Assembly (NCBI RefSeq): GCF_016127575.1 | Contig: NZ_CP066018.1 | Location: forward strand, 3,390,001 to 3,422,000 | Origin: Cupriavidus necator | GTDB lineage: Bacteria; Pseudomonadota; Gammaproteobacteria; Burkholderiales; Burkholderiaceae | DNA length: 32,000 nt | Direction of reading: 5' to 3' | Shown: in pieces, positions 1-32,000 of the stretch | Position numbering within the stretch: position 1 is the stretch's first letter | Layout of the letters: every line of letters begins with the position of its first letter | Notes under the pieces: generated by a model | What the model saw: only the letters and a program-made list of their open reading frames with translations | Database searches by the model: none | Told to the model about the DNA's origin: nothing | Translations under genes and position numbers: made by a program

Positions 1-736
1 GCCAGACTGTATTGGCGCCAAGGGCGGGCGCATACTCGATCAGTTCAATTAGTGCGTTGCGGAACACCACCTTGCCAGGCGTGCGCGCCACGTCGCGCCC
101 GGGTAGAAATTCCAGCGCGGGGCGCCCCGCAGGCAGCCCAGGCACCTTTGACAACAGCTCACTGGCGTCCTGCAGCCAGTGATGGGCGCCTTGCAGGAAG
201 TTGGCGCCGAAGGTGCTCGAGGCGGTCCTGGCAATGGTCGGATTCATCCACCAAACATTGCCGGGCGCGAGCAGGTCAAGCCATTGCCGGGCGCAGAAGG
301 CGACGATGTGCTGGTGATGACGCGACAGGCCGTCAATATCCTGCGTCAGCGACTCCCAGAAGGCTTCGTTGCGCATGAACGCATCGCGCCAGCAGCGATA
401 AGGCCAGTCCTGCCAGCCGGCATCGGCAAAGCGCTGATCGCTGAGGTCAACGGACGGCGGCTCGGCCGCGGTCGGCAACAGCCGTGGCCAGTCCTCGATG
501 CTGTGCTGCAGCCACACCTGCCATGCCTGCACAATCTTTGCCGGGGAGATGCCGAGCTGCAGCGCCCAGTCGAGTCCGGCCAGACTTGCCGAGATCACCG
601 ACAGGCCCCCGGTGGCACGGGCCAGGCCGGCGCGGATCTGCTTGTCCATCCAGACTTGCGCCGGTATGGCGGCCTGCGGCGCGCATTCCGGCATGGCCGA
701 CAGGCTGGGCGGTGACGTCCTGTCGTCGATCCTCAT
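1..736 (-). CDS. phaC: Class I poly(3-hydroxyalkanoate) synthase, N-terminal ~245 codons; the gene continues past the left edge of the window
   Basis: Absent from the ORF track because it has no stop inside the window. My own minus-strand translation from ATG 736-734 stays open to position 1: MRIDDRTSPP...DLSDQRFADAGWQDWPYRCW...QWLDLLAPGNVWWMNPT...LPGRDVARTPGKVVFRNALIELIEYAP. These match the conserved N-terminal blocks of class I PHA synthases. The ATG overlaps the phaB stop (ATGA, 733-736). Confidence 0.75.
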   Translation of the reverse strand, partial: MRIDDRTSPPSLSAMPECAPQAAIPAQVWMDKQIRAGLARATGGLSVISASLAGLDWALQLGISPAKIVQAWQVWLQHSIEDWPRLLPTAAEPPSVDLSDQRFADAGWQDWPYRCWRDAFMRNEAFWESLTQDIDGLSRHHQHIVAFCARQWLDLLAPGNVWWMNPTIARTASSTFGANFLQGAHHWLQDASELLSKVPGLPAGRPALEFLPGRDVARTPGKVVFRNALIELIEYAPALGANTVW

Positions 737-1479
737 TGCAGGTGTTGCCCGCCGTTGATGGCAAAATTCGCGCCAGTGACGAAGGCCCCGTCGTCGCTGC
801 ACAGGTAAGAGATCAGCGCCGCGACCTCGGCCGGCTTGCCTAGCCGGCCGACCGGGATAGTCGGCAACACGTCCCGCTCGAGGATCTCGGCGGGCATGTC
901 CGTCACCATGTGCGTATCCAGGTAGCCCGGCGAAACGGTGTTGACGGTGATGCCTTTGCGTGCGAGTTCCAGCGCCAGCGCCTTGGTGAAGCCATGTACC
1001 CCCGCCTTGGCGGCGGCATAGTTGGTCTGGCCAAAGGCGCCCCGCGAGGCATTGACCGAAGAAATATTGACGATCCGGCCCCAACCGCGCGCCAACATCG
1101 GCTCAACCAGCGGCCGCGTCATATGAAAGAGCGAGTCGAGGTCCGTGCGCAGCACGAAGTCCCAGTCAGCCTTATCCATCTTGCGCAGGGTCCGGTCGCG
1201 CGTGACCCCGGCATTGTTGATCAGAATATCGACGTCGCCGAGCTCGCTGCGCACTTGCGACACGCAGCGCTGGCAGGACGCGAAGTCCGTCACGTCGACC
1301 GGGAACGCCGTGAATTCGCGGCCGGCGGAGCGTTGCGTGCCGAGCCACTGGGCCACGTGGTCATTGTGTACGGAGTGCGTCACCACGACGCGCGCGCCGT
1401 CGGCCAGCAGCCGCACGGCAATCGCTTCGCCGAGGCCGCCCATGCCTCCCGTTACCAGGGCAATGCGTTGTCCGGCCAT
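733..1479 (-). CDS. phaB: NADPH-dependent acetoacetyl-CoA reductase (short-chain dehydrogenase/reductase)
   Basis: 248-aa SDR with cofactor loop VTGGMGGLG, NNAG, and catalytic YAAAKAG. It resembles PhaB reductases along its full length. GGAG lies upstream of ATG 1479. The gene is flanked by a phasin-like gene and phaC. Confidence 0.9.
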   Translation of the reverse strand: MAGQRIALVTGGMGGLGEAIAVRLLADGARVVVTHSVHNDHVAQWLGTQRSAGREFTAFPVDVTDFASCQRCVSQVRSELGDVDILINNAGVTRDRTLRKMDKADWDFVLRTDLDSLFHMTRPLVEPMLARGWGRIVNISSVNASRGAFGQTNYAAAKAGVHGFTKALALELARKGITVNTVSPGYLDTHMVTDMPAEILERDVLPTIPVGRLGKPAEVAALISYLCSDDGAFVTGANFAINGGQHLQ

Positions 1480-1483
1480 CTCG

Positions 1484-1963
1484 TCAGCTCCGTGACGCGC
1501 CGGCGGGGCGCGCCGGGGCCTTCGCGCCTGGGGTAGGGACGGCCATCAGGCGGCCGACGTTGTCGAACATTTCGCGCGCCGATTCCGCAAAGGGCGCGTA
1601 GCCGCCTCCCTCCACCATGACCCTTTGCTGGTAGTCCTGCCAGGCTTCGGTCGACTCGCGCAGGTGCTCCATGAAGGCCGAGGCCATTTCTATGTAAAGA
1701 CCGCCAATGTCGCGTGCATGTGCGGCGTTGCGCTCGACCTGCGCGGCCAGAATCTGAGCGGGCAGGCCATGGAAGGCGTTCCAGTCTGGCGCATCGTTGA
1801 CGCGGGCGAGCGCCTGCCGGGTGCCTTTTATGTCCTCGTCCAGGGCCTTGAGGCGGAGCCTGAGCAACATCTGGCGCGATTCTTCCCAGCGCAGCCAAAT
1901 GCGCAGGGCGGACTGCTCGGCGCAGCGCGCGAGTTCGAAGGCGGGATCGGTCTGGTCTGGCAT
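1484..1963 (-). CDS. Helical phasin-like protein (function uncertain)
   Basis: Track ORF 1484..2152 trimmed to the internal ATG at 1963, which has GGAG ~7 nt upstream. The 63 upstream codons are Arg/Pro-rich. The 159-aa product is Ala/Glu/Arg/Gln-rich and its stop lies 4 nt before the phaB start. The phasin call rests on composition and position, not on a diagnostic motif. Confidence 0.5.
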   Translation of the reverse strand: MPDQTDPAFELARCAEQSALRIWLRWEESRQMLLRLRLKALDEDIKGTRQALARVNDAPDWNAFHGLPAQILAAQVERNAAHARDIGGLYIEMASAFMEHLRESTEAWQDYQQRVMVEGGGYAPFAESAREMFDNVGRLMAVPTPGAKAPARPAGASRS

Positions 1964-2046
1964 GGAGGAACTCCTATAGTCAAGCGGCTGGCCTGCCCCG
2001 GGGCGCGCAGGTCTGGATAAGTCTAGGAGGGCAACCTTGGCGGGGC

Positions 2047-2060
2047 TTGACGTATCGCAA
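2047..2060. promoter_or_regulatory. Degenerate FNR/FixK-like box TTGAC-GTAT-CGCAA (reads TTGCG-ATAC-GTCAA in phasin orientation)
   Basis: 7/10 match to TTGAT-N4-ATCAA. Centre is ~90 bp upstream of the phasin ATG (1963). It has the same TTGCG-N4-RTCAA form as the box upstream of groEL. Confidence 0.3.
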
Positions 2061-2238
2061 GGAGTGCGCAATGCGTCGGGCGGCGCGCGGCATCGCCAAG
2101 CCGCGCCGGGTTCGTCAGAGCGCAGGGGTCGCATGGCCGGCGGCCTGCGCATTGTGGCCGGACACCCGGAGAGGCAAGGCCGATCAGGAGCCGGGACCGA
2201 GCTGTCCTGCTACATGCCGCGAGCAAACGGGCTTTCCT

Positions 2239-2252
2239 TTGATCCATCCCAA
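2239..2252. promoter_or_regulatory. FNR-like half-degenerate box TTGAT-CCAT-CCCAA
   Basis: Perfect left half-site and 3/5 right half-site. Centre is ~80 bp upstream of the GTG start of the nitroreductase-PRTase-BON operon. With one flanking T it matches the 6201-6215 site at 14 of 15 positions. Confidence 0.4.
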
Positions 2253-2324
2253 ATGGCAGGGCCGGCTTGCCGCCTACGTTAATCCCAGGGGGGCGTTGCC
2301 GACCCCATCGATCCGGAGCACGAC

Positions 2325-2930
2325 GTGACACATCCCATCGTTTTATCCGAAGCCGGCGCGGAATACCTGAAGCTGCCGCCACCGCAGACCGAAGGCGGCA
2401 TGCCGCTGCTGACGGCGCTGCTGCAGCGCCGCTCGACCCGACACTTTGCTGCGCGGAACCTGGATGACACACTGCTGTCGTCCCTGCTGTGGGCGGCTTT
2501 CGGCGTCAACCGCCCGGGCACCGGCCTGCGCACTGCGCCCTCGACCCGCAACTGGCAGGAAATCGACCTGTACGCGGCGCTGCGCGACGGACTGTACGTG
2601 CTTGAACCGGCGGACTGGCGCCTTCGGCTGGTCGTCGGCGCAGACCTGCGCGCGGCGACCGGCCTGCAGGACTATGTTGCCGAGGCGCCATTGAATCTCG
2701 TCTATGTCAGCCGGCTCTCCAGGCTCGATGAGACCGACAAGCCGCTGCGCCAGTTCTATACCGCGCTGGATACGGGGCATATCAGCCAGAACGTTTACCT
2801 CTTCTGCGCCGCGTCCGGGCTGGCCACGGTGGCGCGCGGGCTGCTGGACCGCCGCGCGCTGGCCACTGCCATGCGGCTGGCGCCCGACCAGCGCGTGATC
2901 CTGGCCCAGAGCGTGGGCTATCCGGCGTAA
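2325..2930 (+). CDS. SagB/ThcOx-type nitroreductase-family protein
   Basis: 201 aa. GTG start with GGAG 6 nt upstream. Motifs: LLQRRSTRHF, LLWAAFGVNR, RTAPS, GLYVLEP. C-terminal FMN-fold region: DTGHISQNVYLFCAASGLATV. Paralogue of the 8597..9262 gene. Confidence 0.8.
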   Translation: MTHPIVLSEAGAEYLKLPPPQTEGGMPLLTALLQRRSTRHFAARNLDDTLLSSLLWAAFGVNRPGTGLRTAPSTRNWQEIDLYAALRDGLYVLEPADWRLRLVVGADLRAATGLQDYVAEAPLNLVYVSRLSRLDETDKPLRQFYTALDTGHISQNVYLFCAASGLATVARGLLDRRALATAMRLAPDQRVILAQSVGYPA

Positions 2931-2962
2931 GCCGCCACCCAGGCAGCCAAAGGAGGGGGGTA

Positions 2963-3589
2963 ATGCCATTCATTGACAGGGCCGATGCCGCCGCACAACT
3001 GGCGCGTGCGCTTGCTGGCCACGCAGGAAAACGGCCGCTGGTGCTGGCCGTGCCCCGCGGTGCGGTGCCGATGGGCGCCATCATTGCCGATGCGCTCGGC
3101 GCGGACCTTGACGTCGTGCTCGTGCGCAAACTCGGCGCACCGGGCAACCCGGAGTTCGCCATCGGCGCCGTAGACGAGAGCGGGTGGACCTATCTTACGC
3201 CCTATGCCGCCGCGGCAGGCGCCGACAGCGAATACATCGACCGCGAGCGCGCGGCCCAGCTTGAGGTGCTGCGGCGCCGCCGCGCCGCCTACACGCCGGG
3301 CCGGGAACCGGTCCGCGCCACCGGTCGACAGGTCATCATCGTGGACGACGGCCTGGCGACCGGGGCCTCGATGATCGCCGCGCTGCACGCCATCCGCGAG
3401 CAGAAGCCCGCGCGGCTCGTCTGCGCGGTGCCGGTGGCGCCGCCGCGGACGCTGGAGCTGTTGCAGCCCTATGTCGACGAGGTGGTATGCCTGGAGACGC
3501 CGGCCGGCTTCCGGGCAGTGGGGGAGTTCTACCGCGACTTCTCGCAGGTCGAGGATGCGGAGGTCGTGGCTTGCCTGAAAGGGCGGTAA
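2963..3589 (+). CDS. Phosphoribosyltransferase-family protein
   Basis: 208 aa. Strong RBS AAGGAGGGGGG. PRPP-binding loop VIIVDDGLATGAS. N-terminal RGAVPMG pattern typical of stand-alone putative PRTases found in stress clusters. Confidence 0.85.
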   Translation: MPFIDRADAAAQLARALAGHAGKRPLVLAVPRGAVPMGAIIADALGADLDVVLVRKLGAPGNPEFAIGAVDESGWTYLTPYAAAAGADSEYIDRERAAQLEVLRRRRAAYTPGREPVRATGRQVIIVDDGLATGASMIAALHAIREQKPARLVCAVPVAPPRTLELLQPYVDEVVCLETPAGFRAVGEFYRDFSQVEDAEVVACLKGR

Positions 3590-3614
3590 AGACACGCACA
3601 AGCGGGGGGCACCC

Positions 3615-4271
3615 ATGAAGGGCGACAGGCAGCTGCAGCAGGACGTGACCGAGGCGCTGATCTGGGATCCTGCGGTCCATGGCAACGAGATCGGGGTCCA
3701 GGTCCAGGACGGCGTCGTCACGCTGACCGGGCACCTTGGAACCTTTGCCGAGAAGTACTCGGCGGAAGCGGCCGTCAGGCGCATTCCCGGCGTGCGGGCG
3801 CTGGCCGTGGAACTGGACGTTCACCTGCCCGACGATGCGCGCCGCACCGATGCCGACATTGCCCGGGCCGCTGCCAACGTGCTGTCCTGGGATGCGACGG
3901 TGCCGGCCGACCGTATCCGGATCCTGGTCGAACACGGCGTGGTGACCCTGAGCGGCGATGTCGACTGGTACTACCAGCGCACCGCCGCCGAGCACGCCGT
4001 GGCCGGACTGTTCGGCGTGGTCGGGGTCACCAATGCGCTCGCCATCCGGCCTCGTGCCGACAAGCAGGACGTGGCGGCACGGATCCAGGCGGCCATCGCA
4101 CGCCAGGCTGCCAGCGACGCCGACCAGGTAACCGTGACGGTGAGGGATGGCGCGGTGACGCTGACCGGCACTCTGCGCACGCTGGCCGAGCGCGAGGCGG
4201 CATTCGAAGCGGCCTGGTCTGCACCGGGCGTCAGCGCGGTCGTCAACCAGATCGAAGTCAGGCCCGGCTAG
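3615..4271 (+). CDS. BON-domain protein (OsmY-like, three BON repeats)
   Basis: 218 aa with three repeats of the BON pattern (VQVQDGVVTLTGHL, ILVEHGVVTLSGDV, VTVRDGAVTLTGTL). Each repeat is followed by a ...AE.AA..IPGV..V.N.I.V-type segment. Confidence 0.85.
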   Translation: MKGDRQLQQDVTEALIWDPAVHGNEIGVQVQDGVVTLTGHLGTFAEKYSAEAAVRRIPGVRALAVELDVHLPDDARRTDADIARAAANVLSWDATVPADRIRILVEHGVVTLSGDVDWYYQRTAAEHAVAGLFGVVGVTNALAIRPRADKQDVAARIQAAIARQAASDADQVTVTVRDGAVTLTGTLRTLAEREAAFEAAWSAPGVSAVVNQIEVRPG

Positions 4272-4290
4272 CTCAGGCCTGCACCGTTGC

Positions 4291-5928
4291 TCAGTATTCT
4301 TCGCCGAACATCGACGACCCCGTGCGCATGCCGGCATCGCCCTGGCCGGCGGGGCTGCGCTGAATCGCGATCATGCAGTCCGTCGTCAGCAGCAGGGAGG
4401 CGATCGACACGGCATTTTGCAGGGCCGTGCGTACCACCTTGACGGGGTCGATCACGCCGAGTTCCAGCATGTCGCCATAGCGCTCGGTGCCGGCGTCGTA
4501 GCCGAGCGTGCCCGAGCCGACGCATACCTGGTGCACCACTGCGTCGGCATCCGCACCGGCGTTGGCGGCGATCTGCCGCATCGGCGCGGCCAGTGCCGCG
4601 TGGACGATGTGGCCGCCGGCGGCCTGCTCGGCGTTCGGTGCCTGCCAGGCTTCGAGGGCAGCGCGGGCGCGCAGCAGCGCAACGCCGCCGCCGGCGACGA
4701 TGCCTTCGTCCACCGCGGCGCGGGTGGCGTGCAAAGCATCCTGGAAGCGGTTCTTGCGCTCGTGCAGCGCGCTCTCGGTGGCCGCACCCACCTTGATCAC
4801 AGCCACGCCGCCGGCCAGCCGGGCCAGGCGCCGCTGCAGCGCCTCACGCTCATAGTCCGAGCGCACCTCGTCCAGGCGCAGGCGCAGGGCGGCAATGCGC
4901 TCGGCCACGCGCGGGCGTTCGTCACCGGAGCCGATCAGGGTGGTGGTGTCCTTGTTGACCTCCACGCGGCGGGCTTCGCCAAGCTGTTCCAGCGTGACGT
5001 GCTCGAGCGAGATGCCGGCCTGCGGTGAGACCACCGTGGCGCCGGTCAGCGCGGCCAGGTCGCCCAGCTGCTCGGTGCGCGAGTCGCCGAAACCCGGTGA
5101 CTTGACTGCGCAGCTCTTCAGCGCGCCGCGCAGGTTGTTCACCACGAGCGTGGCCAGGGCCTCGCCCTCCACATCGTTGGCGATGACCAGCAAGGGCCGG
5201 CCAGCGTGGCTCACGGCCTCAAGGACCGGCAGCAGTTGCGCGATGGCGGCAATGTTCGCGTCGCACAGCAGCACCAGCGGCGAATCCAGCACGACGGCAC
5301 GGCTCTCGTTGGTCGCGAACAAGGGCGAGAGGTAGCCGCGATCGATCAGCGCGCCGTCGGCGATGTCGAGTGCGTCGTCCAGCTTGGAGCCATCCTCCAC
5401 GCTGATTGCGCCATCCTTGCCGACCCGCTCGACAGCCTGCGCCACCAGCGTGCCGACGGTCTGGTCGCCGCTGGCCGAGATGGTGGCGATCTGGCGCATC
5501 TCGCCGGTACTGCTGCAGGGCCGGGCGCTTTCCAGCAAGGCGCTGGCGACCAGCTTGCCGGCGGCCTCGATGCCGCGCTTGAGTTGCATGGGGTCGTGGC
5601 CGGCTTCGACGTATTTCACGCCCTCAGCCACGATCGCGTGGGCCAGCGTGGTCGCAGTGGTGGTGCCATCGCCAGCGATCTCGCTGGTGCGCACCGCGGC
5701 CTCGCAGAGCAGGCGGGCGCCCATGTCGGCGAACGGATTGGCCAGCGTCACCGACTTCGCCACGACCACGCCGGAATTGGCGACCAGCGGCACCATGTCG
5801 GGCCGCTCCACGATCACGTTGCGGCCTCCCGGGCCCAGCGTGACCTTGACCGCGTGGGCCAGTTGTTCCACGCCGCTCAGCATCATGCGGCGCGCGCCTT
5901 GGTGGAAGATAAGTGTTCTGGCAGGCAT
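4291..5928 (-). CDS. groEL: Chaperonin GroEL paralogue (no adjacent groES)
   Basis: Track ORF trimmed to ATG 5928 (GGAG upstream). 545 aa with AGDGTTTAT, VKVTLGPGGRNV and GGGVALL motifs. The C-terminus ends ...GMRTGSSMFGEEY instead of a GGM repeat tail. Confidence 0.9.
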   Translation of the reverse strand: MPARTLIFHQGARRMMLSGVEQLAHAVKVTLGPGGRNVIVERPDMVPLVANSGVVVAKSVTLANPFADMGARLLCEAAVRTSEIAGDGTTTATTLAHAIVAEGVKYVEAGHDPMQLKRGIEAAGKLVASALLESARPCSSTGEMRQIATISASGDQTVGTLVAQAVERVGKDGAISVEDGSKLDDALDIADGALIDRGYLSPLFATNESRAVVLDSPLVLLCDANIAAIAQLLPVLEAVSHAGRPLLVIANDVEGEALATLVVNNLRGALKSCAVKSPGFGDSRTEQLGDLAALTGATVVSPQAGISLEHVTLEQLGEARRVEVNKDTTTLIGSGDERPRVAERIAALRLRLDEVRSDYEREALQRRLARLAGGVAVIKVGAATESALHERKNRFQDALHATRAAVDEGIVAGGGVALLRARAALEAWQAPNAEQAAGGHIVHAALAAPMRQIAANAGADADAVVHQVCVGSGTLGYDAGTERYGDMLELGVIDPVKVVRTALQNAVSIASLLLTTDCMIAIQRSPAGQGDAGMRTGSSMFGEEY

Positions 5929-5997
5929 GAAAAACTCCGCATTGACAATCAGTGGGTCGGGCTTGCTACTACGGTAGTTGCCGTGCAGGTCCGCACG

Positions 5998-6011
5998 TTG
6001 ATGCAACGCAA
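5998..6011. promoter_or_regulatory. Degenerate FNR/FixK-like box TTGAT-GCAA-CGCAA (TTGCG-TTGC-ATCAA in groEL orientation)
   Basis: 8/10 match. Centre is ~77 bp upstream of the groEL ATG 5928. Confidence 0.35.
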
Positions 6012-6201
6012 GCCCGGGGTGGCGCCCGCCGCCTGTGACAGGCGCGCTTCATTCCGGCCGGTCGCTGTCCAGTACGGGCACGGGATGCCCGGGCTCCAGC
6101 GGCTCCAGCGCCTTGGTCTCATCCAGGTGGAAGAGGGGCATTGCGCGACCTGCTACGGCGGGTCATGTAGGCGGTGTCGCCTGCAGGTGTCTGGTCATTG
6201 T

Positions 6202-6215
6202 TTGATCCAGCCCAA
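6202..6215. promoter_or_regulatory. FNR-like half-degenerate box TTGAT-CCAG-CCCAA
   Basis: Lies in the 518-bp divergent groEL/hydrolase intergenic region. With the preceding T it matches the 2238-2252 site at 14 of 15 positions. Confidence 0.35.
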
Positions 6216-6446
6216 GTCGATGGCCGCGCAGGCGCATAGCTTTAACAGTGTGAACGCGCCCCGTCGTCAGCACGACTAAGGAAATGCAACTGGCGCGGGA
6301 CATCGGCAACCCCATCCAACATGCCTGCGGGGAGCGCTGACGATGGACCTCGGCATCGCCGAGACCGAACTGAACGTGCACTGGCACAGGACGCGATGGT
6401 GGCGCGGCCGTTGGCAAGGACAGGAAGAGGGGGGAAGGGAAGTCTC

Positions 6447-7115
6447 ATGGAGCACATCACCATCGAACAGGTGCGGATCCATATCGGCGACATCGCGCTG
6501 CCAGGCGACCTTACCCTGCCGGAAGCGGCATCCGGCCTGGTCCTGTTCGCACATGGCAGCGGCAGTTCGCGCTACAGCGTGCGCAGCCGCGGGGTCGCAG
6601 CGACGCTGAATCGGGTGGGCCTGGGCACGCTACTGTTTGACCTGTTGGCGCCGGACGAGGACGCCGGGAGGTCGAAGCGATTCGACATCGCCCTGCTCGG
6701 GGAACGCCTCAAAGCTGCCACGGTCACGGTCGCGCACCTGACGCGCGATCGCCACCTGCGGCTCGGCTACTTCGCCGCCAGTATGGGGGCTGCCGCGGCC
6801 ATCCGTGCCGCCGCTGAGCCGCCGCCGCGCATGCGGATCGACGCGGTGGTGGCGCGCGGAGGCCGCGTGGACCTGGCAGGCCACGAGGCGCTGCGCCAAC
6901 TGCAGTCCCCGACGCTGATGATCGTAGGCGAAGCGGATCCGGTGGTGCTGAAGCTCAACGCGCGCGCCACCGCATGGATGCAATGCGAGAAGCGGCTGGA
7001 GGTGATTCCCGGCGCTACTCACCTGTTCGAGCAGCCGGGTGCGCTGGAACAGGTCGGCGAGCTCGCCGGAAAATGGTTCTGCCAGCATTTTGCAGCGGCT
7101 GGCGGGAACTTGTAG
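6447..7115 (+). CDS. Alpha/beta hydrolase, dienelactone-hydrolase-like
   Basis: Track ORF 6321..7115 trimmed to ATG 6447 (RBS GGAAGGGA). 222 aa. Motifs: LVLFAHGSGSSRYS, nucleophile-elbow-like YFAASMGAAAA, and C-terminal IPGATHLF histidine motif. Confidence 0.75.
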   Translation: MEHITIEQVRIHIGDIALPGDLTLPEAASGLVLFAHGSGSSRYSVRSRGVAATLNRVGLGTLLFDLLAPDEDAGRSKRFDIALLGERLKAATVTVAHLTRDRHLRLGYFAASMGAAAAIRAAAEPPPRMRIDAVVARGGRVDLAGHEALRQLQSPTLMIVGEADPVVLKLNARATAWMQCEKRLEVIPGATHLFEQPGALEQVGELAGKWFCQHFAAAGGNL

Positions 7116-7178
7116 TTCGACAGGATTTCCATGGTGCCGTGCGATGCACGGCGATGACTCAGTGAAAAGGAGAATGAA

Positions 7179-7511
7179 ATGAACGATACTCGCGCCGCGC
7201 TCTTGCCGCACAAGGAAGCACTAGCCCGTGATGCCAACACGCTGTTGGCGGATGTACAGGCATTGTTGCGGGATGTTGCCGACGAAGCCGGCGTGGAGAC
7301 CGCGCAGGCACGCGCGCAGCTGAGCGCACGCCTGCACGCGCTCCAGGGCCGCCTCGCCGAGCAACGCCAGGCGGCGCGCATGCGTGTCTCGCAATGGGCC
7401 GACACCACGGATCGCTACGTCCACGCACATCCCTGGGAGAGCATGGGCTCCGTCGCCGCTGTCGCGGCCGTGGCTGGCGCCCTGGTCGCGCTGGCCGTCA
7501 CCCGCCGTTAG
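7179..7511 (+). CDS. DUF883 / ElaB-YqjD-like membrane-anchored stress protein
   Basis: 110 aa. RBS AAAGGAGAA. Long helical N-terminal part, then HPWESMGSVAAVAAVAGALVALAVTRR, the typical C-terminal tail anchor of the ElaB/YqjD/YgaM family. Confidence 0.8.
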   Translation: MNDTRAALLPHKEALARDANTLLADVQALLRDVADEAGVETAQARAQLSARLHALQGRLAEQRQAARMRVSQWADTTDRYVHAHPWESMGSVAAVAAVAGALVALAVTRR

Positions 7512-7542
7512 CGCGGGCACGGCAGGCAGGCTGCTGCAGCCA

Positions 7543-7847
7543 GTGGCCGGTTGCGAAGCCATGGTCGTGTGCACGCTGGACCGTCCGGATGCCAGGCTGG
7601 TGCCGCTGCTGTGGCCCGCTGCCGCAGCCAGGGAAGGTGGCGCCGTGCGGGTCGGACTGGTGGCGCCATACCTCGCGTACATGCGCCAGGACAAGCTCTT
7701 CCCGACAGGCTGCAAGCGGTCGCGGCCGACATTGTCACGTGCGACACCGTTGCGCACCCATCCAACCGCATTCCCGTAGCAGAGCGCCTGGCAGCCGGCA
7801 TCCGGCTGGCACTCCAGGCGCCAGCGGGTTCAGGAGATCCGTCATGA
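7543..7847 (+). pseudogene. prs: Ribose-phosphate pyrophosphokinase (Prs) remnant: N-terminally truncated and internally deleted
   Basis: One frame reads VAGCEAMVVCTLDRPDARLVPLLWPAAAAREGGAVRVGLVAPYLAYMRQDK (7543-7695). This is the Prs signature; compare E. coli VRGGDIFIIQS...[22 protein letters not shown]. From ~7710 another frame reads AADIVTCDTVAHPSNRIPVAERLAAGI, corresponding to the Prs C-terminal ...VVVCDTIP...LAEAI. About 200 central codons are missing. The stop overlaps the next gene's ATG (ATGA, 7844-7847). Confidence 0.6.
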
Positions 7848-8206
7848 ACAAGCTCACAGCGCAGGAAACCGTCTCGCTGGCGGCGCAGCTTGACGCGGAC
7901 GAAGCGCGCATCCATGCCGCCGTTGGTTCCGCCGACACGCCGATGACACCATTGGCGCAGCGTGAGGCGCGGGACGAGGGCGACCTTGCCGACGAAGAAA
8001 TCCTGCAGCGGCAGGATGATGCGATGCTGGAACACTACCGCATGCAACTGGCCGACATCGCCGCCGCGCGGGCGCGGATGCAGCACGGCCAGTACGGCAC
8101 CTGCATCGATTGCCAGCAGCCGATCCCGTTCTCGCGCCTGCAGGCATATCCGACCGCGAAGCGCTGTACCGCATGCCAGCGCCGGCACGAGCAGCTTTAT
8201 GCGTGA
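7844..8206 (+). CDS. DksA/TraR-family C4 zinc-finger protein
   Basis: Track ORF 7394..8206 trimmed to ATG 7844 (RBS CAGGAGA). 120 aa. Coiled-coil N-terminal part, then CIDCQQPIPFSRLQAYPTAKRCTACQ (CxxC-N17-CxxC). Confidence 0.85.
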   Translation: MNKLTAQETVSLAAQLDADEARIHAAVGSADTPMTPLAQREARDEGDLADEEILQRQDDAMLEHYRMQLADIAAARARMQHGQYGTCIDCQQPIPFSRLQAYPTAKRCTACQRRHEQLYA

Positions 8207-8308
8207 CAGTCGGAGGATGCCGCCGAGGGCAACTGAGCGCCTGGCGGGCTGCCACCGCGAAAGCGACGGTCGCCCCCCGGCAGCGGCCGGGAGGCTGGCG
8301 CTGACCGG

Positions 8309-8551
8309 CTAGCGCAGGTCGTACTCGCGCATCATTTCGGTCGTGACTGCCTTGACCGTGGCCAGGCATGCCGGCGGGACAGCGGGGAAGGCGTCGATGG
8401 TCCAGTTGCAGCCGCCGTTGGCAGTTGCGTCGACACGCTGCGGCAACGGGATGTCGCAGTCGCGGCAGGTGTCGCCGAGGTCGGCGTTTTCCTGCAGACG
8501 CCGCAGAATTTCATTGCGGATCTGTTCCGCACTGCCGAGGTTCTTGATCAT
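8309..8551 (-). CDS. Hypothetical 80-aa protein with four Cys
   Basis: AGGAGA lies 7 nt upstream of ATG 8551, and the gene starts 45 bp downstream of the nitroreductase on the same strand. Its composition is non-repetitive and unlike the Arg/Pro/Ala-rich shadow ORFs. Cys sites: CRDC, GGCNW, PPAC. I recognise no family. Confidence 0.6.
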   Translation of the reverse strand: MIKNLGSAEQIRNEILRRLQENADLGDTCRDCDIPLPQRVDATANGGCNWTIDAFPAVPPACLATVKAVTTEMMREYDLR

Positions 8552-8596
8552 GTCGGTGTCTCCTGTTGTCAGGTGGTGGCGATCCGGCCAGGATGC

Positions 8597-9262
8597 CTAG
8601 ACCGGCGCGCTGTCATGCGGAGCCGGACGCCCGATGGTCTGGGACAGGATCGGTTCCTCGTCCTCGTTCAGCGACATATGCTCGGCCAGCTGGCGCCGGT
8701 TAAGCCAGCCGCGCACCACCGCGCCCAGCCCGGCCGAGGCGCAGTAGAGATAGGCGTTCTGGACCATGGCGCCGGCCGCGGCGGCAGCGAAGGTCTCGTG
8801 CAGCTTGGGCGGGACGTCCTGCATCCGGCCATGGTTGGCGACGTAGACCAGGTCCAGCGGCGCCATGCCGACGAAGTCCTGGTAGCCGGTCATGCTGCGC
8901 ACGTCTGCCGCGCGCTTCAGCACCAGGCAATGGTGGATCGGGTCGTAGCGGTAGAGGCCGGCGGGCAGCGCCGCGTAGACGTCGATCACCGCCTCGCCGT
9001 GCGGCGAAGGGGCTGTGCGGCCGCCGCCCTGGGAGCGGTTGACGCCCGCCGCGGCCCACAGCAGCTCGCTCAGCTGCTGCAGTGGCAGCGGCTGCTCGTC
9101 GAACTCGCGGGTGCTCATGCGCTGCCACAGCGCCCCCATCAGCGGCAGGCCATTGGTGCGGTCCGGCTGTGGCAGGGCGATGACCCGCTCGCTCGTGCCG
9201 GAGGCGGGGCGTGGCAGCAGGTCCTTGATGGGCTGGTAGGGGATGCGCTTCAGTTCGTCCAT
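8597..9262 (-). CDS. SagB/ThcOx-type nitroreductase-family protein (paralogue of 2325..2930)
   Basis: Motifs: WQRMSTREF, LLWAAAGVNR, GGRTAPSPHG, GLYRYDPIHH, AGAMVQNAYLYCASAGLGAVV. Start is uncertain: ATG 9262 is chosen, with ATG 9274 and the track start 9313 as alternatives. Confidence 0.8.
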   Translation of the reverse strand: MDELKRIPYQPIKDLLPRPASGTSERVIALPQPDRTNGLPLMGALWQRMSTREFDEQPLPLQQLSELLWAAAGVNRSQGGGRTAPSPHGEAVIDVYAALPAGLYRYDPIHHCLVLKRAADVRSMTGYQDFVGMAPLDLVYVANHGRMQDVPPKLHETFAAAAAGAMVQNAYLYCASAGLGAVVRGWLNRRQLAEHMSLNEDEEPILSQTIGRPAPHDSAPV

Positions 9263-9444
9263 GGGAGCTCGCATTTGTTGCAAAGAGCGGCGCGAGCGCT
9301 CTGCGCATGGCACCGGTATGGACGAATGTAGGCGCTGCCCCCGGCCGTGGATTGCGCTCCGTCAAGCAGCGTCGATGGGGCCTTCCCTGGTGTGAAAGCA
9401 AGGGGTGCTGGCGCTGCTTTAGATGGCGGCGCCGAGCTCTGGCG

Positions 9445-11016
9445 TCAGCCGCAGCCGGGTGCGGCGGGGCCCGTAACGCTGCCCGGCGAGGCGACGCAGG
9501 CACGCTCGGCTTCGGTCAGCGGCTCCTGGACACGCATCTGCCACGCCAGCACGCCGTCGTCGGCATCCGACAGGTCCCCGCCCGCCCGGGCACGCGCGGC
9601 GATGCGGGCGCGCAGCGTCTCAGGGCTGGCTTCGCAGGTGACGATGGCGAAGGGCACGCCAAGGCGGCGCGCCTGGGCAGCAAAGCGTTCGCGCTCGGCG
9701 CGGACCAGGAAAGTCGCGTCGGCAAGCATCGGGAACCCGGCGCGGCAGCCGAGCCGGCAGACCGCGAGCAGGCGTCGGTAGGTCCGTGCCGTTTCGCTCG
9801 CGGCATACCAGCCACCCGCGGGCATCACGCCGCGGTGCAGGCCCTTGCGTACCGCGTCGGAGCGTACGCGTACCATCGACCCGGCCTCGCTCATCTGTGC
9901 CGCAACCGTGGACTTGCCGCTGCCGGACAGGCCATGCATCAGCACCATCGGCCCGCGACGGCGGCTGAGGCATCGCCATGCCAGCGCAAGCAGCCTGCCT
10001 GCCTCGGCCTGCGCCGGCGCCATGGACGCGCCCGCGGCGTGCTTCTGGCAGCCGCGCTCCAGCAGCACGCGCGCGCGCACCAGGGCCCGCATGGCGAGAT
10101 AGAAGGGCAACACGGCCAGCGCGCCGTAGTCTCCCGACTGCTCCAGGTAGCCGTTGAGCAGCCGGTAGGCCAGCGCCGGTCGGCCATGGTGCAGCAGGTC
10201 TATGACCGGGAAGGCCAGGTCGCTGATGGTGTCGGTCCAGCGCAGGGCGGCGTCGAACTCCAGGCAGTCGAATGGGGTCGGCACGCCGTTCAGCAGCACG
10301 ATGTTGCCCAAATGCAGGTCGCCATGGCACTCGCGTACATGGCCGTTGCGCAGGCGTGCCCGGAACGCATCCGTCAGCCGGGTGGCCTCGCTGCGCGCCC
10401 GCAGGGCCACGCGGCTGGCCAGGTGCGTGGCCGACGTCAGCCGGCCAATGCCGCCCAGGCACTCCGCAAGCGTCGCGTCGATGCGGGCCGGCGTGCCAAA
10501 GCTATCGGAAGGGGCGGCAGGGGGCTGCGCCTGGTGAAAGGATGCAATGCTGCGCGCCAGCGCATCGATATGGCCCGGCTCCAGCCGGTCCGCAACGATT
10601 CTTGCGCTGAGCAGGTCTTGCTGGTCGAAGCGCCGCATCCGGACCGCATGCTCGATCGGTATGCCGCCGCCACCGATGCGCACCGAGCCGGGCGTGGGGC
10701 CCGCCAGGATCGGCACCACATCCAGATACAGGGCAGGTGCGAACCGGCGGTTCAGGCGTAGTTCGGTCTCACAGTCGTCGCGGCGTGCCTGCGCGGTGGA
10801 GAAGTCGACAAAGTCGAACCGCACCGGCTTGCGCACCTTGTAAGCAAAGTCCCCGGCCAGGAAGACACGGGAGATATGCGTCTCGATGACCTGTACTGCC
10901 GGCGCCGGGTGGGGGTAGGCGTCCGGCTGCTGCAAGGCGGCCATCAACGCCGCGTCGTCCCATTGACTTTCCATGTCCCTTGCCGCCTGCGCCCTTGCGC
11001 TGTTGTGAACTGCCAC
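9445..11016 (-). CDS. Bifunctional APH-like phosphotransferase / P-loop (AAA_33-like) kinase fusion protein
   Basis: 523 aa. The N-terminal ~330 aa form a protein-kinase-like fold (IETHISRVFLAGDFAYKVRKP, catalytic HGDLHLGNIV). The C-terminus carries Walker A GLSGSGKST. The track start 11016 is a GTG; ATG 10974 is an alternative. Confidence 0.8.
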   Translation of the reverse strand: MAVHNSARAQAARDMESQWDDAALMAALQQPDAYPHPAPAVQVIETHISRVFLAGDFAYKVRKPVRFDFVDFSTAQARRDDCETELRLNRRFAPALYLDVVPILAGPTPGSVRIGGGGIPIEHAVRMRRFDQQDLLSARIVADRLEPGHIDALARSIASFHQAQPPAAPSDSFGTPARIDATLAECLGGIGRLTSATHLASRVALRARSEATRLTDAFRARLRNGHVRECHGDLHLGNIVLLNGVPTPFDCLEFDAALRWTDTISDLAFPVIDLLHHGRPALAYRLLNGYLEQSGDYGALAVLPFYLAMRALVRARVLLERGCQKHAAGASMAPAQAEAGRLLALAWRCLSRRRGPMVLMHGLSGSGKSTVAAQMSEAGSMVRVRSDAVRKGLHRGVMPAGGWYAASETARTYRRLLAVCRLGCRAGFPMLADATFLVRAERERFAAQARRLGVPFAIVTCEASPETLRARIAARARAGGDLSDADDGVLAWQMRVQEPLTEAERACVASPGSVTGPAAPGCG

Positions 11017-11071
11017 CTCAACTGCAGCCTCGGCACGCAGACTCCGGCTGCCAACTCGCCCCCGCGGTGCC

Positions 11072-11554
11072 CTATGCCGTCACGTCGGCCAGATCCTGCC
11101 CCAGGATGCCCGCCGCGCTACAGAGTACGCCCACGATAGCCAGCAGTGCGCGCCACGGGTGGCTCAGCAGCGCCTCCACTTGCTCGCTGCGGCTCTCGCC
11201 AGACAGGCACCAGATGCAGAAGTGCTCGCAGTTGTTGGTAAGAAGGCGGTAATCGTCCTCTCCAAGCCGCGCAGTCGCGCGCCGTACGATCTCCGCCTCG
11301 ACGTACCTCGCTTGCGTGGCCGGCTCGACGCGAAAGCCGTAGCCGCCGGCAAAGCCGGCGAGGGTGGTCTTTTCGACGGGGCCGCAACGCAGGAAACCTT
11401 TGAACCCGACATAGTGCACCACCTCGCCGTTGCCGACATAAATGCCGTGGTGGACATAACCACGGCGGTCCGTCTTCAGATGCGCGCCAAGAGGAATGTC
11501 CGCGGAGATTGCCGCAAGGCGCTGTGCGTGTCCGATGTGGTGATCGTCGCTCAT
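11072..11554 (-). CDS. LRAT / NlpC-P60-like (H-RAS-like suppressor family) protein with C-terminal TM helix
   Basis: 160 aa. RBS AAGGGGAA. Catalytic His context HHGIYVGNGEVVH, catalytic Cys in NCEHF, and hydrophobic tail ALLAIVGVLCSAAGIL. Confidence 0.75.
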   Translation of the reverse strand: MSDDHHIGHAQRLAAISADIPLGAHLKTDRRGYVHHGIYVGNGEVVHYVGFKGFLRCGPVEKTTLAGFAGGYGFRVEPATQARYVEAEIVRRATARLGEDDYRLLTNNCEHFCIWCLSGESRSEQVEALLSHPWRALLAIVGVLCSAAGILGQDLADVTA

Positions 11555-11875
11555 CGCTTTTCCCCTTGTTGCCTTTGTTGTGCTGGTCGCTCCTGCCCCG
11601 GTGGTCCCGGTTTTCCTGCCGATGAGGGCAACCGTGTGCCCCGTGTATGCCTGCAGTATCGTTGCCGGCCGGCGACGCCGAAATCAGCCGGTTCCGAAAA
11701 ACGTGTCGGCTTGCTGCCATGCAGCTTGTACGCGCATCGCGACGGCGCTTGTCCGCCGTTCGCACCGGGCTGTCAGCGGAACCTGACAAGGGCGCGGCGG
11801 TATAACCCGATATTTCCCAGCCATTGTGGAGAGGAGGGACATTCACCCTGCGTTGGCCGGTGACTTCGGCGATCG

Positions 11876-11889
11876 TTGACAGGCATCAA
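11876..11889. promoter_or_regulatory. Near-consensus FNR/FixK box TTGAC-AGGC-ATCAA
   Basis: 9/10 match to TTGAT-N4-ATCAA. It lies in the 448-bp divergent region, with centre ~120 bp upstream of the lipoprotein ATG 12003 and ~330 bp from the LRAT ATG. Confidence 0.55.
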
Positions 11890-12002
11890 CCCGTATGTCC
11901 GGCCGGACGCTACCTTCCGGTAACCGAAGATCACCGCCACTACGGGCATTTCAATGCGTTGTCGGAGGGACGAAACTGGAGATTACGTGGAGCTTTGTAC
12001 GC

Positions 12003-12476
12003 ATGCTCTCGTCCCTGATGATTGCCGTAGCTGCTGCGGGTTGTGCGTTCCGCTATGGGCAAGCCGGATCATACTTGCAGCCAATGGCCGAATATGGCGT
12101 CTCGTATGTGTCGGGCGGGGACAGCGAAGCCGGCATGGACGCGATGCTCGCCATCGCGGACCGCTTCAACGTACGTCTGACCATGGTGGACGCCGCACGC
12201 GGGGACCCGCTGCCGGATGCTGCCATCCTCGTGTCCAGTCAGGACGGGCGCTCGATATTGCATGCGAGCGCAACCGGGCCGATGTTCTATCTCCGGCTTC
12301 CCACGGGCGTCTATTGGCTGGCAATTGGTTATCAGGGCTGGGTCCGGACCCGCGATATCGCCGTCGACGGCCAGGCACTCGACATGACGTTTCGCCTGCC
12401 CGTGAGGACGCTGGAGGACGACTGGCTGCTTTGCAGCTCGCCGCGCGGCAACGTCGCGGTTACCGCCGTCTGGTGA
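12003..12476 (+). CDS. Putative lipoprotein with carboxypeptidase-regulatory-like beta-sandwich
   Basis: Track ORF 11895..12476 trimmed to ATG 12003 (GGAG ~10 nt upstream). Lipobox-like IAVAAAGC. The pattern MFYLRLPTGVYWLAIGYQGWVRTRDIAV...MTFRL resembles CarboxypepD_reg-type domains. The n-region has no positive charge, so the start and lipoprotein status are uncertain. Confidence 0.5.
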   Translation: MLSSLMIAVAAAGCAFRYGQAGSYLQPMAEYGVSYVSGGDSEAGMDAMLAIADRFNVRLTMVDAARGDPLPDAAILVSSQDGRSILHASATGPMFYLRLPTGVYWLAIGYQGWVRTRDIAVDGQALDMTFRLPVRTLEDDWLLCSSPRGNVAVTAVW

Positions 12477-12521
12477 CGCCATCTCAGCTTCGCCATCAAT
12501 TACCACCGTCGGCGCAGAACG

Positions 12522-14822
12522 TCACTCCGTGGGCGCATCTTCGCGCAGCGCATGGAACAGCTCGTCCTCCTGCGCGCAGTGCAGCCGCAATACGGCCTCG
12601 AGCCCGTAGAGCAGCCGCTGGTACTCCCTGACCCTGCCGGCGTCTGGCCCATCCGGCGGTGAGTCGTCCGCCATCCGCTGCAGTAGCCGGATCACCCGGA
12701 AGATCTCGCGGTGCATCGCGCTCATCGCCGCCAGCGGATCCTCGCCTCCGACCAGCAGCGCGAGTTGCGGATAGAGCTGCGCGTCATCGTGCTGTTCGTG
12801 GGGCAAAAGTGTTCCGCTGAGGGATGCGCACAAGCGGCGCAGTTCCGTGCCCGCGGCGTGGCCAGGCATGGCTGGCAACCTGTCCGCGAGGCTGCGGATC
12901 TGTTCCATCAGCGGCGCCAGCGCGGCGTGCTCCTGGTTCAGGCGCTCGGCGTCGGCCGTGGACAGGCGTTCCGCCGGCACCGACGGGTCGGCGCGCAGGG
13001 CGCGCAGCGCATTGGCAATGACCAGCACATCGATGACCTCCTGCAGCATGGCGCCGGCCAGTGGCGGCAGGTAGCCGAACGCGGCGACCGCCATCGCGAC
13101 GAACGACAGGCCCATGCCGGCCATGGCGCTTTGCACGGCCAGCCGGCGCGACCGGCGGGCGATGCGCACCGCGTCCACCAGCCGGTCAAGCCGGTCCACC
13201 AGCAGCACGACATCCGCGGCTTCCGACGATGCCGCGGCACCTCGTGCGCCCATGGCCACGCCGACGTCCGCGGCGGCCAGCGCCGGTGCATCGTTCACGC
13301 CGTCGCCCACCATCAGCACAGTGCCGTCGTGGCGCGCCGCCTCGATCGCGGCAAGCTTCTGCGAGGGGGTGAGGTTGGCATGGACCTCGGTCACGCCCAG
13401 CATCGCGCCGACGGTCTCGGCGACGTCGAGCCGGTCTCCCGTGAGCATGGCCAGGCGCCGTATGCCCGCCTTGCGCAGCAAGCGCAACGCGCGCGGGGTG
13501 TCCATGCGAATCAGGTCCACGAACTGCAGTGCCCCAACCAGCACGCCGTCGACGGTGACCAGCGAGACCGAGGCGCCTTCGAAGGCCGCGCGCTGCAACA
13601 TGGCCTGGCACCACGGTGGCCCGGCATCGCCGCCGCCGGCAAAGGCGGGCGATCCCACCGCCACCACGTGCTCGCCAACCCGCCCGGCAATGCCAGCACC
13701 GGCGGTCTCGGTCACGCCTGACGGCAGGTCCAGGGCCAGGCCTCGCTCGCGCGCCGCGGTCGTGATGGCTTCGGCGACAACATGCCCGGAGGCCTGGGAC
13801 AGCGAAGCGGCGACGCGCAGCACGTCGGGCGCCGGCCATCCGGGCGCGCTCTCGATGGCCGCCAGGCGGGCCCTTCCGCCCGTCAGCGTCCCGGTCTTGT
13901 CGAAGAAGAGGATGCTCGCCTGCGACAACCTTTCAAGCGCGCCGCCGCCCTTGACCAGCACGCCGCGCCCGGCGCAACGCGACACCCCGGACACAATCGC
14001 CACCGGAACGGCCAGGATCAACGGACAAGGGGTGGCGACCACCAGCACCGCCAGCGCCCGCGCGAGTTCACCACTGGCAAGCCAGGCAAGCCCGGCGACG
14101 AGCAGGGTGACAGGCACCAGCCACAGTGCATAACGGTCGGCCAACCGCGCCGCGGGCGGGCGCTCCGCGCGGGCGGTGCGCACCAGCCTGGCGATGCCGG
14201 CGAAGGTGCTGTCTGCCGCGGTGGTCGCTGCCACCATCTCGAACGGGGTGCCGGCGTTCAGCACACTGCTGCGCACGGTCTCGCCAGGGAGTCGCTGCCG
14301 TGGCAGCGACTCGCCAGTCAGGGCAGATTCGTCCAGCGTCGCCTGGCCCAGCAATGCGCCGTCCACGGGTACGACTTCGCCATGCCGGACCAACAGGCGA
14401 TCCCCCGGACTGACCACATCGAGGGAAACCGCGCGCCATTCTCCGTCCTCGAAGCGGTTGGCGGACTGCGGGGCGCGGCTGAGCAGGGCGGACATCTCCC
14501 GCTCGGAACGGGCCTGCGCATAGTTCTCAATGGCCCTGCCGCTCTCGATCATCAGGGCCAGTACGGCAGCCGCGAGGAATTCGCCAAGCGCCAGCGCCAG
14601 CCCGATCGCCAGCAGCGCCAGGACATCGACGCCCGCTTCCTTCCGGCGCAGCGACCGCACGATGGCGACGATCAGCGCGCCGGCGACGACCAGCGCGCCA
14701 ACCGCCCAAGCGAGCCTCGCGGCGAGCGCTTCGCCGAAGGCAAAAAGCAGCAAGCCAGCGCCCAGCGTGCCGGCCGCGACTGGCAGCAAGCCGAGGTCAA
14801 ACTTGCGAAACCCGATGTGCAT
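12522..14822 (-). CDS. P1B-5-type heavy-metal P-type ATPase with C-terminal hemerythrin (HHE) domain
   Basis: [17 protein letters not shown], and transmembrane TPCP (VVATPCPLILAVP) instead of CPC. There is no N-terminal metal-binding domain. The last ~150 aa carry His/Glu hemerythrin motifs (NQEHAAL, LPHEQHDD, MHREIF, LHCAQEDELFH). Start placed at ATG 14822 (CAGGGGA upstream); the track start 14933 is a GTG without an RBS. Confidence 0.85.
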   Translation of the reverse strand: MHIGFRKFDLGLLPVAAGTLGAGLLLFAFGEALAARLAWAVGALVVAGALIVAIVRSLRRKEAGVDVLALLAIGLALALGEFLAAAVLALMIESGRAIENYAQARSEREMSALLSRAPQSANRFEDGEWRAVSLDVVSPGDRLLVRHGEVVPVDGALLGQATLDESALTGESLPRQRLPGETVRSSVLNAGTPFEMVAATTAADSTFAGIARLVRTARAERPPAARLADRYALWLVPVTLLVAGLAWLASGELARALAVLVVATPCPLILAVPVAIVSGVSRCAGRGVLVKGGGALERLSQASILFFDKTGTLTGGRARLAAIESAPGWPAPDVLRVAASLSQASGHVVAEAITTAARERGLALDLPSGVTETAGAGIAGRVGEHVVAVGSPAFAGGGDAGPPWCQAMLQRAAFEGASVSLVTVDGVLVGALQFVDLIRMDTPRALRLLRKAGIRRLAMLTGDRLDVAETVGAMLGVTEVHANLTPSQKLAAIEAARHDGTVLMVGDGVNDAPALAAADVGVAMGARGAAASSEAADVVLLVDRLDRLVDAVRIARRSRRLAVQSAMAGMGLSFVAMAVAAFGYLPPLAGAMLQEVIDVLVIANALRALRADPSVPAERLSTADAERLNQEHAALAPLMEQIRSLADRLPAMPGHAAGTELRRLCASLSGTLLPHEQHDDAQLYPQLALLVGGEDPLAAMSAMHREIFRVIRLLQRMADDSPPDGPDAGRVREYQRLLYGLEAVLRLHCAQEDELFHALREDAPTE

Positions 14823-15246
14823 GGCGAACCCGATCCCCTGCGTAACTGGCGCCGGTTGCTGGGATACTCCCGCTGATGCCTTCAGGCGATCGCAGATCCT
14901 GCCGCGCTGGCGGCTGCGCAATCCCGGCTGCACGCCGAATCAGGCACTGTGTAATGGTGATGTTAGTCCAACAGGCACCGGGCCGATAATAGCCTCGGCC
15001 GCAGGCAGGGCGCGCCAGCCAGCCCTGGAGATAGTCGATGGCTGCAGGGGCCGCGGTTCGCGGCGCCACGGAGATGATTCGGCACGGCGCGGACCCGCAG
15101 TGGCTGTCGGCGGTACTGCCGTATTCGCTCACTCCTTGATGCACGCGGCGATTACGGCGCATTTTCGGTTCAAATTGCGCTTTGGCCGGTGCCGCCCTAT
15201 ATATTTGGGGGGCGAGAAGCACTCTCAGACAATCATCGTCCATTCC

Positions 15247-16971
15247 ATGAGCAACCCTTTGGCGCCCGCGGGCAAGGTGCAGCCTTCGTCCGAACGTTCT
15301 CACTCCCTTGCCATGGCGATTGGCAGTGTGACGGTCGTTCTCGTCCTCGCGGGGGGATGCTTCTTGATGGCTACCGTCGAATGGTATCGGCAGTTCCTGG
15401 CGCCGTTGGTGCTCTTGACGGGCGCAGGCATCGGGCTCGCCGTGGGACTTTACTGGAACCGGTTGAGGAAGCTTACAGGGAGTAGTGATATCCAACGCGT
15501 GGCGGATAGCGAAGCCCAGTTGGCGGGGATCATCCGATCTTCGATGGAAGCGATCATCACCGTGGACGGTGACCAGCGCGTCGTACTGTTCAATCCCATG
15601 GCAGAAACGCTATTCGCCTGGCCGGCCGAACTTGCAATCGGGCGCTCCCTGAGCGACTTCATTCCCCACCGCTTTCGGGCCGCCCATGCAGAGCATGTGC
15701 GCCGGTTTGGGATCACGGGCGTTTCGGACCGCGAGATGGGACTCCAACGGGCGCTGTGCGCCATGCGTCGGGACGGAAGCGAGTTCCCTATCGAAGCATC
15801 CATTTCACAGATCTCTGTCGGCGAGGCCAAGTTATACACTGTGATGCTGCGCGATATCACCGAACGCGTGCGTGCTGAGGAAGCCCTGCACCGAAGCCTT
15901 CAGCTTGTGAAGGAAAGCGAGGCGCGATTGGCGGGAATTATCCGCTCCTCCATGGAAGCGATCATCACCGTGGACAATGAACAACGCGTAGTGCTGTTCA
16001 ACCCAATGGCGGAGACGTTGTTCGCCTGGCCCGCCGAACTCGCGATTGGCCGCCCCCTCGGCGACTTCATTCCCGAACGCTACCGGGCCGCTCATGAGGA
16101 GCACGTGCGTCGGTTTGGGATCACGGGCGTATCGGATCGTCAGATGGGACGTCAACGGGCACTCTACGCTCTGCGTCGTGACGGCACTGAATTCCCTATC
16201 GAAGCATCCATCTCGCAAACGGCCCACGAAGGCACGAAGCTATATACCGTGATGCTGCGTGATATCACGGAGCGGGCACGCGCGGAGGCGGCCCTGCGCC
16301 GCTCACGGGAAGAACTGCAACAGCTTTCAGATGGGATACTCGCTGCCCGCGAGGAGGAGAGGCGCCGCATTGCACGCGAGCTGCACGATGACCTGGGCCA
16401 GCGCCTGAGCGCGCTTAAGATGGACATGGCTATGCTCGGCGCGGACGTCGATGAGGGCCGTGACACAGCAGGACTGCTAGACGAGATTGGTGCCATAAAC
16501 GGCGTCATCGACAATACTGTTGCCTCGGTCCGACGCATTGCCAGTGACCTACGGCCGGCCTTGCTGGACGAGTTGGGAATGATTCCTGCCATTGAGTGGT
16601 TGGCCGATGATTTTGCCAACCGGTACGGATTGGCGGTGAGCGTGGACGGTGCCGAGGCTGACGTCCCCGCGCAGACGGCAATCGCCATGTTCCGCATTGT
16701 CCAGGAGGCATTGAGCAATGTCGTCCGGCATGCCGACGCGACCACCGTGCATATTCAGCTCACCCAGTCAGAGGGCCAACTTGTGTTGCGGGTGCAAGAC
16801 AATGGGGTGGGCTGGGACAAGGTCTCCTCCGCAAGCGGGCCACGCAAATCGCTGGGACTCCTTGGCATCCGGGAGCGGGCACGCCTTCTGGGTGGCAGCT
16901 TCACCATCGACAGCACTCCCGGCAAGGGCTTTTGCCTAATCGTGCAAATTCCCCACGAAAGGGTGGCCTGA
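15247..16971 (+). CDS. Membrane-anchored sensor histidine kinase: 2 TM, tandem FixL-like PAS, HisKA_3, HATPase_c
   Basis: The 813-aa track ORF is trimmed to ATG 15247, because the upstream part is antisense to the ATPase gene. Two hydrophobic helices with a ~7-aa loop. H-box ELHDDLGQRLSALK is NarX/DevS-type HisKA_3. N/G boxes: EALSNVVRHA, DNGVGW, GLLGIRERA. No RBS is obvious, so the start is approximate. Confidence 0.85.
   Translation: MSNPLAPAGKVQPSSERSHSLAMAIGSVTVVLVLAGGCFLMATVEWYRQFLAPLVLLTGAGIGLAVGLYWNRLRKLTGSSDIQRVADSEAQLAGIIRSSMEAIITVDGDQRVVLFNPMAETLFAWPAELAIGRSLSDFIPHRFRAAHAEHVRRFGITGVSDREMGLQRALCAMRRDGSEFPIEASISQISVGEAKLYTVMLRDITERVRAEEALHRSLQLVKESEARLAGIIRSSMEAIITVDNEQRVVLFNPMAETLFAWPAELAIGRPLGDFIPERYRAAHEEHVRRFGITGVSDRQMGRQRALYALRRDGTEFPIEASISQTAHEGTKLYTVMLRDITERARAEAALRRSREELQQLSDGILAAREEERRRIARELHDDLGQRLSALKMDMAMLGADVDEGRDTAGLLDEIGAINGVIDNTVASVRRIASDLRPALLDELGMIPAIEWLADDFANRYGLAVSVDGAEADVPAQTAIAMFRIVQEALSNVVRHADATTVHIQLTQSEGQLVLRVQDNGVGWDKVSSASGPRKSLGLLGIRERARLLGGSFTIDSTPGKGFCLIVQIPHERVA
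15511..16308 (+). repeat. Tandem in-frame duplication (period 408 bp) encoding the two PAS modules
   Basis: Copy 1 starts ~15511 and copy 2 ~15919. By my hand alignment 104 of 125 aligned residues are identical (83%). Identical 20-24 nt runs include atggaagcgatcatcaccgtggac, cggtttgggatcacgggcgt and ttccctatcgaagcatccat. Confidence 0.85.
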
Positions 16972-17036
16972 TGCGACATGCCTCATGATTGGGGATGGCA
17001 TCGCAGTTGTCCGGAATCAAGCCCCCATGTGCCGGG

Positions 17037-17105
17037 GTAATTCTGGCGATTGTAATTGCGAACGCCGCGACCGGCTTCATTCAGGACGGCAAGGCGGAAA
17101 AAAGC
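17037..17105 (+). pseudogene. Short remnant of a P2-type (CtpF/Ca-Mg-like) P-type ATPase, TM2 region
   Basis: VILAIVIANAATGFIQDGKAEKS matches the very conserved P2-ATPase block ..V..NA.vGFiQE.kAE.al. The similarity is lost on both sides. Only ~23 codons, so low confidence. Confidence 0.35.
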
Positions 17106-17281
17106 CACGGACCGTTTCGGCACCGGCGACGCTACGCCGAATGCTTTGCAGACACTCACTCCATTCTGCTGCTGCAGCGGAACTGCCGTCGCAAGAGCGA
17201 CGGCCGGACGGCAAGGGGCTGGCAGGTTTGCGGTCTGACGGGATTAGTCCGCACGAGGGCCAAACCTTACGGCTAGACCCA

Positions 17282-17842
17282 TCATCCGCCTGGCGCCATC
17301 TTTCCACCCATGCCCGGACCCATCCCCGGCCCCATGCCCGGACCCATGCCCGGACCCATGCCCATGCCCGGGCCCATGCCTTGGTCGTTGGCCATCGTCT
17401 GCATCATTTCCTGCATGAACGCCATGTGACTACCCGCCATGTCTTGGCACATCTGCATTTGATTTGATGGGGCGTTTCCCTTGGCGACTCTCTTGCCAGG
17501 AGCCATACGAGCAGGGCCGCCCATTTTCATCATGTCCTTTTGCATGATGGCCATTGCATCTTGCATGACCTGATGGCGTTCAGCCAAGAGGGCCTGACGC
17601 TCCTCCGGCGTTTTGGCACGCGAAAGCCGCTCTCTGATGGCACGCAGGTGGGCAACCTGGGCGTCCAGCTTTGCATCGCTGGAAACTCCGGGAGTTACGA
17701 CCGGAGCCTTATCTTGCCGCTTTTCAGGATGGTGCTGCTCATGCTCAATGCCGGTAGCCGGCGACGCCGGGAAAGCTGCTGGCGCCCACGCTAGCACGGC
17801 GGCCGCAGTGATAAGGGTAGAGAGGCGATGGTTGGTGGACAT
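17282..17842 (-). CDS. Secreted Met-rich protein with C-terminal (GPGM)n repeat; possible periplasmic Cu(I)/metal-binding or CpxP/Spy/ZraP-like protein
   Basis: 186 aa. RBS AGGAGGA. Signal peptide LITAAAVLAWAPAAFPA|SP. I counted 23 Met in the C-terminal ~105 residues. Tail: GMGPGMGMGPGMGPGMGPGMGPGMGGKM. The function is inferred from composition only. Confidence 0.7.
   Translation of the reverse strand: MSTNHRLSTLITAAAVLAWAPAAFPASPATGIEHEQHHPEKRQDKAPVVTPGVSSDAKLDAQVAHLRAIRERLSRAKTPEERQALLAERHQVMQDAMAIMQKDMMKMGGPARMAPGKRVAKGNAPSNQMQMCQDMAGSHMAFMQEMMQTMANDQGMGPGMGMGPGMGPGMGPGMGPGMGGKMAPGG
17309..17380 (-). repeat. In-frame 12-nt coding microsatellite (CATGCCCGGNCC on the + strand = GPGM), five units plus two 6-nt half-units
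   Basis: Units at 17309-20, 17321-32, 17333-44, 17345-56 and 17363-74. Half-units catgcc at 17357-62 and 17375-80. Confidence 0.85.
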
Positions 17843-17907
17843 GGGAGATCCTCCTATGAAAACATGATGGTTCCTAGTCCAAGGTATGCGGCGGTCAGGG
17901 ATTTGAG

Positions 17908-17921
17908 TTGATTGGGATCAA
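17908..17921. promoter_or_regulatory. Perfect FNR/FixK consensus box TTGAT-TGGG-ATCAA
   Basis: 10/10 match. Centre is 72.5 bp upstream of the Met-rich protein ATG (17842). This fits a class II (-41.5) activator site with a ~30-nt leader. Confidence 0.75.
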
Positions 17922-17964
17922 CGAAGCGATGGGTGTACCGGGTGTTCAGTCCCATCGATGTGCT

Positions 17965-17998
17965 GGTCTGCGCAGGAGCAATCTGCGCAGACCATTTT
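17965..17998 (+). terminator. Intrinsic-terminator-like hairpin: 11-bp perfect stem GGTCTGCGCAG / CTGCGCAGACC, 7-nt loop, then ATTTTG
   Basis: Stem 17965-75 and 17983-93, followed by ATTTTGC on the + strand only. There is no + strand gene upstream, so its role is unclear. Confidence 0.35.
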
Positions 17999-18214
17999 GC
18001 GGATGCCCTCAGCAGCAATGCTCCGGTTGCCAGGAAACGGTCTGGCCAGGAACAAATCCGGCGGCGGAATACCTGGAAATCGACTATGAGGGCAGCAAGT
18101 CAGCGGGAACCGTATAAAGCGCCACTTCGCCCGTCGGCGCCAGCCCTGCGGCGCATTGTTTGTTCCTCTGCCACGCCTCTATCCAACTGCACTTCGCTGC
18201 CAGTGCCGGCGTGC

Positions 18215-18658
18215 TTACGCCCGTTGCATGCTTGATTTGGCGCGCTCCGCGACGTCGAACACGAGCATGCCAGCCACCATTGCTGCCACAAAGCCAATGG
18301 CCTTCGGATAGCCAGCGCCCAGGGCAACCAGCGCGGGACCAGGGCAGAAGCCGGCCAGACCCCAGCCGACGCCGAAGGCGGCGCTGCCCAGTACCAGCCG
18401 CAGCGTTACGGCCGTGCTGGCCGGCAGTTGCACAGGCAGCCCCAGGAAGGAGTGTTTGCGGTGTTTGGCGATGAGGAAGGCGAGCGAGCCAATGGCAATG
18501 GCACCGGCCATCACAAAAGCGAGGGACGGGTCCCAGGTTCCTGCAAGGTCAAGAAAGCCCAGCACCTTGGCCGGGTTGGCCATGCCGGAGACCATCAGGC
18601 CAATGCCAAATAGCAGGCCTGCGACGAGTGCAGTCATGGCGGTCATATCAGCCTCCAA
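18215..18658 (-). CDS. YeeE/YedE-family (DUF395) half-size sulfur-compound transporter subunit
   Basis: 147 aa, four hydrophobic helices, GFCPGPALVALG motif. Overlaps the upstream paralogue by 11 nt. Confidence 0.8.
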   Translation of the reverse strand: MEADMTAMTALVAGLLFGIGLMVSGMANPAKVLGFLDLAGTWDPSLAFVMAGAIAIGSLAFLIAKHRKHSFLGLPVQLPASTAVTLRLVLGSAAFGVGWGLAGFCPGPALVALGAGYPKAIGFVAAMVAGMLVFDVAERAKSSMQRA

Positions 18659-19082
18659 TCAGGTGCCGTTGCACGAAGACAGTCAGGAATCCCGCCACCA
18701 TGAAGGTGAGGGTGGCGACCAGCGAGCGGATGGAGCCGCGCGAGATGCCGCACACGCCATGGCCGCTGGTGCAGCCGCTGGCGTAGCGGGTGCCAAGGCC
18801 GACCAGGAAGCCGGCGGCCAGGATTTCGCCCCAGCTTGCCTGGATATCCGCAATGGCGGGCTTGCCGAGCAGGCTCGCAATCACAGGAGCGCCAACCAGG
18901 CCAGCGAGGAAGGTCAGGCGCCAGGCCATGTCCTTTCGAGGCAGGCTAAGCAGGCCGCCGAAGATGCCGCTGATGCCGGCAATGCGGCCGTTGAACAGCA
19001 GCAGCACAGCGGCCGCCGCACCGATGATGAGCCCGCCGACCAGTGACAGGCCGGGCGTGAAGTTAGCGAGGTCAATCAGCAT
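18648..19082 (-). CDS. YeeE/YedE-family (DUF395) half-size sulfur-compound transporter subunit
   Basis: 144 aa. GTRYASGCTSGHGVCGISRGS motif typical of the family. Overlaps the bigR-like gene by 7 nt. Confidence 0.8.
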   Translation of the reverse strand: MLIDLANFTPGLSLVGGLIIGAAAAVLLLFNGRIAGISGIFGGLLSLPRKDMAWRLTFLAGLVGAPVIASLLGKPAIADIQASWGEILAAGFLVGLGTRYASGCTSGHGVCGISRGSIRSLVATLTFMVAGFLTVFVQRHLIGG

Positions 19083-19414
19083 GTCGCCTCCTGATCGGGG
19101 TTGGCACAGAACTGTTCATAAAGGACCGCCATGACGGCAAGCGCCTGGGGGCTCGCCACCGAATAGAAGATGTTCTTGCCGTCACGGCGCGTGGCCACCA
19201 GGCTGTTCTCGCGCAGCACACCGAGCTGTTGAGACAGCGTCGGCTGCCGGATGCCGAGCTGTTCCTCCAGCTCACCGACAGACAGCTCGCCTTGGGACAG
19301 GCGGCACATCAGCAGCAGGCGGTCCGGATTGGCAAGCACCTTGAGCAGGGTACAGGCCTGCGCCGCAGCAGCTTGCATGCTGGCGAGGTCGATGGCGGGG
19401 TGGGGCTGGTCCAT
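19076..19414 (-). CDS. bigR: ArsR-family winged-helix repressor, BigR-like redox/persulfide switch
   Basis: 112 aa. wHTH region SVGELEEQLGIRQPTLSQQLGVLR. Cys37 (LLMCRL) and Cys103 (EQFCAN) are 66 residues apart, the same spacing as the Cys42/Cys108 pair I recall for Xylella BigR. The genomic context is YeeE x2 plus a divergent blh. Confidence 0.8.
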   Translation of the reverse strand: MDQPHPAIDLASMQAAAAQACTLLKVLANPDRLLLMCRLSQGELSVGELEEQLGIRQPTLSQQLGVLRENSLVATRRDGKNIFYSVASPQALAVMAVLYEQFCANPDQEATC

Positions 19415-19437
19415 AGGTCGTTTACATTTTGCTTGTT

Positions 19438-19478
19438 AATATTATATTGAAAAATAGAATGTATGTGAATAGAATGTA
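19438..19478. promoter_or_regulatory. AT-rich divergent promoter/operator candidates: palindrome AATAT-T-ATATT and direct repeat AATAGAATGTA x2
   Basis: Palindrome at 19438-19448. 11-nt direct repeats at 19453-63 and 19468-78 (15-bp period). These lie in the only 84 bp between bigR and blh, a segment that is strikingly AT-rich for this genome. Confidence 0.4.
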
Positions 19479-19498
19479 CTGCATCCAAGGAGGCGAGC

Positions 19499-20359
19499 AT
19501 GCACCCGACTATCCAGCCGTTCTTCGACCCTGCGACCTGGACTGTGACGTACGTGGTCTTTCAGGAGGGGCGCCCCGAGTGCGCCATCATCGACTCGGTG
19601 CTGGACTACGACCCCAAGGCGGGTCGGACATCGACGGCAAGTGCTGATAAGGTTGTTGCGTTTGTGCGCGCGCATGGACTGAGAGTCGAGTGGATTCTCG
19701 AGACGCACGCGCATGCTGACCACCTGTCTGCCGCGCCGTACCTGAAGCGACACCTGGGTGGCCAGACAGCAATAGGCCAGAACATCCGCAACGTACAGGG
19801 GGTCTTCAAGACGCTCTTTAACCTGGAGCCTGAGTTTCGGCTCGACGGGTCGCAGTTCGACCACCTGTTTGACGACGGAGCGACGTTTGCCATCGGCGGC
19901 CTGACCGGCAGGGCGATTCATGTGCCAGGGCATACACCCGCCGACATGGCTTACCAGATTGGGGACGCGGTCTTTGTCGGCGATACGCTGTTCATGCCGG
20001 ACGTCGGCACGGCTCGCTGCGATTTCCCGGGCGGCGACGCACACGAGTTGTATCGCTCCATCCGCAAGCTGCTGGACCTGCCGAGCAATACACGGCTCTT
20101 TATGTGTCACGACTATCCGCCCGAGGGGCGCGGGCCTGCATGGGAAACGACGGTGCGCGCTCAGCGCGAAGGCAATATCCACGTGCATGACGGCGTGAGC
20201 GAGGAACAGTTCGTGGCCATGCGCCGGGCGCGCGATGCGACGCTGGCGATGCCGACGCTGCTTCTGCCGTCGGTGCAAGTCAATATACGAGCCGGGGAGT
20301 TGCCGCCGCCCGATGCGAATGGCGTTCGCTATCTAAAAATCCCTCTGGACGTCATCTGA
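19499..20359 (+). CDS. blh: MBL-fold hydrolase, Blh/ETHE1-like persulfide dioxygenase candidate
   Basis: 286 aa. RBS AAGGAGG. Metal motif THAHADH and a later HVPGHTPAD. Divergent from bigR, as in BigR-type sulfide detoxification loci. Confidence 0.8.
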   Translation: MHPTIQPFFDPATWTVTYVVFQEGRPECAIIDSVLDYDPKAGRTSTASADKVVAFVRAHGLRVEWILETHAHADHLSAAPYLKRHLGGQTAIGQNIRNVQGVFKTLFNLEPEFRLDGSQFDHLFDDGATFAIGGLTGRAIHVPGHTPADMAYQIGDAVFVGDTLFMPDVGTARCDFPGGDAHELYRSIRKLLDLPSNTRLFMCHDYPPEGRGPAWETTVRAQREGNIHVHDGVSEEQFVAMRRARDATLAMPTLLLPSVQVNIRAGELPPPDANGVRYLKIPLDVI

Positions 20360-20379
20360 GGCAGGTTGTTTTCAATTGT

Positions 20380-20592
20380 TGTTCCCATTGCGATGGCGAC
20401 GAACCGGAATGCACTCTCGACGCGGCCACCGAGCGCCGCAGCTGCGCCCAGGCAGAGCGCGCCGATGCCATACCCGAGGTCGCGCCAGAAGCGGTAGATG
20501 CCGATGGCGGACGCCCGCCAACTGGGGTGTGCGATGTCGGCTACCGCAGCGCTCAGATTGGGGTACAACATCGCCATGCCCGGCCCGGTCAT
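20380..20592 (-). pseudogene. C-terminal remnant of an MFS transporter
   Basis: YPNLSAAVADIAHPSWRASAIGIYRFWRDLGYGIGALCLGAAA looks like TM11-12 of an MFS protein. Nothing upstream corresponds to the first ~330 aa, and the reading frame runs into the 3' end of blh. Confidence 0.5.
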
Positions 20593-20755
20593 CCCTCGGG
20601 CTTGTTACGGCTTCGTCATACTTCACCGTAGTGCTGCCAGCGACCCAATTAGCCTCCGCCCCTGCTCAGAACGGACAGCAGGCCTCTAACTTCAATGATG
20701 CTGGTCTTCATCTCATCCATCCTCGCAGGTCACAAGTTCGTGCTGCGCTACCGTC

Positions 20756-21559
20756 TCACTTCGAAATCGCCCCGCTCAGAAGATGTTCCTCTGCATAAGG
20801 AAACACAACTTCCGGATTAGGGCGAATCAGCTCAGCGTCCTTGTGCGCATAGTGAAGGCGGGTCAGTAGATCCTTGATGACGCTGAGGCGTGCGACATGC
20901 TTGTCGTCGGCGCGCACGACGTTCCATGGCACGATGTCGCTGGTTCGAGCAAACATCTCGTTCCGTGCCTTACTGTATTTCTTCCAAAGCGATACCGCTT
21001 GTTCGTCAATGGGGCTGACTTTCCACTGTTTTAGCGGGTCCCGGCGGCGCTCTTCGATGCGCTTCTTCTGTTCGGCCTTGCTGATGTCAAGGTAGTACTT
21101 GATAAGACGAATTCCGGAACGCACGAGCATCCGTTCGAACTCTGGGACACTTGCCATGAACTCCTCATGCTCGTCCTTGGTGCAGAAGCCCATCACATGT
21201 TCCACACCGGCCCGGTTGTACCAACTGCGATTGAAAAGGGTGAACTCGCCGGCCGCAGGCAGCTCGGCCGCATAGCGGCGGAAGTACCAGGAGCCTCGGT
21301 CACGGTCGGATGGCTTCCCCAGTGCGACGACGCGCGTTTCACGCGGACTGAGGTGTTCGACAATGCGCTTGATGGTCCCATCCTTCCCAGACGCATCCCT
21401 TCCCTCAAAAATCACCAGAATCCGGTCGCTGCAGGAAATGAAGTGCTTCTGTAGTTTGACCAGCTCGATTTGAAGCAGGTGGAGATTCTCCTCATAGCTG
21501 TCATGGGAGAGGGCGCTTGCCTCGGATGGAGCCGTCTTGCTACTTGTCTTCATTTTCAT
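20756..21559 (-). CDS. ppk2: Polyphosphate kinase 2 (single-domain PPK2)
   Basis: 267 aa. RBS GGGAGGTG. Walker-A-like FEGRDASGKDGTIK, followed by FNRSWYNRAGVEHVMGF and the lid region. Confidence 0.9.
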   Translation of the reverse strand: MKMKTSSKTAPSEASALSHDSYEENLHLLQIELVKLQKHFISCSDRILVIFEGRDASGKDGTIKRIVEHLSPRETRVVALGKPSDRDRGSWYFRRYAAELPAAGEFTLFNRSWYNRAGVEHVMGFCTKDEHEEFMASVPEFERMLVRSGIRLIKYYLDISKAEQKKRIEERRRDPLKQWKVSPIDEQAVSLWKKYSKARNEMFARTSDIVPWNVVRADDKHVARLSVIKDLLTRLHYAHKDAELIRPNPEVVFPYAEEHLLSGAISK

Positions 21560-21990
21560 GGTTCACCTCCCTTGAGTCGGGCGCATCGGGTGGGAAAGGG
21601 TGGGGCTTTCCAGGTGAAAGCGGGGTAACTTTTTCGTTGAGCAACAGCTCCAGCGAAGGGCGGTCTACGACCTCCTGTTCGAGCAGTAGCTTTGCCAGCG
21701 CGTCTGGCTTGTGCCGGTTTGCCAGCAATGTTTGCTTCACCCGCTGACTGGCGTCGCCCAGAATCGTCCGCACTTCTGCATCAATGATTTGCGCAGTACT
21801 CTCGCTGTACTCTTTGCGTTGCCGAGGCATTGGCAGCTTCGAGGTCCTGGACCAGATTGGGGTCGTTGACCCGAAGCGTGGAGAAGGGGTGGTCTCCCTT
21901 TCCCTGGCGCAACATCTCTTCGACCTGTGGCTTGGGGAGCAGAGTCTCAATGCCAGTGGTGACACGAGCTCGTAAAGAGCTGTGGCGCAA
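21540..21990 (-). pseudogene. ftsH: C-terminal remnant of an FtsH-family protease (frameshifted, N-terminally truncated)
   Basis: One frame reads RKEYSESTAQIIDAEVRTILGDASQRVKQTLLANRHKPDALAKLLLEQEVVDRPSLELLL, the FtsH C-terminal helical region (compare ..SDETARIIDQEV...L...ETID). An upstream piece, VTTG...GDHPFSTL...PNLVQDL, is in another frame. The AAA and zinc-protease cores are absent. Confidence 0.6.
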
Positions 21991-22020
21991 GGACTTGGAG
22001 TCATATCGCCATTCTTGGTA

Positions 22021-22287
22021 TCAGGTCTCTCCTTGAAGGCTGTTGTGTAACCATGCAAAGAATGCCCCGGCAGCGAAGAACCACACCGCAAACACAAAGG
22101 CTGGATAGATGATGGACCACCACGATACTGATTCGCCGGTCTGAAGGCGCCGGAAATCGAGCCCGTGAAAGAGCGCGTTCATGAAATTCATGAAGGGCTC
22201 AGGAAGAACCATCCAGACGAGCGTGCATAGAACGTAGAACAGCACGACCGTGGCGGATAGCGTCAAACCAGTCTTGAAGGGTTTCAT
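22021..22287 (-). CDS. Small multi-pass membrane protein (resembles what RefSeq labels DUF5676; recalled from memory)
   Basis: Track ORF trimmed to ATG 22287 (GGAGG 6 nt upstream). 88 aa with hydrophobic segments LTLSATVVLFYVLCTLVWMVL and IIYPAFVFAVWFFAAGAFFAW. Confidence 0.6.
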   Translation of the reverse strand: MKPFKTGLTLSATVVLFYVLCTLVWMVLPEPFMNFMNALFHGLDFRRLQTGESVSWWSIIYPAFVFAVWFFAAGAFFAWLHNSLQGET

Positions 22288-22323
22288 GGCAGCCTCCGGG
22301 TGCAAGGAAGATGACGGTTGAAT

Positions 22324-22992
22324 TCAATGAGGACGCGTCCGCGGAACATCTCGGGCTGAGATATGCGGAATGAACGCTGGTGTCTTTTGGCGATATTCCT
22401 CATATGCTTGCCCGAACTCGGCCAGTGCGTCCTGCTCCTCCGACTTGGCCAGCCGAACATACATCCAGACCAGGATGGGGAACATCACCAGAGTGACTAT
22501 CGTCGGCCACTGCAGCAGGAAGCCGAACATAATCAGGACGAACGCGACATACTGGGGGTGCCTCATGCGCGCATAGAGACCAGTGGTCGCCAGGCGGTGC
22601 TGCTGCTGGGCCAGGTACAGAATGCGCCAGGCGGAAGACAGCATGATGAAGCCGCCAAAAATCAAGATGTCGCTGGCGATGTGAAATGGCCCCAGGTGCG
22701 GGTTGCCCCTCCAGCCGAAAATCATCTCCGGAAGATGACCGGCATCATGCGAGAGGAAGTCGATTCCCGGGAATTTCGCCGAAAGCCACGGTAGCAGGAG
22801 ATAGATACTCAGGGGGATGCCATACATCTCTGTAAAGAGCGCCACAATGAACGCGGAGAACGCGCCAAACGAGCGCCAGTCGCGCTGGGTCTTCGGCTTG
22901 GTGAAGCTGAAGGCGAAGATGATGAAGACAGCTGAGTTGATAATGACCAGCGACCAGAGACCGTAGCTGGATTGTGTTTCGGGTTGCATCAT
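22324..22992 (-). CDS. Integral-membrane ICMT/PEMT-family SAM-dependent methyltransferase
   Basis: 222 aa, multi-pass. Family motif TGLYARMRHPQYVAF, followed by EEQDALAEFGQAYEEYRQKTPAFIP. The start overlaps the DUF2933 stop (ATGATG/TGA at 22987-22992). Confidence 0.8.
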   Translation of the reverse strand: MMQPETQSSYGLWSLVIINSAVFIIFAFSFTKPKTQRDWRSFGAFSAFIVALFTEMYGIPLSIYLLLPWLSAKFPGIDFLSHDAGHLPEMIFGWRGNPHLGPFHIASDILIFGGFIMLSSAWRILYLAQQQHRLATTGLYARMRHPQYVAFVLIMFGFLLQWPTIVTLVMFPILVWMYVRLAKSEEQDALAEFGQAYEEYRQKTPAFIPHISARDVPRTRPH

Positions 22993-23249
22993 CGCTCTCC
23001 TTTGGCGTTCGTGTCCTTGGTGGCGTCATCCGGTCCGTGACCGTGTCGATGTCCACCGTGCATGAAGATGTGCATTAAGGGGCAGGCGGCCAGCAGAAGA
23101 AATGGCAGGAACTGAATGACGTGTGCCCGGTGTTCAGTCCATAGGAAGTAGGCAATCACCAGCAGAAAGCCAATCATGACCAGCTTGGACCTGGCCACGG
23201 TGCGCAGTGCGTCGCCAGGCCGCTCATGACCGTTGTGGTCGTGGTTCAT
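22989..23249 (-). CDS. DUF2933-like His-rich small membrane protein
   Basis: 86 aa. N-terminal MNHDHNGHE, two TM helices, then ACPLMHIFMHGGHRHGHG. Confidence 0.7.
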   Translation of the reverse strand: MNHDHNGHERPGDALRTVARSKLVMIGFLLVIAYFLWTEHRAHVIQFLPFLLLAACPLMHIFMHGGHRHGHGPDDATKDTNAKGER

Positions 23250-23439
23250 GTTTTCCTCCTATAAAGCGAACGCCGTACCGCCTGGCAGCAGCCATGGTGC
23301 CGATGACGTAGGTGTATGTATCTCGCTTGGTCTTGCTGAAAAACTGTTCGCCGTTCCGCCAAGCAGGAGCCAAGTGAGACTCTGTGATAACCAGTTCATA
23401 GACCCTCTCTTCAACCTTTGTCTTGGCGTTCACGCTCAA
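23224..23439 (-). CDS. Questionable 71-aa ORF (TTG start, no RBS), unknown function
   Basis: It fills the only gap in the array and overlaps both neighbours (29 and 26 nt). Its composition is protein-like ([42 protein letters not shown]), unlike shadow ORFs. No credible start signal was found. Confidence 0.25.
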   Translation of the reverse strand: MSVNAKTKVEERVYELVITESHLAPAWRNGEQFFSKTKRDTYTYVIGTMAAARRYGVRFIGGKHEPRPQRS

Positions 23440-23626
23440 CTGCGTTTCGTATATCGCGCTCGCACTGTCGCGAAAGGCGAAGACTCAACCACACCACAAC
23501 GACCGGACAGGACAGCAGGAGTAGGCCAACCAGTATGGTGAACGGTGTCAGCCCAAACCGGTAGACGATAGCTGCCGCGAGTAGCATTGCAAAGGCAGCG
23601 CAAATCCATGCCACCGGGTGTTTCAT
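23411..23626 (-). CDS. Small two-TM membrane protein translationally coupled to the Cu ATPase
   Basis: 71 aa. Its ATG overlaps the ATPase stop (ATGA, 23623-23626). Two hydrophobic helices, then a charged tail [19 protein letters not shown]. Confidence 0.55.
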
Positions 23627-26106
23627 CTCGCCTCCAGGCTGGCAATTCTGGCGCCAAGTCGTACACGCTTCAGCAATGCGGAGTTGGCTACCACACTCAA
23701 TGAGGACAGTGCCATTGCTGCTGCGGCAAAGATGGGGTTCAGGAGTCCAAGTGCGGCGATAGGGATGCCGATGGTGTTGTAGATGAACGCCCAGAAGAGG
23801 TTCTGTTTGATTTTGCGCATCGTCGCGCGGGACAGCTCAATGGCGGCAACCACGTCACGCACGTCATCGCGAATGAGGATGATGCTCCCAGTTTCCTTCG
23901 CGACATCCGAGCCTGAGCCGATGGCAATGCCGATGTCCGCTGCGGCAAGCGCCGGTGCGTCATTGACGCCGTCTCCCACCATGGCCACGACCTCCCCTTG
24001 CTTCTGTAATGCGTGAATGGTCTCGACCTTGTCTTCCGGCATCACCTCGGCAATGACATGCTCAATGCCAACCTGCCGGCCGATTGCCTCGGCGGTGCGG
24101 CGGTTGTCACCGCTCAGTAGCACAACCTTGATGGCGCGCGCCTTCAATGCCGCGATTGCCTCGCTCGCTTCCGGTTTCACAGTGTCAGCCACGGCCACTA
24201 CGCCGAGCAATTGTGTGCCGGCGCCGACCAGCATGGCTGTCTTGCCATCGGCCTCGAGCTTCCCGAGTACAGATTCGGCCGATTCGATTGGGATGCCTTG
24301 GCGTGCAAAGAGACGCCGGTTGCCCAGCCAGACTTGCTGACCGTCGACGAGGCCCTGAATGCCCATGCCAGACAATGCGCTGATGCTGGCTGCCTTGGGA
24401 ATGGTGAGCGCGCGATACTGTGCGGCGCGCACGATGGCTTCGCCCAAAGGGTGCTCGGACCCGGCTTCCACAGCGGCAGCAAGAGTCAGCAGGTCAGATT
24501 TCTCTCGCCCAGAAAGGGGGATGACATCGGTCAAGGTCGGCTCTCCGCGCGTAATCGTCCCGGTCTTGTCAAAGACAACCGCGGTGAGCTTCTCGGCCCG
24601 CTCCAGCACTTCACCGCCGCGTATCAGGATGCCGTTGTCCGCGCCCTTGCCGACGCCGACCATCAGCGCTGCTGGCGTGGCGACGCCTAGCGCGCAGGGG
24701 CAGGAGATAATCAGAACAGCCACGAATGCGAGCAGTCCCTGCGGAAAATGACCGGCGACGGTCCATCCCACTAATGCCAGCATCGCGACCGAAACAACCG
24801 CAGGTACGAAGTAGCCGGTGACCTGGTCCGCCAGTCTCTGAATCTGCGCGGTGCTGGCCTGGGCGTCCTCGACCATCCTGATAATCTGAGCGAGAGCGGT
24901 GTCCGCTCCGATTTTTGTGGCCTGGAAGGTGAAGGCGCCACTGCGGTTTAGCGTGCCGCCAATGACAGCGGCACCAGGCTTCTTTTCCACGGGCATCGAC
25001 TCGCCGGTCAGCATCGATTCATCGACACTGGATTGGCCATCGATAACCTTGCCATCAGTGGGAATCTTCTCGCCGGGGCGTACAACGACCGCTTCGCCCA
25101 CCATGATGCTTTCAGCCGGGATTTCCACCTCCGTCCCGTCGCGAAGCACGTGAGCGACGGCGGGGCGCAGGTCGAGCAGGCGTCGAACAGCGGCGGAGGA
25201 TTTCTTCTTGATGATTTCCTCCATGTATTTCCCCAGCAGCACGAAGGCGATAATGACCGCCGACACCTCAAAGTAGACGTCTCGCTCTTCGACCTTGACG
25301 GGCAGCCAGGACGGAAAGAACAGCACTACTACGCTGTAGAAGTAGGCGACGGACGTCCCCAGGGCGATGAGGAAGTCCATATTGATATTGCGCGTCCGGA
25401 TGGCGTTCCATGCGCCCTTGTAGAAGCTCCAGCCGCCAATGAACTGGACCGGCGTGACGAGAAGGAATAGCCACATCCCCCACGTGAACCAAGGCAGGGC
25501 GGGAATCGGGGCCCAAGTCACGAGCGTCGCGCCGGCTGCCAGTGCCAGGAAGGCGCCAGCCCGCAGCACCGCCAGCGCGAGCACGCCCGTGAGCGCAATG
25601 GTCACGCGCGTCTTCATGGCTTTCAACTCGCTCTCTGGCGACTCGAAGGTCCGAAGGCAGCTCTCGCTGCAGAAGTAGTACTTGCGGTTGCCACGCTCGG
25701 CGGAGAGGGCCGTAGCCTTGTCCACCATCATTCCGCAAATAGGGTCCTTGGCGAGTTGCTTGGCGGCGTGGGAAGCAAGCGCGGGCGTCGCCGCAGGGAT
25801 AGGAGCGACGCCGGGTGGGCTAGGACTGCGGGAGGGCCCAGCCGAGCTACGCCTATCAACGGGGTGAAGAACATATTTCGCCGGGTTGGCTAGGAAAACC
25901 TGCTCACAGTGTGGAGAGCAGAACCAGTATCGCTTCTGGTCGAGCTCCGTGCTGGTAGCGGCCTCCCGTGGGGAGATCTCCATGCCACAGACCGGGTCAC
26001 GCACGAGCTGCTGCGAGGCGGCCGGGCCTGCGGCGGCCGTTGGAGCTGCCTGGGCTTCGGTGAGGCCGTAACTCCCCCCATTAGGGGTGGTGGACTTGGT
26101 CGGCAT
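23623..26106 (-). CDS. Cu(I)/Ag(I)-type P1B-1 P-type ATPase with two N-terminal YHS/TRASH domains
   Basis: 827 aa. RBS AAGGAGAGG. Two copies of DP(V/I)CGM...(Y/W)FCS..C. Transmembrane CPC (IISCPCALG), YN (FIYNTIGIP) and [12 protein letters not shown] signature. DKTGTIT and [10 protein letters not shown] present. No HMA (CxxC) domain. Confidence 0.9.
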
Positions 26107-26188
26107 TCCATCCTCTCCTTGGGGCTATTAAGAGGGGCTGCAGCGCATAAATTACATTTTCATTCTGGGTGACCAGTCGATTTGCTTC

Positions 26189-26202
26189 TTGATTTCAATC
26201 AA
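26189..26202. promoter_or_regulatory. Perfect FNR/FixK consensus box TTGAT-TTCA-ATCAA
   Basis: 10/10 match. Centre is 89.5 bp upstream of the ATPase ATG (26106), within the 240-bp gap after the SAM synthetase gene. Confidence 0.75.
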
Positions 26203-26346
26203 GCGTTCATGGGTGGTCGGGGGTGCGGTGGGTGCCGATTCAGGAATGAATGTCGAACGCCGCATGACGTATGTGTTTGAAGGCTGGGAAGCCGCTCGGC
26301 CAGCCGATGCCGGCGCCGAGGTTGCTTTGCTCCCCATACACCGGGC

Positions 26347-27531
26347 CTAGAAGACCGCTACCGTGCCATAGACCAGCTCATTGACCAAGGCAGGAAGCTG
26401 CGCCAGCTGTAGCGTCGCGAGTTCACGAACTTGCTGCTCCTGGGCGCTCGAGAGGCCGCGCTCGGCCACGACATCAATGGCAAACAGTTGGGGCTGGTCG
26501 ATGGGGCGTCCAATTCCGGAGAGAAGCCGGACGACGACTTCATCCGCGCCATCCACGCTTGCCTGAATATGAGAGGCTAACCGGTGGGCGAGCACGTTGT
26601 AGAGCTTGCCGACATGTGACGCCGGGTTCTTGCCCGCTGCGGCCTCCAGCGACATTGGCCGATAGGGGGTAATCAGGCCATTGACCCGGTTTCCGCGGCC
26701 GACCTGGCCGTCATCACCATGCTCAGCACTTAAGCCAGTGACCGTCAGGTAAATCCCGCTTTCGTCGCAAGCATCCCGGCGATCGAGGGTATTGATTGCA
26801 ATCTCACAGTCGGTGCCGATGTGCTCGGCCAGATACGACCCAATCCGGCCCTTGAGGATGAAGTACTCATCGACGCCTTGGACGCATCGGTCGACAAAGG
26901 CCAGCGCAAGAGTGAGACGGTGATGCGCACCCAGCCGACTCCCCATCACCTTGTAATCGAGGCCCGCCGCCTCAAACATTCCCCTGTCGGCACGTGAGCG
27001 CAGAAGGTCGGCAATCAACAGCACCGCTCTTTCAAGCGATGAGAGTGGCGCATAGCCGACGCCAAAGGATGTGTCATTGGACAGCGAAAGAGACGCTGCA
27101 TTGGTCACGCGCCGGAGGTTCGGGGCCGAGGGGCGGAGGATTGGCTCGATCCGGATGTCATTGCCAATGTCGCCCAAGGATGTCGCCAGGTACTCGCGAA
27201 TGGCCTGCTCGACAACTAGCTCGGCCTTGGCCGACGGAAGTTCGGTAACAGGGCCGGATACTATCAACCGCGTTGAGCGCAGCACTTTGCCACCGCCGAA
27301 CTTTGGCGCGCTCATGCCGCCGATGAGTAGCGCCTTGTCCAGATTGAAGTGCTGGACTGCGCCATAGGCTTCGAAGTATGCGCGGCACAAGGCGCGAGCC
27401 GCAGCTTCGACAGCCCCATCGCATAGGCTATCGGGATGTCCGATGCCCTTGTGCTCGCACATTTCCGTCTGCTCACCTCGCCATGACGGCCCACGCGAGA
27501 TAGCAATCGCTATGTTCTCCATGATGGTCAT
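26347..27531 (-). CDS. Archaeal-type S-adenosylmethionine synthetase (methionine adenosyltransferase, MJ1208/PF01941-like)
   Basis: 394 aa. RBS AAGGGGG. Motif EHKGIGHPDSLCDG near the N-terminus, with length and overall pattern as in archaeal-type MAT. It does not resemble bacterial MetK. Confidence 0.75.
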   Translation of the reverse strand: MTIMENIAIAISRGPSWRGEQTEMCEHKGIGHPDSLCDGAVEAAARALCRAYFEAYGAVQHFNLDKALLIGGMSAPKFGGGKVLRSTRLIVSGPVTELPSAKAELVVEQAIREYLATSLGDIGNDIRIEPILRPSAPNLRRVTNAASLSLSNDTSFGVGYAPLSSLERAVLLIADLLRSRADRGMFEAAGLDYKVMGSRLGAHHRLTLALAFVDRCVQGVDEYFILKGRIGSYLAEHIGTDCEIAINTLDRRDACDESGIYLTVTGLSAEHGDDGQVGRGNRVNGLITPYRPMSLEAAAGKNPASHVGKLYNVLAHRLASHIQASVDGADEVVVRLLSGIGRPIDQPQLFAIDVVAERGLSSAQEQQVRELATLQLAQLPALVNELVYGTVAVF

Positions 27532-27630
27532 CTCGAGCCCCCTTCACGCCGTCGCCCTGTAGCCATTCTATGTAGCCGCGGTAGGTCAAGTCGCGAAGGT
27601 TCGGTTCCCGACTCGGGTTGCCAGGAGTTG

Positions 27631-27644
27631 TTGACGCGAATCAA
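27631..27644. promoter_or_regulatory. Near-consensus FNR/FixK box TTGAC-GCGA-ATCAA
   Basis: 9/10 match. Centre is 106.5 bp upstream of the SAM synthetase ATG (27531) and 46.5 bp upstream of the ATG (27684) of the decayed formate/nitrite transporter gene. A weaker box, TTGCC-TAGC-ATCAA, follows at 27660-27673. Confidence 0.6.
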
Positions 27645-27683
27645 GCACGGTTTTTCGCGTTGCCTAGCATCAATGCTGAAAAT

Positions 27684-28143
27684 ATGACTTTCGATTGCCA
27701 ACTAAGTCGCGGCAGGGCCGCTGGTGCACTATTAGGCTCATGTGGCCTGGCATTTGAAGGTTGCGAAAACGCCGAGCGGGTGCAAACCGTCGGGTGGCCA
27801 AGGCGCGCCTGCCGCTGCTGCAAATGGCGATGCTTGGGCATACTGGCCGGTGCTTTCATCGGGCGGGGAGCGCTGAATTCCGTACGGGTTGCCAGCGACC
27901 CAAGTTTAGGGTTCGCCACCAGCTGCGTGATTGGTAGCTAGCCTGGTGTTTTCATTAGGGCTGCTGCTGGTAGTGCCCGGCGCCAAGCTATTCACTGCCA
28001 ACAACCTATTAGTGATGGCCTGGGCCGACCGGCGAATCAGCAGCTACGAGCTGCTGCGCAATTTTGGGGTTGTGAGCTTGACCAACTTTGCCGAAGCGGC
28101 TGGACTCGCATTGCTGGTTGGTTGCCAGGGTATCCGGTGCTGA
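27684..28143 (+). pseudogene. Formate/nitrite transporter (FocA/NirC family) pseudogene: multiple frameshifts, in-frame stop, 3' truncated
   Basis: Consecutive FNT blocks sit in different frames. The pieces are KARLPLLQMAMLG, then LGILAGAFIGRGAL..SDPSLGF ending at TAG 27939. The last piece is LVFSLGLLLVVPGAKLFTANNLLVMAWADRRISSYELLRNFGVVSLTNFAEAAGLALLV. Confidence 0.6.
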
Positions 28144-28243
28144 ACAACGGACTAGTGGCTGAGCGCTTGGAGCGCATTGCCGTTGCCAATTGCGCCCCAA
28201 GCCCCCAGCCGTTCATTGGTGTGCGCATCCGTACAGATGCCAG

Positions 28244-28474
28244 TTACACCCTGGAACTGTCAATGGTGCTGCCGCCGGGGATGGATCCGTGGCCACCCGC
28301 TGCAAGGGCTGATCGGCTTTCAGTCTTTGCCCCGACAATCGCTCTATCTCCGGCGCCTGCCTCGGTCAGCTGGTCGATCAATGCGACCTTGATCTCGGTC
28401 GGCACTAACGCCTTCTCGTTCTGGAGGCCATCGCGTGGACCGACTTCCACGATCTTGACTTTGTCTGGTTGCAT
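28244..28474 (-). pseudogene. liuE: Hydroxymethylglutaryl-CoA lyase truncated after ~40 codons
   Basis: Intact RBS (GGGGAGG) and N-terminus [40 protein letters not shown]. Similarity ends at ~28355, and the remaining 36 codons to the stop are unrelated. A full-length enzyme is ~300 aa. Confidence 0.65.
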
Positions 28475-28497
28475 TGCCGGAAACCTCCCCCACGATA

Positions 28498-30513
28498 TCA
28501 GGCTTCAAACGCCAGGAGCTGCGACCCTTCAGCCACTTGCTCGCCAACCCCATAGAGCACTTCACTGACGACACCATCCACCGGTGCGCTGATGGTGTGC
28601 TCCATCTTCATGGCCTCCATCACCAGCAGCGGGGCCCCGCGCGTCACGATGCTGCCCGCCTCGACCATCACGGCAATGACCTTGCCGGGCATCGGCGCGG
28701 TCAGCTTGCCGTCTTCGCTTTCAGCCTCGCCAGCGTGCGCCAGTGGATCGAGCCAGGTCAGGCTTACGTGACCACCGGCATGGAAGGCATGAAACACCTC
28801 GCCGTCGGCATGCACTTGGCCGTGCGCGTGGCGCGTACCGAGGTCGACGCGGATCTCATCTCCCTGGCAGTTGCAGGCGAAGGACACAACCTGGTTCGCG
28901 TAGATCAGCGTGCTGCCGCGTGCATCGGTATTCAGCGTCACCTCCAGCACCTGCTCGCCATAGCCGAAGCGCAGCGTGCGCGACACGCCGCCGTTCAGCC
29001 GCCACGCGCCGCCATGGGTCCACGGCGAATGCTGGTCGGCGGCGTCGACGCGGCGCTCGCGCGTCTCGCGGTCGAGCAGCGCGGCCACCGCCAGCGCAAT
29101 GACTTCCAGGCCGACCGGGGCGGCGGGCGGGAACAGCGTGGCTTCGTTGCGCTCGATCAGGCCGGTATCGAGATCGGCGGTGCGGAACGCCTGCGACGAC
29201 ACCAGCCGTTGCAGGAAGGCCACGTTGGTCGACAGCCCCACCACGTGATACGACGCCAGCGCCTGGCGCATGCGCGCCAGCGCCTCGTCGCGGTCCTTGC
29301 CCCAGACGATCAGCTTGGCGATCATCGGGTCGTAGAAGGGGCTGATGGTGTCGCCTTCGCGCACGCCGGCGTCGATGCGGATGCCGGCCGGGCCATGCAC
29401 ATCACCACCGCGCATGAACTGCACCGCCGGCGGTGTGCGCAGGTAGCGCAGCGTGCCGGTGGACGGCAGGAACTGTTTGTCGGGGTTCTCGGCGTAGATG
29501 CGTGCTTCCAGCGCATGGCCGTCGATGCGCAGCTGCTCCTGCGTGAGCGGCAGCGGCTCGCCGGCGGCGACGCGCAGCTGCCATTCGACCAGGTCCTGCC
29601 CGGTGATCATCTCGGTGACGGGGTGCTCCACCTGCAGGCGCGTGTTCATCTCCATGAAGTAGAACGAACCGTCCTGGTTGGCGATGAACTCCACCGTGCC
29701 GGCGCCGACATAGCCGACCGCCTTGGCCGCGGCCACCGCCGCTTCGCCCATGGCGCGGCGGCGCGCCTCGGTCATGCCCGGCGCGGGGGCTTCTTCCAGC
29801 ACCTTCTGGTGGCGGCGCTGCACCGAGCAGTCGCGCTCGAACAGGTAGACGCAGTTGCCGTGGGTATCGGCAAACACCTGGATCTCGATATGGCGCGGGC
29901 GGGTCAGGTACTTCTCCACCAGCACCTTGTCATCGCCGAAGCTGGCCGACGCCTCGCGCTTGACGGAGGTCAGCGCGGCCATGAAGCCGTCGCCCGACTC
30001 GACCACGCGCATGCCCTTGCCGCCGCCGCCTGCGCTGGCCTTGAGCAGCACCGGGTAGCCGATGCGGTCGGCCTCGCGGCGCAGCAGCACCGGATCCTGG
30101 TCCTCGCCGTGGTAGCCCGGCACCAGCGGCACCGCGGCCTTCTCCATCAATTGCTTGGCGGCGCTCTTGCTGCCCATCGCGTGGATGGCAGACGCCGGCG
30201 GGCCGATGAAGACCAGCCCCGCCGCGGCGCAGGCCTCGGCAAAGGCCTCGTTCTCGGACAGGAAGCCGTAGCCGGGGTGGATGGCCTGGGCACCGGTCTC
30301 CTTCGCCATCTCGATGATGTGGTCCGCGCGCAGGTAGCTGTCGCGCGCGGCCGCGCCGCCGATATGCACGGCCTCGTCGCAGAAGGCGACGTGGCGTGCG
30401 TCGGCGTCGGCATCCGAGTACACCGCGACGGTGCGGATGCCGAGCCGGCGGCAGGTGGCGGCCACGCGGCAGGCGATTTCACCGCGGTTGGCGATCAGGA
30501 TCTTGTTGAACAT
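28498..30513 (-). CDS. liuD: 3-Methylcrotonyl-CoA carboxylase alpha subunit (biotin carboxylase + BCCP)
   Basis: 671 aa. Starts [16 protein letters not shown], with ATP-grasp motifs and the C-terminal biotinylation site EAMKMEH. It is flanked by the carboxyltransferase subunit and the HMG-CoA lyase remnant. Confidence 0.85.
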
Positions 30514-30531
30514 CGGTCTTCCTTGTCGTGA

Positions 30532-32000
30532 TTACATGCGGAACACGCCGAACTTCATGTCCTCGATCGGCGCATTCAGGCTCGCGGACAGTCCCAGGCC
30601 CAGCACGGTGCGGGTCTGCGCGGGATCGATCACGCCGTCGTCCCACAGGCGCGCGCTGGCGTAGTACGGATGGCCCTGGTGCTCGTACTGGTCGCGGATC
30701 GGCTGCTTGAACGCCTCTTCCTCTTGCGCGCTCCACTTGCCGCCCTTGCCCTCGATGCCGTCGCGGCGCACCGTGGCCAGCACGCTGGCGGCCTGCTCGC
30801 CGCCCATCACCGAGATGCGCGCGTTCGGCCACATCCACAGGAAGCGCGGCGAATAGGCGCGCCCGCACATGCCGTAGTTGCCGGCGCCGAACGAGCCGCC
30901 GATGATCACCGTGAATTTGGGTACCTGCGCGGTGGCCACCGCGGTCACCATCTTGGCGCCGTTGCGCGCGATGCCTTCGTTCTCGTACTTGCGCCCGACC
31001 ATGAAGCCAGTGATGTTCTGCAGGAACACCAGCGGGATCTTGCGCTGGCAGCACAGCTCGATGAAGTGCGCGCCCTTCAGTGCGGATTCGGAGAACAGGA
31101 TGCCGTTGTTGGCGACGATGCCGACGGGGTAGCCCCAGATGCGCGCGAAGCCGCACACCAGCGTGGTGCCGTAGCGCGCCTTGAACTCGTCGAACTCGGA
31201 GCCGTCGACCAGGCGCGCGATCACCTCGCGCACGTCGTAGGGCTTGCGCGTGTCGGTCGGGATCACGCCGTACAGTTCTTCCACCGGGTACAGCGGCTCG
31301 ACCGGCTCGTGCAGGCGGATCTGGTCCGGCTTGCGGCGGTTCAGGTGCTGCACGATATTGCGCGCCAGCGACAGCGCGTGGTGGTCGTTCTGCGCGAAGT
31401 AGTCGGCCACGCCCGACAGGCGCGTATGCACGTCGGCGCCGCCCAGGTCTTCGGCGCTGACCTCCTCGCCGGTGGCGGCCTTCACCAGCGGCGGGCCGCC
31501 CAGGAAGATGGTGCCCTGGTTCTTGACGATGATGGACTCGTCGCTCATCGCGGGCACGTAGGCGCCGCCGGCGGTGCACGAGCCCATCACCACCGCGATC
31601 TGCGGGATGCCCTGCTTGGACAGGTTGGCCTGGTTGTAGAAGATGCGGCCGAAGTGGTCGCGGTCGGGGAACACGTCGTCCTGGTTGGGCAGGTTGGCGC
31701 CGCCGGAATCGACCAGGTAGATGCACGGCAGGTTGTTCTCCTCGGCGATCTCCTGTGCGCGCACATGCTTCTTGACCGTCATCGGGTAGTAGGTGCCGCC
31801 CTTGACGGTGGCGTCATTGCAGACGATCACGCACTCCTGCCCGGCCACGCGGCCGATGCCGGTGATGATGCCGGCGCCAGGCGCGGCATCGTCGTACATT
31901 TCGTACGCAGCAAGCTGCGACAGCTCCAGGAACGGGGTGCCCGGATCCAGCAGTTGCTGCACGCGGTCGCGCGGCAGCAGCTTGCCGCGCGACAGGTGCT
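30532..32000 (-). CDS. liuB: 3-Methylcrotonyl-CoA carboxylase beta subunit (carboxyltransferase), 5' end outside the window
   Basis: Carboxyltransferase two-domain pattern ([11 protein letters not shown]..., [11 protein letters not shown]). The frame stays open upstream of the track's Met at 31962 through to position 32000 (..[18 protein letters not shown]), so the true start is beyond the window. Confidence 0.85.

Follow-up and report, generated by a model that had tools for sequence, protein, structure and literature searches.

A 32,000-nucleotide stretch of Cupriavidus necator DNA (the window) carries in its left part, block 1 (positions 1 to 14933), a set of genes which an initial annotation took for a counterpart of the DosR regulon and the Burkholderia lxa locus. 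Does block 1 belong with these loci, and is oxygen its signal? The features are collected in Table 1. Each gene that the annotation listed was recovered in a Pfam, NCBIfam or PDB search. Sequence comparison tied most block 1 proteins to hypoxia loci, and so the counterpart reading stands as homology for most genes, while its equations with Acg and CtpF do not.

Table 1. Genes, gene remnants and candidate promoter boxes of the window
Feature	Position	Strand	Evidence or remark
phaC, 5′ part, class I PHA synthase	2..694	-	PhaC_N and PHBC_N Pfam matches; start ATG at 694; cut by left window edge
phaB-like acetoacetyl-CoA reductase (SDR)	733..1479	-	adh_short, E 7e-59
Phasin-like protein, 222 aa	1484..2152	-	start codon uncertain
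Asymmetric FNR-like box TTGATCCATCCCAA	2239..2252		divergent promoter, phasin-phaBC and NTR1-PRTase-BON operons
Nitroreductase 1 (NTR1), short, 201 aa	2325..2930	+	PF00881; PDB 3HJ9/3HOI/8CQS
Stand-alone PRTase-like protein, TT1426 family	2963..3589	+	top PDB match TT1426/1WD5, E 1e-49
Triple-BON (OsmY-like) protein	3615..4271	+	PF04972, three copies
GroEL paralogue	4291..5928	-	TIGR02348, 654 bits
Asymmetric FNR-like box TTGATGCAACGCAA	5998..6011		76 bp upstream of groEL start
Erythromycin-esterase gene remnant, last 36 codons	6052..6159	-	tblastn, 72% identity
Asymmetric FNR-like box TTGATCCAGCCCAA	6202..6215		upstream of hydrolase operon
Dienelactone-hydrolase (DLH)-type serine hydrolase	6321..7115	+	PDB 2O2G 'dienelactone hydrolase' top match, E 8e-55; alternative start may be 6447
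DUF883/ElaB-like membrane-anchored stress protein	7179..7511	+	PF05957 and PF19029
prs (PRPP synthetase) pseudogene	7528..7841	+	residues about 40-98 and 259-303 left, frames differ
DksA/TraR-type C4 zinc-finger protein, 120 aa	7844..8206	+	PF01258
Conserved 80-aa protein (orf80)	8309..8551	-	same position in L002-L004
Nitroreductase 2 (NTR2)	8597..9313	-	PF00881; PDB 3HJ9, E 1e-127
APH + AAA_33 double kinase	9445..11016	-	probable start 10971
LRAT/NlpC-P60-type protein	11072..11554	-	PF04970, E 1.5e-28
FNR-type box TTGACAGGCATCAA, 1 mismatch	11876..11889		counterpart in KK10 at 30446
Putative lipoprotein, CarboxypepD_reg-like domain	11895..12476	+	probable start 12003, ahead of lipobox AAAGC
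P1B-5 heavy-metal P-type ATPase, C-terminal hemerythrin domain	12522..14933	-	probable start 14822
Membrane histidine kinase, orphan	15274..16971	+	adjacent to block 1; HisKA_3 core
PPK2	20756..21559	-	present, as in the initial annotation

Gene content and the lxa locus

Besides phasin-phaB-phaC, the block 1 set codes for two nitroreductases of the short type, a PRTase of the TT1426 type, a protein with three BON domains, GroEL on its own and a DLH-type esterase. It is completed by ElaB, DksA/TraR, a double kinase with an APH-like and a P-loop part, a protein of the LRAT type and a P-type ATPase. Around the double-kinase gene, the set recurs in Cupriavidus, Ralstonia, Paraburkholderia, Burkholderia and Rhizobium, and among actinobacteria in Streptomyces and Rhodococcus. 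Thus, the grouping is not due to chance. Block 1 is a partly decayed copy of the lxa-locus type already described in Burkholderia. It is rather probable that it represents the right-hand portion of a low-oxygen survival locus of the lxa type on a Cupriavidus secondary replicon, controlled by FNR/Anr and decaying.

The comparison was made via the Burkholderia sp. FXe9 locus (L017), which is collinear with the published BCAM0276-0294. The proposed homology was borne out, with identities to the FXe9 locus of 54% for NTR2, 47% for NTR1, 45% for BON, 63% for the PhaB-like reductase and 40% for the double kinase, and similar values were obtained for the Paraburkholderia locus L007. Over L007, L017 and the Ralstonia locus L010, the ranges are 54-57% for NTR2 and 44-47% for BON; NTR1 is 47-48% identical to the nitroreductase adjoining BON and Hsp20 in L007 and L017. 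The phasin-like protein has no Pfam or NCBIfam match; its identity with the Phasin_2 gene product of locus L011 is 33% over 148 aa. Nitroreductase, BON ('phospholipid-binding') proteins, acetoacetyl-CoA reductase, PHA synthase and cation ATPase are common to block 1 and the lxa locus. In contrast to lxa, the window is devoid of USP, Hsp20, acetate kinase/Pta, alcohol dehydrogenase, class II RNR and ribokinase genes, and the absence of USP and Hsp20, hallmark lxa genes, counts against the lxa-type reading. In the 93-97% identical locus of Cupriavidus sp. KK10, four USP genes lie just left of the point matching the window start. The PRTase, DLH hydrolase, GroEL, ElaB and DksA genes are additional to lxa, as are Prs, NAPRTase, FtsH-like and erythromycin-esterase genes in relatives of the window; the window also differs from lxa in its P1B-5 ATPase with hemerythrin and in its erosion.

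Could block 1 instead be a stress island for growth arrest or the stationary phase in general, governed by RpoS or the stringent response and not specific to oxygen limitation? ElaB, OsmY-like BON, DksA-like protein, chaperonin, phasin and PHB are typical general-stress and storage functions. In enterobacteria, elaB, BON/osmY and dksA are members of general-stress regulons, which counts against a low-oxygen role, and the E. coli RpoS regulon, in favour of such an island, includes osmY and elaB. This is nevertheless an unlikely explanation, since FNR boxes are enriched and conserved (see below), and the haem-PAS kinase and hemerythrin domains point to oxygen. Moreover, of nine conditions, low oxygen was almost the only one to elicit a response from the homologous low-oxygen-activated lxa locus of B. 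cenocepacia J2315 (BCAM0275a-0323), which has the Anr-like promoter motif TGA-N6-TCA (Sass et al. 2013, PMC3721108). The parallel between lxa and DosR is already known, having been published in 2013.

To judge from its sequence, the copy in this strain is eroded: prs is a pseudogene, while the NAPRTase, FtsH-like and erythromycin-esterase genes have been deleted. The Prs remnant suspected in the initial annotation is indeed such a pseudogene, with two deletions and a frameshift; an intact 303-aa Prs is found in L002-L004 and L010, and intact relatives have both Prs and NAPRTase. The erythromycin-esterase gene is intact in relatives, and about 4.4 kb has been deleted here compared with KK10. 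No groES lies beside the groEL paralogue. The DksA/TraR-type protein has the same length in L002-L004, and the LRAT/NlpC-P60-type protein is kept in L002-L004 and L010. No family match was found for the orf80 product by Pfam search. A paralogue of the putative lipoprotein sits among the KK10 USP genes.

Promoter boxes and the sensor kinase

Using the FNR-type consensus TTGAT-N4-ATCAA, four boxes with at most one mismatch were found in the window against 0.13-0.6 expected. With up to two mismatches, 9 of the 14 boxes are intergenic, for an intergenic share of only 15% of the window. Every beta-proteobacterial relative has two to six boxes with at most one mismatch (about 0.1 expected), while none was found in the actinobacterial loci compared. 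In relatives, the FtsH-EryEst-GroEL-NAPRTase operon has a perfect box ahead of it. The four block 1 boxes (2239, 5998, 6202 and 11876) have conserved counterparts in KK10 and in loci of the C. necator type. The first, whose centre is 80 bp upstream of the NTR1 start, is identical in KK10; the second is kept in L003 and L001; the third is identical in L001-L004. It counts against FNR control that only one block 1 box is near the consensus. The other three have a common asymmetric right half, CCCAA or CGCAA, which might be another regulator's site, and for the long ATPase-to-orf80 operon no box could be recognised in the window. These boxes are of the same motif class as the lxa motif, and oxygen control of block 1 would be exerted through them.

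The related loci contain a CRP/FNR gene, a PAS-HisKA_3 kinase gene and a GerE-type regulator gene, like BCAM0287-0289. The lxa locus likewise carries a CRP/Anr regulator and a two-component pair, whereas the window has neither a response regulator nor a CRP/FNR gene, and its kinase has lost its response regulator in this strain. The lack of an FNR gene in the window likewise counts against FNR control. The kinase has two tandemly duplicated FixL-like PAS domains, resembling those of FixL/DosP, and a DesK/DevS/DosT-like core. Its counterparts in L009-L011, with which it shares 65-79% identity, are accompanied by a GerE-type regulator and a CRP/FNR gene. Is a DosRS-like two-component system, rather than FNR, the main control? 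Here a haem-PAS/HisKA_3 kinase would act via a NarL/GerE-type regulator on asymmetric TTGAT-N4-C(G/C)CAA sites. The domains of the kinase, its GerE-type neighbour in L009-L011 and the like departure of three of the four boxes from the FNR palindrome speak for such a system, whose circuit would be broken in this strain because the regulator gene has been lost. However, the asymmetric boxes have a perfect FNR half-site on their left, the related loci are dominated by FNR boxes of the canonical palindromic form, the boxes are kept in KK10 though the kinase is absent at that position, and no DosR-box signal was detected. I therefore consider it improbable as the main control.

Relation to dormancy islands, Anr/Fix regulons and P1B-5 pumps

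The DosR-type comparison was made via a Mycobacterium MAG and a Streptomyces USP/Hsp20 island. Several block 1 genes appear to be common to the mycobacterial dormancy regulon. As the proposed homology implies, the PRTase shares 46% identity with the N-terminal half of a 681-aa PRTase-erythromycin-esterase protein of the MAG, which adjoins hspX, pfkB and USPs; the TT1426-type domain thus matches an Rv2030c-type protein next to hspX. The C-terminal half of the MAG protein is 51% identical to the erythromycin esterase of close Cupriavidus relatives. Matches in the Streptomyces island are the ATPase (51% over 674 aa), the NAPRTase of relatives (48%) and the double kinase (33%). NAPRTase, PncB2 in M. 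tuberculosis, is also shared with the DosR regulon, as are the HisKA_3 and GerE classes of kinase and regulator. On the other hand, DosR has GAF-haem sensor domains as opposed to PAS-haem here, and a fused PRTase and hydrolase as opposed to separate genes; the DosR box, Acg-type nitroreductases and a CtpF-type pump are all missing, and control here is probably by FNR. Both nitroreductases, proposed to be Acg-type, are rather of the short 3HJ9 type, and neither gave a detectable match with the nitroreductase of Acg size in the Streptomyces island. The 'CtpF-like fragment' amounts to a 24-residue TM2-like string near 17043-17114 without statistical support.

The double kinase belongs to the Rv2004c family, as proposed. 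Its APH/choline-kinase-fold domain has HGDLHxGN and its P-loop AAA_33 kinase domain GLSGSGKS. In the AlphaFold model (pLDDT 92), the N-terminal half matches the folds of MTR kinase, APH(2''), maltokinase and choline kinase, and the C-terminal half those of APS kinase and PSTK. In M. abscessus the double kinase adjoins a nitroreductase, as in the window (PMC10034137).

The TTGAT-N4-ATCAA promoter logic is that of the Anr regulon of Pseudomonas aeruginosa and the FixLJ-FixK regulons of rhizobia and the Burkholderia cepacia complex (reviewed in PMC12071387). In contrast to these regulons, block 1 has no respiratory genes (cbb3, denitrification). The haem-PAS domains of FixL resemble those of the kinase, but the FixL core is of the HisKA type and that of the kinase HisKA_3. 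A Rhizobium leguminosarum plasmid also clusters double kinase, FtsH, Hsp20, BON and USP genes.

Family searches ruled out CtpF/P2 for the block 1 ATPase and assigned it to P1B-5, a class that includes Sinorhizobium meliloti Nia and the Acidothermus cellulolyticus enzyme (PMC9388753). [quoted passage not shown] Unlike described P1B-5 pumps, it is embedded in an lxa-like cluster, and its substrate and sensing role are predicted. Is block 1 part of an island by which a metal-adapted Cupriavidus handles or resists heavy metals, the remaining genes being passengers? In favour of this are the block 1 pump itself, as a P1B heavy-metal type, and the content of block 2, namely a YHS-P1B ATPase, an ArsR regulator, PPK2 and a Met-rich periplasmic protein; the nearest record of equal layout, too, comes from heavy-metal-contaminated soil. 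However, czc, cop, mer and ars determinants are all missing from block 1, the P1B-5 pump accompanies USP, Hsp20 and NAPRTase genes even in Streptomyces, and FNR boxes are present at the block 2 metal genes themselves, so that a metal island is very improbable.

Predicted response and the PRTase-hydrolase link

Under FNR/Anr control, exhaustion of oxygen would most likely lead a regulator of this family, encoded elsewhere in the genome, to bind the TTGAT-N4-ATCAA-like boxes and switch on four or five operons. The phasin-phaB-phaC operon would make PHB as a sink for reducing power. Together with the nitroreductase-PRTase-BON, groEL, hydrolase-elaB-(prs)-dksA and ATPase-LRAT-double kinase-nitroreductase-orf80 operons, it would serve redox balance and the protection of proteins and membranes. 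DksA/TraR would retune RNA polymerase, and the P1B-5 pump would export Fe2+/Ni2+, its hemerythrin tail perhaps sensing oxygen, redox state or iron. In intact relatives, Prs and NAPRTase would keep NAD alive. The PRPP-consuming pathway suggested by the initial annotation is thereby half explained, as these two enzymes constitute ordinary NAD salvage; the role of the PRTase-like protein itself is left over.

The PRTase-like protein has an intact PRPP loop, VIIVDDGLATGAS. In close homologues it is joined to a DLH, HAD, CBS-DUF2267 or erythromycin-esterase domain, and PRTase-hydrolase fusions occur in both domain orders. The DLH-type hydrolase has conserved AxSxG, Asp and His. Its identity is 51% with the C-terminal domain of P0125, a PRTase-DLH fusion, and 42% with the N-terminal domain of P0183, and its gene adjoins the PRTase gene in the Ralstonia locus. 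The PRTase-like protein would form a working pair with the DLH-type hydrolase, given that other bacteria have the two in fused form. Of what is new in the analysis, this Rosetta-stone connection of the PRTase with hydrolases is the most useful.

Gene content and erosion of block 1

Genes were called by codon-position G+C and identified by Pfam, NCBIfam and PDB sequence searches. As these searches recovered all the genes that the initial annotation named, its gene inventory of block 1 (window bases 1-14933) is correct. The genes of the ATPase, the LRAT-type protein, the double kinase, nitroreductase 2 and the 80-aa ORF form a single long minus-strand run. A 270-aa ORF (7394-8206) was considered as a Prs-DksA fusion and rejected, because its frame is not that of the Prs pieces. 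Rfam and tRNA scans across the window gave no matches.

Features of the window and their positions
Feature	Position	Strand
phaC, truncated by window edge	2-694	-
phaB-like reductase	733-1479	-
phasin-like 222-aa ORF	1484-2152	-
divergent promoter no. 1, between phasin-like ORF and nitroreductase 1
asymmetric FNR-like box	2239-2252
nitroreductase 1 (NTR1)	2325-2930	+
stand-alone PRTase	2963-3589	+
triple-BON protein	3615-4271	+
groEL paralogue without groES	4291-5928	-
divergent promoter no. 2, between groEL and esterase gene
asymmetric FNR-like box	5998-6011
erythromycin-esterase remnant (last 36 codons)	6052-6159
asymmetric FNR-like box	6202-6215
dienelactone-hydrolase (DLH)-type esterase	6321-7115	+
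DUF883/ElaB	7179-7511	+
prs pseudogene	7528-7841	+
DksA/TraR	7844-8206	+
80-aa ORF	8309-8551	-
nitroreductase 2 (NTR2)	8597-9313	-
double kinase (APH+AAA_33 fusion)	9445-11016	-
LRAT-type protein	11072-11554	-
FNR-like box	11876
small lipoprotein gene	11895-12476	+
P-type ATPase	12522-14933	-
histidine kinase	15274-16971
408-bp tandem duplication in the kinase gene	15520-16301
(MGPG)n protein	17282-17842	-
perfect FNR box	17908-17921
collapsed FtsH-like gene	21603-21962	-
YHS-domain P1B ATPase, DUF2933, ICMT-like methyltransferase and DUF5676 genes, in this order	22021-26106	-
perfect FNR box	26189-26202
archaeal-type S-adenosylmethionine synthetase	26347-27531	-
FNR-like box	27631-27644
methylcrotonyl-CoA carboxylase alpha subunit and carboxyltransferase	28498-31998	-

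The window comes from a Cupriavidus secondary replicon, and its bases 1-14985 are 93% identical to plasmid p1 of Cupriavidus sp. KK10 and 94% identical to a C. necator megaplasmid. The G+C content is 0.66-0.72 in block 1 and 0.56-0.62 at 15-28 kb. Compared with KK10, about 1.4 kb with the NAPRTase gene is missing between the BON gene and groEL. Upstream of groEL, a stretch of about 4.4 kb is missing, and with it the FtsH-like gene, the PolX-like gene and all but the last 36 codons of the erythromycin-esterase gene. The prs gene has lost two pieces relative to KK10. A second case of decay in the region is the collapsed FtsH-like gene directly downstream of PPK2, of which only an N-terminal piece and an M41 C-terminal piece are left. 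That this copy has decayed suggests that some lineages can do without the module.

The PolX-like gene of KK10 (HHH_8, HHH_5 and DNA_pol_B_palm; 22242-23531 of the KK10 locus) is flanked by the hydrolase and FtsH-like operons, and is missing from the C. necator-type loci as well as from the window. The methylcrotonyl-CoA carboxylase genes at the right end of the window are ordinary housekeeping genes of high G+C with no relation to block 1.

Relation to the lxa locus and putative oxygen control

The double kinase, which NCBI names 'bifunctional aminoglycoside phosphotransferase/ATP-binding protein' and which has more than 7000 relatives, served as the anchor gene for related neighbourhoods. Chance is clearly ruled out for the co-location of these genes.

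Neighbourhoods related to block 1
Locus	Source	Genes
L002-L004	C. necator-type strains	USP; P1B-5 ATPase, LRAT, double kinase, nitroreductase, 80-aa ORF; DksA, intact Prs, ElaB, hydrolase; 63-aa ORF, FtsH-like protease, erythromycin esterase, GroEL, NAPRTase, BON
L001	Cupriavidus sp. KK10	L002-L004 set plus four USP genes, PEP synthase, acyl-CoA synthetase, flavodoxin-like gene, DUF1488
L009, L011	other Cupriavidus	regulator trio as in L010, with USPs, Hsp20, phasin
L010	Ralstonia	Prs, RNase J-like nuclease, Hsp20, LRAT, FtsH, ribosome hibernation factor, nitroreductase, alcohol dehydrogenase; hydrolase beside PRTase, P2 ATPase, GerE regulator and PAS-HisKA_3 kinase, CRP/FNR, BON, DksA
L007	Paraburkholderia phytofirmans pOLGA1	BON, nitroreductase, Hsp20, USP, alcohol dehydrogenase, cydABX, PhaC-like gene, Pta, AckA, P-type ATPase
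L017	Burkholderia sp. FXe9	collinear with BCAM0276-0294
L015	Rhizobium leguminosarum plasmid	CBS, USP, FtsH, MgtA-type ATPase, Hsp20, BON
L016	Rhodococcus plasmid	PDH, AcsA, PfkB-family kinase, PpsA, CBS, USP
L008	Streptomyces fungicidicus plasmid	many USPs, Hsp20, Acg-sized nitroreductase, NAPRTase, two P-type ATPases, BON

The low-oxygen-activated (lxa) locus of B. cenocepacia was described by Sass et al. (2013), who themselves noted its parallel with the M. tuberculosis DosR regulon, and its motif is Anr/FNR-like (PMC3721108). BCAM0277 is described merely as 'conserved hypothetical'. The Anr, Lxa and DosR regulons were compared in a 2025 review (PMC12071387). Searches of one literature library found no paper on the present cluster in Cupriavidus and no relevant low-oxygen study of these genes in Cupriavidus or Ralstonia.

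Homology to lxa was measured on the FXe9 locus and on Paraburkholderia loci, standing in for B. cenocepacia J2315. The gene order of the FXe9 locus matches Table 4 of Sass et al. gene for gene. The window proteins are 63% (PhaB), 54% (NTR2), 47% (NTR1), 45% (BON) and 40% (double kinase) identical to their FXe9 counterparts, and the identities to Paraburkholderia pOLGA1 are similar. Of the gene types that mark lxa-type clusters (BON, nitroreductase, USP and Hsp20 genes, PHA synthesis, a fermentative acetate branch, a cation ATPase), the window holds BON, two nitroreductases, phaB, phaC, a phasin-like gene and an ATPase; USP, Hsp20, ackA/pta and adh genes were not found within it. In KK10, whose locus is 93-97% identical, the four USP genes, ppsA and acs, like the other extra genes through DUF1488, sit directly left of the position where the window starts.

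Do the operons of block 1 carry an lxa-like promoter motif? With at most one mismatch, TTGAT-N4-ATCAA occurs four times in the window against 0.13-0.6 expected, once in block 1 (at 11876). With at most two mismatches, nine of the 14 matches fall between genes, whereas intergenic DNA makes up only 15% of the window. The other three block-1 boxes have two mismatches each and share an asymmetric form (TTGAT-N4-CCCAA or CGCAA) 76-112 bp upstream of start codons. All four are intergenic and kept in relatives, the asymmetric three in KK10 and the C. necator-type loci. A perfect box lies upstream of the FtsH-EryEst-GroEL-NAPRTase operon in relatives. All of the beta-proteobacterial loci have two to six boxes each, against about 0.1 expected; the same scan found none in the actinobacterial loci. 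The DosR box (TTSGGGACTWWAGTCCCSAA) has a single match with three mismatches in the window, in a coding region, against 0.65 expected, and no noteworthy match in the beta-proteobacterial relatives. Given the enrichment and conservation of the motif and the missing DosR-box signal, putative FNR control is the preferred reading. The Anr/FNR-like motif expected upstream of the operons was thus found, except for the ATPase operon, where the scan found no FNR-type box.

The asymmetric form, TTGAT-N4-C(G/C)CAA, also occurs at positions 4841, 14238, 19388 and 23563 of the KK10 locus; its left half is a perfect FNR half-site and its right half is non-FNR.

The histidine kinase gene beside block 1 is the only member of the resident regulator set in the window. 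A kinase, a response regulator and a CRP/FNR gene are all present in L009-L011 and in the FXe9 locus, and tblastn found neither of the latter two in the window. The kinase has two transmembrane segments. Through the tandem duplication (1.9 copies, 79% matches), it carries two FixL-like PAS domains that are almost identical, and its homologues in relatives are much shorter (368-448 aa). In the PDB, FixL haem domains and DosP are the best matches of each PAS copy, and the kinase core is of the HisKA_3 type, matching DesK, DevS and DosT. Aligned by eye, a histidine in 'RAAHxEHVRRF' of the PAS domains falls where FixL has its proximal histidine, in the F-alpha helix, and may be a haem ligand.

The adjoining block 2 has a lower G+C content, holds three of the four best FNR boxes of the window, and also adjoins block 1 in C. 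necator NZ_CP068436.1. A perfect box, TTGATTGGGATCAA, precedes a gene whose secreted product is rich in Met, Gly and Pro, contains (MGPG)n repeats and has no Pfam match; this product looks like a periplasmic metal-binding protein that may be under oxygen control. Another perfect box, TTGATTTCAATCAA, lies 83 bp upstream of the YHS-P1B ATPase group. An FNR-like box is also present about 100 bp upstream of the S-adenosylmethionine synthetase gene, which is of an archaeal type (PF01941, E 2e-129) in a betaproteobacterium.

In summary, the initial annotation is confirmed in its gene inventory, and its reading of block 1 as a counterpart of hypoxia/dormancy regulons (DosR, lxa) is partly supported: the homology to an lxa-collinear locus and to actinobacterial dormancy proteins and the Anr/FNR-like boxes speak for it; the missing resident regulators and DosR-box signal and the non-Acg and non-CtpF identities speak against it. 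As far as sequence comparison goes, the cluster is probably an eroded further instance of the lxa type of locus, which has been described before. The additions are the identities of a P1B-5 pump and of non-Acg nitroreductases, the FNR-type promoter architecture including the asymmetric box, and the PRTase-hydrolase pairing.

Protein identities and actinobacterial relatives

Two identities suggested by the DosR comparison were not borne out. Both nitroreductases are short (201 and 238 aa) and match only 3HJ9, 3HOI and 8CQS in the PDB, NTR2 being near-identical to 3HJ9. By tblastn, they did not match the 331-aa, Acg-sized nitroreductase of the Streptomyces island. Thus, they are not double-domain enzymes of the Acg type (about 330 aa). 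With 500 bits on TIGR01525 (P1B), the block-1 ATPase exceeds the cutoff of this model, and on all P2 models it falls far short of the cutoff, so that it is not a P2 pump of the CtpF type. It has TPCP at residue 301, DKTGT at residue 345 and a C-terminal hemerythrin domain (PF01814, 663-795) with the ligand patterns HxE (HRE at 741) and HxxxxD (HALRED at 794). These are motifs of the P1B-5 class, that of S. meliloti Nia (PMC9388753), and the ATPase was therefore assigned to this class. A nearby 'CtpF-like fragment' gave no significant alignment; the sole hint of a lost P2 pump is a 24-residue TM2-like string (about 17043-17114) that lacks statistical support.

The AlphaFold model of the double kinase (pLDDT 92) has two kinase domains. 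In the model, the N-terminal half resembles small-molecule kinases of the APH/choline-kinase fold (MTR kinase, APH(2''), maltokinase, N-acetylhexosamine kinase) and the C-terminal half P-loop kinases, among them APS kinase and PSTK. The motifs HGDLHxGN and GLSGSGKS are invariant across 24 homologues. Some homologues (P0045, P0067, P0083 and others, e.g., from Casimicrobiaceae) are 870-915 aa long and thus have an additional domain of about 370 residues.

A degenerate hspX pattern returned one Mycobacterium MAG (L006), which served as the mycobacterial reference in place of H37Rv, and one Actinomycetota MAG. In L006, three USP genes are followed by those of PfkB, a 681-aa PRTase-erythromycin-esterase protein and HspX, which corresponds to the Rv2028c-Rv2031c arrangement of M. 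tuberculosis. The 681-aa protein shares 46% identity with the window PRTase in its N-terminal half (E 9e-35) and 51% with the erythromycin esterase of the C. necator-type relatives in its C-terminal half (E 7e-117). On the Streptomyces island, a heavy-metal ATPase is 51% identical to the window ATPase over 674 residues, hemerythrin tail included, the NAPRTase gene is 48% identical to that of the relatives, and a double kinase is 33% identical to the window one (E 7e-33). Rv0571c is presumably of the PRTase-DLH architecture. Thus, with L006, the PRTase-DLH fusions and the Streptomyces island in place of H37Rv, the proposed homology to Rv2030c-, Rv0571c- and Rv2004c-type proteins holds. Rv2004c has a weak streptomycin phosphotransferase activity (PMC8701281). 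Its M. abscessus orthologue adjoins a nitroreductase and a USP gene in the predicted core DosR regulon (PMC10034137), so that the kinase-nitroreductase adjacency is common to the window and this regulon.

The proposed PRTase-hydrolase pair and the PRPP theme

A full-library search with the PRTase returned 14,546 cluster representatives. Among the closest ones (47-59% identity) are fusions of the types PRTase-DLH (P0125, P0141), DLH-PRTase (P0183, P0220), PRTase-HAD (P0152) and CBS-DUF2267-PRTase (P0161, P0178, P0241). With the hydrolase halves of two of these fusions, the separate hydrolase of the window shares 51% (P0125, E 3e-52) and 42% (P0183) identity. The two genes adjoin each other in Ralstonia. 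A PRTase family protein of 447 aa from C. basilensis (P0278) belongs to the same 90%-identity cluster as P0210. The window PRTase has an intact PRPP loop, and the window hydrolase an intact Ser-Asp-His triad. By the classical Rosetta-stone argument from the fusions, the PRTase and the DLH-type hydrolase would be a functional pair.

The initial annotation had proposed an unknown PRPP-consuming pathway. The Prs and NAPRTase of the intact relatives, which are ordinary Preiss-Handler NAD salvage, explain half of this proposal. M. tuberculosis puts the same salvage under DosR control via PncB2. With the NAPRTase gene gone and prs broken, this strain has largely lost the PRPP theme. It is a rather doubtful possibility that the TT1426-type PRTase acts with its partner hydrolase as a two-part enzyme, in an undiscovered pathway of PRPP-dependent salvage or modification. 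Hypoxic dormancy programmes of bacteria from Mycobacterium (Rv2030c and Rv0571c types) to Burkholderiales would have such a pathway as their common core, and it would act with a dedicated Prs, NAPRTase and the double kinase; the partner domain would be DLH here and of the erythromycin-esterase, HAD or CBS-DUF2267 type where fused elsewhere. If so, the cross-phylum identities of 46-51% would reflect the horizontal spread of one 'dormancy toolkit'.

In the Ralstonia locus (L010 1-716 and 1035-1976), a thymidine/AMP-phosphorylase-like gene (Glycos_transf_3) stands beside DUF1488, Prs and RNase J-like nuclease genes. This is consistent with a nucleoside-to-PRPP salvage theme.

The PRTase and hydrolase, found both split and fused, offer a concrete pair for in vitro work and join Rv2030c- and Rv0571c-type proteins to tractable proteobacteria. 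For Cupriavidus biotechnology, in which oxygen limitation is used to make PHB, a second phaBC set that responds to oxygen could matter. Cupriavidus and Ralstonia, whose FNR-box-marked operons hold the shared families, are readily grown and manipulated and may serve as tractable models for the Rv2030c, Rv0571c, Rv2004c, BON and nitroreductase families.

Follow-up and report, generated by a model that had tools for sequence, protein, structure and literature searches.

The window, i.e. the whole stretch of 32,000 nucleotides that was analysed, carries two copies of a 15-mer, both on the + strand: TTTGATCCATCCCAA at positions 2238-2252 (site 1) and TTTGATCCAGCCCAA at positions 6201-6215 (site 2). 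These coordinates and the identity of the copies at 14 of 15 positions had been reported in the original prediction and were recovered exactly; its statement that each copy lies in a promoter region of the stress cluster was likewise supported. Site 1 precedes an operon on the + strand (2325-4271) that, according to Pfam and GC3 gene calls, encodes a nitroreductase (2325-2930), a phosphoribosyltransferase (2963-3589) and a triple-BON protein (3615-4271). The FNR-type box of this site (TTGAT-CCAT-CCCAA; 2239-2252, + strand), a predicted class II activator site for the operon, is followed after 22 nt by a predicted -10 hexamer, TACGTT (2275-2280, + strand), which reads TACGGT in the relatives. 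A putative transcription start site (TSS) near 2287 would place the centre of the box at about -41.5. The same region houses a second box, TTGACGTATCGCAA (2047-2060, - strand), for the divergent hypothetical gene at 1484-1963, with TAGACT (2020-2025) 21 nt away on the minus side; this box is conserved in the related loci L001-L004.

Site 2 contains the corresponding FNR-type box (6202-6215, + strand), a predicted class II activator site for a unit made of a small-gene remnant, a hydrolase gene and a DUF883 gene. A predicted -10 hexamer, TAGCTT (6237-6242, + strand), lies 21 nt past the box, and a TSS near 6249 would centre the box at about -40.5; the spacing is unchanged in all relatives, the hexamer being TAACTT in L005. 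The remnant (6285-6400, + strand) is the frame-broken C-terminal part of a small Zn-ribbon-type gene, of which C. oxalaticus alone has an intact copy (L002 13489-13992); in the ancestral layout, this gene comes first past site 2. The alpha/beta hydrolase gene (6447-7115, + strand) and the DUF883 (ElaB-like) gene (7179-7511, + strand), both assigned by Pfam, are intact downstream of site 2. On the opposite strand, groEL (4291-5928) is served by a predicted FNR-type promoter box of its own, TTGATGCAACGCAA (5998-6011, - strand), with TACCGT (5971-5976) 21 nt off on the minus side and with orthologues in L001, L002, L004 and L005. Between this box and site 2 are the C-terminal 28 aa of an erythromycin-esterase-like gene (6052-6141, - strand; 22/28 identical, E 1e-14) that is intact in KK10 (L001 10440-11753), and this remnant is the left side of a deletion scar. 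What had been described as a groEL / hydrolase divergent region is this scar, with site 2 facing the hydrolase side and groEL having its own box.

Boxes of this type recur in the window: TTGAY-N4-NNCAA is found at 10 distinct sites in the 4.46 kb of intergenic DNA, compared to a single one in ~27.5 kb of coding DNA. Four of the intergenic boxes are perfect TTGA-N6-TCAA dyads and three have CGCAA as right half, with others besides. When 3328 dyads were scanned without bias, TTGA-N6-TCAA came out as the top intergenic-enriched palindrome (4 versus 0). With at most one mismatch, TTGATNNNNNNCAA gave 25 hits for 11.2 expected, a number that none of 100 shuffles reached; as the pattern for the boxes and the rule for the -10 were picked after seeing the data, such P-values are descriptive. 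The box TTGACGGAGCGCAA (9352-9365, minus-strand reading) is followed after 21 nt by TACATT and serves a second nitroreductase gene (8597-9313), and TTGACAGGCATCAA (11876-11889, + strand), followed after 21 nt by TACCTT, faces the next + strand gene. The perfect palindrome TTGATTGGGATCAA (17908-17921, - strand) has TACCTT 21 nt off on the minus side and serves the gene for a secreted Met/His-rich protein (17282-17842). A further perfect palindrome, TTGATTTCAATCAA (26189-26202, - strand), lies upstream of the gene for a YHS-domain P-type ATPase (23623-26106), and its -10 is merely CAGAAT-like. Finally, an adjacent pair of boxes (27631-27673), composed of TTGACGCGAATCAA (27631-27644) and of TTGATGCTAGGCAA in the minus reading (27660-27673), is located between an archaeal-type SAM synthetase gene and a formate/nitrite-transporter fragment.

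For 8 of the 10 window boxes, a TAnnnT hexamer is present 20-22 nt off on exactly one side, the gene-facing one, for a background of 0.9% per side. The same geometry was observed in related island loci (8/10 boxes in L086, 8/9 in L001, 7/8 in L084 and 10/11 in L004), which gives 33 of 38 boxes versus 1 of 8 in control DNA of the same replicon. No sigma-70 promoter with -35 and -10 elements was found in 1900-6500. As the predicted -10 hexamers lie 21-22 nt past the boxes of sites 1 and 2, the box centres would fall near -41. The TTGA core separates the FNR half-site from the CRP half-site, GTGA, and class II promoters of E. coli FNR and P. aeruginosa Anr have TTGAT-N4-ATCAA centred at -41.5. 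The Anr box is cited from PMC12071387. Sites 1 and 2 fit this class II placement, with a second half at N4 and a -10 but no -35, the predicted TSSs putting the box centres at about -40.5 to -41.5. The TTGAT is perfect in both copies, in agreement with the FNR/CRP-family look and the perfect left half-site originally noted; unlike in the FNR and Anr promoters, the right half is CCCAA, with 3/5 positions matched.

Site 1 is kept at 15/15 positions in four related replicons, in which the flanks are 82-97% identical, and site 2 at 15/15 in five relatives with flanks 57-78% identical. These relatives are mostly close, the only deep divergence being that from C. pinatubonensis, in which site 2 is kept at 13/15 positions, with flanks 42% identical and the same -10 spacing. 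In this species, TTTGATCCAGC and the -10 region are kept and the right half is CTTAA, not CCCAA. The central CCA(G/T) is invariant across all relatives and is not explained by simple FNR contacts, whereas other orthologous boxes differ in their spacers between relatives. The island loci have 9 boxes in 24 kb, 10 in 49 kb and 11 in 32 kb, and three 50-kb stretches elsewhere on KK10 p1 contain 2, 1 and 5; across the wider island of related Cupriavidus/Ralstonia megaplasmids there are ~25 such predicted promoters. One of the KK10 boxes, TTGATGTAGCCCAA (L086 13371), is a third one with GCCCAA. Distant homologues of the nitroreductase in other beta- and gamma-proteobacteria have canonical upstream boxes, such as TTGATCCAGATCAA, in 8 of ~22 loci, with the same box/-10 geometry in 6 of these 8.

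Neither the window nor L001-L006 contain a CRP/FNR gene. The island of two relatives encodes an FNR homologue ~41% identical to E. coli FNR, on KK10 p1 (L086 20769-21440) and on P-10 pMTS1 (L084 4192-4857). This candidate regulator has the Pfam domains cNMP_binding and HTH_Crp_2, a CxxCx5C motif, a fourth Cys and, as recognition helix, ETVSR, i.e. the four Cys and the E--SR helix of FNR and Anr. The right half of sites 1 and 2 lies at the proper N4 distance and retains CAA but not the T of TCAA; with this loss and 3/5 matches to ATCAA, the sites would count as weak against the E. coli consensus. Many natural FNR sites have one weak half. Since CTTAA occupies this position in C. pinatubonensis with TTTGATCCAGC and the -10 region fixed, CCCAA is best read as a tolerated weak half-site and not as a distinct recognition sequence. 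The suggestion that a special regulator serves these two promoters is at odds with this replacement and with the 10 intergenic boxes of the same family in the window.

The resemblance between the two copies is, taken alone, not above chance. In 2000 dinucleotide shuffles, a match of at least 14/15 between the regions of site 1 and site 2 arose in 3.6%; when any pair among the window's 18 intergenic regions was considered, 73% of shuffles yielded such a match (1.8 pairs on average), and the real window has five distinct intergenic pairs at this level, four of them besides sites 1 and 2. The chance expectation of ~0.02 in the original prediction was too optimistic, as it left out the look-elsewhere effect. 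These numbers are what a fortuitous likeness of two unrelated GC-rich intergenic stretches without shared function would give, but we regard this explanation as very unlikely: both copies match the FNR consensus, carry a -10 hexamer at the fixed distance of the family on the gene-facing side, and remain unchanged in relatives with diverged flanks. It is because of the consensus match, the fixed -10 distance and the strict conservation at orthologous positions that the pair is considered real. Common descent, the copies being what is left of a promoter duplication, a small dispersed repeat or a mobile element, would explain why the identity runs one base past the 14-bp box (TTTGAT) and why the spacers are nearly identical. 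It appears just as improbable, as no ungapped similarity past the 15-mer was found, no inverted repeats or target duplications were seen, and ~200 kb of DNA from elsewhere on KK10 p1 lack the core TTTGATCCA. Furthermore, no copy beyond sites 1 and 2 exists in the window with up to 3 mismatches tolerated, and the exact 15-mer occurs nine times in 1.46 Mb of fetched loci, always at the two orthologous positions. With two window copies, 9/9 orthologous copies and no flank homology, a REP/MITE-like repeat was rejected; dispersal as a repeat and lack of conservation at orthologous promoters were the outcomes named in advance as speaking against the 15-mer, and it proved to be conserved there.

A different regulator has also been considered. 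The CCCAA boxes might form a distinct sub-class, read by a dedicated CRP/FNR paralogue (e.g. an island-encoded one) or by another cluster-specific regulator, with a separate signal or threshold. Sites 1 and 2 share 7 of the 8 positions left free by the family pattern, which makes them closer than generic boxes; the third GCCCAA box of KK10 has the same orientation, the strong half being distal and CCCAA proximal in all three; and the spacer is invariant, whereas those of other orthologous boxes are not. According to PMC3721108 and PMC3759049, several FNR paralogues are often present in Burkholderiales. Nevertheless, this reading is unlikely, given that CCCAA is replaced in C. pinatubonensis with the remainder of the promoter kept, that the recognition helix of the island FNR is of the standard E--SR type, that the geometry is identical to that of canonical boxes, that the boxes upstream of distant nitroreductase homologues are canonical ATCAA ones, and that three sites are too few for a class. 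We also hold it to be improbable that boxes in which a strong TTGAT is distal and (G/T)CCCAA proximal constitute a separate tier of the island FNR regulon, either weakened on purpose or specific to one paralogue; if they did, different FNR paralogues or different fractions of active FNR would turn on subsets of the dormancy-like genes at different oxygen levels. Least probable of all is a site for a DosR/NarL-type response regulator acting as partner of the PAS-PAS-HisKA_3 kinase encoded in the window (14530-16971). The box of such regulators is a 20-bp palindrome centred on GGGAC-N4-GTCCC; neither site has this palindrome, the window shows no excess of such dyads (18 hits for 22.9 expected), and it yielded no response-regulator gene. 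The gene content does resemble that of the mycobacterial DosR dormancy regulon, with Acg-type nitroreductases, a cation ATPase, a chaperone and a phosphoribosyltransferase, as does the presumed low-oxygen role, a parallel noted for the lxa locus in PMC3721108. The regulatory logic differs, however, as the boxes here are FNR-type dyads and not the DosR palindrome.

We consider it likely, from the sequence features described above, that the two 15-mers are sites for an oxygen-responsive dimer of the FNR/Anr/FixK type (CRP/FNR superfamily), each within a class II, activator-dependent promoter. The sequences, their enrichment, geometry and conservation and the FNR paralogue of related islands are observed, whereas the TSSs, the protein that binds and the response to oxygen are inferred. 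The box TTGAT-N4-CCCAA would cover the position of the -35 element, itself absent. Upon a fall in oxygen, the active regulator would bind, chiefly through the perfect promoter-distal TTGAT half; the degenerate promoter-proximal half retains CAA alone. Once bound, the regulator would recruit RNA polymerase, switching on the nitroreductase-PRTase-BON operon from site 1 and the unit of small-gene remnant, hydrolase and DUF883 genes from site 2.

An arrangement of this kind is known from the lxa (low-oxygen-activated) locus of Burkholderia cenocepacia, of which the island in the window appears, by analogy, to be the counterpart. At 17 intergenic points, lxa has an inverted repeat of 4 bp with a spacer of 6 bp (TGA-N6-TCA; Sass et al. 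2013, PMC3721108), and the motif is attributed to Anr/FixK-like regulators (PMC3721108; PMC12071387). Genes characteristic of lxa include those for multiple universal stress proteins (USPs), a nitroreductase, a cation ATPase, a Zn protease, PHA synthesis and an Anr-like regulator; the locus is also marked by strong induction at low oxygen and by a survival defect upon its deletion. Common to both systems are a large island on a secondary replicon of an aerobe of the Burkholderiaceae, many intergenic dyads sharing TGA-N6-TCA with Anr/Fnr boxes (here 10 in 32 kb and 9-11 per related locus) and an Anr-like CRP regulator inside the island, seen here in the islands of relatives. The functions also overlap, including nitroreductase, cation-transporting ATPase, Zn protease, short-chain reductase, MBL-fold protein and sensor kinases; the window has, by function, two nitroreductases, two P-type ATPases, an SDR, an MBL-fold protein and a PAS kinase, and the M41 protease is present as a fragment that is longer in KK10. 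The differences are the genus, Cupriavidus (one relative being labelled Ralstonia), the degenerate right half of sites 1 and 2 (TTGA-N6-CCAA), the absence of a USP domain among the window ORFs scanned, and the fixed 21-nt spacing between box and -10, found here and not stated for lxa in the available part of PMC3721108.

Sites 1 and 2 are, on these predictions, two of at least 10 activator boxes of the FNR/Anr type within a low-oxygen stress island carried by a Cupriavidus megaplasmid. They reveal no new regulator and no new kind of site, and the layout of boxes before genes is already described for the Burkholderia lxa locus. The finding extends the lxa picture, with an FNR/Anr-type box before nearly every transcription unit, to another genus, and provides a testable promoter map (box, 21 nt, TAnnnT) for a low-oxygen, dormancy-like island of Cupriavidus megaplasmids, of use for annotating such islands and for picking promoters for oxygen-responsive expression in Cupriavidus.

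The two 15-mers, site 1 (TTTGATCCATCCCAA, 2238-2252, + strand) before the nitroreductase-phosphoribosyltransferase-BON operon and site 2 (TTTGATCCAGCCCAA, 6201-6215, + strand) in the groEL/hydrolase spacer, are identical at 14 of 15 positions. A search of the window confirmed their positions, strand and identity as given in the original prediction, and found no further copy of the 15-mer in the window with up to 3 mismatches allowed. However, the chance expectation of ~0.02 attached to the pair does not hold: a match of at least 14/15 arose in 3.6% of dinucleotide shuffles of the two regions only, and at least one such pair in 73% of shuffles when any pair among the window's 18 intergenic regions was counted. 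The native window contains 4 other intergenic pairs at the same level (at least 14/15), which are not motif-like. After these look-elsewhere shuffles, pairwise identity was dropped as evidence; as chance alone attains it, the reality of the pair must rest on other evidence.

Both sites resemble the FNR/Anr-type 14-bp dyad (consensus TTGAT-N4-ATCAA), which is over-represented in the window. With at most 1 mismatch, TTGATNNNNNNCAA has 25 matches versus 11.2 expected, a number attained in 0 of 100 shuffles. The 4.46 kb of intergenic DNA has 10 distinct sites matching TTGAY-N4-NNCAA, and the ~27.5 kb of coding DNA has 1. When all 4-mer palindromic dyads were scanned without bias, at spacers from 0 to 12, TTGA-N6-TCAA came out as the top intergenic-enriched dyad (4 versus 0). 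The boxes include perfect FNR palindromes, at 17908 (TTGATTGGGATCAA) and 26189 (TTGATTTCAATCAA); three boxes have CGCAA as their right half (2047, 5998 and 9352) and two have CCCAA, namely sites 1 and 2. The two promoter regions singled out in the original prediction each have their 15-mer, but each contains two boxes, one per divergent unit. DosR-like dyads, named after the mycobacterial dormancy regulon, are not enriched in the window and were therefore ruled out as the basis of regulation, the regulatory logic being FNR-like rather than DosR-like. Rfam returned no RNA family across the whole window, and the repeats in 17400-28500 are short and at chance level.

The boxes have a promoter-like arrangement. 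In 8 of the 10 window boxes, a TAnnnT hexamer lies 20-22 nt (mostly 21) away on one side only (background 0.9% per side), and this side is the gene-facing one wherever a gene was assignable. The predicted -10 elements of sites 1 and 2 are TACGTT (2275-2280, 22 nt from the box) and TAGCTT (6237-6242, 21 nt from the box), respectively. Related island DNA obeys the same spacing in 8/10, 8/9, 7/8 and 10/11 boxes; in 150 kb taken as a control from the same megaplasmid, only 1 of 8 boxes does. Taking the 14-bp box, the 21-nt gap and the -10 together, the box centre would fall at about -40.5 to -41.5 relative to the inferred transcription start, which is the defining arrangement of class II FNR-dependent promoters. 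No sigma-70 promoter with a -35 element was detectable in 1900-6500. The TGGCAG...TTGC string 3' of site 1 was considered as a sigma-54 promoter and rejected: by eye its GG-to-GC spacing is 12, not 10, and C. oxalaticus has lost the TTGC.

The window matches Cupriavidus megaplasmids (identity to Cupriavidus sp. KK10 p1, 93%; C. necator C39 p1, 95%; C. oxalaticus X32, 90%), to which a nitroreductase-based search added RAL3 chromosome 3 (labelled Ralstonia pickettii) and C. pinatubonensis. The RAL3 replicon (CP158805.1) carries the same island with both 15-mers intact and a nitroreductase of 93% protein identity, reflecting either inter-genus transfer of the island or a misnamed strain. Islands contain 9-11 boxes per 24-49 kb, compared with 2, 1 and 5 in three other 50-kb segments of KK10 p1. 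The core TTTGATCCA was not found in ~200 kb of other KK10 p1 DNA, and each of the nine exact copies of the 15-mer in the 1.46 Mb of retrieved loci maps to one of the two orthologous positions. This shows that the 15-mer is no dispersed repeat, the outcome that would have told against the original prediction. Conservation at orthologous promoters was borne out as well: the 15-mer is retained 15/15 in four relatives at site 1 (flanks 82-97%) and in five at site 2 (flanks 57-78%). In C. pinatubonensis, site 2 is retained at 13/15 within flanks of 42% identity and keeps its -10 at 21 nt; both changes convert CCCAA to CTTAA while TTTGATCCAGC is unchanged, which argues that the odd right half would be a tolerated weak half-site and not a specific recognition sequence. 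Among distant beta- and gamma-proteobacterial nitroreductase homologues, a canonical upstream box such as TTGATCCAGATCAA is present in 8 of ~22 loci, with the same box-to--10 geometry in 6 of the 8. A third GCCCAA-type box is found on KK10 p1 (locus L086, 13371-13384; TTGATGTAGCCCAA, then 21 nt, then TACTCT), 5' of a gene for a 177-aa protein (13472-14005) with a hydrophobic N-terminus and no match in Pfam.

Comparison with the relatives also clarified the setting of site 2. In KK10, C. oxalaticus and RAL3, groEL and site 2 are ~3-4 kb apart, and in KK10 this interval holds an erythromycin-esterase-like gene, an FtsH-like protease gene and a PolX-like gene. Site 2 lies just beyond the PolX-like gene and precedes a small Zn-ribbon gene, of which only C. 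oxalaticus has an intact copy. The window spacer (5929-6446) contains the final 28 codons of the esterase-like gene (6052-6141, - strand), the PolX-like 3' end and a frame-broken remnant alone of the Zn-ribbon gene (6285-6400), followed by the hydrolase; judged from these contents, it is a deletion scar with its junction near 6137. Since site 2 lies past the PolX-like end and before the Zn-ribbon remnant and hydrolase, it would serve the + strand unit. Site 2 was ruled out as the groEL promoter, as its -10 faces the + strand and groEL uses its own, correctly spaced predicted box (5998-6011); the 30-codon high-GC3 ORF 5' of groEL was likewise rejected as a target, being the esterase-like C-terminal remnant. 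The groEL/hydrolase region of the original prediction thus does contain site 2, on the hydrolase side, but as a scar in which groEL has a separate box.

Gene calls and Pfam gave the following content. On the + strand are the nitroreductase (2325-2930), phosphoribosyltransferase (2963-3589), triple-BON protein (3615-4271), alpha/beta hydrolase (6447-7115), DUF883 protein (7179-7511) and a PAS-PAS-HisKA_3 kinase (14530-16971). On the - strand are an SDR (733-1479), a hypothetical protein (1484-1963), GroEL (4291-5928), a second nitroreductase (8597-9313), an APH-type phosphotransferase domain fused to an AAA_33/Zeta-toxin-like kinase domain and kept in related islands (9445-11016), an LRAT-like protein (11072-11554) and a P-type (E1-E2) cation ATPase with a C-terminal hemerythrin domain (12522-14933), an unusual architecture hinting that the transporter senses O2 or iron. 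As called, the ORFs of this ATPase and of the kinase overlap by ~400 bp. The right part also encodes, among others, PPK2, a YHS-domain P-type ATPase and an archaeal-type S-adenosylmethionine synthetase (26347-27531, - strand; PF01941, E 1.7e-129), here in a betaproteobacterial megaplasmid and with two FNR-type boxes upstream (27631-27673). A secreted Met/His-rich protein with an (MGPG)n tail (17282-17842, - strand), without a match in Pfam, has the perfect palindrome at 17908-17921 5' of it in class II geometry and seems to be a periplasmic protein that binds metal (copper?) and is controlled by low oxygen. Fragments of an M41 (FtsH-type) protease (C-terminal piece, 21540-22097, - strand) and of a formate/nitrite transporter (70 aa, 27931-28143, + strand), along with the 6137 scar, suggest that genes in the island are still decaying, and the fall in G+C from ~0.68-0.72 to ~0.56-0.62 over about 15000-28000 suggests a mosaic of segments of different origin.

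Using tblastn with E. coli FNR as query, no CRP/FNR gene was found in the window or in loci L001-L006, and homologues were detected only in L084, L071 and L086. The KK10 p1 island encodes one ~29 kb to the left (L086, 20769-21440), and the P-10 pMTS1 island another ~7 kb from its site 2 copy (L084, 4192-4857). The island homologue has CRP-type Pfam domains, ~41% identity to E. coli FNR, a CxxCx5C motif plus a fourth Cys, and an ETVSR recognition helix. This protein or a chromosomal Fnr is the obvious candidate to bind the boxes. A box, TTGATGCAAAGCAA, lies ~400 bp 5' of the island paralogue, and the KK10 gene directly 3' of it is, by eye, thymidine/pyrimidine-nucleoside phosphorylase-like. Our literature search retrieved nothing specific on a Cupriavidus FNR regulon.

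The closest precedent for the island is the lxa (low-oxygen-activated) locus in Burkholderia cenocepacia. A motif with a 4-bp inverted repeat and 6-bp spacer occupies 17 intergenic positions there, in a 50-gene island induced at low oxygen (PMC3721108), and is ascribed to Anr/FixK-like regulators (PMC3721108; PMC12071387). The present island is lxa-like in box architecture and in much of its gene content, which more loosely resembles the DosR regulon (PMC3721108); a universal stress protein (USP) domain, typical of lxa, did not turn up among the window ORFs scanned. The original prediction tentatively read the 15-mers as variant sites for an FNR/CRP-family paralogue or a cluster-specific regulator. 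They are FNR-type boxes, but two among ten, and the right half of site 2 drifts in C. pinatubonensis; that CCCAA boxes form a paralogue-specific or threshold-setting tier thus appears improbable. In all likelihood, sites 1 and 2 are real and functional, yet ordinary: two FNR-type class II boxes, each with a weak half, out of many. All that remains of interest is the resemblance of sites 1 and 2 to each other and to the KK10 GCCCAA box, which goes beyond what the family requires and includes an invariant spacer.

Follow-up and report, generated by a model that had tools for sequence, protein, structure and literature searches.

A putative P1B-5-type ATPase with a hemerythrin-like tail in a hypoxia-type gene island of Cupriavidus necator H16

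The stretch of 32,000 nucleotides of Cupriavidus necator DNA that was analysed (the window) carries a gene predicted to encode a P1B-5-type ATPase on the minus strand at 12522-14822, corresponding to 766 amino acids plus a stop codon. The protein is CAJ93087/Q0KA84 of C. necator H16 chromosome 1, where the identical 766-residue product has already been called, and its public names are 'silver efflux P-type ATPase' and 'P-type Zn(2+) transporter'. The longest form of the open reading frame, 12522-14933, begins at a GTG and comprises 803 codons, while the ATG at 14822 gives the 766-residue protein, as in the preliminary description. Close homologues share this methionine start and are 763-766 amino acids long, and an AGGGGA Shine-Dalgarno-like motif is found about 13 nucleotides upstream of the ATG. 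The in-frame extension of 37 residues (14823-14933), which contains no Cys or His motif, is thus probably not translated. Literature searches on how the H16 gene is expressed or what it does gave nothing relevant.

The island surrounding the gene is of a hypoxia type, as had been proposed from the sequence at the outset. Anr/FNR-type boxes are enriched in the window (four against 0.31 expected in one scan, seven against 1.24 in another), several genes have counterparts in the low-oxygen-activated (lxa) locus of Burkholderia, and the nearest divergent gene encodes a FixL-like heme-PAS kinase. This sensor kinase of 574 amino acids (15247-16971, plus strand) has two PAS domains followed by HisKA_3 and HATPase; for both PAS domains the FixL heme domain is the best match, and the proximal His aligns. 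Among the neighbouring ORFs scanned, none encoded a response regulator. The genes with counterparts in the extended Burkholderia locus include a nitroreductase (8597-9313, minus strand; BCAM0279) and an APH plus AAA_33 protein (9445-11016, minus strand; WR30_RS16550). The region 2325-6006 holds genes for another nitroreductase, for a phosphoribosyltransferase, for a BON-domain protein (its counterpart being BCAM0280) and for a GroEL paralogue. A separate CopA-type pump is encoded 9 kb from the ATPase. USP, HSP20 and BON neighbours recur next to the gene in C. taiwanensis, C. respiraculi, P. sacchari, Burkholderia, and Streptomyces.

The motif TGA-N6-TCA was not found at up to two mismatches in 14823-15246, the stretch that separates the divergent ATPase and kinase genes, and the aligned upstream regions of four Cupriavidus orthologues displayed no common regulatory motif. 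Elsewhere in the window, TGA-N6-TCA does occur at four promoters. One Anr/FNR-type box, TTGACAGGCATCAA (11876-11889), is situated upstream of the convergent small gene at 12003-12476 (plus strand), whose product is probably a lipoprotein, and a perfect box, TTGATTGGGATCAA (17908-17921), precedes a gene for a protein of 186 amino acids at 17282-17842 (minus strand). Since the promoter of the ATPase gene lacks such a box, its induction by low oxygen in H16 is assumed from the neighbours and the orthologues.

The catalytic motifs, the Pfam domains and the score against NCBIfam TIGR01525 (heavy-metal P-type ATPases; 500.5 bits, cut-off 346.25) confirm that the protein is a P1B-type ATPase. Pfam identifies an E1-E2_ATPase domain at residues 117-285 (1.2e-39) and a Hydrolase domain at residues 305-519 (2.9e-22), the latter representing the P and N domains (13266-13910). 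The protein scores above the cut-off of the Cd family model TIGR01512 (456 against 313.5 bits), below that of the Cu family model TIGR01511 (330 against 397), and far below those of the ZntA and CopA equivalog models. When checked codon by codon, TGES of the actuator domain is encoded at 14307-14318 (residues 169-172), the phosphorylation motif DKTGT at 13887-13901 (D308-T312), and GDGVNDAP at 13284-13307 (residues 506-513). The AF2 model of the full protein (pLDDT 82) has eight helices at residues 13-28, 32-59, 65-78, 82-115, 223-250, 253-285, 545-581, and 587-607. Helices MA, MB, M1, and M2 are placed within residues 13-104 (14511-14786), and M5 and M6 within residues 545-607 (13002-13190). 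A Foldseek search with the model gave ZntA (4UMW), CopA (4BBJ), and sCoaT (7QBZ) as the best matches, with E-values from 1e-32 to 1e-35. The model thus predicts the topology MA, MB, M1-M6 and a P1B-like fold.

The metal-translocating helix M4 contains TPCP (T264, P265, C266, P267; 14022-14033), the P1B-5 signature, in place of CPC. This substitution had been noted in the preliminary description and is borne out by the codons. Conservation was assessed in 20 representatives, whose identity to the H16 protein is 37-53% over the full length and 31-47% over the tail; TPCP is kept in 19 of these diverse family members. Helix M6 contains QEVID (13029-13043), in which Q594, E595, and D598 are invariant in all 20, while S565, S573, and M577 of M5 are invariant in the family. 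The transmembrane metal site is presumed to be made up of C266 together with these residues of M5 and M6. The QExxD motif in M6 is reportedly a defining signature of the P1B-5 ATPases, and from a manual alignment we take it to occupy the position of the invariant Asp of ZntA. The protein has no N-terminal metal-binding domain, also in agreement with what was first described; residues 1-116 give no Pfam match, HMA or other, and in the AF2 model the membrane helices start as early as about residue 13.

The cytoplasmic C-terminal tail (residues 612-766; 12525-12989) is predicted to consist of a linker of about 12 residues after M6 and a four-helix hemerythrin-like (HHE) bundle. Pfam Hemerythrin (PF01814) matches residues 626-758 (12549-12947) with an E-value of 2e-15 and 57.8 bits, the cut-off being 25.3. 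The His, Glu and Asp ligands that the preliminary description had placed in the last 150 or so residues are present and conserved. Helix 1 contributes H632 (12927-12929), the first His of the first HHE repeat, which is found in all 20 representatives. Helix 2 contains the HxxxD/E motif H675-E676-x-x-D679 (12786-12800); both H675 and E676 are kept in 20 of 20, and position 679 is always D or E. In helix 3 an HxE motif, H704-x-E706 (12705-12713, both residues 20/20), replaces HxxxH. Helix 4 carries H748-C-A-Q-E752-D753-E754 (12561-12581), which can be read as HxxxE or HxxxxD, with H748 and E752 conserved in 19 of 20, D or E at position 753 in 17 of 20, and E754 in all. C749 is confined to Burkholderiaceae.

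All seven positions of the P1B-5 tail motif are accordingly filled by His or a carboxylate: H632, H675 and D679 (Asp for Glu), H704 and E706, and H748 and D753. The tail does not have the canonical hemerythrin ligand set H-HxxxE-HxxxH-HxxxxD, as position 708 is an Ile and not a His. A lack of the full set on alignment had been named beforehand as grounds for rejecting the proposal; what the alignment gives is the complete P1B-5 motif, though not the canonical one. With HxE in helix 3 where canonical hemerythrins have HxxxH, the tail has four His and not five. The ligands are arranged as two HHE repeats, H632/H675/D679 and H704/H748/E752, with conserved extra carboxylates, and hhalign detects an internal H...HxxxE duplication within the tail. 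Judged by its residues, this ligand set should bind two iron ions.

An AF2 model of the tail alone displays four long helices (pLDDT 89). Foldseek gave no significant match to this model; the best was the HHE-domain structure 3CAX (TMq 0.68, rmsd 3.1, E 0.2), followed by generic helical bundles. A profile of the tail family searched against the PDB picked up the di-iron protein YtfE (5FNN) at an E-value of about 1e-3, aligning four ligand residues, while it reached none of the canonical hemerythrins in the PDB at E<=10. A PDB search with the single tail sequence gave nothing meaningful (an importin, E 0.3), and hhalign against a Methylococcus bacteriohemerythrin sequence gave only a local match of 6.8% probability. 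In E. coli YtfE/RIC, H84, H129, E133, and H160 align with H632, H675, D679, and H704, and both proteins follow a two-fold HHE repeat logic. YtfE is, however, a soluble two-domain protein that is not fused to a transporter, and its similarity to the H16 tail is marginal, with a poor superposition (TM 0.40). The canonical hemerythrins and the sensors DcrH and Bhr-DGC as well as Bhr-HD-GYP share PF01814 with the H16 tail, and also the four-helix bundle predicted for it, but they have HxxxH in helix 3 and five His, as opposed to HxE and four. In the bacterial hemerythrin sensors the di-iron site serves as an O2/redox sensor, to which an output domain is fused (PMC9388753). The output is a chemotaxis or c-di-GMP module in the DcrH/Bhr sensors, while in H16 it is an ion pump.

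The P1B-5 ATPases are defined by a PCP motif and have been linked to Ni2+/Fe2+ (PMC13460109, a 2026 review). Their tails have the motif H-HxxxE-HxE-HxxxxD and not the canonical set (PMC9388753, a 2022 review). TPCP, the lack of an N-terminal metal-binding domain and the hemerythrin-like C-terminal domain support the assignment of the H16 protein to this class. The PDB contains no P1B-5 structure. That only the Acidothermus cellulolyticus and Sinorhizobium meliloti proteins have been characterised, as the preliminary description stated, agrees with the 2022 and 2026 reviews, the former of which likewise leaves it unsettled whether the tail senses O2/redox or iron (PMC9388753). The A. cellulolyticus protein (A0LQU2; Traverso et al., 2010) could be compared by its published tail motif only, all positions of which are filled in H16. 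It comes from an actinobacterial thermophile, and its di-iron tail autoxidises rapidly (PMC9388753).

Between residue 91 and the C-terminus, tail included, the H16 protein has 49-51% identity to a pSymA-encoded protein that is presumed to be S. meliloti Nia (SMa1163), and these sequences suggest that the two are orthologues. The presumed Nia is also without an N-terminal metal-binding domain, and the TPCP of M4 and the QExxD of M6 are found in identical contexts in the two proteins, in line with the alignment to a characterised member that had been proposed as a check. Its tail displays the same H / HExxD / HxE / HxxQE pattern. The differences include position 753, which is Asp in H16 and Leu in Nia, and the residue next to the His ligand, which is C749 in H16 and Phe in Nia. 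While Nia is encoded on pSymA, the H16 gene is chromosomal in a free-living betaproteobacterium. Both genes are found in replicon regions tied to low oxygen, and a BON-domain homologue is encoded 8 kb from the Nia gene on pSymA. Nia was characterised by Zielazinski et al. (2013) and is reported to be most highly expressed in nodules. According to a review, Ni and Fe build up in a nia mutant, and both Fe2+ and Ni2+ induce nia. In S. meliloti CCNWSX0020, deletion of nia caused no sensitivity to Ni, Zn, Cd, Cu, or Pb, and the physiological substrate is therefore uncertain. The tail of Nia has an unusually stable oxy form (PMC9388753).

The class was first described to us as a rare subgroup. It is indeed little studied, with two characterised proteins, but its rarity is relative: a search with the tail only gave 704 clusters at 50% identity (E<=1e-3), and fusions of ATPase and tail are frequent among Cupriavidus, Paraburkholderia, Burkholderia, and rhizobia. 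Among the matches listed in an alignment-based scan of genome contigs, which was dominated by generic P-type motifs, true family members were few and Burkholderiaceae absent. A full-length match labelled as a Nitrosotalea MAG was considered as an archaeal member and rejected; the contig has 69% G+C and bacterial-type neighbours and is therefore probably mis-binned. Relatives of about 610 amino acids without the tail also occur. The neighbourhoods of two of these were inspected; one had no hypoxia-type genes, and the other adjoined a CBS-BON gene.

Orthologues from the Burkholderia cepacia complex are 62-66% identical to the H16 protein and contain all three of its Pfam domains. Running from NAPRTase to lysine decarboxylase, the B. 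contaminans genes follow the order of WR30_RS16520-RS16615 in Table 2 of PMC4981469, with the ATPase at the position of WR30_RS16560, which equals BCAM0318. The Burkholderia orthologue is therefore the lxa gene BCAM0318, described as a 'cation-transporting ATPase'. BCAM0318 belongs to the lxa locus of B. cenocepacia and is 15-fold upregulated at low oxygen (Sass et al., 2013). An Anr-like palindrome, TTGACTCACGTCAA, is found 166 bp upstream of the Burkholderia orthologue, and a tandem-USP gene is adjacent. Neither is found at the H16 gene, which has the FixL-like kinase as its neighbour instead. In the checkable part of the lxa literature on low oxygen, neither the hemerythrin domain nor the P1B-5 class of BCAM0318 is mentioned.

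On balance we lean towards the view that the H16 protein is a P1B-5 exporter of Fe2+/Ni2+ that serves when oxygen is scarce and is regulated by its di-iron hemerythrin-like tail. By analogy with its relatives, Fe2+/Ni2+ is the probable substrate. The site in the membrane would combine a single Cys, that of TPCP in M4, with the hard oxygen ligands Q594, E595, and D598 of M6. Fe(II) is, according to a review, commoner in hypoxic niches. Under scarce oxygen, when ferrous iron would build up, the pump would remove Fe2+ from the cytoplasm, along with Ni2+ or some similar divalent ion. Other P-type ATPases are tuned by cytosolic metal-binding or C-terminal regulatory domains; the tail may likewise regulate the pump from within, and could report both the iron loading and the O2/redox state of its di-iron site to the catalytic core. 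The substrate, export during hypoxia and the direction of the regulation are in this case what we infer.

The public names would make the protein an exporter of Ag+/Cu+ or Zn2+/Cd2+ with a tail of no consequence. These names and the TIGR01512 score are what speak for this, while TPCP instead of CPC in M4, QExxD in M6, and the scores against TIGR01511 and the ZntA and CopA equivalogs point the other way. The nearest characterised relative is moreover tied to Ni/Fe, and the CopA-type pump 9 kb away is a separate gene. We consider the annotation very improbable as a description of this protein. Hardly more probable is a tail that senses NO or general redox state and couples metal export to nitrosative stress in denitrification. 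C. necator H16 denitrifies, and YtfE, the nearest solved relative of the tail in sequence, binds NO and acts in the repair of nitrosatively damaged iron centres. The placement of the island under Anr/FNR-type boxes and the two nitroreductase-family genes nearby would also fit. No NO reductase or NorR/NsrR-type gene was, however, seen among the window ORFs scanned, and B. cenocepacia, which is obligately aerobic and does not denitrify, has the same gene in its lxa locus.

A more serious candidate, although we hold it only tentatively, is a tail that senses iron, the substrate, and does not use O2 as a signal; the pump would then be switched on when labile Fe2+ fills the di-iron site. Whether as such a sensor or as an iron-binding regulatory domain, the tail would, with the same reservation, take the role that N-terminal metal-binding domains have in CopA and ZntA, domains that the H16 protein does not have. 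The kinship with YtfE/RIC, which repairs iron centres and is not an O2 carrier, is in agreement with this, as are the ligands, whose four His and extra carboxylates in two HHE repeats are not those of an O2 carrier, and the induction of nia by Fe2+. The review accommodates iron sensing and O2/redox sensing alike (PMC9388753). Against it stand the stable oxy form of the Nia tail and the rapid autoxidation of the A. cellulolyticus tail, which imply that O2 does react with the site (PMC9388753). The steady placement of these genes among low-oxygen genes also speaks for a connection with O2, even though control of transcription could on its own account for the placement. At the other end is a bolder version of the oxygen-linked exporter, which we think rather unlikely. 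Here the P1B-5 pump with its hemerythrin-like tail would be a conserved, unrecognised effector of low-oxygen survival in lxa-type islands of Burkholderiaceae and in USP-rich clusters of Streptomyces, and its tail would switch it directly, at the post-translational level, in response to O2. Upon loss of O2 the reduced tail would free the pump to expel the growing pool of Fe2+, and upon re-oxygenation the oxidised tail would shut it. If true, such a switch would act without transcriptional delay and shield the cell from Fenton damage at the transition from anoxic to oxic conditions.

The H16 gene adds a member to a known class, and the P1B-5 class itself is unchanged. The public labels of Q0KA84 as a silver efflux or Zn2+ transporter are probably wrong, and this is flagged here. 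Of the metal-pump subclasses studied at all, P1B-5 belongs to those that are understood least, and a well-conserved member is now placed in C. necator H16, which is genetically tractable and grows aerobically, micro-aerobically, and by denitrification. Recognising BCAM0318 as a P1B-5 pump joins metallobiochemistry to the cystic-fibrosis hypoxia literature, with its published low-oxygen induction, a link that was not found in the searchable open literature. If it is true that the tail gates iron export by oxygen, the protein would be one of the rare transporters that come with a gas sensor of their own.

The open reading frame of the P1B-5-type ATPase lies at 12522..14933 on the reverse strand and would encode 803 amino acids if a GTG start were used. 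The ATG at 14822 gives a protein of 766 amino acids and agrees exactly with the span of 12522-14822 in the preliminary description. Close homologues contain 763-766 residues and start at the same Met, and the 37-residue extension from the GTG has no Cys or His motif. An identical 766-residue protein is annotated in three C. necator assemblies, among them H16 chromosome 1 (AM260479.1, around 2.15-2.17 Mb). It is found as CAJ93087 (UniProt Q0KA84) under the source names "Silver efflux P-type ATPase" and "P-type Zn(2+) transporter".

Pfam recognizes the domains E1-E2_ATPase (residues 117-285) and Hydrolase (305-519), and NCBIfam places the protein in TIGR01525, the heavy-metal P-type ATPases, while the NCBIfam equivalog models for CopA and ZntA score far under their cut-offs. 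The motifs TGES (169-172), TPCP (264-267), DKTGT (308-312), GDGVNDAP (506-513), and QEVID (594-598) were checked at the codon level, and TPCP is found in M4 as had been described. An AlphaFold2 model of the full protein, with an alignment of 30 sequences as input, has a mean pLDDT of 82 and a pTM of 0.74. It places eight helices in the membrane and includes the A, P, and N domains, and at the C-terminus four long helices form a bundle that is connected to M6 by a linker of about 12 residues. The first membrane helix starts around residue 13, and neither Pfam nor the model places any domain before it, in line with the earlier remark that an N-terminal metal-binding domain is missing. Structurally, the model comes closest to ZntA, CopA, and sCoaT, a P1B-4 pump; none of the solved P1B ATPases match the tail, and none are of the P1B-5 subclass. 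The H16 protein is an intact P1B catalytic machine whose presumed membrane metal site combines a single Cys with several hard oxygen ligands, and its cytoplasmic tail, closely tethered to M6, holds a conserved di-metal ligand set.

The hemerythrin-like nature of the tail is borne out by a match to Hemerythrin/HHE (PF01814) at residues 626-758 (E 2e-15), which scores 57.8 bits where the cut-off is 25.3. Twenty representatives, taken from the matches of an exhaustive tail search and displaying 37-53% identity to the H16 protein over the full length and 31-47% over the tail alone, were aligned. H632, H675, E676, position 679 (D or E), H704, E706, and E754 are conserved in all 20, H748 and E752 in 19, and position 753 (D or E) in 17. 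The motif of P1B-5 tails has been given as H-HxxxE-HxE-HxxxxD, compared to H-HxxxE-HxxxH-HxxxxD in canonical hemerythrins (PMC9388753). The preliminary description had made its reading depend on a full ligand set, and the reading stands, since every position of the P1B-5 motif is filled in the H16 protein (H632; H675...D679; H704-x-E706; H748....D753). The canonical five-His hemerythrin set is absent from its tail.

A profile of the tails matches the di-iron protein YtfE of E. coli (5FNN, E ~1e-3), PF0695 (3CAX), and NMB1532, and did not reach any O2-carrier hemerythrin. In the profile alignment H632, H675, D679, and H704 are paired with H84, H129, E133, and H160 of YtfE, four of the six iron ligands of that protein. 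In an hhalign comparison with a bacteriohemerythrin, only H704...H748xxxE752 pairs with the first H...HxxxE of that protein, which would fit a tail made up of two His-His-Glu repeats. The isolated tail is modelled as a four-helix bundle (pLDDT 89), and its top Foldseek match, the HHE-domain protein 3CAX, has a TMq of 0.68 and a non-significant E-value.

A cysteine residue, C749 (12576-12578, reverse strand), immediately follows the His ligand of helix 4 (LHCAQE). It is kept in all 11 aligned Burkholderiaceae, while other sampled lineages have Phe (14 of 19, including Nia) or else Thr, Met, Leu, or Asn. A role in tuning the di-iron site, or a thiol-based sensitivity to redox state, is conceivable for this residue.

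The H16 ATPase is not a new kind of system, but belongs to the known and poorly understood P1B-5 class, which is defined by the PCP motif and has been linked to Ni2+/Fe2+ (PMC13460109). The nia gene of Sinorhizobium meliloti is reviewed as being induced by Fe2+ and Ni2+, and the mutant as accumulating both metals; a metal-sensitivity phenotype was absent when nia was deleted in another strain. Within 50 kb of pSymA sequence from S. meliloti, one open reading frame is 51% identical to the ATPase from residue 91 to the C-terminus; the contexts of TPCP and QExxD are identical, the tail pattern is the same, and the reading frame is presumed to be SMa1163/Nia. The class had been called a rare subgroup; the assignment to P1B-5 holds, but the rarity is relative, as at E<=1e-3 the tail query matches 704 clusters (50% identity), the full-length ones being 760-790 amino acids. 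The tail-bearing class is thus not tiny. Cupriavidus, Paraburkholderia, the B. cepacia complex, and rhizobia commonly have the fusion, which is among the matches listed also present in Streptomyces and Acidimicrobiia. Relatives without the tail contain about 610 residues. A seemingly archaeal member, on a contig of a MAG labelled Nitrosotalea (DATIWG010000028.1) that also bears a Crp/Fnr regulator and a P2-type cation ATPase, was rejected; the G+C content of 69% is far too high for Nitrosotalea, and the contig is therefore probably a binning contaminant.

Both di-iron and O2 binding have been reported for such P1B-5 tails, and the role of the tail is still undecided between O2/redox and iron sensing (PMC9388753), as the preliminary description had held. 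Ferrous iron is more available in hypoxic niches (2025 review). We propose that under oxygen limitation the H16 pump would export Fe2+ (or Ni2+), and that the tail would tune the pump core through the iron loading and the O2/redox state of its di-iron site, in analogy to the metal-binding or C-terminal regulatory domains of other P-type ATPases. The main competing explanation is that the tail senses iron only; the YtfE-like ligand set speaks in its favor, and we consider it possible though somewhat doubtful. That the tail senses NO or redox state seems improbable. Zn or Ag as substrates, as implied by the public names, are very improbable, given that the TPCP and QExxD motifs and the NCBIfam model scores all speak against them.

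The proposal of an oxygen-linked pump was partly based on its placement in a hypoxia-type cluster, and both the gene set and an excess of Anr/FNR-type boxes agree with this placement. A hypoxia-type island extends over about 2.3-27.7 kb of the window and encodes two nitroreductase-family proteins, a phosphoribosyltransferase, a BON-domain protein, a GroEL paralogue, DUF883 and DksA/TraR proteins, an APH and AAA_33 protein, PPK2, a second ATPase of the CopA type with YHS domains, and an archaeal-type SAM synthetase. The window contains four TTGAT-N4-ATCAA boxes (0.31 expected) and seven of the looser TGAY-N4-RTCA boxes (1.24 expected), four of these boxes being in promoter positions (11876, 17908, 26189, and 27631). 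No Anr box is found upstream of the ATPase gene itself (14823-15246), even when two mismatches are allowed, nor was any promoter motif found to be common to the H16 gene and other Cupriavidus orthologues.

The divergently transcribed neighbor (15247-16971, forward strand) encodes a sensor kinase with two tandem PAS domains followed by a HisKA_3/HATPase core. Both PAS domains have the heme-binding PAS of FixL (1DP6, 8JS5) as their best match, and the proximal histidine is aligned in both (PERYRAAH and PHRFRAAH, compared to PEPDRSRH in FixL). Judged from these alignments the kinase is plausibly a direct O2 sensor, possibly with two hemes. No response regulator was found among the scanned adjacent open reading frames.

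Several other genes of the island are associated with Anr/FNR-type boxes. The CopA-type ATPase (23623-26106, reverse strand; TIGR01511 above cut-off) has two N-terminal YHS/TRASH domains where HMA would be, and a perfect Anr/FNR box, TTGATTTCAATCAA, lies ahead of it at 26189-26202. The genes that come after it are small DUF2933 and DUF5676 genes and one for an ICMT-family methyltransferase. The archaeal-type S-adenosylmethionine synthetase (26347-27531, reverse strand; PF01941, NF003366 at 555 bits), here in a betaproteobacterial host, has the box TTGACGCGAATCAA (27631-27644) about 100 bp upstream, and looks like an alternative enzyme specific to low oxygen. A small gene converging on the P1B-5 gene (12003-12476, forward strand) encodes a protein with a lipoprotein-like N-terminus (…AVAAAGC) and no Pfam or NCBIfam match, and has a box at 11876-11889, about 115 bp upstream. 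The gene at 17282-17842 (reverse strand) encodes a 186-residue protein without any family match, which is 95% conserved in C. necator C39; a perfect box, TTGATTGGGATCAA, lies ahead of it at 17908-17921. Two near-identical variant boxes, TTGATCCATCCCAA (2239-2252) and TTGATCCAGCCCAA (6202-6215), are placed in the divergent promoter regions of a nitroreductase gene and of the GroEL/alpha-beta-hydrolase pair, and might be bound by another regulator of the Crp/Fnr family. The GroEL paralogue (4291-6006, reverse strand; TIGR02348 at 654 bits) has no adjoining GroES-sized gene, and translation probably begins about 26 codons after the TTG that is listed as its start.

The association of the P1B-5 ATPase with low-oxygen-type genes recurs in other genomes. 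In C. taiwanensis the same kinase adjoins the ATPase gene, together with USPs, DUF1488, and a Crp/Fnr regulator, and the neighborhood in C. respiraculi contains seven USP genes, HSP20, and two BON genes. P. sacchari has a tandem-USP gene directly upstream on the same strand, a USP gene adjoins the ATPase gene in another Burkholderia, and Streptomyces pratens has three USP genes less than 6 kb away. Between C. necator strains the island has a mosaic make-up: that of C39 is found on a 1.19-Mb replicon labelled as a plasmid (p1, 516178-554475), and lacks the kinase, LRAT, the GroEL/BON/PRTase block, and the YHS ATPase, the last of which is found beside the P1B-5 gene in C. taiwanensis. The ATPase gene of C39 has an almost perfect Anr box, TTGATTCACATCAG, at a distance of 376 bp upstream, to which nothing in H16 corresponds.

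The orthologue in B. contaminans is 62% identical to the H16 ATPase. The genes on one side of it are, in order, NAPRTase, two ABC components, a hypothetical gene, CBS, APH/AAA_33, and a VTT-domain protein; on the other side it is followed by USP, a hypothetical gene, USP, DUF1488, HSP20, nitroreductase, and BON, and beyond BON by a small gene, a sulfate transporter, a small gene, and a lysine decarboxylase. This order is, gene for gene, that of WR30_RS16520-RS16615 in the low-oxygen-activated (lxa) locus, where WR30_RS16560 is the ATPase and the counterpart of B. cenocepacia BCAM0318 (PMC4981469, Table 2). The promoter of the Burkholderia ATPase has TTGACTCACGTCAA 166 bp upstream. The mycobacterial DosR regulon includes a cation-transporting ATPase, presumably CtpF. 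It is to this protein that BCAM0318, a "cation-transporting ATPase" induced 15-fold at low oxygen, has been likened, though only loosely, and an Anr-like TGA-N6-TCA motif is found across the lxa locus (Sass et al.). As the words "hemerythrin" and "ATPase" are absent from a 2025 review and a 2026 paper on this locus, and just two papers of the searchable open literature name BCAM0318, the lxa ATPase seems not to have been recognized before, in the available open literature, as a P1B-5 pump whose tail is hemerythrin-like.

The original observation of a P1B-5 ATPase with a hemerythrin tail is thus confirmed, and its interpretation is supported. The H16 protein is of value as it is found in a tractable host. 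The connection to lxa makes the purpose of the hemerythrin tail testable in organisms with existing low-oxygen phenotypes, and so turns this question into doable experiments.

Follow-up and report, generated by a model that had tools for sequence, protein, structure and literature searches.

The low-GC block at about 14985-28355 of the 32,000-nucleotide stretch analyzed here (hereafter the window) is probably the cargo-rich tail of a larger accessory segment, a decayed region of genes for low-oxygen, sulfide and copper stress. The window corresponds to Cupriavidus necator H16 chromosome 1 (AM260479.1, approximately 2,143,782-2,175,781, reversed), and the accessory segment measures at least 33 kb, comprising window positions 1-28355 and at least 4.7 kb leftward. 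Chromosome 1 of the H16 clade carries this segment next to a second liu-like cluster, immediately behind the cluster's biotin carboxylase gene; no left border was found for the segment as a whole. Other C. necator chromosomes have the same mosaic with the same remnants, 99.4-99.8% identical. The features of the window are:

1-14985, no strand: high-GC lxa-like low-oxygen gene set, part of the same megaplasmid-type segment as the block (Pfam)
12522-14933, minus: hemerythrin-fused P1B ATPase (TPCP motif)
14985-15009, no strand: left mosaic joint (blastn, junction sequences, GC change-point 15101)
15139-16971, plus: orphan PAS-PAS-HisKA_3-HATPase sensor kinase, 610 aa (Pfam, NCBIfam)
17037-17105, plus: P2-type cation ATPase remnant (tblastn matches in genes annotated as cation-transporting P-type ATPase)
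17282-17842, minus: gene for a 186-aa Met/Gly-rich protein (translation, (GMGP)n tandem repeat)
18215-18658 and 18648-19082, minus: two half-size YeeE/YedE (Sulf_transp/DUF6691) membrane protein genes (Pfam)
19076-19414, minus: BigR-like ArsR/SmtB repressor gene, 112 aa (Pfam HTH_5)
19499-20359, plus: gene for a persulfide/sulfur dioxygenase-type MBL-fold protein (Pfam Lactamase_B)
20377-20592, minus: MFS transporter remnant (residues 371-442 of a 461-aa MFS protein intact on C39 p1)
20756-21559, minus: intact polyphosphate kinase 2 (PPK2) gene (Pfam PPK2 1e-92; TIGR03707 above cut-off)
21543-21960, minus: FtsH remnants (residues ~551-646 and 65-108 of a 646-aa FtsH intact on C39 plasmid p1)
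22021-22287, minus: DUF5676 gene (Pfam)
22324-22992, minus: ICMT-family methyltransferase gene (Pfam)
22989-23249, minus: DUF2933 gene (Pfam)
23623-26106, minus: P1B-1-type Cu(I) ATPase gene with two N-terminal YHS domains (Pfam, NCBIfam)
26347-27531, minus: archaeal-type methionine adenosyltransferase (MAT) gene (PF01941 2e-129; NF003366 above cut-off)
27743-28355, plus: H16-clade-specific filler, 613 bp, holding an FNT channel remnant
28355-28474, minus: first 40 codons of an HMG-CoA lyase gene (liuE-like), with the chromosome/segment junction at 28355
28498-32000, minus: native flank, biotin carboxylase (671 aa) and carboxyltransferase genes of the second liu-like cluster (Pfam)

Evidence for a larger unit comes from four other Cupriavidus strains, whose megaplasmids (1.2-1.7 Mb) show the same gene order. 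The shared order runs from the lxa-like hypoxia genes and the hemerythrin-ATPase gene through a variable slot, the Met-rich protein gene and the BigR/dioxygenase/YeeE genes to MFS-PPK2-FtsH, DUF5676-ICMT-DUF2933, the YHS-CopA ATPase and the archaeal-type MAT. Window positions 1-27742 are collinear with the megaplasmids at 82-96% identity overall (C39 p1, 91-98%; P-10 pMTS1, 82-94%; X32 plasmid, 85-93%), with homology to C39 p1 stopping at 27742 and module borders recurring at 20367, 21961/22021, ~23273 and ~27600. The high-GC left part (1-14985), collinear by blastn with C39 p1, P-10 pMTS1 and the X32 plasmid, is also carried by KK10 plasmid p1 (98% of its length, 93% identity), where collinearity extends at least 4.7 kb to the left of the window. 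By Pfam, this part encodes phaB2 (phaB2-phaC2 being h16_A2002-A2003), two nitroreductases, a phosphoribosyltransferase, a BON protein, a Cpn60 paralogue, an alpha/beta hydrolase, a DUF883 protein, a DksA/TraR protein, an APH+AAA_33 protein and an LRAT protein. The plasmid copies contain full-length MFS and FtsH genes together with IS3, IscB-like and group II intron genes.

On the chromosome, nucleotide homology to KK10 ends exactly at 28355, codon 40 of the lyase gene. The remnant comprises residues 1-40 of 298 and is 97.5% identical to KK10 LiuE; KK10 and several metagenome contigs have the whole gene (298 aa), and the native flank shares 96.9% nucleotide identity with the KK10 chromosome. 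The empty site that the sequence-only reading had proposed to seek in relatives is represented in KK10, where the intact lyase gene is followed by ftrA, an adjacency repeated in independent contigs; downstream of that gene KK10 shows no trace of window positions 1-28354. The same reading had placed the right junction inside liuE of a housekeeping operon. The cut at 28355 stands, but the operon is a second, accessory cluster (TetR, acyl-CoA synthetase, ACAD, carboxyltransferase, biotin carboxylase and lyase), and the canonical H16 liu cluster near 0.2 Mb retains an intact 311-aa lyase. No H16 orthologue was visible for the KK10 genes downstream of liuE (ftrA and a metC-like gene), so the event at the lyase gene may have replaced sequence or rearranged a larger region instead of being a simple insertion. 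C39 keeps ftrA among other chromosomal neighbours, with no liu cluster beside it, suggesting that this neighbourhood is variable in general.

Parsimony, weighing four plasmids and a truncated gene against one chromosomal clade, suggests that the segment moved from a megaplasmid to the chromosome. Conversely, the chromosomal site could be ancestral, with the megaplasmids having acquired the segment from a chromosome and the lyase truncation representing a later, unrelated local deletion. Values of dS between H16 and C39 p1 (0.02-0.16) are similar to those of liuD/liuB between H16 and KK10 (0.08-0.15), and such agreement with core-gene divergence between strains fits vertical co-divergence while giving no direction; the variable neighbourhood of the liu-like cluster also accords with an ancestral chromosomal site. 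This origin is nevertheless unlikely, given that the segment resides on four different megaplasmids and in a single, nearly uniform chromosomal clade, that KK10, the closest chromosome examined, has an intact gene, different downstream genes and its hypoxia locus on its megaplasmid, and that the low-GC tract is longer on the plasmids, where mobile elements are still present.

Consistent with the compositionally distinct 13-kb block described from the sequence alone, GC content computed in 500-nt bins was 0.601 (sd 0.028, n=26) within 15000-28355 vs 0.679 (sd 0.032, n=38) outside (Mann-Whitney, p=3e-10). A drop from ~0.68 to 0.60 between ~15.1 and 28.6 kb is bounded by the two best change-points, 15101 and 28601, and GC3 is 0.70-0.82 in block genes vs 0.77-0.94 in flank genes. 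These values support the description of the block as a compositionally foreign mosaic. What has been abandoned is the block as a self-contained insertion unit, that is, an old acquired island inserted into, or deleted up to, a housekeeping liuE and since deprived of its mobility genes. The two change-points, the break inside the lyase gene, a real joint at 14985-15009 and a window free of mobility genes would all suit such an island, but it is largely refuted and now very improbable: collinearity with the megaplasmids spans window positions 1 to ~27742, straight through the left edge, and on all four the high-GC left flank adjoins the block with the order unchanged, so the step in GC on that side does not mark an insertion border. 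KK10, with no remnant of the segment beyond its intact lyase gene, and the intact paralogue of the cut gene in the canonical cluster argue against it as well. Homology to three megaplasmids does stop at the left joint (KK10 p1 at 14985, P-10 at 15007, C39 p1 at 15009), and comparison of the copies identifies this edge as an internal mosaic joint. Because collinearity crosses it, the low-GC part appears to have been joined to the high-GC hypoxia genes before the segment reached liuD. A purely local cause of the low GC (membrane-protein codon usage, AT-biased pseudogene decay or weak expression) can be dismissed as highly improbable: the block does include several membrane-protein genes and several pseudogene stretches, but GC3 is also lower in soluble, intact, selected genes (PPK2, MAT, dioxygenase, kinase), the homologous tract is equally low in GC on the plasmids, where it spans 20 kb to >33 kb, and outside Cupriavidus the nearest relatives of the modules are spread over several genera (Ralstonia, Paraburkholderia, Variovorax, Rhizobium, Leisingera).

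All five remnants recognized earlier (P2-type ATPase, MFS, FtsH, FNT and HMG-CoA lyase) are real. Full-length versions in relatives had been raised as a possible sign of mistaken fragment calls; the MFS and FtsH genes are indeed full-length on the plasmids, and the comparison confirms the H16 copies as fragments. The MFS gene bears a 1175-bp deletion at 20591/20592, while FtsH, with residues 65-108 encoded at 21829-21960 and residues ~551-646 at 21543-21830, bears a 1328-bp internal deletion at 21830 and a 270-bp deletion at 21960. Aligned with their plasmid counterparts, these fragments read as clean internal deletions, with one segment replacement besides. Only 0-1 nt of microhomology and no IS scars are seen at the junctions, making illegitimate recombination the probable mechanism. 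Erosion and illegitimate recombination were both named in the earlier reading, and erosion by such recombination fits the junctions.

The replacement segment, 15009-17133, is H16-clade-specific; the plasmid copies instead have a USP, ABC, FtsX and HlyD set (5.2 kb; Pfam of plasmid genes). Its sensor kinase gene contains an internal 408-nt tandem PAS duplication, has no response regulator gene beside it and shares only 72-75% nucleotide identity with paralogues elsewhere on the megaplasmids, of which that on KK10 p1 has a LuxR-type regulator downstream. The P2-type ATPase remnant is the weakest of the five: ~29 residues are 66% identical to residues 91-119, near the N-terminus, of a 906-aa Legionella plasmid cation ATPase (E = 7e-10 pairwise; 5e-6 to 4e-2 at database level), and Pfam and PDB searches give it no support. 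The FNT remnant (27750-28134) covers residues 9-136 of 271 across three frames, with at least two frameshifts.

The earlier failure to see any integrase, transposase, tRNA or flanking direct repeats holds across the window. No tRNA and no Rfam family was found in it; Pfam gave no transposase or integrase domain in window ORFs, nor in four unassigned stretches translated in six frames; tblastn queries with the mobile-element proteins encoded by the plasmid copies gave no mobile-element remnant; and flanking direct or inverted repeats were not found.

Taken together, the preferred reading of a decayed accessory segment would run as follows. The low-GC modules would have joined the hypoxia locus before the replicons diverged, as the common order on four megaplasmids suggests, and each copy would afterwards have lost different pieces. 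In the H16 clade, these losses would comprise the MFS deletion, the two FtsH deletions and the exchange of the USP, ABC, FtsX and HlyD set for the orphan sensor kinase and the P2-ATPase stub; the filler with its frameshifted FNT stub would have been placed at the lyase junction, and the IS3, IscB-like gene and group II intron of the plasmid copies would not have been retained.

Purifying selection acts on the intact block genes (dN/dS 0.07-0.37), with 0.20-0.25 for the Met/Gly-rich protein gene, 0.07-0.37 for the YeeE/YedE pair, 0.08-0.34 for PPK2 and 0.07-0.28 for the DUF5676, ICMT and DUF2933 genes. In addition, 14 FNR/Anr boxes were observed vs 4.3 expected, a number reached in 0 of 100 shuffles; their half-sites are conserved while the spacer varies. 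Perfect boxes lie at 17908-17921, ~72 nt upstream of the start codon of the Met/Gly-rich protein gene, and at 26189-26202 for the Cu(I) ATPase gene, the first being conserved in L089, L090 and L096 and the second conserved with spacer variation in the same three; a one-mismatch FNR-like box accompanies the MAT gene (27631-27644). Selection and several conserved boxes point to a probable role of the intact genes in low-oxygen detoxification of sulfide and in Cu(I) efflux. The earlier view of functionally related hypoxia, metal and sulfide modules is supported. Oxygen and sulfide may both regulate the block. A sulfide-sensing BigR-type repressor would control the sulfur dioxygenase and the YeeE-type membrane proteins, the FNR/Anr-box-controlled Cu(I) efflux ATPase would work with DUF2933, ICMT and DUF5676 partners under low oxygen, and the SAM synthetase and PPK2 would be among the surviving low-oxygen stress functions. 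The ATPase gene, which carries CPC, YN and MxxSS motifs, is H16_A1976 (copP1) as assigned by gene counting, and copP1 is induced 20-fold in the PHA-production phase in one RNA-seq table.

The Met/Gly-rich protein, with a hydrophobic N-terminus and a signal peptide that is putative and judged by eye only, has no family match in Pfam or NCBIfam. At E<=7e-72 the MAT has six PDB matches, each of them an apparently archaeal entry under the name S-adenosylmethionine synthase. The YeeE/YedE pair has a weak TsuA-like match and plasmid homologues annotated as YeeE/YedE. The ArsR/SmtB repressor scores 113 bits against NCBIfam BigR, under the cut-off of 155, and its membership in BigR is incomplete; the spacing of Cys37 and Cys103 (66) is nonetheless that of BigR Cys42/Cys108. 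Divergent from the repressor gene, the dioxygenase-type gene encodes a 286-aa protein, also in L089 and L090, that matches only the ETHE1 half of Blh (profile positions 141-422 of 423; 401 bits vs a cut-off of 625), making Blh membership likewise incomplete. The BigR operon is required under hypoxia (PMC5823870), CopA-DUF2933-ICMT clusters occur on copper islands (PMC8478169), and the lxa locus is known with its TGA-N6-TCA motif (PMC3721108), a locus in which membership of the high-GC hypoxia gene set is also incomplete. Given its counterparts on Cupriavidus megaplasmids, the block is an ordinary eroded accessory region of low novelty and not a new kind of element.

GC content within the window, in which position x corresponds to position 2,175,782 - x of H16 chromosome 1 (AM260479.1), is 0.601 between 15000 and 28355 as compared with 0.679 outside (500-nt bins, Mann-Whitney p=3e-10), and least-squares analysis places the change-points at 15101 and 28601, confirming the discontinuity claimed by the sequence-only reading of this DNA. 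Third-position GC ranges from 0.70 to 0.82 in the genes of this low-GC block and from 0.77 to 0.94 in flank genes, and tetranucleotide profiles likewise set the block apart from the high-GC parts, in a comparison that includes self-reference and is descriptive only. A GC step, however, is not always an insertion border. In H16, the deviating composition is confined to 15-28.4 kb while the rest of the transferred segment does not deviate; the transferred unit takes in host-like DNA, and the step is an older internal joint.

The extent of this unit is revealed by comparison with megaplasmids of the genus. Positions 1-27742 are collinear by megablast with plasmid p1 of C. necator C39 (91-98%), pMTS1 of Cupriavidus sp. 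P-10 (82-94%) and a plasmid of C. oxalaticus X32 (85-93%), and positions 1-14985 are also found on KK10 plasmid p1 at 93% identity. This collinearity indicates that the low-GC modules were already attached to the hypoxia genes of the left flank in the common ancestor of the copies. The homologous tract is low in GC on the plasmids too, where it is longer (20 kb to >33 kb). For every intact block gene, dN/dS between H16 and the plasmid copies lies between 0.07 and 0.37, while dS is 0.02-0.16 between H16 and C39 p1 and 0.08-0.15 between H16 and KK10 for liuD and liuB. Together, the similar dS and low dN/dS values indicate that the copies parted over about the same time span as the strains themselves, and that the intact genes have been kept under constraint. 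The same mosaic, remnants included, is present in other C. necator chromosomes (CP196548.1, CP196450.1, KB944488.1 and LMVF01000039.1; 99.4-99.8% identity); it is fixed in a clade and does not stem from laboratory handling. An assembly artefact was rejected on the grounds of 100% identity among independent assemblies.

The high-GC left flank is accordingly not ordinary chromosome. A short-chain dehydrogenase gene (733-1479) followed by a PHA synthase gene corresponds to phaB2-phaC2 (h16_A2002-A2003; PMC10788006), and Pfam identified nitroreductases, a phosphoribosyltransferase, a BON protein, a Cpn60 paralogue, DksA/TraR, APH+AAA_33 and the following ATPase:

12522-14933, minus strand: P1B ATPase carrying a TPCP motif and fused at its C-terminus to a hemerythrin domain (P1B-5-like architecture), kept on three megaplasmids

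Farther left lie phaC2, four USP genes, an alanine dehydrogenase gene and a thymidine-phosphorylase-like gene, and hypoxia genes still occur in the 10 kb left of the window. The left end of the transferred segment is situated beyond the window. Indels of ~150-360 bp at 7527, 8687-9048 and 11864-12176 separate otherwise 99.4-99.8% identical C. necator chromosomes, and a nitroreductase gene is partly lost in LMVF01000039.1; such indels in the hypoxia gene set of near-identical chromosomes suggest that erosion is ongoing in the high-GC part as well.

At the right edge, nucleotide homology to the KK10 chromosome (96.9% over the liu genes) ends exactly at 28355. The liu-like cluster of KK10 consists of genes for TetR, an acyl-CoA synthetase, ACAD, a carboxyltransferase, a 671-aa biotin carboxylase and an intact lyase, followed by ftrA and amino-acid metabolism genes. 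This chromosome, with its intact lyase gene and different downstream genes, provides the empty site named as a check by the sequence-only reading, and no match to window positions 1-28354 was found in the 10 kb downstream of its lyase gene. Adjacency of lyase and ftrA is also seen in several independent contigs, and the context of ftrA on the C39 chromosome is a different one. Orthologues of the KK10 ftrA and metC-like genes were not seen in H16 by protein search, and both may have been lost by replacement in the event.

The proposal that this junction falls inside liuE of a housekeeping operon holds in part: the lyase gene is cut at 28355, but the cluster is a second copy and not the housekeeping liu operon. 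The canonical H16 liu cluster near 0.2 Mb encodes an intact lyase of 311 aa and a biotin carboxylase of 675 aa that is 94% identical to the one in the window, and the interrupted lyase is a redundant paralogue. On the H16-derived chromosome CP196472.1, the canonical methylcrotonyl-CoA carboxylase cluster (188600-206627) is interleaved with bioAFDB and includes an intact lyase gene, the alpha subunits of the two clusters being 94% identical; the cluster in the window (28498-32000) comes with a separate TetR regulator gene and acyl-CoA synthetase gene. The 613 bp adjoining the break (27743-28355) occur only in the H16 clade and contain a stub of an FNT channel gene. A donor search of the plasmid collection returned distant matches for this filler (Leisingera plasmid FNT genes, 77-79% over ~100 nt) and for the sensor kinase segment at the left end of the block (megaplasmid paralogues, at best 72-75% identity), with no closer donor among the plasmids searched.

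All five gene remnants called by the sequence-only reading were corroborated by homologues. The HMG-CoA lyase remnant (28474-28355) comprises the first 40 codons, at 97.5% identity to the intact 298-aa KK10 gene; the FNT remnant (27750-28134) covers residues 9-136 of 271, split among three reading frames; the FtsH remnant retains residues 65-108 and ~551-646 of a 646-aa protein; and the MFS remnant retains residues 371-442 of a 461-aa transporter. The P2-type ATPase remnant consists of ~29 residues with 66% identity to residues 91-119 of a cation ATPase (906 aa) encoded on a Legionella plasmid. It is the least certain of the five, because neither a six-frame Pfam scan nor a phmmer search of PDB returned a match; nothing was found against the P2-ATPase of KK10 p1 either, and the stub is drawn solely from tblastn against plasmids and the pairwise comparison with the Legionella ATPase. 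That the fragments are misread short genes was rejected given full-length counterparts at 93-98% identity. Specifically, the MFS (461 aa) and FtsH (646 aa) genes are intact on the plasmid copies, so that full-length versions in relatives, which had been named as grounds for refutation, confirm the remnant calls. The best non-Cupriavidus matches of the P2-ATPase stub (Legionella pneumophila plasmid NZ_CP011106.1, 66143-72229) and of the FNT stub (the Leisingera plasmid) lie beside USP, phbB and sensor kinase genes, suggesting that 'hypoxia-type' neighbourhoods of USP, PHA, ATPase and FNT genes recur on plasmids of distant Proteobacteria.

Relative to the plasmid copies, H16 has lost 1175 bp at 20591/20592, 1328 bp at 21830 and 270 bp at 21960, with 0-1 nt of microhomology and no inserted sequence at the deletion junctions. 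The plasmids have been eroded as well: little of the copper ATPase gene is left in C39 p1, and X32 lacks most of it along with the hemerythrin ATPase, MFS, PPK2 and FtsH genes. Borders recur at 20367, 21961/22021, ~23273 and ~27600 and therefore delimit modules. Mobile elements are found in the sister copies, namely two IS3-type transposase genes in pMTS1 and, in C39 p1 (29569-33100 of that copy), a gene encoding RRXRR and HNH domains (IscB-like, 467 aa) together with a split group II intron reverse transcriptase/maturase, directly after the gene for an archaeal-type methionine adenosyltransferase (MAT). The equivalent place in H16 is occupied by the FNT stub and the lyase junction.

Within the window itself, the claimed lack of integrase, transposase, tRNA and flanking repeats was borne out. 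ARAGORN detected no tRNA, and Pfam detected no transposase or integrase in all plausible ORFs and in six-frame translations of four unassigned stretches. Remnants of the mobile-element proteins of related loci were absent from the window by tblastn, and searches for flanking direct or inverted repeats and IS ends around 14-29 kb returned only short matches at chance level. Rfam gave no match at gathering thresholds across the whole window, and a scan of the stretch ahead of the MAT gene (26000-28500, E<=1) revealed no credible riboswitch and no credible trace of an intron. A prophage was rejected, as phage genes were not seen. Taken together, the observations of the sequence-only reading hold nearly to single-base precision, and its interpretation is supported in part: what survives of the proposed old, eroded acquisition is a mosaic of functionally related modules worn down, in all likelihood, by illegitimate recombination; the 13-kb block as an inserted unit does not survive, its left edge being an internal joint.

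Immediately inside this joint, a segment at 15009-17133, composed of a kinase gene and the P2-ATPase stub, replaces a 5.2-kb set of USP, ABC, FtsX and HlyD genes. Two genes in and beside this segment are of note:

15139-16971, plus strand: orphan PAS-PAS-HisKA_3 sensor kinase with an internal 408-nt tandem PAS duplication
17282-17842, minus strand: 186-aa Met/Gly-rich protein with a hydrophobic N-terminus (putative signal peptide) and no family assignment

The two PAS units of the kinase (15499-15798 and 15907-16206) share 79-81% nucleotide identity. The kinase has no adjacent response regulator, unlike its KK10 p1 paralogue, which is followed by a LuxR-type response regulator and has a P2-type ATPase gene ~2.7 kb upstream. 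The Met/Gly-rich gene contains a 12-nt (GMGP)n tandem repeat (17306-17380) whose copy number varies among C. necator strains (products of 186, 194 or 198 aa). This protein may be a periplasmic metal- or stress-binding protein.

Several genes of the block are preceded by candidate FNR/Anr boxes. A search for TTGAT-N4-ATCAA with <=2 mismatches identified 14 sites versus 4.3 expected, a number reached in 0/100 shuffles. Perfect boxes lie ~72 nt upstream of the Met-rich protein gene (17908-17921; conserved on three megaplasmids) and ~90 nt upstream of the copper ATPase gene (26189-26202), and both are kept in the plasmid copies with constant half-sites and a variable spacer. Additionally, an FNR-like box with one mismatch (27631-27644) is found ~107 nt upstream of the MAT gene. 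The copper ATPase gene (copP1) and the MAT gene belong to one module, which includes:

22324-22992: ICMT-family methyltransferase, downstream of the ATPase gene
22989-23249: DUF2933 protein, directly downstream of the ATPase gene
26347-27531, minus strand: archaeal-type MAT (PF01941) in a betaproteobacterium, beside CopA/DUF2933/ICMT/DUF5676

A DUF5676 gene also belongs to this module. The ATPase is of the P1B class, has two YHS domains and shows the CPC/YN/MxxSS motifs typical of Cu(I) pumps (TM4, TM5 and TM6 in the P1B-1 type), with CPC at 469, YN at 776 and MALSS at 798, as well as the phosphorylation site DKTGT at 513; it exceeds the cut-offs of TIGR01511 and TIGR01525, and is annotated in H16 as 'putative copper uptake'. 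Six PDB entries, which we take to be archaeal, match the MAT at E<=7e-72, and all are deposited as S-adenosylmethionine synthase. The MAT may supply SAM to the ICMT-family methyltransferase. Among block ORFs scanned with Pfam, no MerR or cupredoxin domain was found, with 23250-23622 and 26107-26346 lying outside the six-frame scan. Counting the gene calls of the record from phaB2-phaC2 identifies the YHS-domain ATPase gene as H16_A1976, which is 20-fold up in the PHA-production phase (PMC3734047 Table S2).

A second module consists of genes for a BigR-like ArsR-family repressor, and two half-size YeeE/YedE (Sulf_transp/DUF6691) membrane proteins, together with a sulfur-dioxygenase-type MBL gene divergent from the repressor gene. 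A PPK2 gene is likewise found between the remnants. The repressor scores 113 bits against the NCBIfam BigR cut-off of 155, and its Cys37 and Cys103 share the 66-residue spacing of BigR Cys42/Cys108. The dioxygenase is similar to Blh in the ETHE1 half only (401 bits vs a cut-off of 625, over profile positions 141-422 of 423), is devoid of the DUF442 sulfur-transferase domain by this NCBIfam profile, and has the same 286-aa form in the plasmid copies. No TauE-related sulfite exporter is found among the membrane genes of the module, YeeE/YedE halves being present instead. In Xylella and Agrobacterium, the bigR operon is needed for H2S oxidation and growth under hypoxia (PMC5823870), and copper-resistance islands are known to carry CopA-DUF2933-ICMT clusters (PMC8478169). 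Based upon the boxes, the induction of copP1 and this literature, we infer that the intact genes most likely extend a low-oxygen stress regulon by sulfide detoxification and Cu(I) export, accompanied by PPK2 and a source of SAM. The functional relatedness of modules (hypoxia, metal, sulfide) proposed from the sequence is supported.

The order of lxa-like locus, BigR-type module and FNR-box Cu(I) ATPase/DUF2933/ICMT/DUF5676/MAT is the same in five Cupriavidus replicons despite heavy erosion. It is conceivable, though in our estimation improbable, that this order reflects a single 'anoxia survival' unit in which a dedicated SAM synthetase under oxygen control feeds a membrane ICMT-family methyltransferase working alongside copper efflux; its substrate could be, for instance, a thiol, a sulfide or a metal-bound compound that is methylated under limited respiration. 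If so, this would be a previously undescribed SAM-dependent branch of copper/sulfide defence rather than co-travelling cargo alone.

Bioplastic manufacture and CO2-based production both use C. necator H16 as a major chassis. This strain carries ~30 kb or more of megaplasmid-type accessory DNA around phaB2-phaC2, with dead MFS, FtsH, FNT and P2-ATPase genes and one dead lyase copy, and knowledge of this DNA helps to reduce the genome, clean up its annotation and interpret microaerobic phenotypes. The boxes ahead of the copper ATPase, Met-rich and SAM synthetase genes additionally yield testable hypotheses concerning copper/sulfide stress at low oxygen.

Parts of the region resemble known systems. 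Firstly, the copper module shares with the copper-resistance clusters CopA-(cupredoxin)-DUF2933-ICMT of Alteromonas and other marine bacteria, which sit on islands and plasmids (PMC8478169), a P1B-1 Cu(I) ATPase adjoining DUF2933 and ICMT, as well as carriage on accessory DNA. It differs in lacking a MerR/CueR regulator and a cupredoxin gene among the ORFs scanned, in the two YHS domains of its ATPase, in the addition of DUF5676 and an archaeal-type SAM synthetase, and in its upstream FNR/Anr boxes. Secondly, the sulfide module resembles the bigR operon of Xylella fastidiosa and Agrobacterium tumefaciens (BigR, Blh and a TauE-like exporter; PMC5823870) in the Cys-pair spacing of its ArsR/SmtB repressor, the adjoining ETHE1-type sulfur dioxygenase and sulfur-compound membrane proteins, and the link to growth in hypoxia, but lacks DUF442, has half-size YeeE/YedE proteins and has a regulator that falls below the BigR equivalog cut-off.

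Thirdly, the high-GC part and its left extension resemble the lxa locus of Burkholderia cenocepacia J2315 (BCAM0275a-BCAM0323; Sass et al., 2013, PMC3721108). The Pfam content of 1-14933 and the 10 kb to its left agrees with the lxa repertoire as judged against its published description, and candidate counterparts include USPs, PHA synthase, acetoacetyl-CoA reductase, nitroreductases, phosphoribosyltransferase, a Cpn60 paralogue, a cation ATPase, sensor kinases and an ATP-dependent Zn protease (a remnant in H16). Both loci also display host-like GC and TGA-N6-TCA FNR/Anr-type motifs upstream of genes. The lxa (low-oxygen-activated) locus is strongly induced by low oxygen and has a role in anoxic survival, the H16 locus being likened to it from gene content and motifs; unlike lxa, the H16 locus is joined to low-GC cargo DNA with sulfide and copper genes.

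Finally, the region as a whole is comparable to eroded genomic islands and the megaplasmid or chromid cargo that moves between replicons in multipartite Burkholderiaceae. Unlike these, the window shows no visible integrase, tRNA or direct repeats, and the deviant composition is only a sub-region of the transferred segment; of the classical hallmarks of an integrative island, deviating composition and an empty site in a close relative are seen, and a mobility gene, a tRNA site and direct repeats are absent from the window. Shared features include deviating composition, a close relative without the DNA at the same site, modules in a mosaic whose borders recur, the presence of pseudogenes, sister copies that carry mobile elements, and a junction in a resident gene. 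No general concept is altered by these findings: the block is a well-resolved case of a known kind, that of decaying accessory cargo common to the megaplasmids and chromosome of a multipartite genome.

Follow-up and report, generated by a model that had tools for sequence, protein, structure and literature searches.

The described systems closest to the kinase reported here are FixL-FixJ of Bradyrhizobium japonicum and Sinorhizobium meliloti (and FixLJ of Burkholderia), and DosS (DevS)/DosT-DosR of Mycobacterium tuberculosis. The heme-PAS of FixL is the nearest relative by sequence of its two PAS units, with 29-32% identity in an essentially gapless alignment in which the proximal His, Arg206, Arg220 and Ile238 are kept. 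As in FixL-FixJ, a cytoplasmic sensor is carried on a membrane anchor, the regulator is a member of the NarL/FixJ superfamily, and FNR/FixK-type boxes occur nearby. Unlike FixL, however, the kinase has a HisKA_3 transmitter (PF07730) rather than HisKA (PF00512), its distal pocket is polar with a Met, and its regulator is not adjacent; while FixL of B. japonicum combines one non-heme with one heme PAS, both PAS units here appear to be of the heme type. The kinase scores 119 bits against the NCBIfam FixL model NF041777 (cut-off 850), and the regulator of the family 80 bits against the FixJ model (cut-off 255).

With DosS/DosT-DosR the system shares a kinase composed of HisKA_3 and HATPase_c and a NarL-type regulator, the heme sensor being a prediction in the present case. 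In M. tuberculosis two paralogous kinases act on one regulator and one of them (DosT) is an orphan, for which a parallel may be drawn here by analogy. As in the DosR regulon, genes for Usp, alpha-crystallin/HSP20, nitroreductases and cation ATPases surround the system, and the resemblance of the lxa genes to those of the DosR regulon has been pointed out before (PMC3721108). The differences are that the heme of DosS and DosT resides in a GAF domain, whereas Pfam finds PAS sensors and no GAF domain here, that those kinases are soluble and this one is membrane-anchored, that the phyla differ, and that H16-type genomes have lost one of the two kinases here by deletion.

The lxa locus of Burkholderia cenocepacia is required for anoxic persistence, and its regulation is so far ascribed no more than tentatively to FixLJ and Anr (PMC3721108, PMC12071387). 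A B. cenocepacia homologue of the kinase (56% identical) combines PAS with HisKA_3, and genes for a NarL-type regulator and an FNR-type protein come after it in a setting of Usp, ADH, nitroreductase and acetate kinase genes; in contrast to the two-PAS kinase, it contains a single PAS and its regulator lies next to it. The order kinase, regulator, Anr-like gene matches BCAM0289-0287 of the lxa locus (PMC3721108), an identification of BCAM0289 that comes from gene order in another strain and not from the J2315 sequence. The genes BCAM0289, BCAM0288 and the Anr-like BCAM0287 are mildly induced at low O2 (PMC3721108).

Cytoplasmic PAS, HisKA_3 and a NarL-type regulator are also found in NreB-NreC of Staphylococcus and Bacillus, in which the PAS senses O2. 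NreB holds its Fe-S cluster by Cys ligands, whereas in the kinase PAS1 has one Cys (Cys171) and PAS2 none, and neither a LOV Cys motif nor an NreB-type Cys cluster was found in either module. The heme-PAS of EcDOS/DosP is the second-best PAS match after FixL, in a protein which, unlike the kinase, has a c-di-GMP phosphodiesterase as output. Like EcDOS with its Met in the FG-loop region, the kinase family has an invariant Met, at His+17. The EcDOS residue is Met95 at His+18, and in a hand alignment to EcDOS this lies two residues off the family Met, so that His/Met heme ligation is only a speculation. No study of the kinase or its family came up in the literature when it was searched by topic and by likely H16 locus tags.

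Domain layout and heme-PAS assignment of the kinase

The window, by which we mean the whole stretch of 32,000 nucleotides of Cupriavidus necator DNA that was analysed, encodes the kinase with the following features.

15247-16971, + strand: sensor histidine kinase gene, 574 aa, open reading frame intact
15301-15477, + strand: membrane hairpin of two TM helices (residues ~19-43 and ~48-77), from AlphaFold2 secondary structure and hydropathy
15505-15912, + strand: PAS unit 1 (residues 87-222), FixL/DOS-type, from repeat finding, Pfam, tree and alignment
15685-15687, + strand: codon of His147, aligned to the FixL proximal heme ligand His200
15913-16320, + strand: PAS unit 2 (residues 223-358), FixL/DOS-type, from repeat finding, Pfam, tree and alignment
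16093-16095, + strand: codon of His283, aligned to the FixL proximal heme ligand
16357-16563, + strand: HisKA_3 dimerisation/phosphotransfer domain, from Pfam, DesK alignment and the invariant ELHD motif
16384-16386, + strand: codon of the phospho-acceptor His380
16681-16959, + strand: HATPase_c catalytic domain, from Pfam

The gene product is very probably a sensor kinase that is anchored in the membrane and carries two heme modules like that of FixL. A start at 15247 is preferred over the 534-aa and 610-aa database gene calls because the N-terminus MSNPLAPAGK is kept in the orthologues of Cupriavidus sp. WKF15 and C. neocaledonicus. The 534-aa annotation in C. necator H16 (CAJ93086.1) is identical to the window kinase over its length, and an H16-type chromosome matches the window at 100% identity across 21.6 kb. 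Pfam recognises two PAS, HisKA_3 (371-439) and HATPase_c (479-571). The initial annotation had described a kinase with no periplasmic domain, in agreement with the two hydrophobic helices, which are joined by an outer loop of 4-5 residues (AlphaFold2, hydropathy). The 408-bp tandem duplication that it reported was reproduced, with 104/125 residues identical between the PAS units; Tandem Repeats Finder gives a period of 408 and 1.9 copies at 15520-16301, and over the full units the identity of PAS1 and PAS2 is 108/136 aa and 310/408 nt. Its observations on the sequence stand, except for the adjective “recently”, which had been inferred rather than observed.

A heme-ligand position had been proposed for the His at residues 147 and 283, together with an Arg at the position of the FixL FG-loop Arg. 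HMMER indeed pairs both His with the residue that serves as proximal ligand in B. japonicum FixL (His200 in our own numbering), in an alignment with a single one-residue gap over ~126 residues, and Arg168 and Arg304 align with FixL Arg220. The His200 position is occupied by His in 228/228 modules (from 120 homologues), and His147 and His283 are invariant among 51 two-PAS homologues; counterparts of FixL Arg206, Arg220, Phe232 and Ile238 are retained in both window PAS units. When the PDB was searched with three queries (the whole protein, PAS1 alone and a 20-sequence profile), the top matches of all three were exclusively FixL (two species), EcDOS/DosP and PDB 10jx, a putative heme-PAS. With the profile, FixL, DosP, EcDOS and 10jx have E values of 1e-26 to 1e-17, and the next PAS follows at 1e-6. 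By sequence, both PAS units are assigned to the FixL/DosP heme-PAS clade. What the initial annotation called a tandem heme-PAS sensor is upheld as far as the FixL/DOS type of the modules is concerned, heme binding being a prediction. Several distal-pocket residues of FixL are replaced (Ile215 by Glu/Gln, Ile216 by Met, Leu236 by Ala, His214 by Arg), and the ligand chemistry is therefore not transferable from FixL. The AlphaFold2 model of the kinase is apo, with FG loops of low confidence. A Foldseek search of the PDB with the full-length model was discarded as a cofactor test, as it returned WalK, LOV-HK, NifL, FixL and DosP, that is, generic PAS-PAS-kinase architectures, and a method that mixes heme PAS with LOV and other PAS cannot discriminate the cofactor.

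Age of the PAS duplication and integrity of the gene

A recent origin of the duplication is contradicted by the dS of 1.21 between PAS1 and PAS2 and by a module tree that places one duplication before Cupriavidus speciation. In this tree the PAS1 units of Cupriavidus all fall into one clade and the PAS2 units all into another, and the duplication is therefore older than the divergence of C. necator, C. taiwanensis/neocaledonicus, C. laharis and others. PAS1 is the faster-evolving copy, and PAS2 groups with single-PAS relatives. Recent gene conversion was considered for the very similar N-terminal halves and rejected, as these are no less diverged at third codon positions than the rest (identity of only ~50-65% throughout the unit). 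Some strains possess only a single chimeric PAS (as in WP_436221846.1), from which it follows that the second PAS module is dispensable.

That the kinase might be a pseudogene, a possibility raised initially, is not borne out: the reading frame is unbroken, no catalytic motif is missing, and dN/dS is 0.14-0.15 against three orthologues, at short and long divergences alike. One residue differs from the version in another C. necator strain. The regulator described below has a dN/dS of 0.037 between two lineages without an adjoining kinase gene; kinase and regulator are both under purifying selection.

The putative hypoxia island and the distant regulator

The following features flank the kinase gene.

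12522-14933, - strand: heavy-metal (P1B) ATPase with C-terminal hemerythrin domain, divergent from the kinase (start at 14822 in most gene calls)
17004-17112, + strand: variable junction 3' of the kinase with a remnant of P2-type ATPase TM2, from tblastn and blastn breakpoints
17282-17842, - strand: gene for a 186-aa Met-rich secreted protein
17908-17921, + strand: exact FNR/Anr box of the lxa type, TTGATTGGGATCAA, lying upstream of the preceding gene, from motif match

The P1B ATPase-hemerythrin gene is regularly found beside the orphan kinase. When the spacer between the two genes and the region downstream of the kinase were scanned for inverted repeats, promoters and terminators, nothing exceeded chance. 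The P2-type ATPase fragment (~25 codons) reported downstream of the kinase is real but weak: tblastn places it at ~17022-17120, with a stronger match at 17031-17105, where 25 aa share 56% identity with the TM2 region of a P-type ATPase that has the PEGL motif; to a second P-type ATPase, 33 aa are 48% identical. Relatives with 96% identity carry a 5.8-kb ABC-transporter/peptidase cassette at this junction instead (blastn breakpoints). A copy of the intact P2-ATPase gene beside the H16 regulator was considered as the source of the remnant and rejected, as there is no significant protein or DNA match.

In H16 the kinase and an orphan NarL/LuxR-type regulator, CAJ93120, lie at opposite ends of an lxa-like, putative hypoxia island of ~50 kb, which contains genes for Usp, HSP20, BON, nitroreductases, Cpn60, ADP-forming acetyl-CoA synthetase, P-type ATPases and an FNR-type regulator. 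By gene content the island is of the lxa type (Usp, HSP20, nitroreductase, cation ATPase, metal-dependent RNase and Anr-like regulator), and the kinase family occurs in Usp/HSP20/nitroreductase/FNR islands of Cupriavidus and B. cenocepacia. Elsewhere the island shows decay, with truncated PRPP-synthetase-like and FtsH-like genes. Apart from the box at 17908, FNR boxes of the TTGA-N6-TCAA form found in lxa genes (PMC3721108) are located at 11876, 26189 and 27631, so that the window contains 4 compared to 0.31 expected by chance; none precedes the kinase. The FNR-like regulator of the island bears the CX2CX5C cysteine motif of true FNR/Anr and can therefore be predicted to sense O2 itself. In k-mer and dyad counts over 19 intergenic regions no shared motif was found beyond the FNR boxes, and so there is no candidate site for a NarL-type regulator.

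As stated in the initial annotation, no response-regulator gene follows the kinase; nor is there one elsewhere in the window. The partner had been proposed to be lost or encoded elsewhere. Of these options, loss is not supported and the second is, with CAJ93120 located in H16 on the same strand, ~32 kb upstream of the kinase; in C. neocaledonicus the NarL regulator of the cognate type lies 13 kb from the kinase. A regulator gene (Response_reg and GerE) follows the kinase in 41/60 loci, and in ~35/39 of those with at least 40% identity. Among two-PAS homologues it is adjacent in Cupriavidus sp. WKF15 and C. laharis, and a check of relatives revealed the two-PAS orthologue as an orphan also in Cupriavidus sp. 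YR651 and C. neocaledonicus. These two and C. necator, the lineages with the orphan state, are separated by a dS of 1.6, and no remnant of a regulator was seen beside their kinases.

The H16 orphan regulator and a paired regulator are identical at 211/215 positions and fall into the same 90% cluster. Directly in front of CAJ93120 are the last 22 codons of a deleted single-PAS sister kinase, and positions 8044-9268 of locus L089 are absent from the H16-type locus L094; judged from these sequences, the gene lost next to the H16-type regulator is the single-PAS sister kinase, removed by a clean deletion of ~1.2 kb. The shared prefix of MGX6570351.1 and MGX6564761.1 suggests that both kinases occur in one C. 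necator assembly. Upstream of the C. neocaledonicus regulator, where a remnant of a kinase was looked for, there is only a 16-aa match with 50% identity (E 0.06), which is no more than suggestive, and for P0039, a single-PAS protein of C. taiwanensis, no database record was obtained. The DHp helices of orphan and paired kinases are almost identical, with differences confined to the inter-helix loop, and both lineages with an orphan regulator retain the two-PAS kinase. Further kinases or regulators of the same family may exist elsewhere in H16, for example on chromosome 2.

A probable split two-component system and its alternatives

We favour as the probable explanation that the kinase is functional and is one half of a split two-component system within an lxa-like hypoxia island, with heme-PAS input and the distant CAJ93120 as partner. 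Two tandem FixL/DOS-type heme-b PAS modules would form the input and the HisKA_3 transmitter, of the DesK/NarX/DosS class, the output. O2 dissociating from the heme(s), NO or CO becoming bound, or an altered redox state would change the helix that links PAS and DHp and thereby shift the balance of kinase and phosphatase activity, and the phosphoryl group of His380 would pass to the distant regulator, adjusting hypoxia gene expression. The regulator formerly had its own adjacent single-PAS sister kinase, and the two-PAS kinase would be the sole remaining input in H16.

The reading of the initial annotation is quite improbable; in it the PAS tandem is of recent origin, the neighbouring regulator was lost at this locus and the kinase now sits atop a FixK/FNR-box regulon. 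This reading draws on the missing downstream regulator, on the junction as a rearrangement hot spot with its P2-ATPase remnant, on the enrichment of FNR boxes in the window, and on the regulator that adjoins the two-PAS homologues of Cupriavidus sp. WKF15 and C. laharis. Its timing and the loss “here” are largely refuted, however, by the PAS dS and the module tree and by an orphan state common to three lineages in which no regulator remnant is seen, while the FNR-like protein has its own Fe-S cysteine motif and the kinase lacks a preceding FNR box. It is very unlikely that the kinase has no function today and is decaying as what is left of a disrupted two-component system, as its frame and catalytic motifs are intact, dN/dS is low and the protein differs by a single residue from that of another C. 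necator strain, even though the H16 island contains several truncated genes and deletion scars.

The PAS units might also bind a different ligand or merely serve dimerisation, in which case the kinase would not be a gas sensor. Sequence cannot prove a cofactor, several distal-pocket residues differ from FixL, the FG loops are of low confidence and Foldseek does not separate heme PAS from LOV and other PAS; yet the profile splits the heme-PAS structures from all other PAS by 11 orders of magnitude, the proximal His is present throughout the 228 modules, the Arg partners of the propionates are conserved, and the modules have neither the LOV Cys motif nor the NreB-type Cys cluster, so we regard this as unlikely. 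It is, finally, quite improbable that a functional kinase serves another regulator, or is chiefly a phosphatase or modulator instead of the kinase of CAJ93120. The pairing with CAJ93120 is derived only from gene adjacency at the family level and from DHp helix similarity, but strong conservation of the orphan regulator is seen in each of the two lineages that lack an adjoining kinase, both of these keep the two-PAS kinase, and the regulator-docking helix faces of orphan and paired kinases are nearly identical.

The locus is a natural experiment in two-component evolution, with an orphan kinase and an orphan regulator that bears the scar of a deleted kinase, to which strains that apparently differ by exactly one heme-PAS module can be added. 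More tentatively, and by analogy, we suggest that Burkholderiales might possess a widespread, unstudied class of FixL-like heme-PAS and HisKA_3 kinases that rule lxa-type “dormancy” islands via a NarL-type regulator, as a proteobacterial counterpart of DosS/DosT-DosR. The number of heme modules (1, 2 or 3) could then be an evolvable dial of O2/NO/CO sensitivity, with kinases being swapped or lost while the regulator is kept. If this is true, C. necator H16 would offer a minimal form of such a system in nature, in which a single two-heme kinase is matched by a single regulator at a distance of 32 kb. This organism is a major platform for gas fermentation and bioplastics, where oxygen supply is a key process variable, and the sensor of its low-oxygen island, once known, would be directly useful for both.

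A membrane-anchored kinase with two FixL-like PAS modules

The two-PAS kinase is encoded by an intact reading frame, and a start at 15247 is supported by its N-terminus (MSNPLAPAGK), which distant orthologues share. The chromosome 1 of H16-type Cupriavidus necator is 100% identical to the window across 21.6 kb, and the same protein (CAJ93086.1 of H16) is annotated there merely as a PAS/PAC sensor kinase. Its architecture follows from Pfam, which finds two PAS domains, from Tandem Repeats Finder, which gives a repeat period of 408 bp, and from an AlphaFold2 model (51 homologues as input, mean pLDDT 78).

15247-16971 (+): kinase gene, 574 codons
15505-15912 and 15913-16320 (+): in-register repeat units
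Residues 19-43 and 48-77: transmembrane helices (AlphaFold2)
Residues 102-203: PAS1, followed by a linker helix (AlphaFold2)
Residues 238-339: PAS2 (AlphaFold2)
Residues 371-439: HisKA_3 (Pfam)
Residues 479-571: HATPase_c (Pfam)

In the model, a single long helix leads from PAS2 into the DHp domain, which is followed by the catalytic domain. The loop between the transmembrane helices is only a few residues long, in agreement with the initial annotation, by which the kinase has no periplasmic domain.

Searches of PDB sequences with the whole kinase, with PAS1 alone and with a 20-sequence profile all had only the heme-PAS proteins FixL (B. japonicum, S. meliloti) and EcDOS/DosP, together with entry 10jx, as top matches; with the profile these scored E 1e-26 to 1e-17, while the next PAS of any kind was at 1e-6. 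Both units align with B. japonicum FixL (BjFixL) almost without gaps, at 29-32% identity.

Residues of PAS1 and PAS2 at BjFixL positions, with conservation among 228 modules from 120 homologues
His200 (proximal ligand): His147 / His283; His in 228/228
Tyr203: His / His; His in most modules, giving an HxxH motif
Arg206: Arg / Arg; Arg in most modules
His214: Arg / Arg; Arg in 228/228
Ile215: Glu / Gln; mostly Arg or Gln across the family
Ile216: Met / Met; Met in 226/228
Arg220: Arg168 / Arg304; Arg in 71/73 kinase-proximal but only 21/73 distal units
Phe232: retained in both; 226/228, invariant except in triple arrays
Leu236: Ala / Ala; Ala in 221/228, invariant except in triple arrays
Ile238: retained in both; 221/228, invariant except in triple arrays

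Residue by residue, this alignment makes the fold and the proximal side of both units FixL-like but their distal pocket not. The PAS1 and PAS2 sequences contain neither a LOV motif nor a cysteine cluster, and a Foldseek search with the kinase model gave no information on the PAS cofactor. Heme binding by both units is a prediction from sequence. The domain family was correctly guessed at the outset, and the histidine noted then at the heme-ligand position is present in both units.

An old duplication in a labile array

The 104/125 identical residues originally counted between the PAS units were reproduced exactly; over the full unit, 108/136 residues and 310/408 nucleotides are identical. The duplication had also been called recent, which is contradicted by a dS of 1.21 (dN/dS 0.11), a divergence as deep as the one separating the two-PAS kinase from its orthologues in further species of Cupriavidus. 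Recent gene conversion between the units can be excluded, as third codon positions are just 50-65% identical over its whole length, even in the part in which the two protein sequences do not differ. A neighbour-joining tree of the PAS modules puts all Cupriavidus PAS1 units in one clade and all PAS2 units in a second, which also holds the single-PAS Cupriavidus proteins; the single PAS of Ralstonia falls outside both. The tree indicates a single duplication in an ancestral Cupriavidus.

The PAS array of orthologous kinases is still labile. A single chimeric unit, made up of the first ~23 residues of PAS1 and the remainder of PAS2, is found in C. necator WP_436221846.1 and in Cupriavidus sp. 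YR651, corresponding to an in-frame loss of exactly 136 residues from the two-PAS form. Unequal recombination between the repeats could account for this copy-number polymorphism. Other Burkholderiales have double and triple arrays of independent origin.

The distant regulator and the deleted sister kinase

No response regulator gene follows the kinase gene, as initially noted, and none is present elsewhere in the window. Across the family, a Response_reg plus GerE gene lies 3' of the kinase gene in 41 of 60 loci, and in about 35 of the 39 with at least 40% identity, among them Cupriavidus sp. WKF15, C. laharis, Cupriavidus sp. BIS7, Cupriavidus sp. 30B13, three Burkholderia species and many MAGs. 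The close relatives without an adjacent regulator are exactly the orthologues of the two-PAS kinase (C. necator, Cupriavidus sp. YR651, C. neocaledonicus).

Of the two fates proposed for the regulator, loss from the locus or a position elsewhere, the second applies. In Cupriavidus sp. TA19, the gene of a single-PAS sister kinase shares 4 bp with the start of a NarL-type regulator gene, and the pair is surrounded by genes for Usp, a beta-CASP RNase, acetyl-CoA synthetase, BON, CBS and HSP20 proteins. CAJ93120 of H16 is identical to this regulator at 211/215 positions and shares its gene context, with no kinase gene adjoining. The deleted gene is the sister kinase: DNA alignment of the H16-type locus (L094) with one carrying the intact gene (L089) shows that 8044-9268 of L089, practically the entire gene, is absent, while its final 22 codons, 91% identical to the intact gene, remain directly upstream of CAJ93120 (L094 9930-10000, outside the window). 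The breakpoints are clean. In one H16-type record, kinase (2,425,883-2,427,487) and regulator (2,459,463-2,460,110) lie on the same strand about 32 kb apart, the regulator being roughly 17 kb past the left end of the window. In C. neocaledonicus the distance is 13.4 kb, and an ISL3-family transposase gene (3855-5075 of its regulator locus) is found immediately upstream of the orphan regulator, at the position occupied elsewhere by the paired kinase, whose loss was probably independent of that in H16.

Both lineages without a kinase gene beside the regulator keep the two-PAS kinase, as would be expected if both kinases serve one regulator. Orphan and paired kinases hardly differ in their DHp helices, the differences being concentrated in the inter-helix loop, and both kinases seemingly occur in one C. 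necator assembly, judging by a common accession prefix. The two-PAS kinase has a dN/dS of 0.14-0.15 against orthologues at dS 0.08, 1.0 and 1.6; that of the regulator is 0.037 against both the TA19 and C. neocaledonicus copies.

Downstream of the kinase, homology to 96%-identical relatives ends at 17003 and restarts at 17113. At this junction the relatives have a 5.8-kb ABC-transporter/peptidase cassette, the window 109 bp including the P2-type ATPase fragment reported earlier, a TM2-like match of 25 residues (56% identity, E 1e-6 in a very small database). An origin from the intact P2-ATPase beside the regulator was not detectable.

A hypoxia-type island and a probable split system

Together with the regulator locus, the left half of the window makes up a hypoxia-type island with genes for two nitroreductases, BON proteins, a Cpn60 paralogue, Usp, HSP20 and CBS proteins, ADP-forming acetyl-CoA synthetase, P1B and P2 ATPases and an FNR-type regulator, and with four TTGA-N6-TCAA boxes (0.31 expected). 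Gene content and boxes match the lxa (low-oxygen-activated) locus of Burkholderia cenocepacia and its "lxa motif", a locus that also contains two uncharacterised two-component pairs (PMC3721108). Behind the gene of the B. cenocepacia homologue (56% identical) come a regulator gene and an Anr-like one, the arrangement of BCAM0289-0287. The FNR-like protein of the island can sense O2 directly, as it carries a CX2CX5C motif; no FNR box was found in front of the kinase gene.

Several cassette-sized indels distinguish the island between close strains; 8222-9363, which holds an 80-aa ORF and the gene of the second nitroreductase, is missing in the 96%-identical relatives. Compared with their intact 303-aa gene, a PRPP-synthetase-like gene has lost two internal stretches, of about 150 and 470 bp, and is probably a pseudogene. 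Other observations concern the following genes.

About 7465-7841 (+): PRPP-synthetase-like gene
12522-14933 (-): heavy-metal (P1B) P-type ATPase with C-terminal hemerythrin domain
17282-17842 (-): 186-aa secreted Met/His-rich protein
21540-22097 (-): FtsH-like protease, C-terminal Peptidase_M41 part only (the lxa locus has a full ATP-dependent Zn protease)
26347-27531 (-): S-adenosylmethionine synthetase of archaeal type (PF01941) in a betaproteobacterium; a one-mismatch FNR-like box (27631-27644) precedes it

The ATPase, whose membrane domain contains a TPCP motif, is always found beside the orphan kinase in the three Cupriavidus lineages (C. necator, YR651, C. neocaledonicus). The order of the two genes in C. 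necator is the opposite of that in C. neocaledonicus, with no inversion. The 186-aa protein, whose gene is kept next to the ATPase in C. neocaledonicus, has no Pfam match and ends in (GPGM)n repeats (tandem 12/18-bp repeats at 17306-17380); an exact FNR box (17908-17921) lies about 70 bp upstream. Our guess is a metal-binding periplasmic protein.

The features described initially are real and the domain family was right, while the age of the duplication and what became of the regulator were misjudged. Most likely, the two-PAS kinase and CAJ93120 constitute a split heme-based two-component system with FixL-type PAS modules, analogous to DosT/DosS-DosR. The kinase does not belong to DosS/DosT, as its predicted heme domain is PAS and not GAF, nor to FixL proper, as it has the wrong class of DHp and reaches only 119 bits with the NCBIfam FixL model, whose cut-off is 850. 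It represents a large and apparently unstudied kinase family: 5,745 database proteins match at E<=1e-10, although generic PAS/kinase hits inflate this number.

Follow-up and report, generated by a model that had tools for sequence, protein, structure and literature searches.

Class II promoters of the FNR/Anr/FixK type, at which E. coli FNR sites are centred at -41.5, are the closest described counterparts of the promoter analysed here, and their mechanism is itself already textbook knowledge. The fnr1 promoter of Herbaspirillum seropedicae carries its site centred at -42 (PMC5934665). Like these promoters, that of a methionine-rich (Met-rich) gene in the window (the whole stretch of 32,000 nucleotides of Cupriavidus necator DNA that was analysed) has a TTGAT-N4-ATCAA dyad in place of the -35 element and a weak predicted -10 hexamer 21-22 nt downstream, and a near-identical replicon encodes an FNR with a four-cysteine cluster and an E--SR recognition helix. 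Unlike the known class II FNR promoters, its target is an uncharacterised Met-rich exported protein, unreported in any FNR regulon. The value of the present analysis lies with the regulon content and the uncharacterised protein family.

With respect to gene content, the nearest relatives are found in rhizobia and Burkholderia. In Bradyrhizobium diazoefficiens, an operon for DUF2933, ICMT and a hypothetical protein and the adjacent mat gene are FixK2-dependent in micro-oxia and carry FixK2 boxes, and bll7993 encodes a hypothetical protein with a FixK2 box (PMC9104804). This cluster, bll7989 (mat)/bsl7992-bll7991-bll7990, has DUF2933, an ICMT-like protein and an archaeal-type methionine adenosyltransferase in common with the window (22021-23249, 26347-27531), both with FNR-type boxes. 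Unlike the B. diazoefficiens cluster, the window joins the shared genes to a YHS-domain Cu(I) ATPase and the Met-rich protein, and no Bradyrhizobium homologue of the latter was present among the best 120 profile matches. Micro-oxia raises expression of a copper P-type ATPase 11.5-fold in Burkholderia cenocepacia H111 (PMC3759415), and the B. cenocepacia lxa locus, which includes a cation ATPase, carries an Anr/Fnr-like motif, TGA-N6-TCA (PMC3721108). The lxa locus and the window resemble each other as apparent low-oxygen gene islands behind Anr/Fnr-like dyads. The former contains a cation-transporting ATPase, an FtsH-type Zn protease, a nitroreductase and a two-component sensor kinase, and the window counterparts are an FtsH remnant, a nitroreductase and a PAS histidine kinase. 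A Burkholderia homologue of the Met-rich protein was found neither in the homologue collection and its 80 loci nor among the best 120 profile matches.

Two further groups of systems are related through copper. The merR-copA-cupredoxin-DUF2933-ICMT islands of Alteromonas are reported to be copper-induced, and these and other gamma-proteobacterial islands share with the window a core of Cu P-type ATPase, small periplasmic protein, DUF2933 and ICMT (PMC8478169). In these islands, the periplasmic protein is a cupredoxin and the regulator a MerR-type Cu sensor, whereas in the window a Met-rich helical protein stands in for the cupredoxin and the regulatory site is of the FNR type. Furthermore, PcoE/SilE, CusF, the Met-rich region of CueO and Rubrivivax gelatinosus CopI are, like the window protein, exported, Met-rich and linked to copper efflux, and CopI matters in micro-aerobic and anaerobic conditions (PMC4600104). 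The window protein has no detectable sequence or fold kinship with any of them: its family is predicted to form three helices with Met stripes and a TPEERxAL turn, and is neither a cupredoxin nor an OB fold. The known periplasmic Met-rich binders are, moreover, under the control of Cu sensors, not of FNR.

Promoter of the Met-rich gene

The Met-rich gene and the elements surrounding its start are arranged as follows.

17282-17842, minus strand: gene of an exported Met/Gly-rich protein of 186 aa (ORF; signal peptide, EHEQHHP, three predicted helices with Met stripes, GPGM-repeat tail)
17306-17363, no strand assigned: 12-nt tandem repeat ACCCATGCCCGG, 4.8 copies, coding for the GPGM repeats of the C-terminal tail
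17850-17855, minus strand: Shine-Dalgarno sequence AGGAGG, 7 nt before the ATG, conserved in the promoter alignment
17873-17875, minus strand: predicted transcription start, placed from the position of the -10 hexamer; leader of ~31-33 nt
17881-17886, minus strand: predicted -10 hexamer TACCTT, 21 nt downstream of the box; TAnnnT is common to the Cupriavidus/Ralstonia orthologues
17908-17921, no strand assigned: perfect FNR/FixK-type dyad (motif match), kept in 13/13 Cupriavidus/Ralstonia loci and in Variovorax
17964-17994, no strand assigned: perfect 12-bp inverted repeat TGGTCTGCGCAG-N7-CTGCGCAGACCA, upstream of the box

The box, TTGATTGGGATCAA, matches TTGAT-N4-ATCAA at 10/10 specified positions and, being palindromic, reads TTGATCCCAATCAA on the minus strand. 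Its centre at 17914.5 is 72.5 nt away from the A of the ATG (17842). The initial annotation had placed a perfect 10/10 box at 17908-17921, 72.5 bp before the ATG, and had reasoned that a -41.5 architecture would give a leader of ~31 nt. Our coordinates and motif count agree with this, and the computed start near 17873 yields a leader of 31 nt. Only two perfect sites exist in the 32-kb window (17908-17921 and 26189-26202), compared to an expectation of 0.02 derived from dinucleotide-preserving shuffles, of which 0/100 reach two. Sites with up to two mismatches number 14, against 4.3 expected, and this count was likewise reached by 0/100 shuffles. One of these, at 17007 with two mismatches, falls between convergent genes and was put down to chance.

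Read along the minus strand, the box (17921-17908) is followed by 21 nt, TACCTT (17886-17881), a further ~6-7 nt, the predicted start, the leader, AGGAGG and the ATG. The hexamer agrees with the consensus at 3/6 positions only. When it is set at -12 to -7, the box centre falls at -40.5, 1 nt off the canonical -41.5, which is obtained with a one-nucleotide shift. A consensus scan of 16900-18300 detected no sigma-70 -35/-10 pair on either strand, as expected of an activator-dependent class II promoter, and Rfam returned no match in 16800-18400. The inverted repeat at 17964-17994 is probably a terminator or the end of the upstream YeeE operon. It is retained with an altered centre in the close relatives C39 and L001 and is absent from C. 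taiwanensis and C. neocaledonicus. An imperfect inverted repeat, pairing 17916-17933 with 17951-17968, overlaps the box.

Conservation of the promoter and a candidate regulator

Homologues of the Met-rich protein were collected, and 80 genomic loci were fetched. An FNR-type box with at most two mismatches is present in 13/13 Cupriavidus/Ralstonia orthologue loci, and with at most one mismatch in 12/13; four boxes are perfect, eight deviate at one position, and one is a symmetric TTGAC-N4-GTCAA. The distance from the box centre to the ATG stays within 71.5-84.5 nt across these 13 loci, in which protein identity spans 43-85%. Sites with at most one mismatch have a background frequency of 1.3e-4 per position (598 kb, same loci), so that a chance match in the 14-position interval would be expected in ~0.2% of loci. 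Lineages differ from one another in the N4 spacer and in the sequence flanking the box. Downstream, every Cupriavidus/Ralstonia orthologue carries a TAnnnT hexamer (TACCTT, TATAGT, TACATT or TAGACT) 21-22 nt after the box, a conserved spacing that implies a box centre of -40.5 to -41.5 relative to a start which is itself predicted. When promoters of the window type were aligned with those of C. taiwanensis and C. neocaledonicus, the conserved blocks were the box, the invariant CCGCATACCTTG and the Shine-Dalgarno/ATG region only, and the sequence upstream of the box was unalignable.

Beyond these genera, a Variovorax homologue with 28% protein identity has a perfect box 57.5 nt upstream, and eight Polaromonas-type loci have a two-mismatch version, TTGACATGGATCAT (TTGACATGGATCAG in one), at ~79 nt. 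Among the 80 loci examined, the box is absent from ~30 Acinetobacter loci and from most other distant members. As most family members outside Burkholderiales are devoid of it, FNR control appears to be lineage-specific. The box is real and non-random, and almost certainly a functional operator of the CRP/FNR family in class II position; we consider it very likely that 17908-17921 serves as a functional FNR-family site.

No CRP/FNR gene lies in the window. Plasmid p1 of C. necator C39 is ~96% identical to the window over the tested 3.5 kb, and identity is 90-95% for megaplasmids of three further strains, C. necator N-1, Cupriavidus sp. KK10 and C. oxalaticus. Plasmid p1 encodes an FNR ~32 kb from the locus, which is 40% identical to E. 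coli FNR; in the alignment of the two, it features C-X2-C-X5-C (CTTCMMRNIC), a central Cys (VVC) and an ETVSR recognition helix. A helix of this sequence reads TTGAT. Further fnr genes occur in C. oxalaticus, ~50 kb away from the corresponding locus there, and on pHG1 of C. necator H16, and in two Polaromonas loci fnr is positioned directly upstream of the Met-rich homologue. Our search of the literature found no usable Cupriavidus anaerobic or FNR transcriptome that covers the Met-rich gene.

Probable shared control with the Cu(I) ATPase module

The second perfect box belongs to a module of genes for a Cu(I) ATPase and its companions, and a third box is found elsewhere in the window.

11876-11889, plus strand: third box of the FNR type, TTGACAGGCATCAA, with one mismatch; TACCTT follows after 21 nt (11911-11916), and the box precedes ORF 11954-12631
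22021-23626, minus strand: genes downstream of the ATPase (domain scans), in an order shared with Variovorax L086, namely the following four
22021-22305, minus strand: DUF5676
22324-22992, minus strand: ICMT-like methyltransferase
22989-23249, minus strand: DUF2933
23411-23626, minus strand: 71-aa membrane protein
23623-26106, minus strand: P1B-1 ATPase of the Cu(I) type (CPC, YN and MxxSS motifs; TIGR01511), with two YHS/TRASH domains at its N-terminus
26162-26167, minus strand: predicted -10 hexamer CAGAAT, 21 nt after the ATPase box
26189-26202, no strand assigned: second perfect box of the FNR type, TTGATTTCAATCAA, 89.5 nt before the start codon of the ATPase
26347-27531, strand not given: archaeal-type methionine adenosyltransferase gene

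The ATPase scores 601 bits against TIGR01511 (cut-off 397), and its diagnostic residues are CPC at 469, DKTGT at 513, YN at 776 and MALSS at 798. The signatures CPC in TM4, YN in TM5 and MxxSS in TM6, next to the phosphorylation site DKTGT, assign it to subgroup 1B-1 of the Arguello classification. Its box is found at the identical distance in C. taiwanensis and Variovorax, and -10-like hexamers with the same spacing to the box occur in the YHS-ATPase and DUF2933 operon promoters of C. taiwanensis, Variovorax and Ralstonia. Upstream of the window DUF2933, no FNR-type box was detected in the 160-nt gap scanned; the simplest reading is therefore co-transcription with the ATPase, and the genes at 22021-23626 are probably transcribed in this manner. 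Neither of two boxes that precede the methionine adenosyltransferase gene, at 27631 and 27660, is followed by a -10 hexamer at the 21-nt spacing, and for this reason they were not assigned to a promoter. The Met-rich gene and the ATPase module (22021-26106) are separated by a BigR-like ArsR/YeeE/MBL cluster, a PPK2 gene and an FtsH remnant. Co-regulation of the two is supported at the sequence level, as their promoter geometry is identical and each of the two boxes is conserved in C. taiwanensis and Variovorax.

In most of the 80 related loci, a P1B ATPase is encoded within 4 kb of the Met-rich gene, in many of them together with DUF2933 and ICMT, and the adjacent ATPases carry the CPC/YN/MxxSS signature of Cu(I) pumps. 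In Ralstonia, a Cu-type ATPase gene comes after the Met-rich gene in the same orientation, and DUF5676, ICMT and DUF2933 adjoin. In C. taiwanensis, the Met-rich gene is divergent from DUF2933-ICMT-DUF5676 and is itself followed by a hemerythrin-tailed ATPase, and a YHS ATPase is nearby. The Variovorax locus consists of copDCBA and, in divergent orientation, a series of the Met-rich gene, the YHS-ATPase gene, a small ORF, DUF2933, ICMT and DUF5676; perfect boxes precede both the Met-rich and the YHS-ATPase gene. Acinetobacter loci begin with the Met-rich gene and continue with DUF2933, ICMT and the ATPase.

As the best explanation of these features, which we hold to be probable, we propose a class II FNR-family promoter that acts as a low-oxygen switch for a product with a Cu(I)-partner role. 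An FNR-type dimer would bind TTGATCCCAATCAA in place of a -35 element, and the bound activator would recruit RNA polymerase to the weak -10 hexamer TACCTT (17881-17886). Transcription would then proceed from near 17873, giving rise to a ~31-nt leader in which AGGAGG is a strong ribosome-binding site. Fnr, the [4Fe-4S] oxygen sensor, is the likeliest activator, in which case the Met-rich gene would be switched on at limiting oxygen together with the operon for the YHS Cu(I) ATPase, DUF2933, the ICMT-like protein and DUF5676. For the product, the most likely role would be periplasmic Cu(I) binding, as a sink or chaperone that partners the Cu(I) pump under conditions that preclude O2-dependent copper oxidation; copper is reported to be more toxic anaerobically (PMC9040851). 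The statement in full, with oxygen limitation and the copper-partner role included, seems likely to us.

The initial annotation had suggested oxygen-limited co-expression of the Met-rich protein and the Cu(I) exporter. Its regulatory claim is now well supported by the position-conserved box (Cupriavidus, Ralstonia, Variovorax), the class II -10 spacing, the geometry shared with the ATPase and the plasmid-borne FNR. Its copper link has become firmer than first stated, as family members adjoin P1B-1 ATPases of the Cu(I) type in most genomes, and copABCD in Variovorax. The remaining parts of that proposal, namely the oxygen signal, Cu(I)/Ag(I) binding and the purpose of detoxification, we infer, as we do the transcription start, its activation and the physiological role.

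The same site and the same class II promoter could instead be used by an NO-responsive activator of the Dnr/NNR type, with induction during denitrification and a product that delivers copper to NosZ and NirK and does not serve detoxification. The Dnr/NNR-type NO sensors of Ralstonia and Cupriavidus, including Dnr orthologues, bind essentially the same motif, CTTGAT-N4-ATCAAG (PMC1274295). As the two motifs are nearly identical, sequence alone cannot separate Fnr from Dnr, and the signal could be NO or denitrification, not O2. The flanks of the two perfect boxes point in opposite directions: that of the ATPase has exactly the C...G flanks of the Dnr motif (gcTTGATTGAAATCAAga), whereas that of the Met-rich gene is flanked by G...C. 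A role in cuproenzyme supply has a parallel in related Herbaspirillum, where Fnr controls fixI, encoding a P-type ATPase for cuproenzyme assembly (PMC3759049), but the settings of the family are those of copper resistance, with copABCD in Variovorax and plasmids of strictly aerobic Acinetobacter. These Acinetobacter are not known to denitrify. Moreover, no nos, nir or nor genes occur among the neighbours examined, and copper induction is reported for the related Alteromonas clusters (PMC8478169). We regard an NO-dependent switch as unlikely.

Less probable still is that a metal or envelope-stress regulator (CopRS, CueR or Cpx-like) mainly drives expression, with the FNR-like site in a secondary or modulatory role. 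Such control would suit the many homologues that reside in copper-resistance clusters without an FNR box, and one homologue record that is named 'LTXXQ motif family protein'. In the divergent Cupriavidus promoters, however, conservation is confined to three blocks (FNR box, -10 region, Shine-Dalgarno sequence), with no second operator conserved between these or farther upstream, 16900-18300 contains no independent sigma-70 promoter, and a non-exhaustive screen of the window ORFs revealed no metal-sensor gene. It is highly improbable that the palindrome arose by chance or is non-regulatory, for example as part of the YeeE operon terminator region: the perfect (17964-17994) and imperfect, box-overlapping (17916-17933/17951-17968) inverted repeats are close by, but 0.02 perfect sites are expected per window, and the box-ATG distance is kept in C. 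taiwanensis, Ralstonia and Variovorax loci that have neither the upstream YeeE operon nor the inverted repeat.

The Met-rich protein family

Structurally, the Met-rich protein begins with an N-terminus that resembles a Sec signal peptide; several family members have lipoboxes instead, which supports export. The mature part, from residue 28 onward when the cleavage site is judged by eye, consists of 14.5% Met and 14.5% Gly. AlphaFold2, run with a 35-sequence alignment, predicts helices at residues 55-75, 79-107 and 126-154 with core pLDDT values of 75-95. Overall confidence of the model is moderate (pLDDT 64.5), with disorder at both ends, in the first 50 residues and in the GPGM tail. A 24-sequence alignment of Burkholderiales, Acinetobacter and others was used to assess invariance. 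Invariant or nearly so are H34 and H38 (EHxxHHP), the turn T78-P79-E81-R82-L85, M93, M97 and M100 in helix 2, and M140, M143, M146, M147 and M150 in helix 3. In the predicted helices, this Met spacing (i, i+3/4, i+7) would line one face with thioethers. From its composition and synteny, the Met-rich protein may bind Cu(I)/Ag(I).

Scans with Pfam and NCBIfam assigned no family to the window protein, to the members of the 35-sequence alignment apart from one outlier, or to distant homologues from Acinetobacter, Polaromonas and an uncultured Comamonas. Searched with a profile, the PDB sequences yielded no family member and only a spurious 40-residue match to a MarR protein, and Foldseek against the PDB gave no significant neighbour, the best hits being generic helical bundles at an E-value of 0.2. 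The family is nevertheless large, as a profile search recovered at least 2,625 sequence clusters, and all named ones among the best 120 are called 'hypothetical protein'. The single UniRef record with the LTXXQ label implies a Spy/CpxP/ZraP-like protein. We rejected membership in that family (PF07813, PF13801), as Foldseek gave no significant neighbour and neither the window protein nor 34/35 members of the family alignment match its HMMs at E-values up to 1; the outlier P0060 alone does, and the three distant members gave no hit either. Spy-type proteins have two LTXXQ motifs in a curved helical hairpin dimer. The window protein has a single LTXXQ-like element, KTPEERQAL (77-85), at the turn between helices 1 and 2, and a second LTXXQ motif is absent. 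A disordered Met/His sponge of the PcoE/SilE type was likewise rejected, given that there is no Pfam, NCBIfam or PDB match and that the motifs are MxxM/MxxxM stripes on predicted helices, not HxxM/MxxH.

More tentatively, we postulate that these proteins form an unrecognised, large exported 'methionine-stripe' family (at least 2,600 clusters) that serves as the dedicated periplasmic partner of the Cu(I) P1B-1 ATPase/DUF2933/ICMT-like module, and that in Burkholderiales this module and a SAM synthetase are wired to FNR and not to a copper sensor. This broader proposal is possible, though we would not presume it. Copper sensors (CueR, CusRS, CopRS) turn on the copper defences known to date. The locus suggests a second logic, in which an oxygen sensor would pre-arm the Cu(I) pump and its periplasmic Met-rich partner; if true, this would amount to an anticipatory Cu(I) defence, triggered by anoxia ahead of copper sensing. 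The locus furthermore offers a testable handle on three widespread, functionally uncharacterised companions of copper pumps, namely the Met-rich family, DUF2933 and the ICMT-like methyltransferase. The more interesting by-product is the large unannotated Met-stripe family tied to Cu(I) pumps.

Two minor observations concern the GPGM tail. A plus-strand ORF at 16985-17467 was rejected as a gene, being an antisense reading of the GPGM repeats. In the alignment, 12 residues of the GPGM repeat are missing from the C. necator orthologue P0001.

Met-rich protein family and its repeat tail

The exported, 186-aa Met/Gly-rich protein encoded at 17282-17842 (-) belongs, together with its homologues in the fetched genomic loci L001-L086, to a family that comprises 2,625 or more clusters at the 90% identity level. 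The family has no Pfam or NCBIfam model and is unnamed in the database records seen. The EHxxHHP motif, the TPEERxAL turn, and a pair of Met stripes are conserved across the family, and some members are lipoproteins. The neighbouring genes nearly always encode a CPC/YN/MxxSS Cu(I) ATPase, a DUF2933 protein, and an ICMT-like methyltransferase.

The GPGM repeats of the protein are encoded by the following element:

17306-17363, 12-nt tandem repeat ACCCATGCCCGG, 4.8 copies

In the alignment, the GPGM repeat is 12 residues shorter in P0001, the closest orthologue from C. necator, which suggests that the Met/Gly tail is polymorphic in repeat length.

Gene order near the Met-rich gene and around the ATPase module

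The segments flanking the Met-rich gene contain the following features:

12522-14933 (-), P1B-5-like P-type ATPase, TPCP motif, hemerythrin domain at the C-terminus
15268-16971 (+), double-PAS HisKA_3 histidine kinase, adjoining the hemerythrin-tailed ATPase gene
17964-17994, perfect inverted repeat (12-bp arms, 7-nt loop), 43 nt upstream of the perfect FNR-type box at 17908-17921
18215-20359, cluster of an ArsR/SmtB regulator, two YeeE/YedE half-transporters, and a divergent metallo-beta-lactamase-fold gene

In C. taiwanensis, the hemerythrin-tailed ATPase gene directly follows the Met-rich gene, so the order in the window is a rearranged one. As an insertion of the sulfur-transport and detoxification type, the ArsR/YeeE/metallo-beta-lactamase cluster separates the Met-rich gene from the ATPase module; it is conserved on plasmids of Ralstonia, Paraburkholderia, and Caballeronia. 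The inverted repeat, retained in the closest relatives only and with its central part changed, probably marks where the transcript of the YeeE operon ends. At 21540-22097 (-), an FtsH protease is recognisable in its last ~55 residues only. As C. pinatubonensis carries a full-length FtsH between PPK2 and DUF5676, the window copy is a deletion remnant.

Further FNR-type boxes and low-oxygen associations

Two additional features bear on FNR-type boxes in the window:

11876-11916 (+), third FNR-type box TTGACAGGCATCAA with TACCTT exactly 21 nt downstream
26347-27531 (-), archaeal-type methionine adenosyltransferase gene (mat), adjoining the ATPase gene

The third box precedes a 225-aa ORF (11954-12631) with no match in Pfam, which is probably another member of the regulon of the Met-rich gene. 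Upstream of mat, boxes with one and two mismatches (27631-27673) lack class II spacing. Bradyrhizobium diazoefficiens has the same mat and DUF2933-ICMT neighbourhood, which depends on FixK2 there (PMC9104804). This analogy hints at a SAM-dependent methylation function at low oxygen, tied to the copper module.

In Polaromonas (L042, 3070-3735; L052, 3232-3897), the gene directly preceding the Met-rich homologue, in the same orientation, is an fnr homologue (41% identity to E. coli FNR), with no FNR box between the two genes. Genes for a GroEL-like chaperonin, a DksA/TraR zinc-finger protein, and a nitroreductase lie within 4291-9313 of the window, a content reminiscent of the low-oxygen, dormancy-type lxa locus of Burkholderia.

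Follow-up and report, generated by a model that had tools for sequence, protein, structure and literature searches.

A Met-rich, putatively periplasmic protein of Cupriavidus necator with a length-variable (GPGM)n tail: a candidate copper-handling protein from a family without a curated model

The described systems closest to the locus reported here are the small, exported, Met-rich proteins CusF, CopK, PcoE/SilE and CopC/PcoC, encoded beside Cu(I) efflux genes. CusF, CopK and CopC fold as a beta-barrel or beta-sandwich, and SilE/PcoE carry a repeated HxxM/MxxH pattern. The Cus system of E. coli is important anaerobically. The Met-rich inserts of CueO, PcoA and CopA and the CopB-type repeats are disordered tracts of Met and Gly, in part with His, which vary in length and are thought to capture Cu(I). 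Two helical groups also enter the comparison: the periplasmic Spy/CpxP/ZraP proteins (LTXXQ PF07813, Metal_resist PF13801) and Csp1/Csp3, which form Cys-lined four-helix bundles. In Burkholderia cenocepacia the low-oxygen-activated lxa locus has been found to contain an Anr-like motif (PMC3721108).

In this work we have analyzed a gene of C. necator whose product is, as judged from its sequence and relatives, a credible candidate for a new kind of periplasmic copper-handling protein. It lies in the window, by which we mean the whole 32,000-nt stretch of DNA that was analyzed. An earlier sequence-only reading had singled out positions 17282-17842 as an open reading frame for a Met-rich protein with a 12-nt repeat in its tail, and this core observation was confirmed. 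Like CusF, CopK, PcoE/SilE and CopC/PcoC, the protein is small, Met-rich, predicted to be exported and, here, His-bearing, and its family is encoded beside Cu(I) efflux genes. The gene and its product have the following features:

17282-17842, minus strand: coding sequence of the 186-aa Met-rich protein (ORF list and translation; ATG start, stop TGA at 17282-17284)
17765-17842, minus strand: signal-peptide-like N-terminus MSTNHRLSTLITAAAVLAWAPAAFPA, about residues 1-26, with a hydrophobic 12-mer
17726-17746, minus strand: His cluster EHEQHHP, residues 33-39, near the mature N-terminus, with H34, H37, H38 and P39 conserved
17522-17680, minus strand: predicted helices 1 and 2, residues 55-75 and 79-107 (AlphaFold2 model)
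17378-17470, minus strand: predicted helix 3, residues 125-155, with M140, M143, M146, M147 and M150 (AlphaFold2 model)
17309-17380, minus strand: coding minisatellite with a 12-nt unit, (GGCATGGGTCCG)n as read on the coding strand, which specifies the (GPGM)n tail (direct reading, Tandem Repeats Finder, allele polymorphism)
17282-17302, minus strand: C-terminal KMAPGG and stop, a frameshifted ending in which the clade's usual ...GKMMGK end is lost

The translated product contains 24 Met (13%), 23 Gly, 7 His and a single Cys, and 23 of the 24 Met fall within residues 81-186 (106 residues), in agreement with the earlier count of 23 in about 105. The N-terminus is signal-peptide-like, as proposed from the letters: Arg precedes a hydrophobic stretch of 12 residues (7-18, mean Kyte-Doolittle 2.09), the only hydrophobic segment in the protein, and the same layout is common to 198 of 220 family members. 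The protein would be exported via Sec to the periplasm, and the predicted cleavage would leave about 160 residues there. A twin-arginine signal, suggested by the RR pair of some relatives, was rejected for the family as a whole: the window protein shows HR instead, and in many relatives the pair is missing. The window holds no second family member, and an antisense ORF at 16985-17467 on the plus strand is a mere reverse reading of the repeat.

The window protein belongs to a large unnamed family for which no curated model exists. A word-indexed search found 75 homologues at E<=0.01, 48 of them at E<1e-15, and clustering at 50% identity gave 891 clusters at E<=1e-10 and 1976 at E<=1e-3. The family layout consists of a signal peptide, an EHxxHHP motif and three helices with one face of nearly invariant Met. 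Among 220 family sequences H34, H37, H38 and P39 are conserved at 73-80%, and A76, T78, P79, E81, R82, L85, M93, M97 and M100 at 89-97%, conservation in the family peaking at the TPEE-R-Q-A-L segment (within KTPEERQALLAERHQ, residues 77-91, 17570-17614). Of the 220 sequences 219 have Met at position 143, and M146, M147 and M150 are kept in 92-97%; taken as a set, the seven positions M93, M97, M100, M143, M146, M147 and M150 are Met in 92-100%. At other Met positions Leu, Ile or Val is freely substituted in the Cupriavidus clade, and the retention of the key Met beside this variation suggests a constraint on them beyond hydrophobicity. Several helix-1 Met are among the residues replaced in this clade by Leu, Val or Ile, which points to at least part of the Met stripe being ordinary hydrophobic core. 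Met content across the family has a median of 17.7% and a maximum of 29%. C132 and H139 of helix 3 are clade-specific, and the C-termini vary from clade to clade, with no conserved C-terminal Cys or CaaX-like motif. A literature search returned no named member of the family and no experiment on any member; in papers on Met-rich periplasmic proteins of Cupriavidus, on DUF2933/ICMT islands and on the Acinetobacter plasmid pALWEK1.1 the surrounding genes are described and the family gene is not. Neither the wider family nor the FNR-type promoter described below had featured in the sequence-only reading.

Two independent AlphaFold2 models gave the same three helices; both are monomers of moderate confidence (mean pLDDT 66-69, pTM 0.37-0.48). 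In one of them pLDDT is 91-95 across the predicted helical residues 61-100 and below 50 in the N-terminal signal-like region. The region of helices 1 and 2 holds the TPEERQAL turn and the Met stripe M93/M97/M100/M104/M107, whose positions are confined within 80 degrees on a helical wheel, i.e. to one face. The predicted fold of three long helices sets the protein apart from the beta-barrel or beta-sandwich of CusF, CopK and CopC. The protein differs from SilE/PcoE in its confidently predicted helical core, and it appears to lack their HxxM/MxxH repeats. Csp1/Csp3 are alike in concept alone, a helical face lined with soft sulfur ligands: here the proposed ligands are Met thioethers where Csp has Cys thiolates, each chain is predicted to form three helices, and no fold match was obtained. 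Foldseek searches of the PDB with the two monomer models found nothing at E<=0.001, only generic helical hairpins.

Membership of known families was sought by several routes. The Pfam check proposed with the sequence-only reading (Metal_resist/LTXXQ and Cu-binding families) was run with hmmscan against Pfam-A and returned no family at E<=10. Likewise, nothing meaningful came from scanning the window protein and 55 relatives against Pfam and NCBIfam, the profile matches being at chance level (a glutathione-transferase model at E = 0.087; LpqS_Mycobact in 6 members, best E = 0.0019; the NCBIfam Csp1 model in one member, E = 0.017). A sequence-profile search of the PDB matched no solved structure and retrieved no CusF, CopC/PcoC, CopK or CzcE at E<=10; only short chance matches (a MarR regulator, mitoribosomal mL96) were seen over the TPEERQAL segment. 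The CopC, PcoE and CusF classes named earlier as possible homes thus found no backing in Pfam (E<=10), PDB sequence profiles or fold. The beta-fold copper binders CusF (PF11604), CopC/PcoC, CopK and CzcE were rejected on the missing profile match and the all-helical prediction, and PcoE/SilE on the lack of a Pfam or NCBIfam match.

The likeness to CpxP, Spy and ZraP that had been noted in the helical region raises another explanation, namely a Spy/CpxP/ZraP-like periplasmic chaperone or stress-sensor modulator, in which the helices would form a flexible client-binding surface lined with Met and metal would be at most a cofactor. Several features speak for it: both groups consist of helical proteins, those of the present family being predicted to reside in the periplasm, the conserved T-P-E-E-R-Q-A-L turn recalls LTXXQ (T-P-E-x-x-Q-like), and the G/M-rich tail would be ZraP-like. 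Some Spy/CpxP-family proteins share G/M-rich low-complexity tracts, those retrieved here bearing (GMGPGMMG)n tracts and GRGMMGY ends; a natural fusion, the metagenomic protein P0060, joins family helices 1-2 to a Metal_resist/LTXXQ domain; one relative, P0006, is labelled 'LTXXQ motif family protein' in UniRef; and the window carries stress genes (a cpn60 paralogue, DksA/TraR and an FtsH fragment). However, no homology was detected. When the family alignment (A2) was compared by hhalign with 13 Spy/CpxP proteins (alignment A4, built from the fused domain of P0060), the probability was 3.9% over 2 aligned columns, and the G/M-tract resemblance is compositional. The window protein has no Pfam match at E<=10 and no fold match, sub-threshold LTXXQ matches occur in only 2 of 55 relatives (E = 0.021), and neither the PDB profile matches nor the 50 top-ranked Foldseek matches per monomer model include a Spy, CpxP or ZraP chain. 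TPEE is, moreover, a common helix N-cap. The adjoining histidine kinase has cytoplasmic PAS domains and two membrane helices close together, and so offers no periplasmic domain to a CpxP-like partner. We therefore regard the chaperone explanation as unlikely.

Direct reading of the repeat gave exactly the five 12-nt units and two half-units reported earlier at 17309-17380, in the plus-strand order CATGCCCGGACC, CATCCCCGGCCC, CATGCCCGGACC, CATGCCCGGACC, CATGCC, CATGCCCGGGCC, CATGCC; Tandem Repeats Finder reports period 12, 4.8 copies, 91% matches and a score of 102 over 17306-17363. The protein ending needed amendment: the G/M/P tract stands as written, and it is not the end, since six residues follow it, the tail reading ...NDQ-GMGPGMGMGPGMGPGMGPGMGPGMGG-KMAPGG and stop. 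Relative to the loci L001/L002, a 1-nt and a 2-nt deletion flank GATGATGGGT. Sequencing error as the source of this altered C-terminus was rejected, four independent genomes sharing the ending: KMAPGG is also present in C39, N-1, KK10 and P0079, and it is therefore a real allele. Loss of the conserved C-terminal MMGK in this allele could reflect relaxed constraint on the tail.

The expectation that tail length varies between strains was upheld. Among alleles at least 85% identical outside the repeat tract there are 1, 2, 5.5, 9 or 11 GPGM units, and every tract indel is in frame, with size changes in multiples of 6 or 12 nt. The orthologue alignment suggested earlier was carried out at DNA level with C. 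necator N-1 pBB1, C39 p1, Cupriavidus sp. KK10 p1 and another C. necator genome, and the tract differed only by indels of 24 or 42 nt, all in frame. The tract is thus a coding minisatellite (VNTR) whose copy number differs between otherwise near-identical alleles, and the near purity of the 12-nt DNA repeat indicates recent slippage. Replication slippage would expand or contract the tail and so alter how many extra Met sites there are while always keeping the reading frame intact, and tail length may in this way affect function. CusF, CopK, PcoE/SilE and CopC/PcoC have no counterpart of this minisatellite tail. It resembles the inserts of CueO, PcoA and CopA and the CopB-type repeats in being a similar tract of strain-variable length; unlike the inserts of CueO, PcoA and CopA, it is a C-terminal appendage on a small non-enzymatic helical protein.

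Gene neighbourhoods were compared across 77 species loci, and here the earlier suggestion of Cu(I)/Ag(I) binding fared better than the classes it was attached to: the link to copper stood, and membership of CopC, PcoE/SilE or CusF did not. A P-type ATPase is encoded at 52 of the 77 loci, in 40 of them downstream on the same strand within 3 kb, and 47 loci carry at least one gene for a multicopper oxidase, CusA, DUF411/CopG or a cupredoxin; taken together, 64 of the 77 have one or more of these genes (P-type ATPase, multicopper oxidase, CusA, DUF411 or cupredoxin). The usual arrangement is the family gene followed by a DUF2933-ICMT-Cu(I) P1B-1 ATPase module, with an ICMT gene at 38 loci (34 downstream on the same strand). 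In all four ATPases inspected (the window YHS ATPase and those of L010, L087 and L091) the transmembrane motifs were of the Cu(I) type, CPC / YN(x)4P / M(x)2SS. Cupriavidus and Ralstonia relatives adjoin P1B ATPases, the ICMT module, and cytochrome c and cupredoxin genes. On pALWEK1.1 the order is family gene, DUF2933, ICMT and P-type ATPase with gaps of 12-27 nt, and the unit lies between copCD and copRS-copA; the region holding it has been reported as a functional copper-resistance determinant (PMC5067307), and among the mobile copper modules already known is the DUF2933-ICMT-cupredoxin-CopA island (PMC8478169). Within the window the module is present some distance from the gene:

22021-26106, minus strand: the module usual for the family, here about 4 kb upstream (Pfam, motifs)
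23623-26106, minus strand: Cu(I)-type P1B-1 ATPase with two YHS domains (Pfam; CPC, YN(x)4P and M(x)2SS motifs)
22989-23249, minus strand: DUF2933 (Pfam)
22324-22992, minus strand: ICMT-family methyltransferase (Pfam)
22021-22305, minus strand: DUF5676 (Pfam)

The window gene is not in an operon with the Cu(I) ATPase, an ArsR-YeeE-DUF6691, MBL sulfur module and PPK2 intervening. The nearest downstream ATPase is of the P1B-5 type (hemerythrin, TPCP), whose substrate, to our knowledge, is not copper under the current classification.

The linkage to the module admits a further reading, that the protein is a non-buffering component of it, i.e. a substrate or partner of ICMT or an assembly or regulatory factor of the ATPase, its Met being incidental or structural. 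The tight, co-directional linkage to DUF2933 and ICMT at 34 of the 77 loci, down to the 12-27 nt gaps in Acinetobacter, would fit it, as would an archaeal-type AdoMet synthetase gene with an FNR-like box directly upstream of the ATPase-ICMT genes of the window. Yet ICMT-family enzymes work at the cytoplasmic/membrane face and the family protein has an export signal; the family gene occurs without ICMT at 39 of the 77 loci, and also without an adjacent ATPase; and the clade-dependent C-termini offer no conserved Cys or CaaX-like motif. Such a role seems improbable to us. Under the reading we prefer, a periplasmic Cu(I)-binding buffer or acceptor, the protein would bind metal and act as a partner of the ATPase, with the near-invariant Met on one helical face as indirect evidence for binding.

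Upstream of the gene the following elements were identified:

17850-17855, minus strand: Shine-Dalgarno AGGAGG, 7 nt before the ATG, kept in relatives (direct reading)
17881-17886, minus strand: inferred -10 hexamer TACCTT (TAnnnT) (direct reading and arithmetic)
17908-17921, unstranded: perfect FNR/Anr/FixK-type box TTGAT-CCCA-ATCAA, centre 72.5 nt upstream of the ATG (pattern search)
17964-17994, minus strand: conserved hairpin with a 12-bp stem GGUCUGCGCAGA/…CUGCGCAGACC (RNA fold -28.7 kcal/mol, z = -2.6)

The FNR box came to light only when the upstream regions of relatives were aligned. Four other Cupriavidus/Ralstonia loci, among them a second Cupriavidus paralogue, keep it at the same distance, -78 to -89: L001, L084 (C. 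taiwanensis), L087 (Ralstonia, with 1 mismatch) and L089. The first base of the -10 hexamer lies 28.5 nt downstream of the box centre, the spacing of a class II FNR promoter (box centre at -41.5), so that a perfect box and a correctly spaced TAnnnT place the predicted transcription start near 17873. A generic sigma-70 scan upstream of the gene found no -35/-10 promoter, as is expected of an activator-dependent promoter. By pattern search the window has four TTGAT-N4-ATCAA sites against 0.31 expected; the remaining three precede the YHS ATPase (26189-26202, perfect), the AdoMet synthetase and a 242-aa ORF, and C. taiwanensis also has boxes before the YHS ATPase and the 242-aa ORF. The hairpin is kept in relatives and has no T tract; situated in the interval from the upstream DUF6691 gene to the FNR box, it may serve the upstream operon as a transcript end or barrier.

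Low-oxygen induction of the window gene would follow from this promoter, and it would parallel the anaerobic importance of Cus in E. coli. An FNR-type box precedes 15 of 78 distant family genes, compared with 41 of 719 genes in the neighbourhood (Fisher p = 1e-4); with only about 19% of the distant family genes carrying a box, low-oxygen control would be a feature of the lineage and not of the family. No published expression results were found in the literature for the gene or its orthologues. The Cupriavidus and Ralstonia loci share much with the lxa locus of B. cenocepacia (PMC3721108): Usp, alpha-crystallin/HSP20, an FtsH-like ATP-dependent Zn protease, a cation ATPase, cytochrome c, b561, a MacAB-like ABC transporter, a PfkB-type kinase and a metal-dependent MBL RNase, with an Anr/FNR-like inverted repeat before many genes in both. 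In contrast, the family locus of Burkholderia seminalis (L055) is not lxa-like and is a stand-alone family-ICMT-ATPase unit. In the literature on lxa we found no discussion of the locus tags BCAM0316/0317.

The same surroundings could be read as those of a sacrificial Met-rich oxidant sink, or of a Met/sulfur reserve for dormancy or stress, to which the tail would merely add Met. The Met content (13% here and up to 29% in the family) fits, the gene lies in a stress/dormancy-like island with Usp, PPK2, HSP20 and chaperonin genes and next to the ArsR-YeeE-DUF6691-MBL sulfur module, and one paralogue locus has an Oxidored_molyb and cytochrome b pair, MsrPQ-like by domains, 4 kb off. The FNR-type promoter, however, predicts expression at the lowest oxidant abundance, the association across phyla is mainly with genes of copper export and oxidation and not with Msr genes, and it is specific Met positions that are invariant, not the bulk composition. 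We consider this explanation very unlikely.

Our preferred reading, to which we attach roughly an even chance, is that the protein is a Sec-exported periplasmic Cu(I)-binding buffer or acceptor, induced at low oxygen in Cupriavidus and Ralstonia and fitted with a slippage-variable tail. It would comprise the His cluster EHEQHHP, three amphipathic helices with a Met face on helices 2 and 3, and the disordered (GPGM)n tail. Cu(I), and probably also Ag(I), would be bound via methionine thioethers, and the protein would buffer or accept the periplasmic copper expelled by Cu(I)-exporting P1B-1 ATPases. With its own class II FNR/Anr-type promoter in the Cupriavidus/Ralstonia branch, it would be made when oxygen is scarce, a condition in which Cu(I) would persist and oxygen-dependent multicopper oxidases would be unable to remove it. 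A bolder and rather unlikely extension is that the protein founds a widespread family of methionine-using periplasmic copper stores or buffers, a thioether counterpart of Csp. The Met-lined helices, probably bundled, would then hold several Cu(I) received from the P1B-1 ATPase, the FNR-type switch would give Cupriavidus and Ralstonia a branch of copper defence that works without oxygen under hypoxia, and the 12-nt coding minisatellite would tune the capacity from strain to strain.

In Burkholderiales, Acinetobacter and Pseudomonas the family gene recurs in plasmid- and chromid-borne copper-resistance islands, ahead of the DUF2933-ICMT-CopA-type ATPase unit and under the label 'hypothetical protein', and a definition of the family, for which no database model exists, would improve the annotation of at least about 900 protein clusters. 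The allele series, with its 1 to 11 GPGM units, amounts to an experiment of nature on whether a Met-rich tail raises the capacity to bind metal, and the repeat number is usable for strain typing. The FNR-type promoter would tie copper handling to hypoxia in Cupriavidus and Ralstonia, and if the protein is a Cu(I) acceptor or buffer, it would fill a gap in periplasmic copper handling where CusF or oxygen-dependent oxidases are unavailable.

The open reading frame at 17282-17842 (minus strand), with AGGAGG 7 nt before its ATG start, encodes a protein of 186 residues and of extreme composition (27 Ala, 24 Met, 23 Gly and 16 Pro). Its N-terminus, in which a hydrophobic 12-mer (mean Kyte-Doolittle 2.09) comes after a single Arg, is compatible with a Sec signal peptide, and no second hydrophobic segment was found by hydropathy over the whole 186 residues. 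The sequence-only reading had counted 23 Met in the C-terminal part, and 23 of the 24 indeed lie within residues 81-186. It also had the protein end in a (GPGM)n tract; the tract is present, but the C-terminus reads NDQ-GMGPGMGMGPGMGPGMGPGMGPGMGG-KMAPGG, so that six residues (KMAPGG) come after it. The repeat itself was recovered as described, with five CATGCCCGGNCC-type 12-mers and two CATGCC half-units at 17309-17380 on the plus strand (Tandem Repeats Finder: period 12, 4.8 copies, 91% matches).

The protein belongs to an uncurated family. A Pfam-A scan gave no family at E<=10, an NCBIfam scan no meaningful model, 55 relatives scanned one by one had no family in common, and the family profile gave only short chance matches to solved structures. 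The 75 word-indexed homologues, mostly annotated as hypothetical protein, come from Cupriavidus and Ralstonia, with more distant ones from Variovorax and metagenomes; when 1.84 billion cluster representatives were searched with a profile, 891 clusters were returned at E<=1e-10 (1976 at E<=1e-3). The alignment of 220 members gives the order signal peptide, EHxxHHP motif (H34, H37, H38 and P39 conserved at 73-80%), helix 1, a turn A-x-T-P-E-E-R-x-A-L (A76, T78, P79, E81, R82 and L85 at 89-97%), helix 2, a Gly/Met-rich loop and helix 3. Three helices are predicted in the AlphaFold2 models both of this protein and of a Variovorax protein distant from it (pLDDT ~90 in helices 1-2, tail of low confidence), and Foldseek found nothing significant for them in the PDB. 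Two family genes occur within one locus in L016 (598-1029 and 3080-3631) and in L078, a Sulfuricella MAG (7389-7913 and 7983-8480), where they are directly in tandem.

A Met sink or reserve is one alternative, and an unlikely one. The median Met content across the family is 17.7%. At positions 59, 63, 66, 69, 73, 86, 99, 136, 142, 149 and 151 most members have Met and the Cupriavidus clade Leu, Ile, Val or Phe, and part of the Met load is therefore, as judged from the alignment, an interchangeable hydrophobic core. A defined subset is kept as Met: M93, M97 and M100 of helix 2 at 94-97%, M143 of helix 3 in 219 of 220 members, and M146, M147 and M150 at 92-97%, all within an arc of 80-120 degrees per helix.

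A Spy-like chaperone is another alternative, also of low probability, in line with the Spy/CpxP/ZraP likeness that had been suggested from the sequence. In its favour, helices 1-2 of the family are fused to a Metal_resist/LTXXQ domain in P0060, a metagenomic protein, and several of the 22 Spy/CpxP proteins gathered with that domain carry N-terminal (GMGPGMMG)n tracts and GRGMMGY C-termini, so the compositional likeness is real. Homology is not supported, since profile-profile comparison of the two alignments gave a probability of 3.9% over two aligned columns, and we rejected it. The tracts among the relatives of P0060 indicate that such sequences recur in unrelated periplasmic helical proteins, and the fusion suggests a shared compartment or process at most.

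The (GPGM)n tail is limited to the Cupriavidus/Ralstonia branch; distant members end in ...MMQMMMDRMPxxPAxK and have their G/M-rich tract in the helix 2-3 loop instead. The expectation that tail length varies between strains was borne out. The closest public relatives are on the megaplasmids C. necator C39 p1, C. necator N-1 pBB1 and Cupriavidus sp. KK10 p1 (~94-95% DNA identity), and in the gene alignments among close relatives every length difference is in frame and confined to the repeat. The window allele is 42 nt shorter than those of N-1 and C39, the KK10 allele is 24 nt longer than that of N-1, and the L001 allele, from a further C. necator genome, falls 42 nt short of that of the window. 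Among alleles at least 85% identical outside the repeat, GPGM units number 1 (homologues P0080 and P0085), 2 (P0001 and others), 5.5 (window), 9 (N-1, C39) and 11 (KK10). The repeats of N-1 and KK10 are almost pure GGCATGGGTCCG, a sign of recent slippage and not of old divergence. A small frameshift common to the window allele and its nearest relatives turns the clade's usual ...APGKMMGK end into ...APGG; it is a real allele, because it was found again in independent genomes.

The genomic context of the family was sampled in 77 loci of different species, where neighbours were clustered, representatives named by Pfam and counts repeated with BLAST. A P-type ATPase lies near the family gene in 52 of 77 loci (in 40 downstream, on the same strand and within 3 kb), an ICMT-family methyltransferase in 38 (34 downstream, same strand), a cupredoxin in 28, a multicopper oxidase in 20, a CusA-type RND pump in 18, and DUF411/CopG and cytochrome c in 13 each; an ATPase and/or a copper gene is present in 64/77. 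A non-buffering partner of the ICMT/ATPase module is a third alternative, likewise of low probability. The neighbour ATPases inspected have CPC, YN(x)4P and M(x)2SS motifs, which in Argüello's scheme mark P1B-1 pumps for Cu(I)/Ag(I). On pALWEK1.1, a plasmid of Acinetobacter lwoffii, the family gene (hypothetical protein) is followed by DUF2933, ICMT and a heavy-metal P-type ATPase with gaps of 12-27 nt, and the unit is flanked by copCD and copRS-copA, a region that is the copper-resistance determinant of the plasmid (PMC5067307). The family gene is found on at least 56 Acinetobacter plasmids, and a DUF2933-ICMT-cupredoxin-CopA unit has been described as a mobile copper module from Alteromonas and others (PMC8478169).

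The window itself has the following genes and candidate FNR/Anr boxes.

Features of the window around the (GPGM)n gene
11876-11889: FNR/Anr box before a 242-aa ORF (11118-11846, minus, without Pfam match)
12522-14933, minus: P1B-5 ATPase with C-terminal hemerythrin domain (TPCP motif, without YN/MxxSS)
to 16971, plus: histidine kinase with duplicated PAS modules
17282-17842, minus: the (GPGM)n gene
17908-17921: FNR/Anr box before the (GPGM)n gene
18215-19414, minus: ArsR-YeeE-DUF6691
19499-20359, plus: MBL-fold protein
20756-21559, minus: PPK2
21540-22097, minus: FtsH-like protease, 185-aa remnant (M41 peptidase domain reduced to its end)
22021-22305, minus: DUF5676
22324-22992, minus: ICMT
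22989-23249, minus: DUF2933
23623-26106, minus: P1B-1 ATPase with two YHS domains
26189-26202: FNR/Anr box before the YHS P1B-1 ATPase
26347-27531, minus: archaeal-type AdoMet synthetase (PF01941, E = 1.7e-129)
27631-27644: FNR/Anr box before the AdoMet synthetase

Related Cupriavidus/Ralstonia loci contain the same kinds of genes, shuffled. In C. taiwanensis (L084) DUF2933-ICMT-DUF5676 and the family gene are divergent, and the hemerythrin ATPase gene comes directly after the family gene. The order in Ralstonia pseudosolanacearum is cytochrome b561, family gene, P1B-1 ATPase, ICMT unit, Usp, cytochrome c, and HSP20 and an MBL RNase lie upstream; other Cupriavidus loci additionally have PPK2, full-length FtsH, cytochrome c and cupredoxin. 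A 646-aa FtsH-like gene adjoins PPK2 in the relatives L085 and L089, and the 185-aa fragment of the window is probably a deletion remnant. Between the (GPGM)n gene and the ATPase/ICMT unit lies a sulfur-handling module (18215-20359: ArsR/BigR-like regulator, two YeeE/YedE-type half-transporters, one of them DUF6691, and a divergent, persulfide-dioxygenase-like MBL-fold protein), also present on other Burkholderiales plasmids. In L001 the DUF6691 and family genes are separated by two additional small ORFs (8610-9456; 152 and 123 aa, without Pfam match) that are missing in the window. Synteny breaks ~150 nt past the stop codon (about 17133), and C39 p1, N-1 pBB1, KK10 p1 and L001 have an M24 peptidase and a MacAB-like transporter in place of the PAS kinase. 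The kinase ORF (14530-16971, plus), of HisKA_3 type, has two PAS modules that coincide with a 408-nt tandem duplication (15520-16301, 1.9 copies, 79% matches); since the ORF at full length runs into the ATPase gene, translation probably begins near 15216. Genes of the left part (733-1479, 4291-6006, 7394-8206, 9445-11016 and 11072-11554: SDR, cpn60/GroEL paralogue, DksA/TraR zinc-finger protein, APH/AAA_33 kinase-like protein and LRAT-family protein) and PPK2 resemble a gene set for stress or dormancy.

The palindrome TTGAT-CCCA-ATCAA at 17908-17921, invariant in the alignment of relatives' upstream regions, is the FNR/Anr consensus. The window holds four TTGAT-N4-ATCAA sites with at most one mismatch, all intergenic, against 0.31 expected, and none of 100 shuffles reached four. 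The box before the (GPGM)n gene is centred 72.5 nt ahead of the ATG, and TACCTT (TAnnnT) begins 28.5 nt downstream of its centre, an arrangement compatible with a class II promoter whose box is at -41.5 and whose start is predicted near 17873. A hairpin between the DUF6691 gene and this box (17964-17994, minus; 12-bp stem, -28.7 kcal/mol, z = -2.6, without T tract) is kept in all close relatives. L001, C. taiwanensis, a chromosomal Cupriavidus paralogue and, with one mismatch, Ralstonia have the box at -78 to -89; the C. pinatubonensis upstream region has none. C. taiwanensis also has boxes before the YHS ATPase and the 242-aa ORF, which together with those of the window suggests a low-oxygen regulon island. 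The AdoMet synthetase gene, with its own FNR-like box, is directly upstream of the ATPase and ICMT genes, a hint of dedicated low-oxygen SAM supply for the methyltransferase unit. Of 78 distant family genes, 15 carry a box in the interval -300 to +150, versus 41/719 for the other genes in these loci (odds ratio 3.9, p = 1e-4), so low-oxygen control would be recurrent in the family, not universal. In B. cenocepacia the lxa locus is low-oxygen-activated, has an Anr-like motif and is required for anoxic survival (PMC3721108); the kinds of genes that surround the Cupriavidus/Ralstonia copies match those of this locus.

The protein is predicted to be exported, its invariant Met face, His cluster and Met-rich tail would present Cu(I)/Ag(I) with soft ligands, its His residues could bind Cu(II), and its gene lies beside near-obligate partner genes predicted to export Cu(I) into the periplasm. 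It may therefore be read as a buffer or acceptor for Cu(I) in that compartment. Under oxygen limitation Cu(I) is stable and multicopper oxidases are without their co-substrate, as established for E. coli cue/cus. In Cupriavidus/Ralstonia the FNR-type promoter would place synthesis under just this limitation, and the minisatellite would shift the potential Met sites of the tail from ~6 to 13, always keeping the frame. We give this mechanism, taken as a whole, an even chance.

Small Met-rich periplasmic proteins of copper loci are a known kind. The family, its helical Met-stripe architecture and its first-gene place in the DUF2933-ICMT-ATPase unit were not found in the curated libraries or literature searched, and neither were FNR-type control in one branch and the strain-variable coding minisatellite. 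For a specialist in metal homeostasis these findings hold nothing very surprising; the family is nonetheless a lead that is well defined and open to testing, and it marks a clear gap in annotation.
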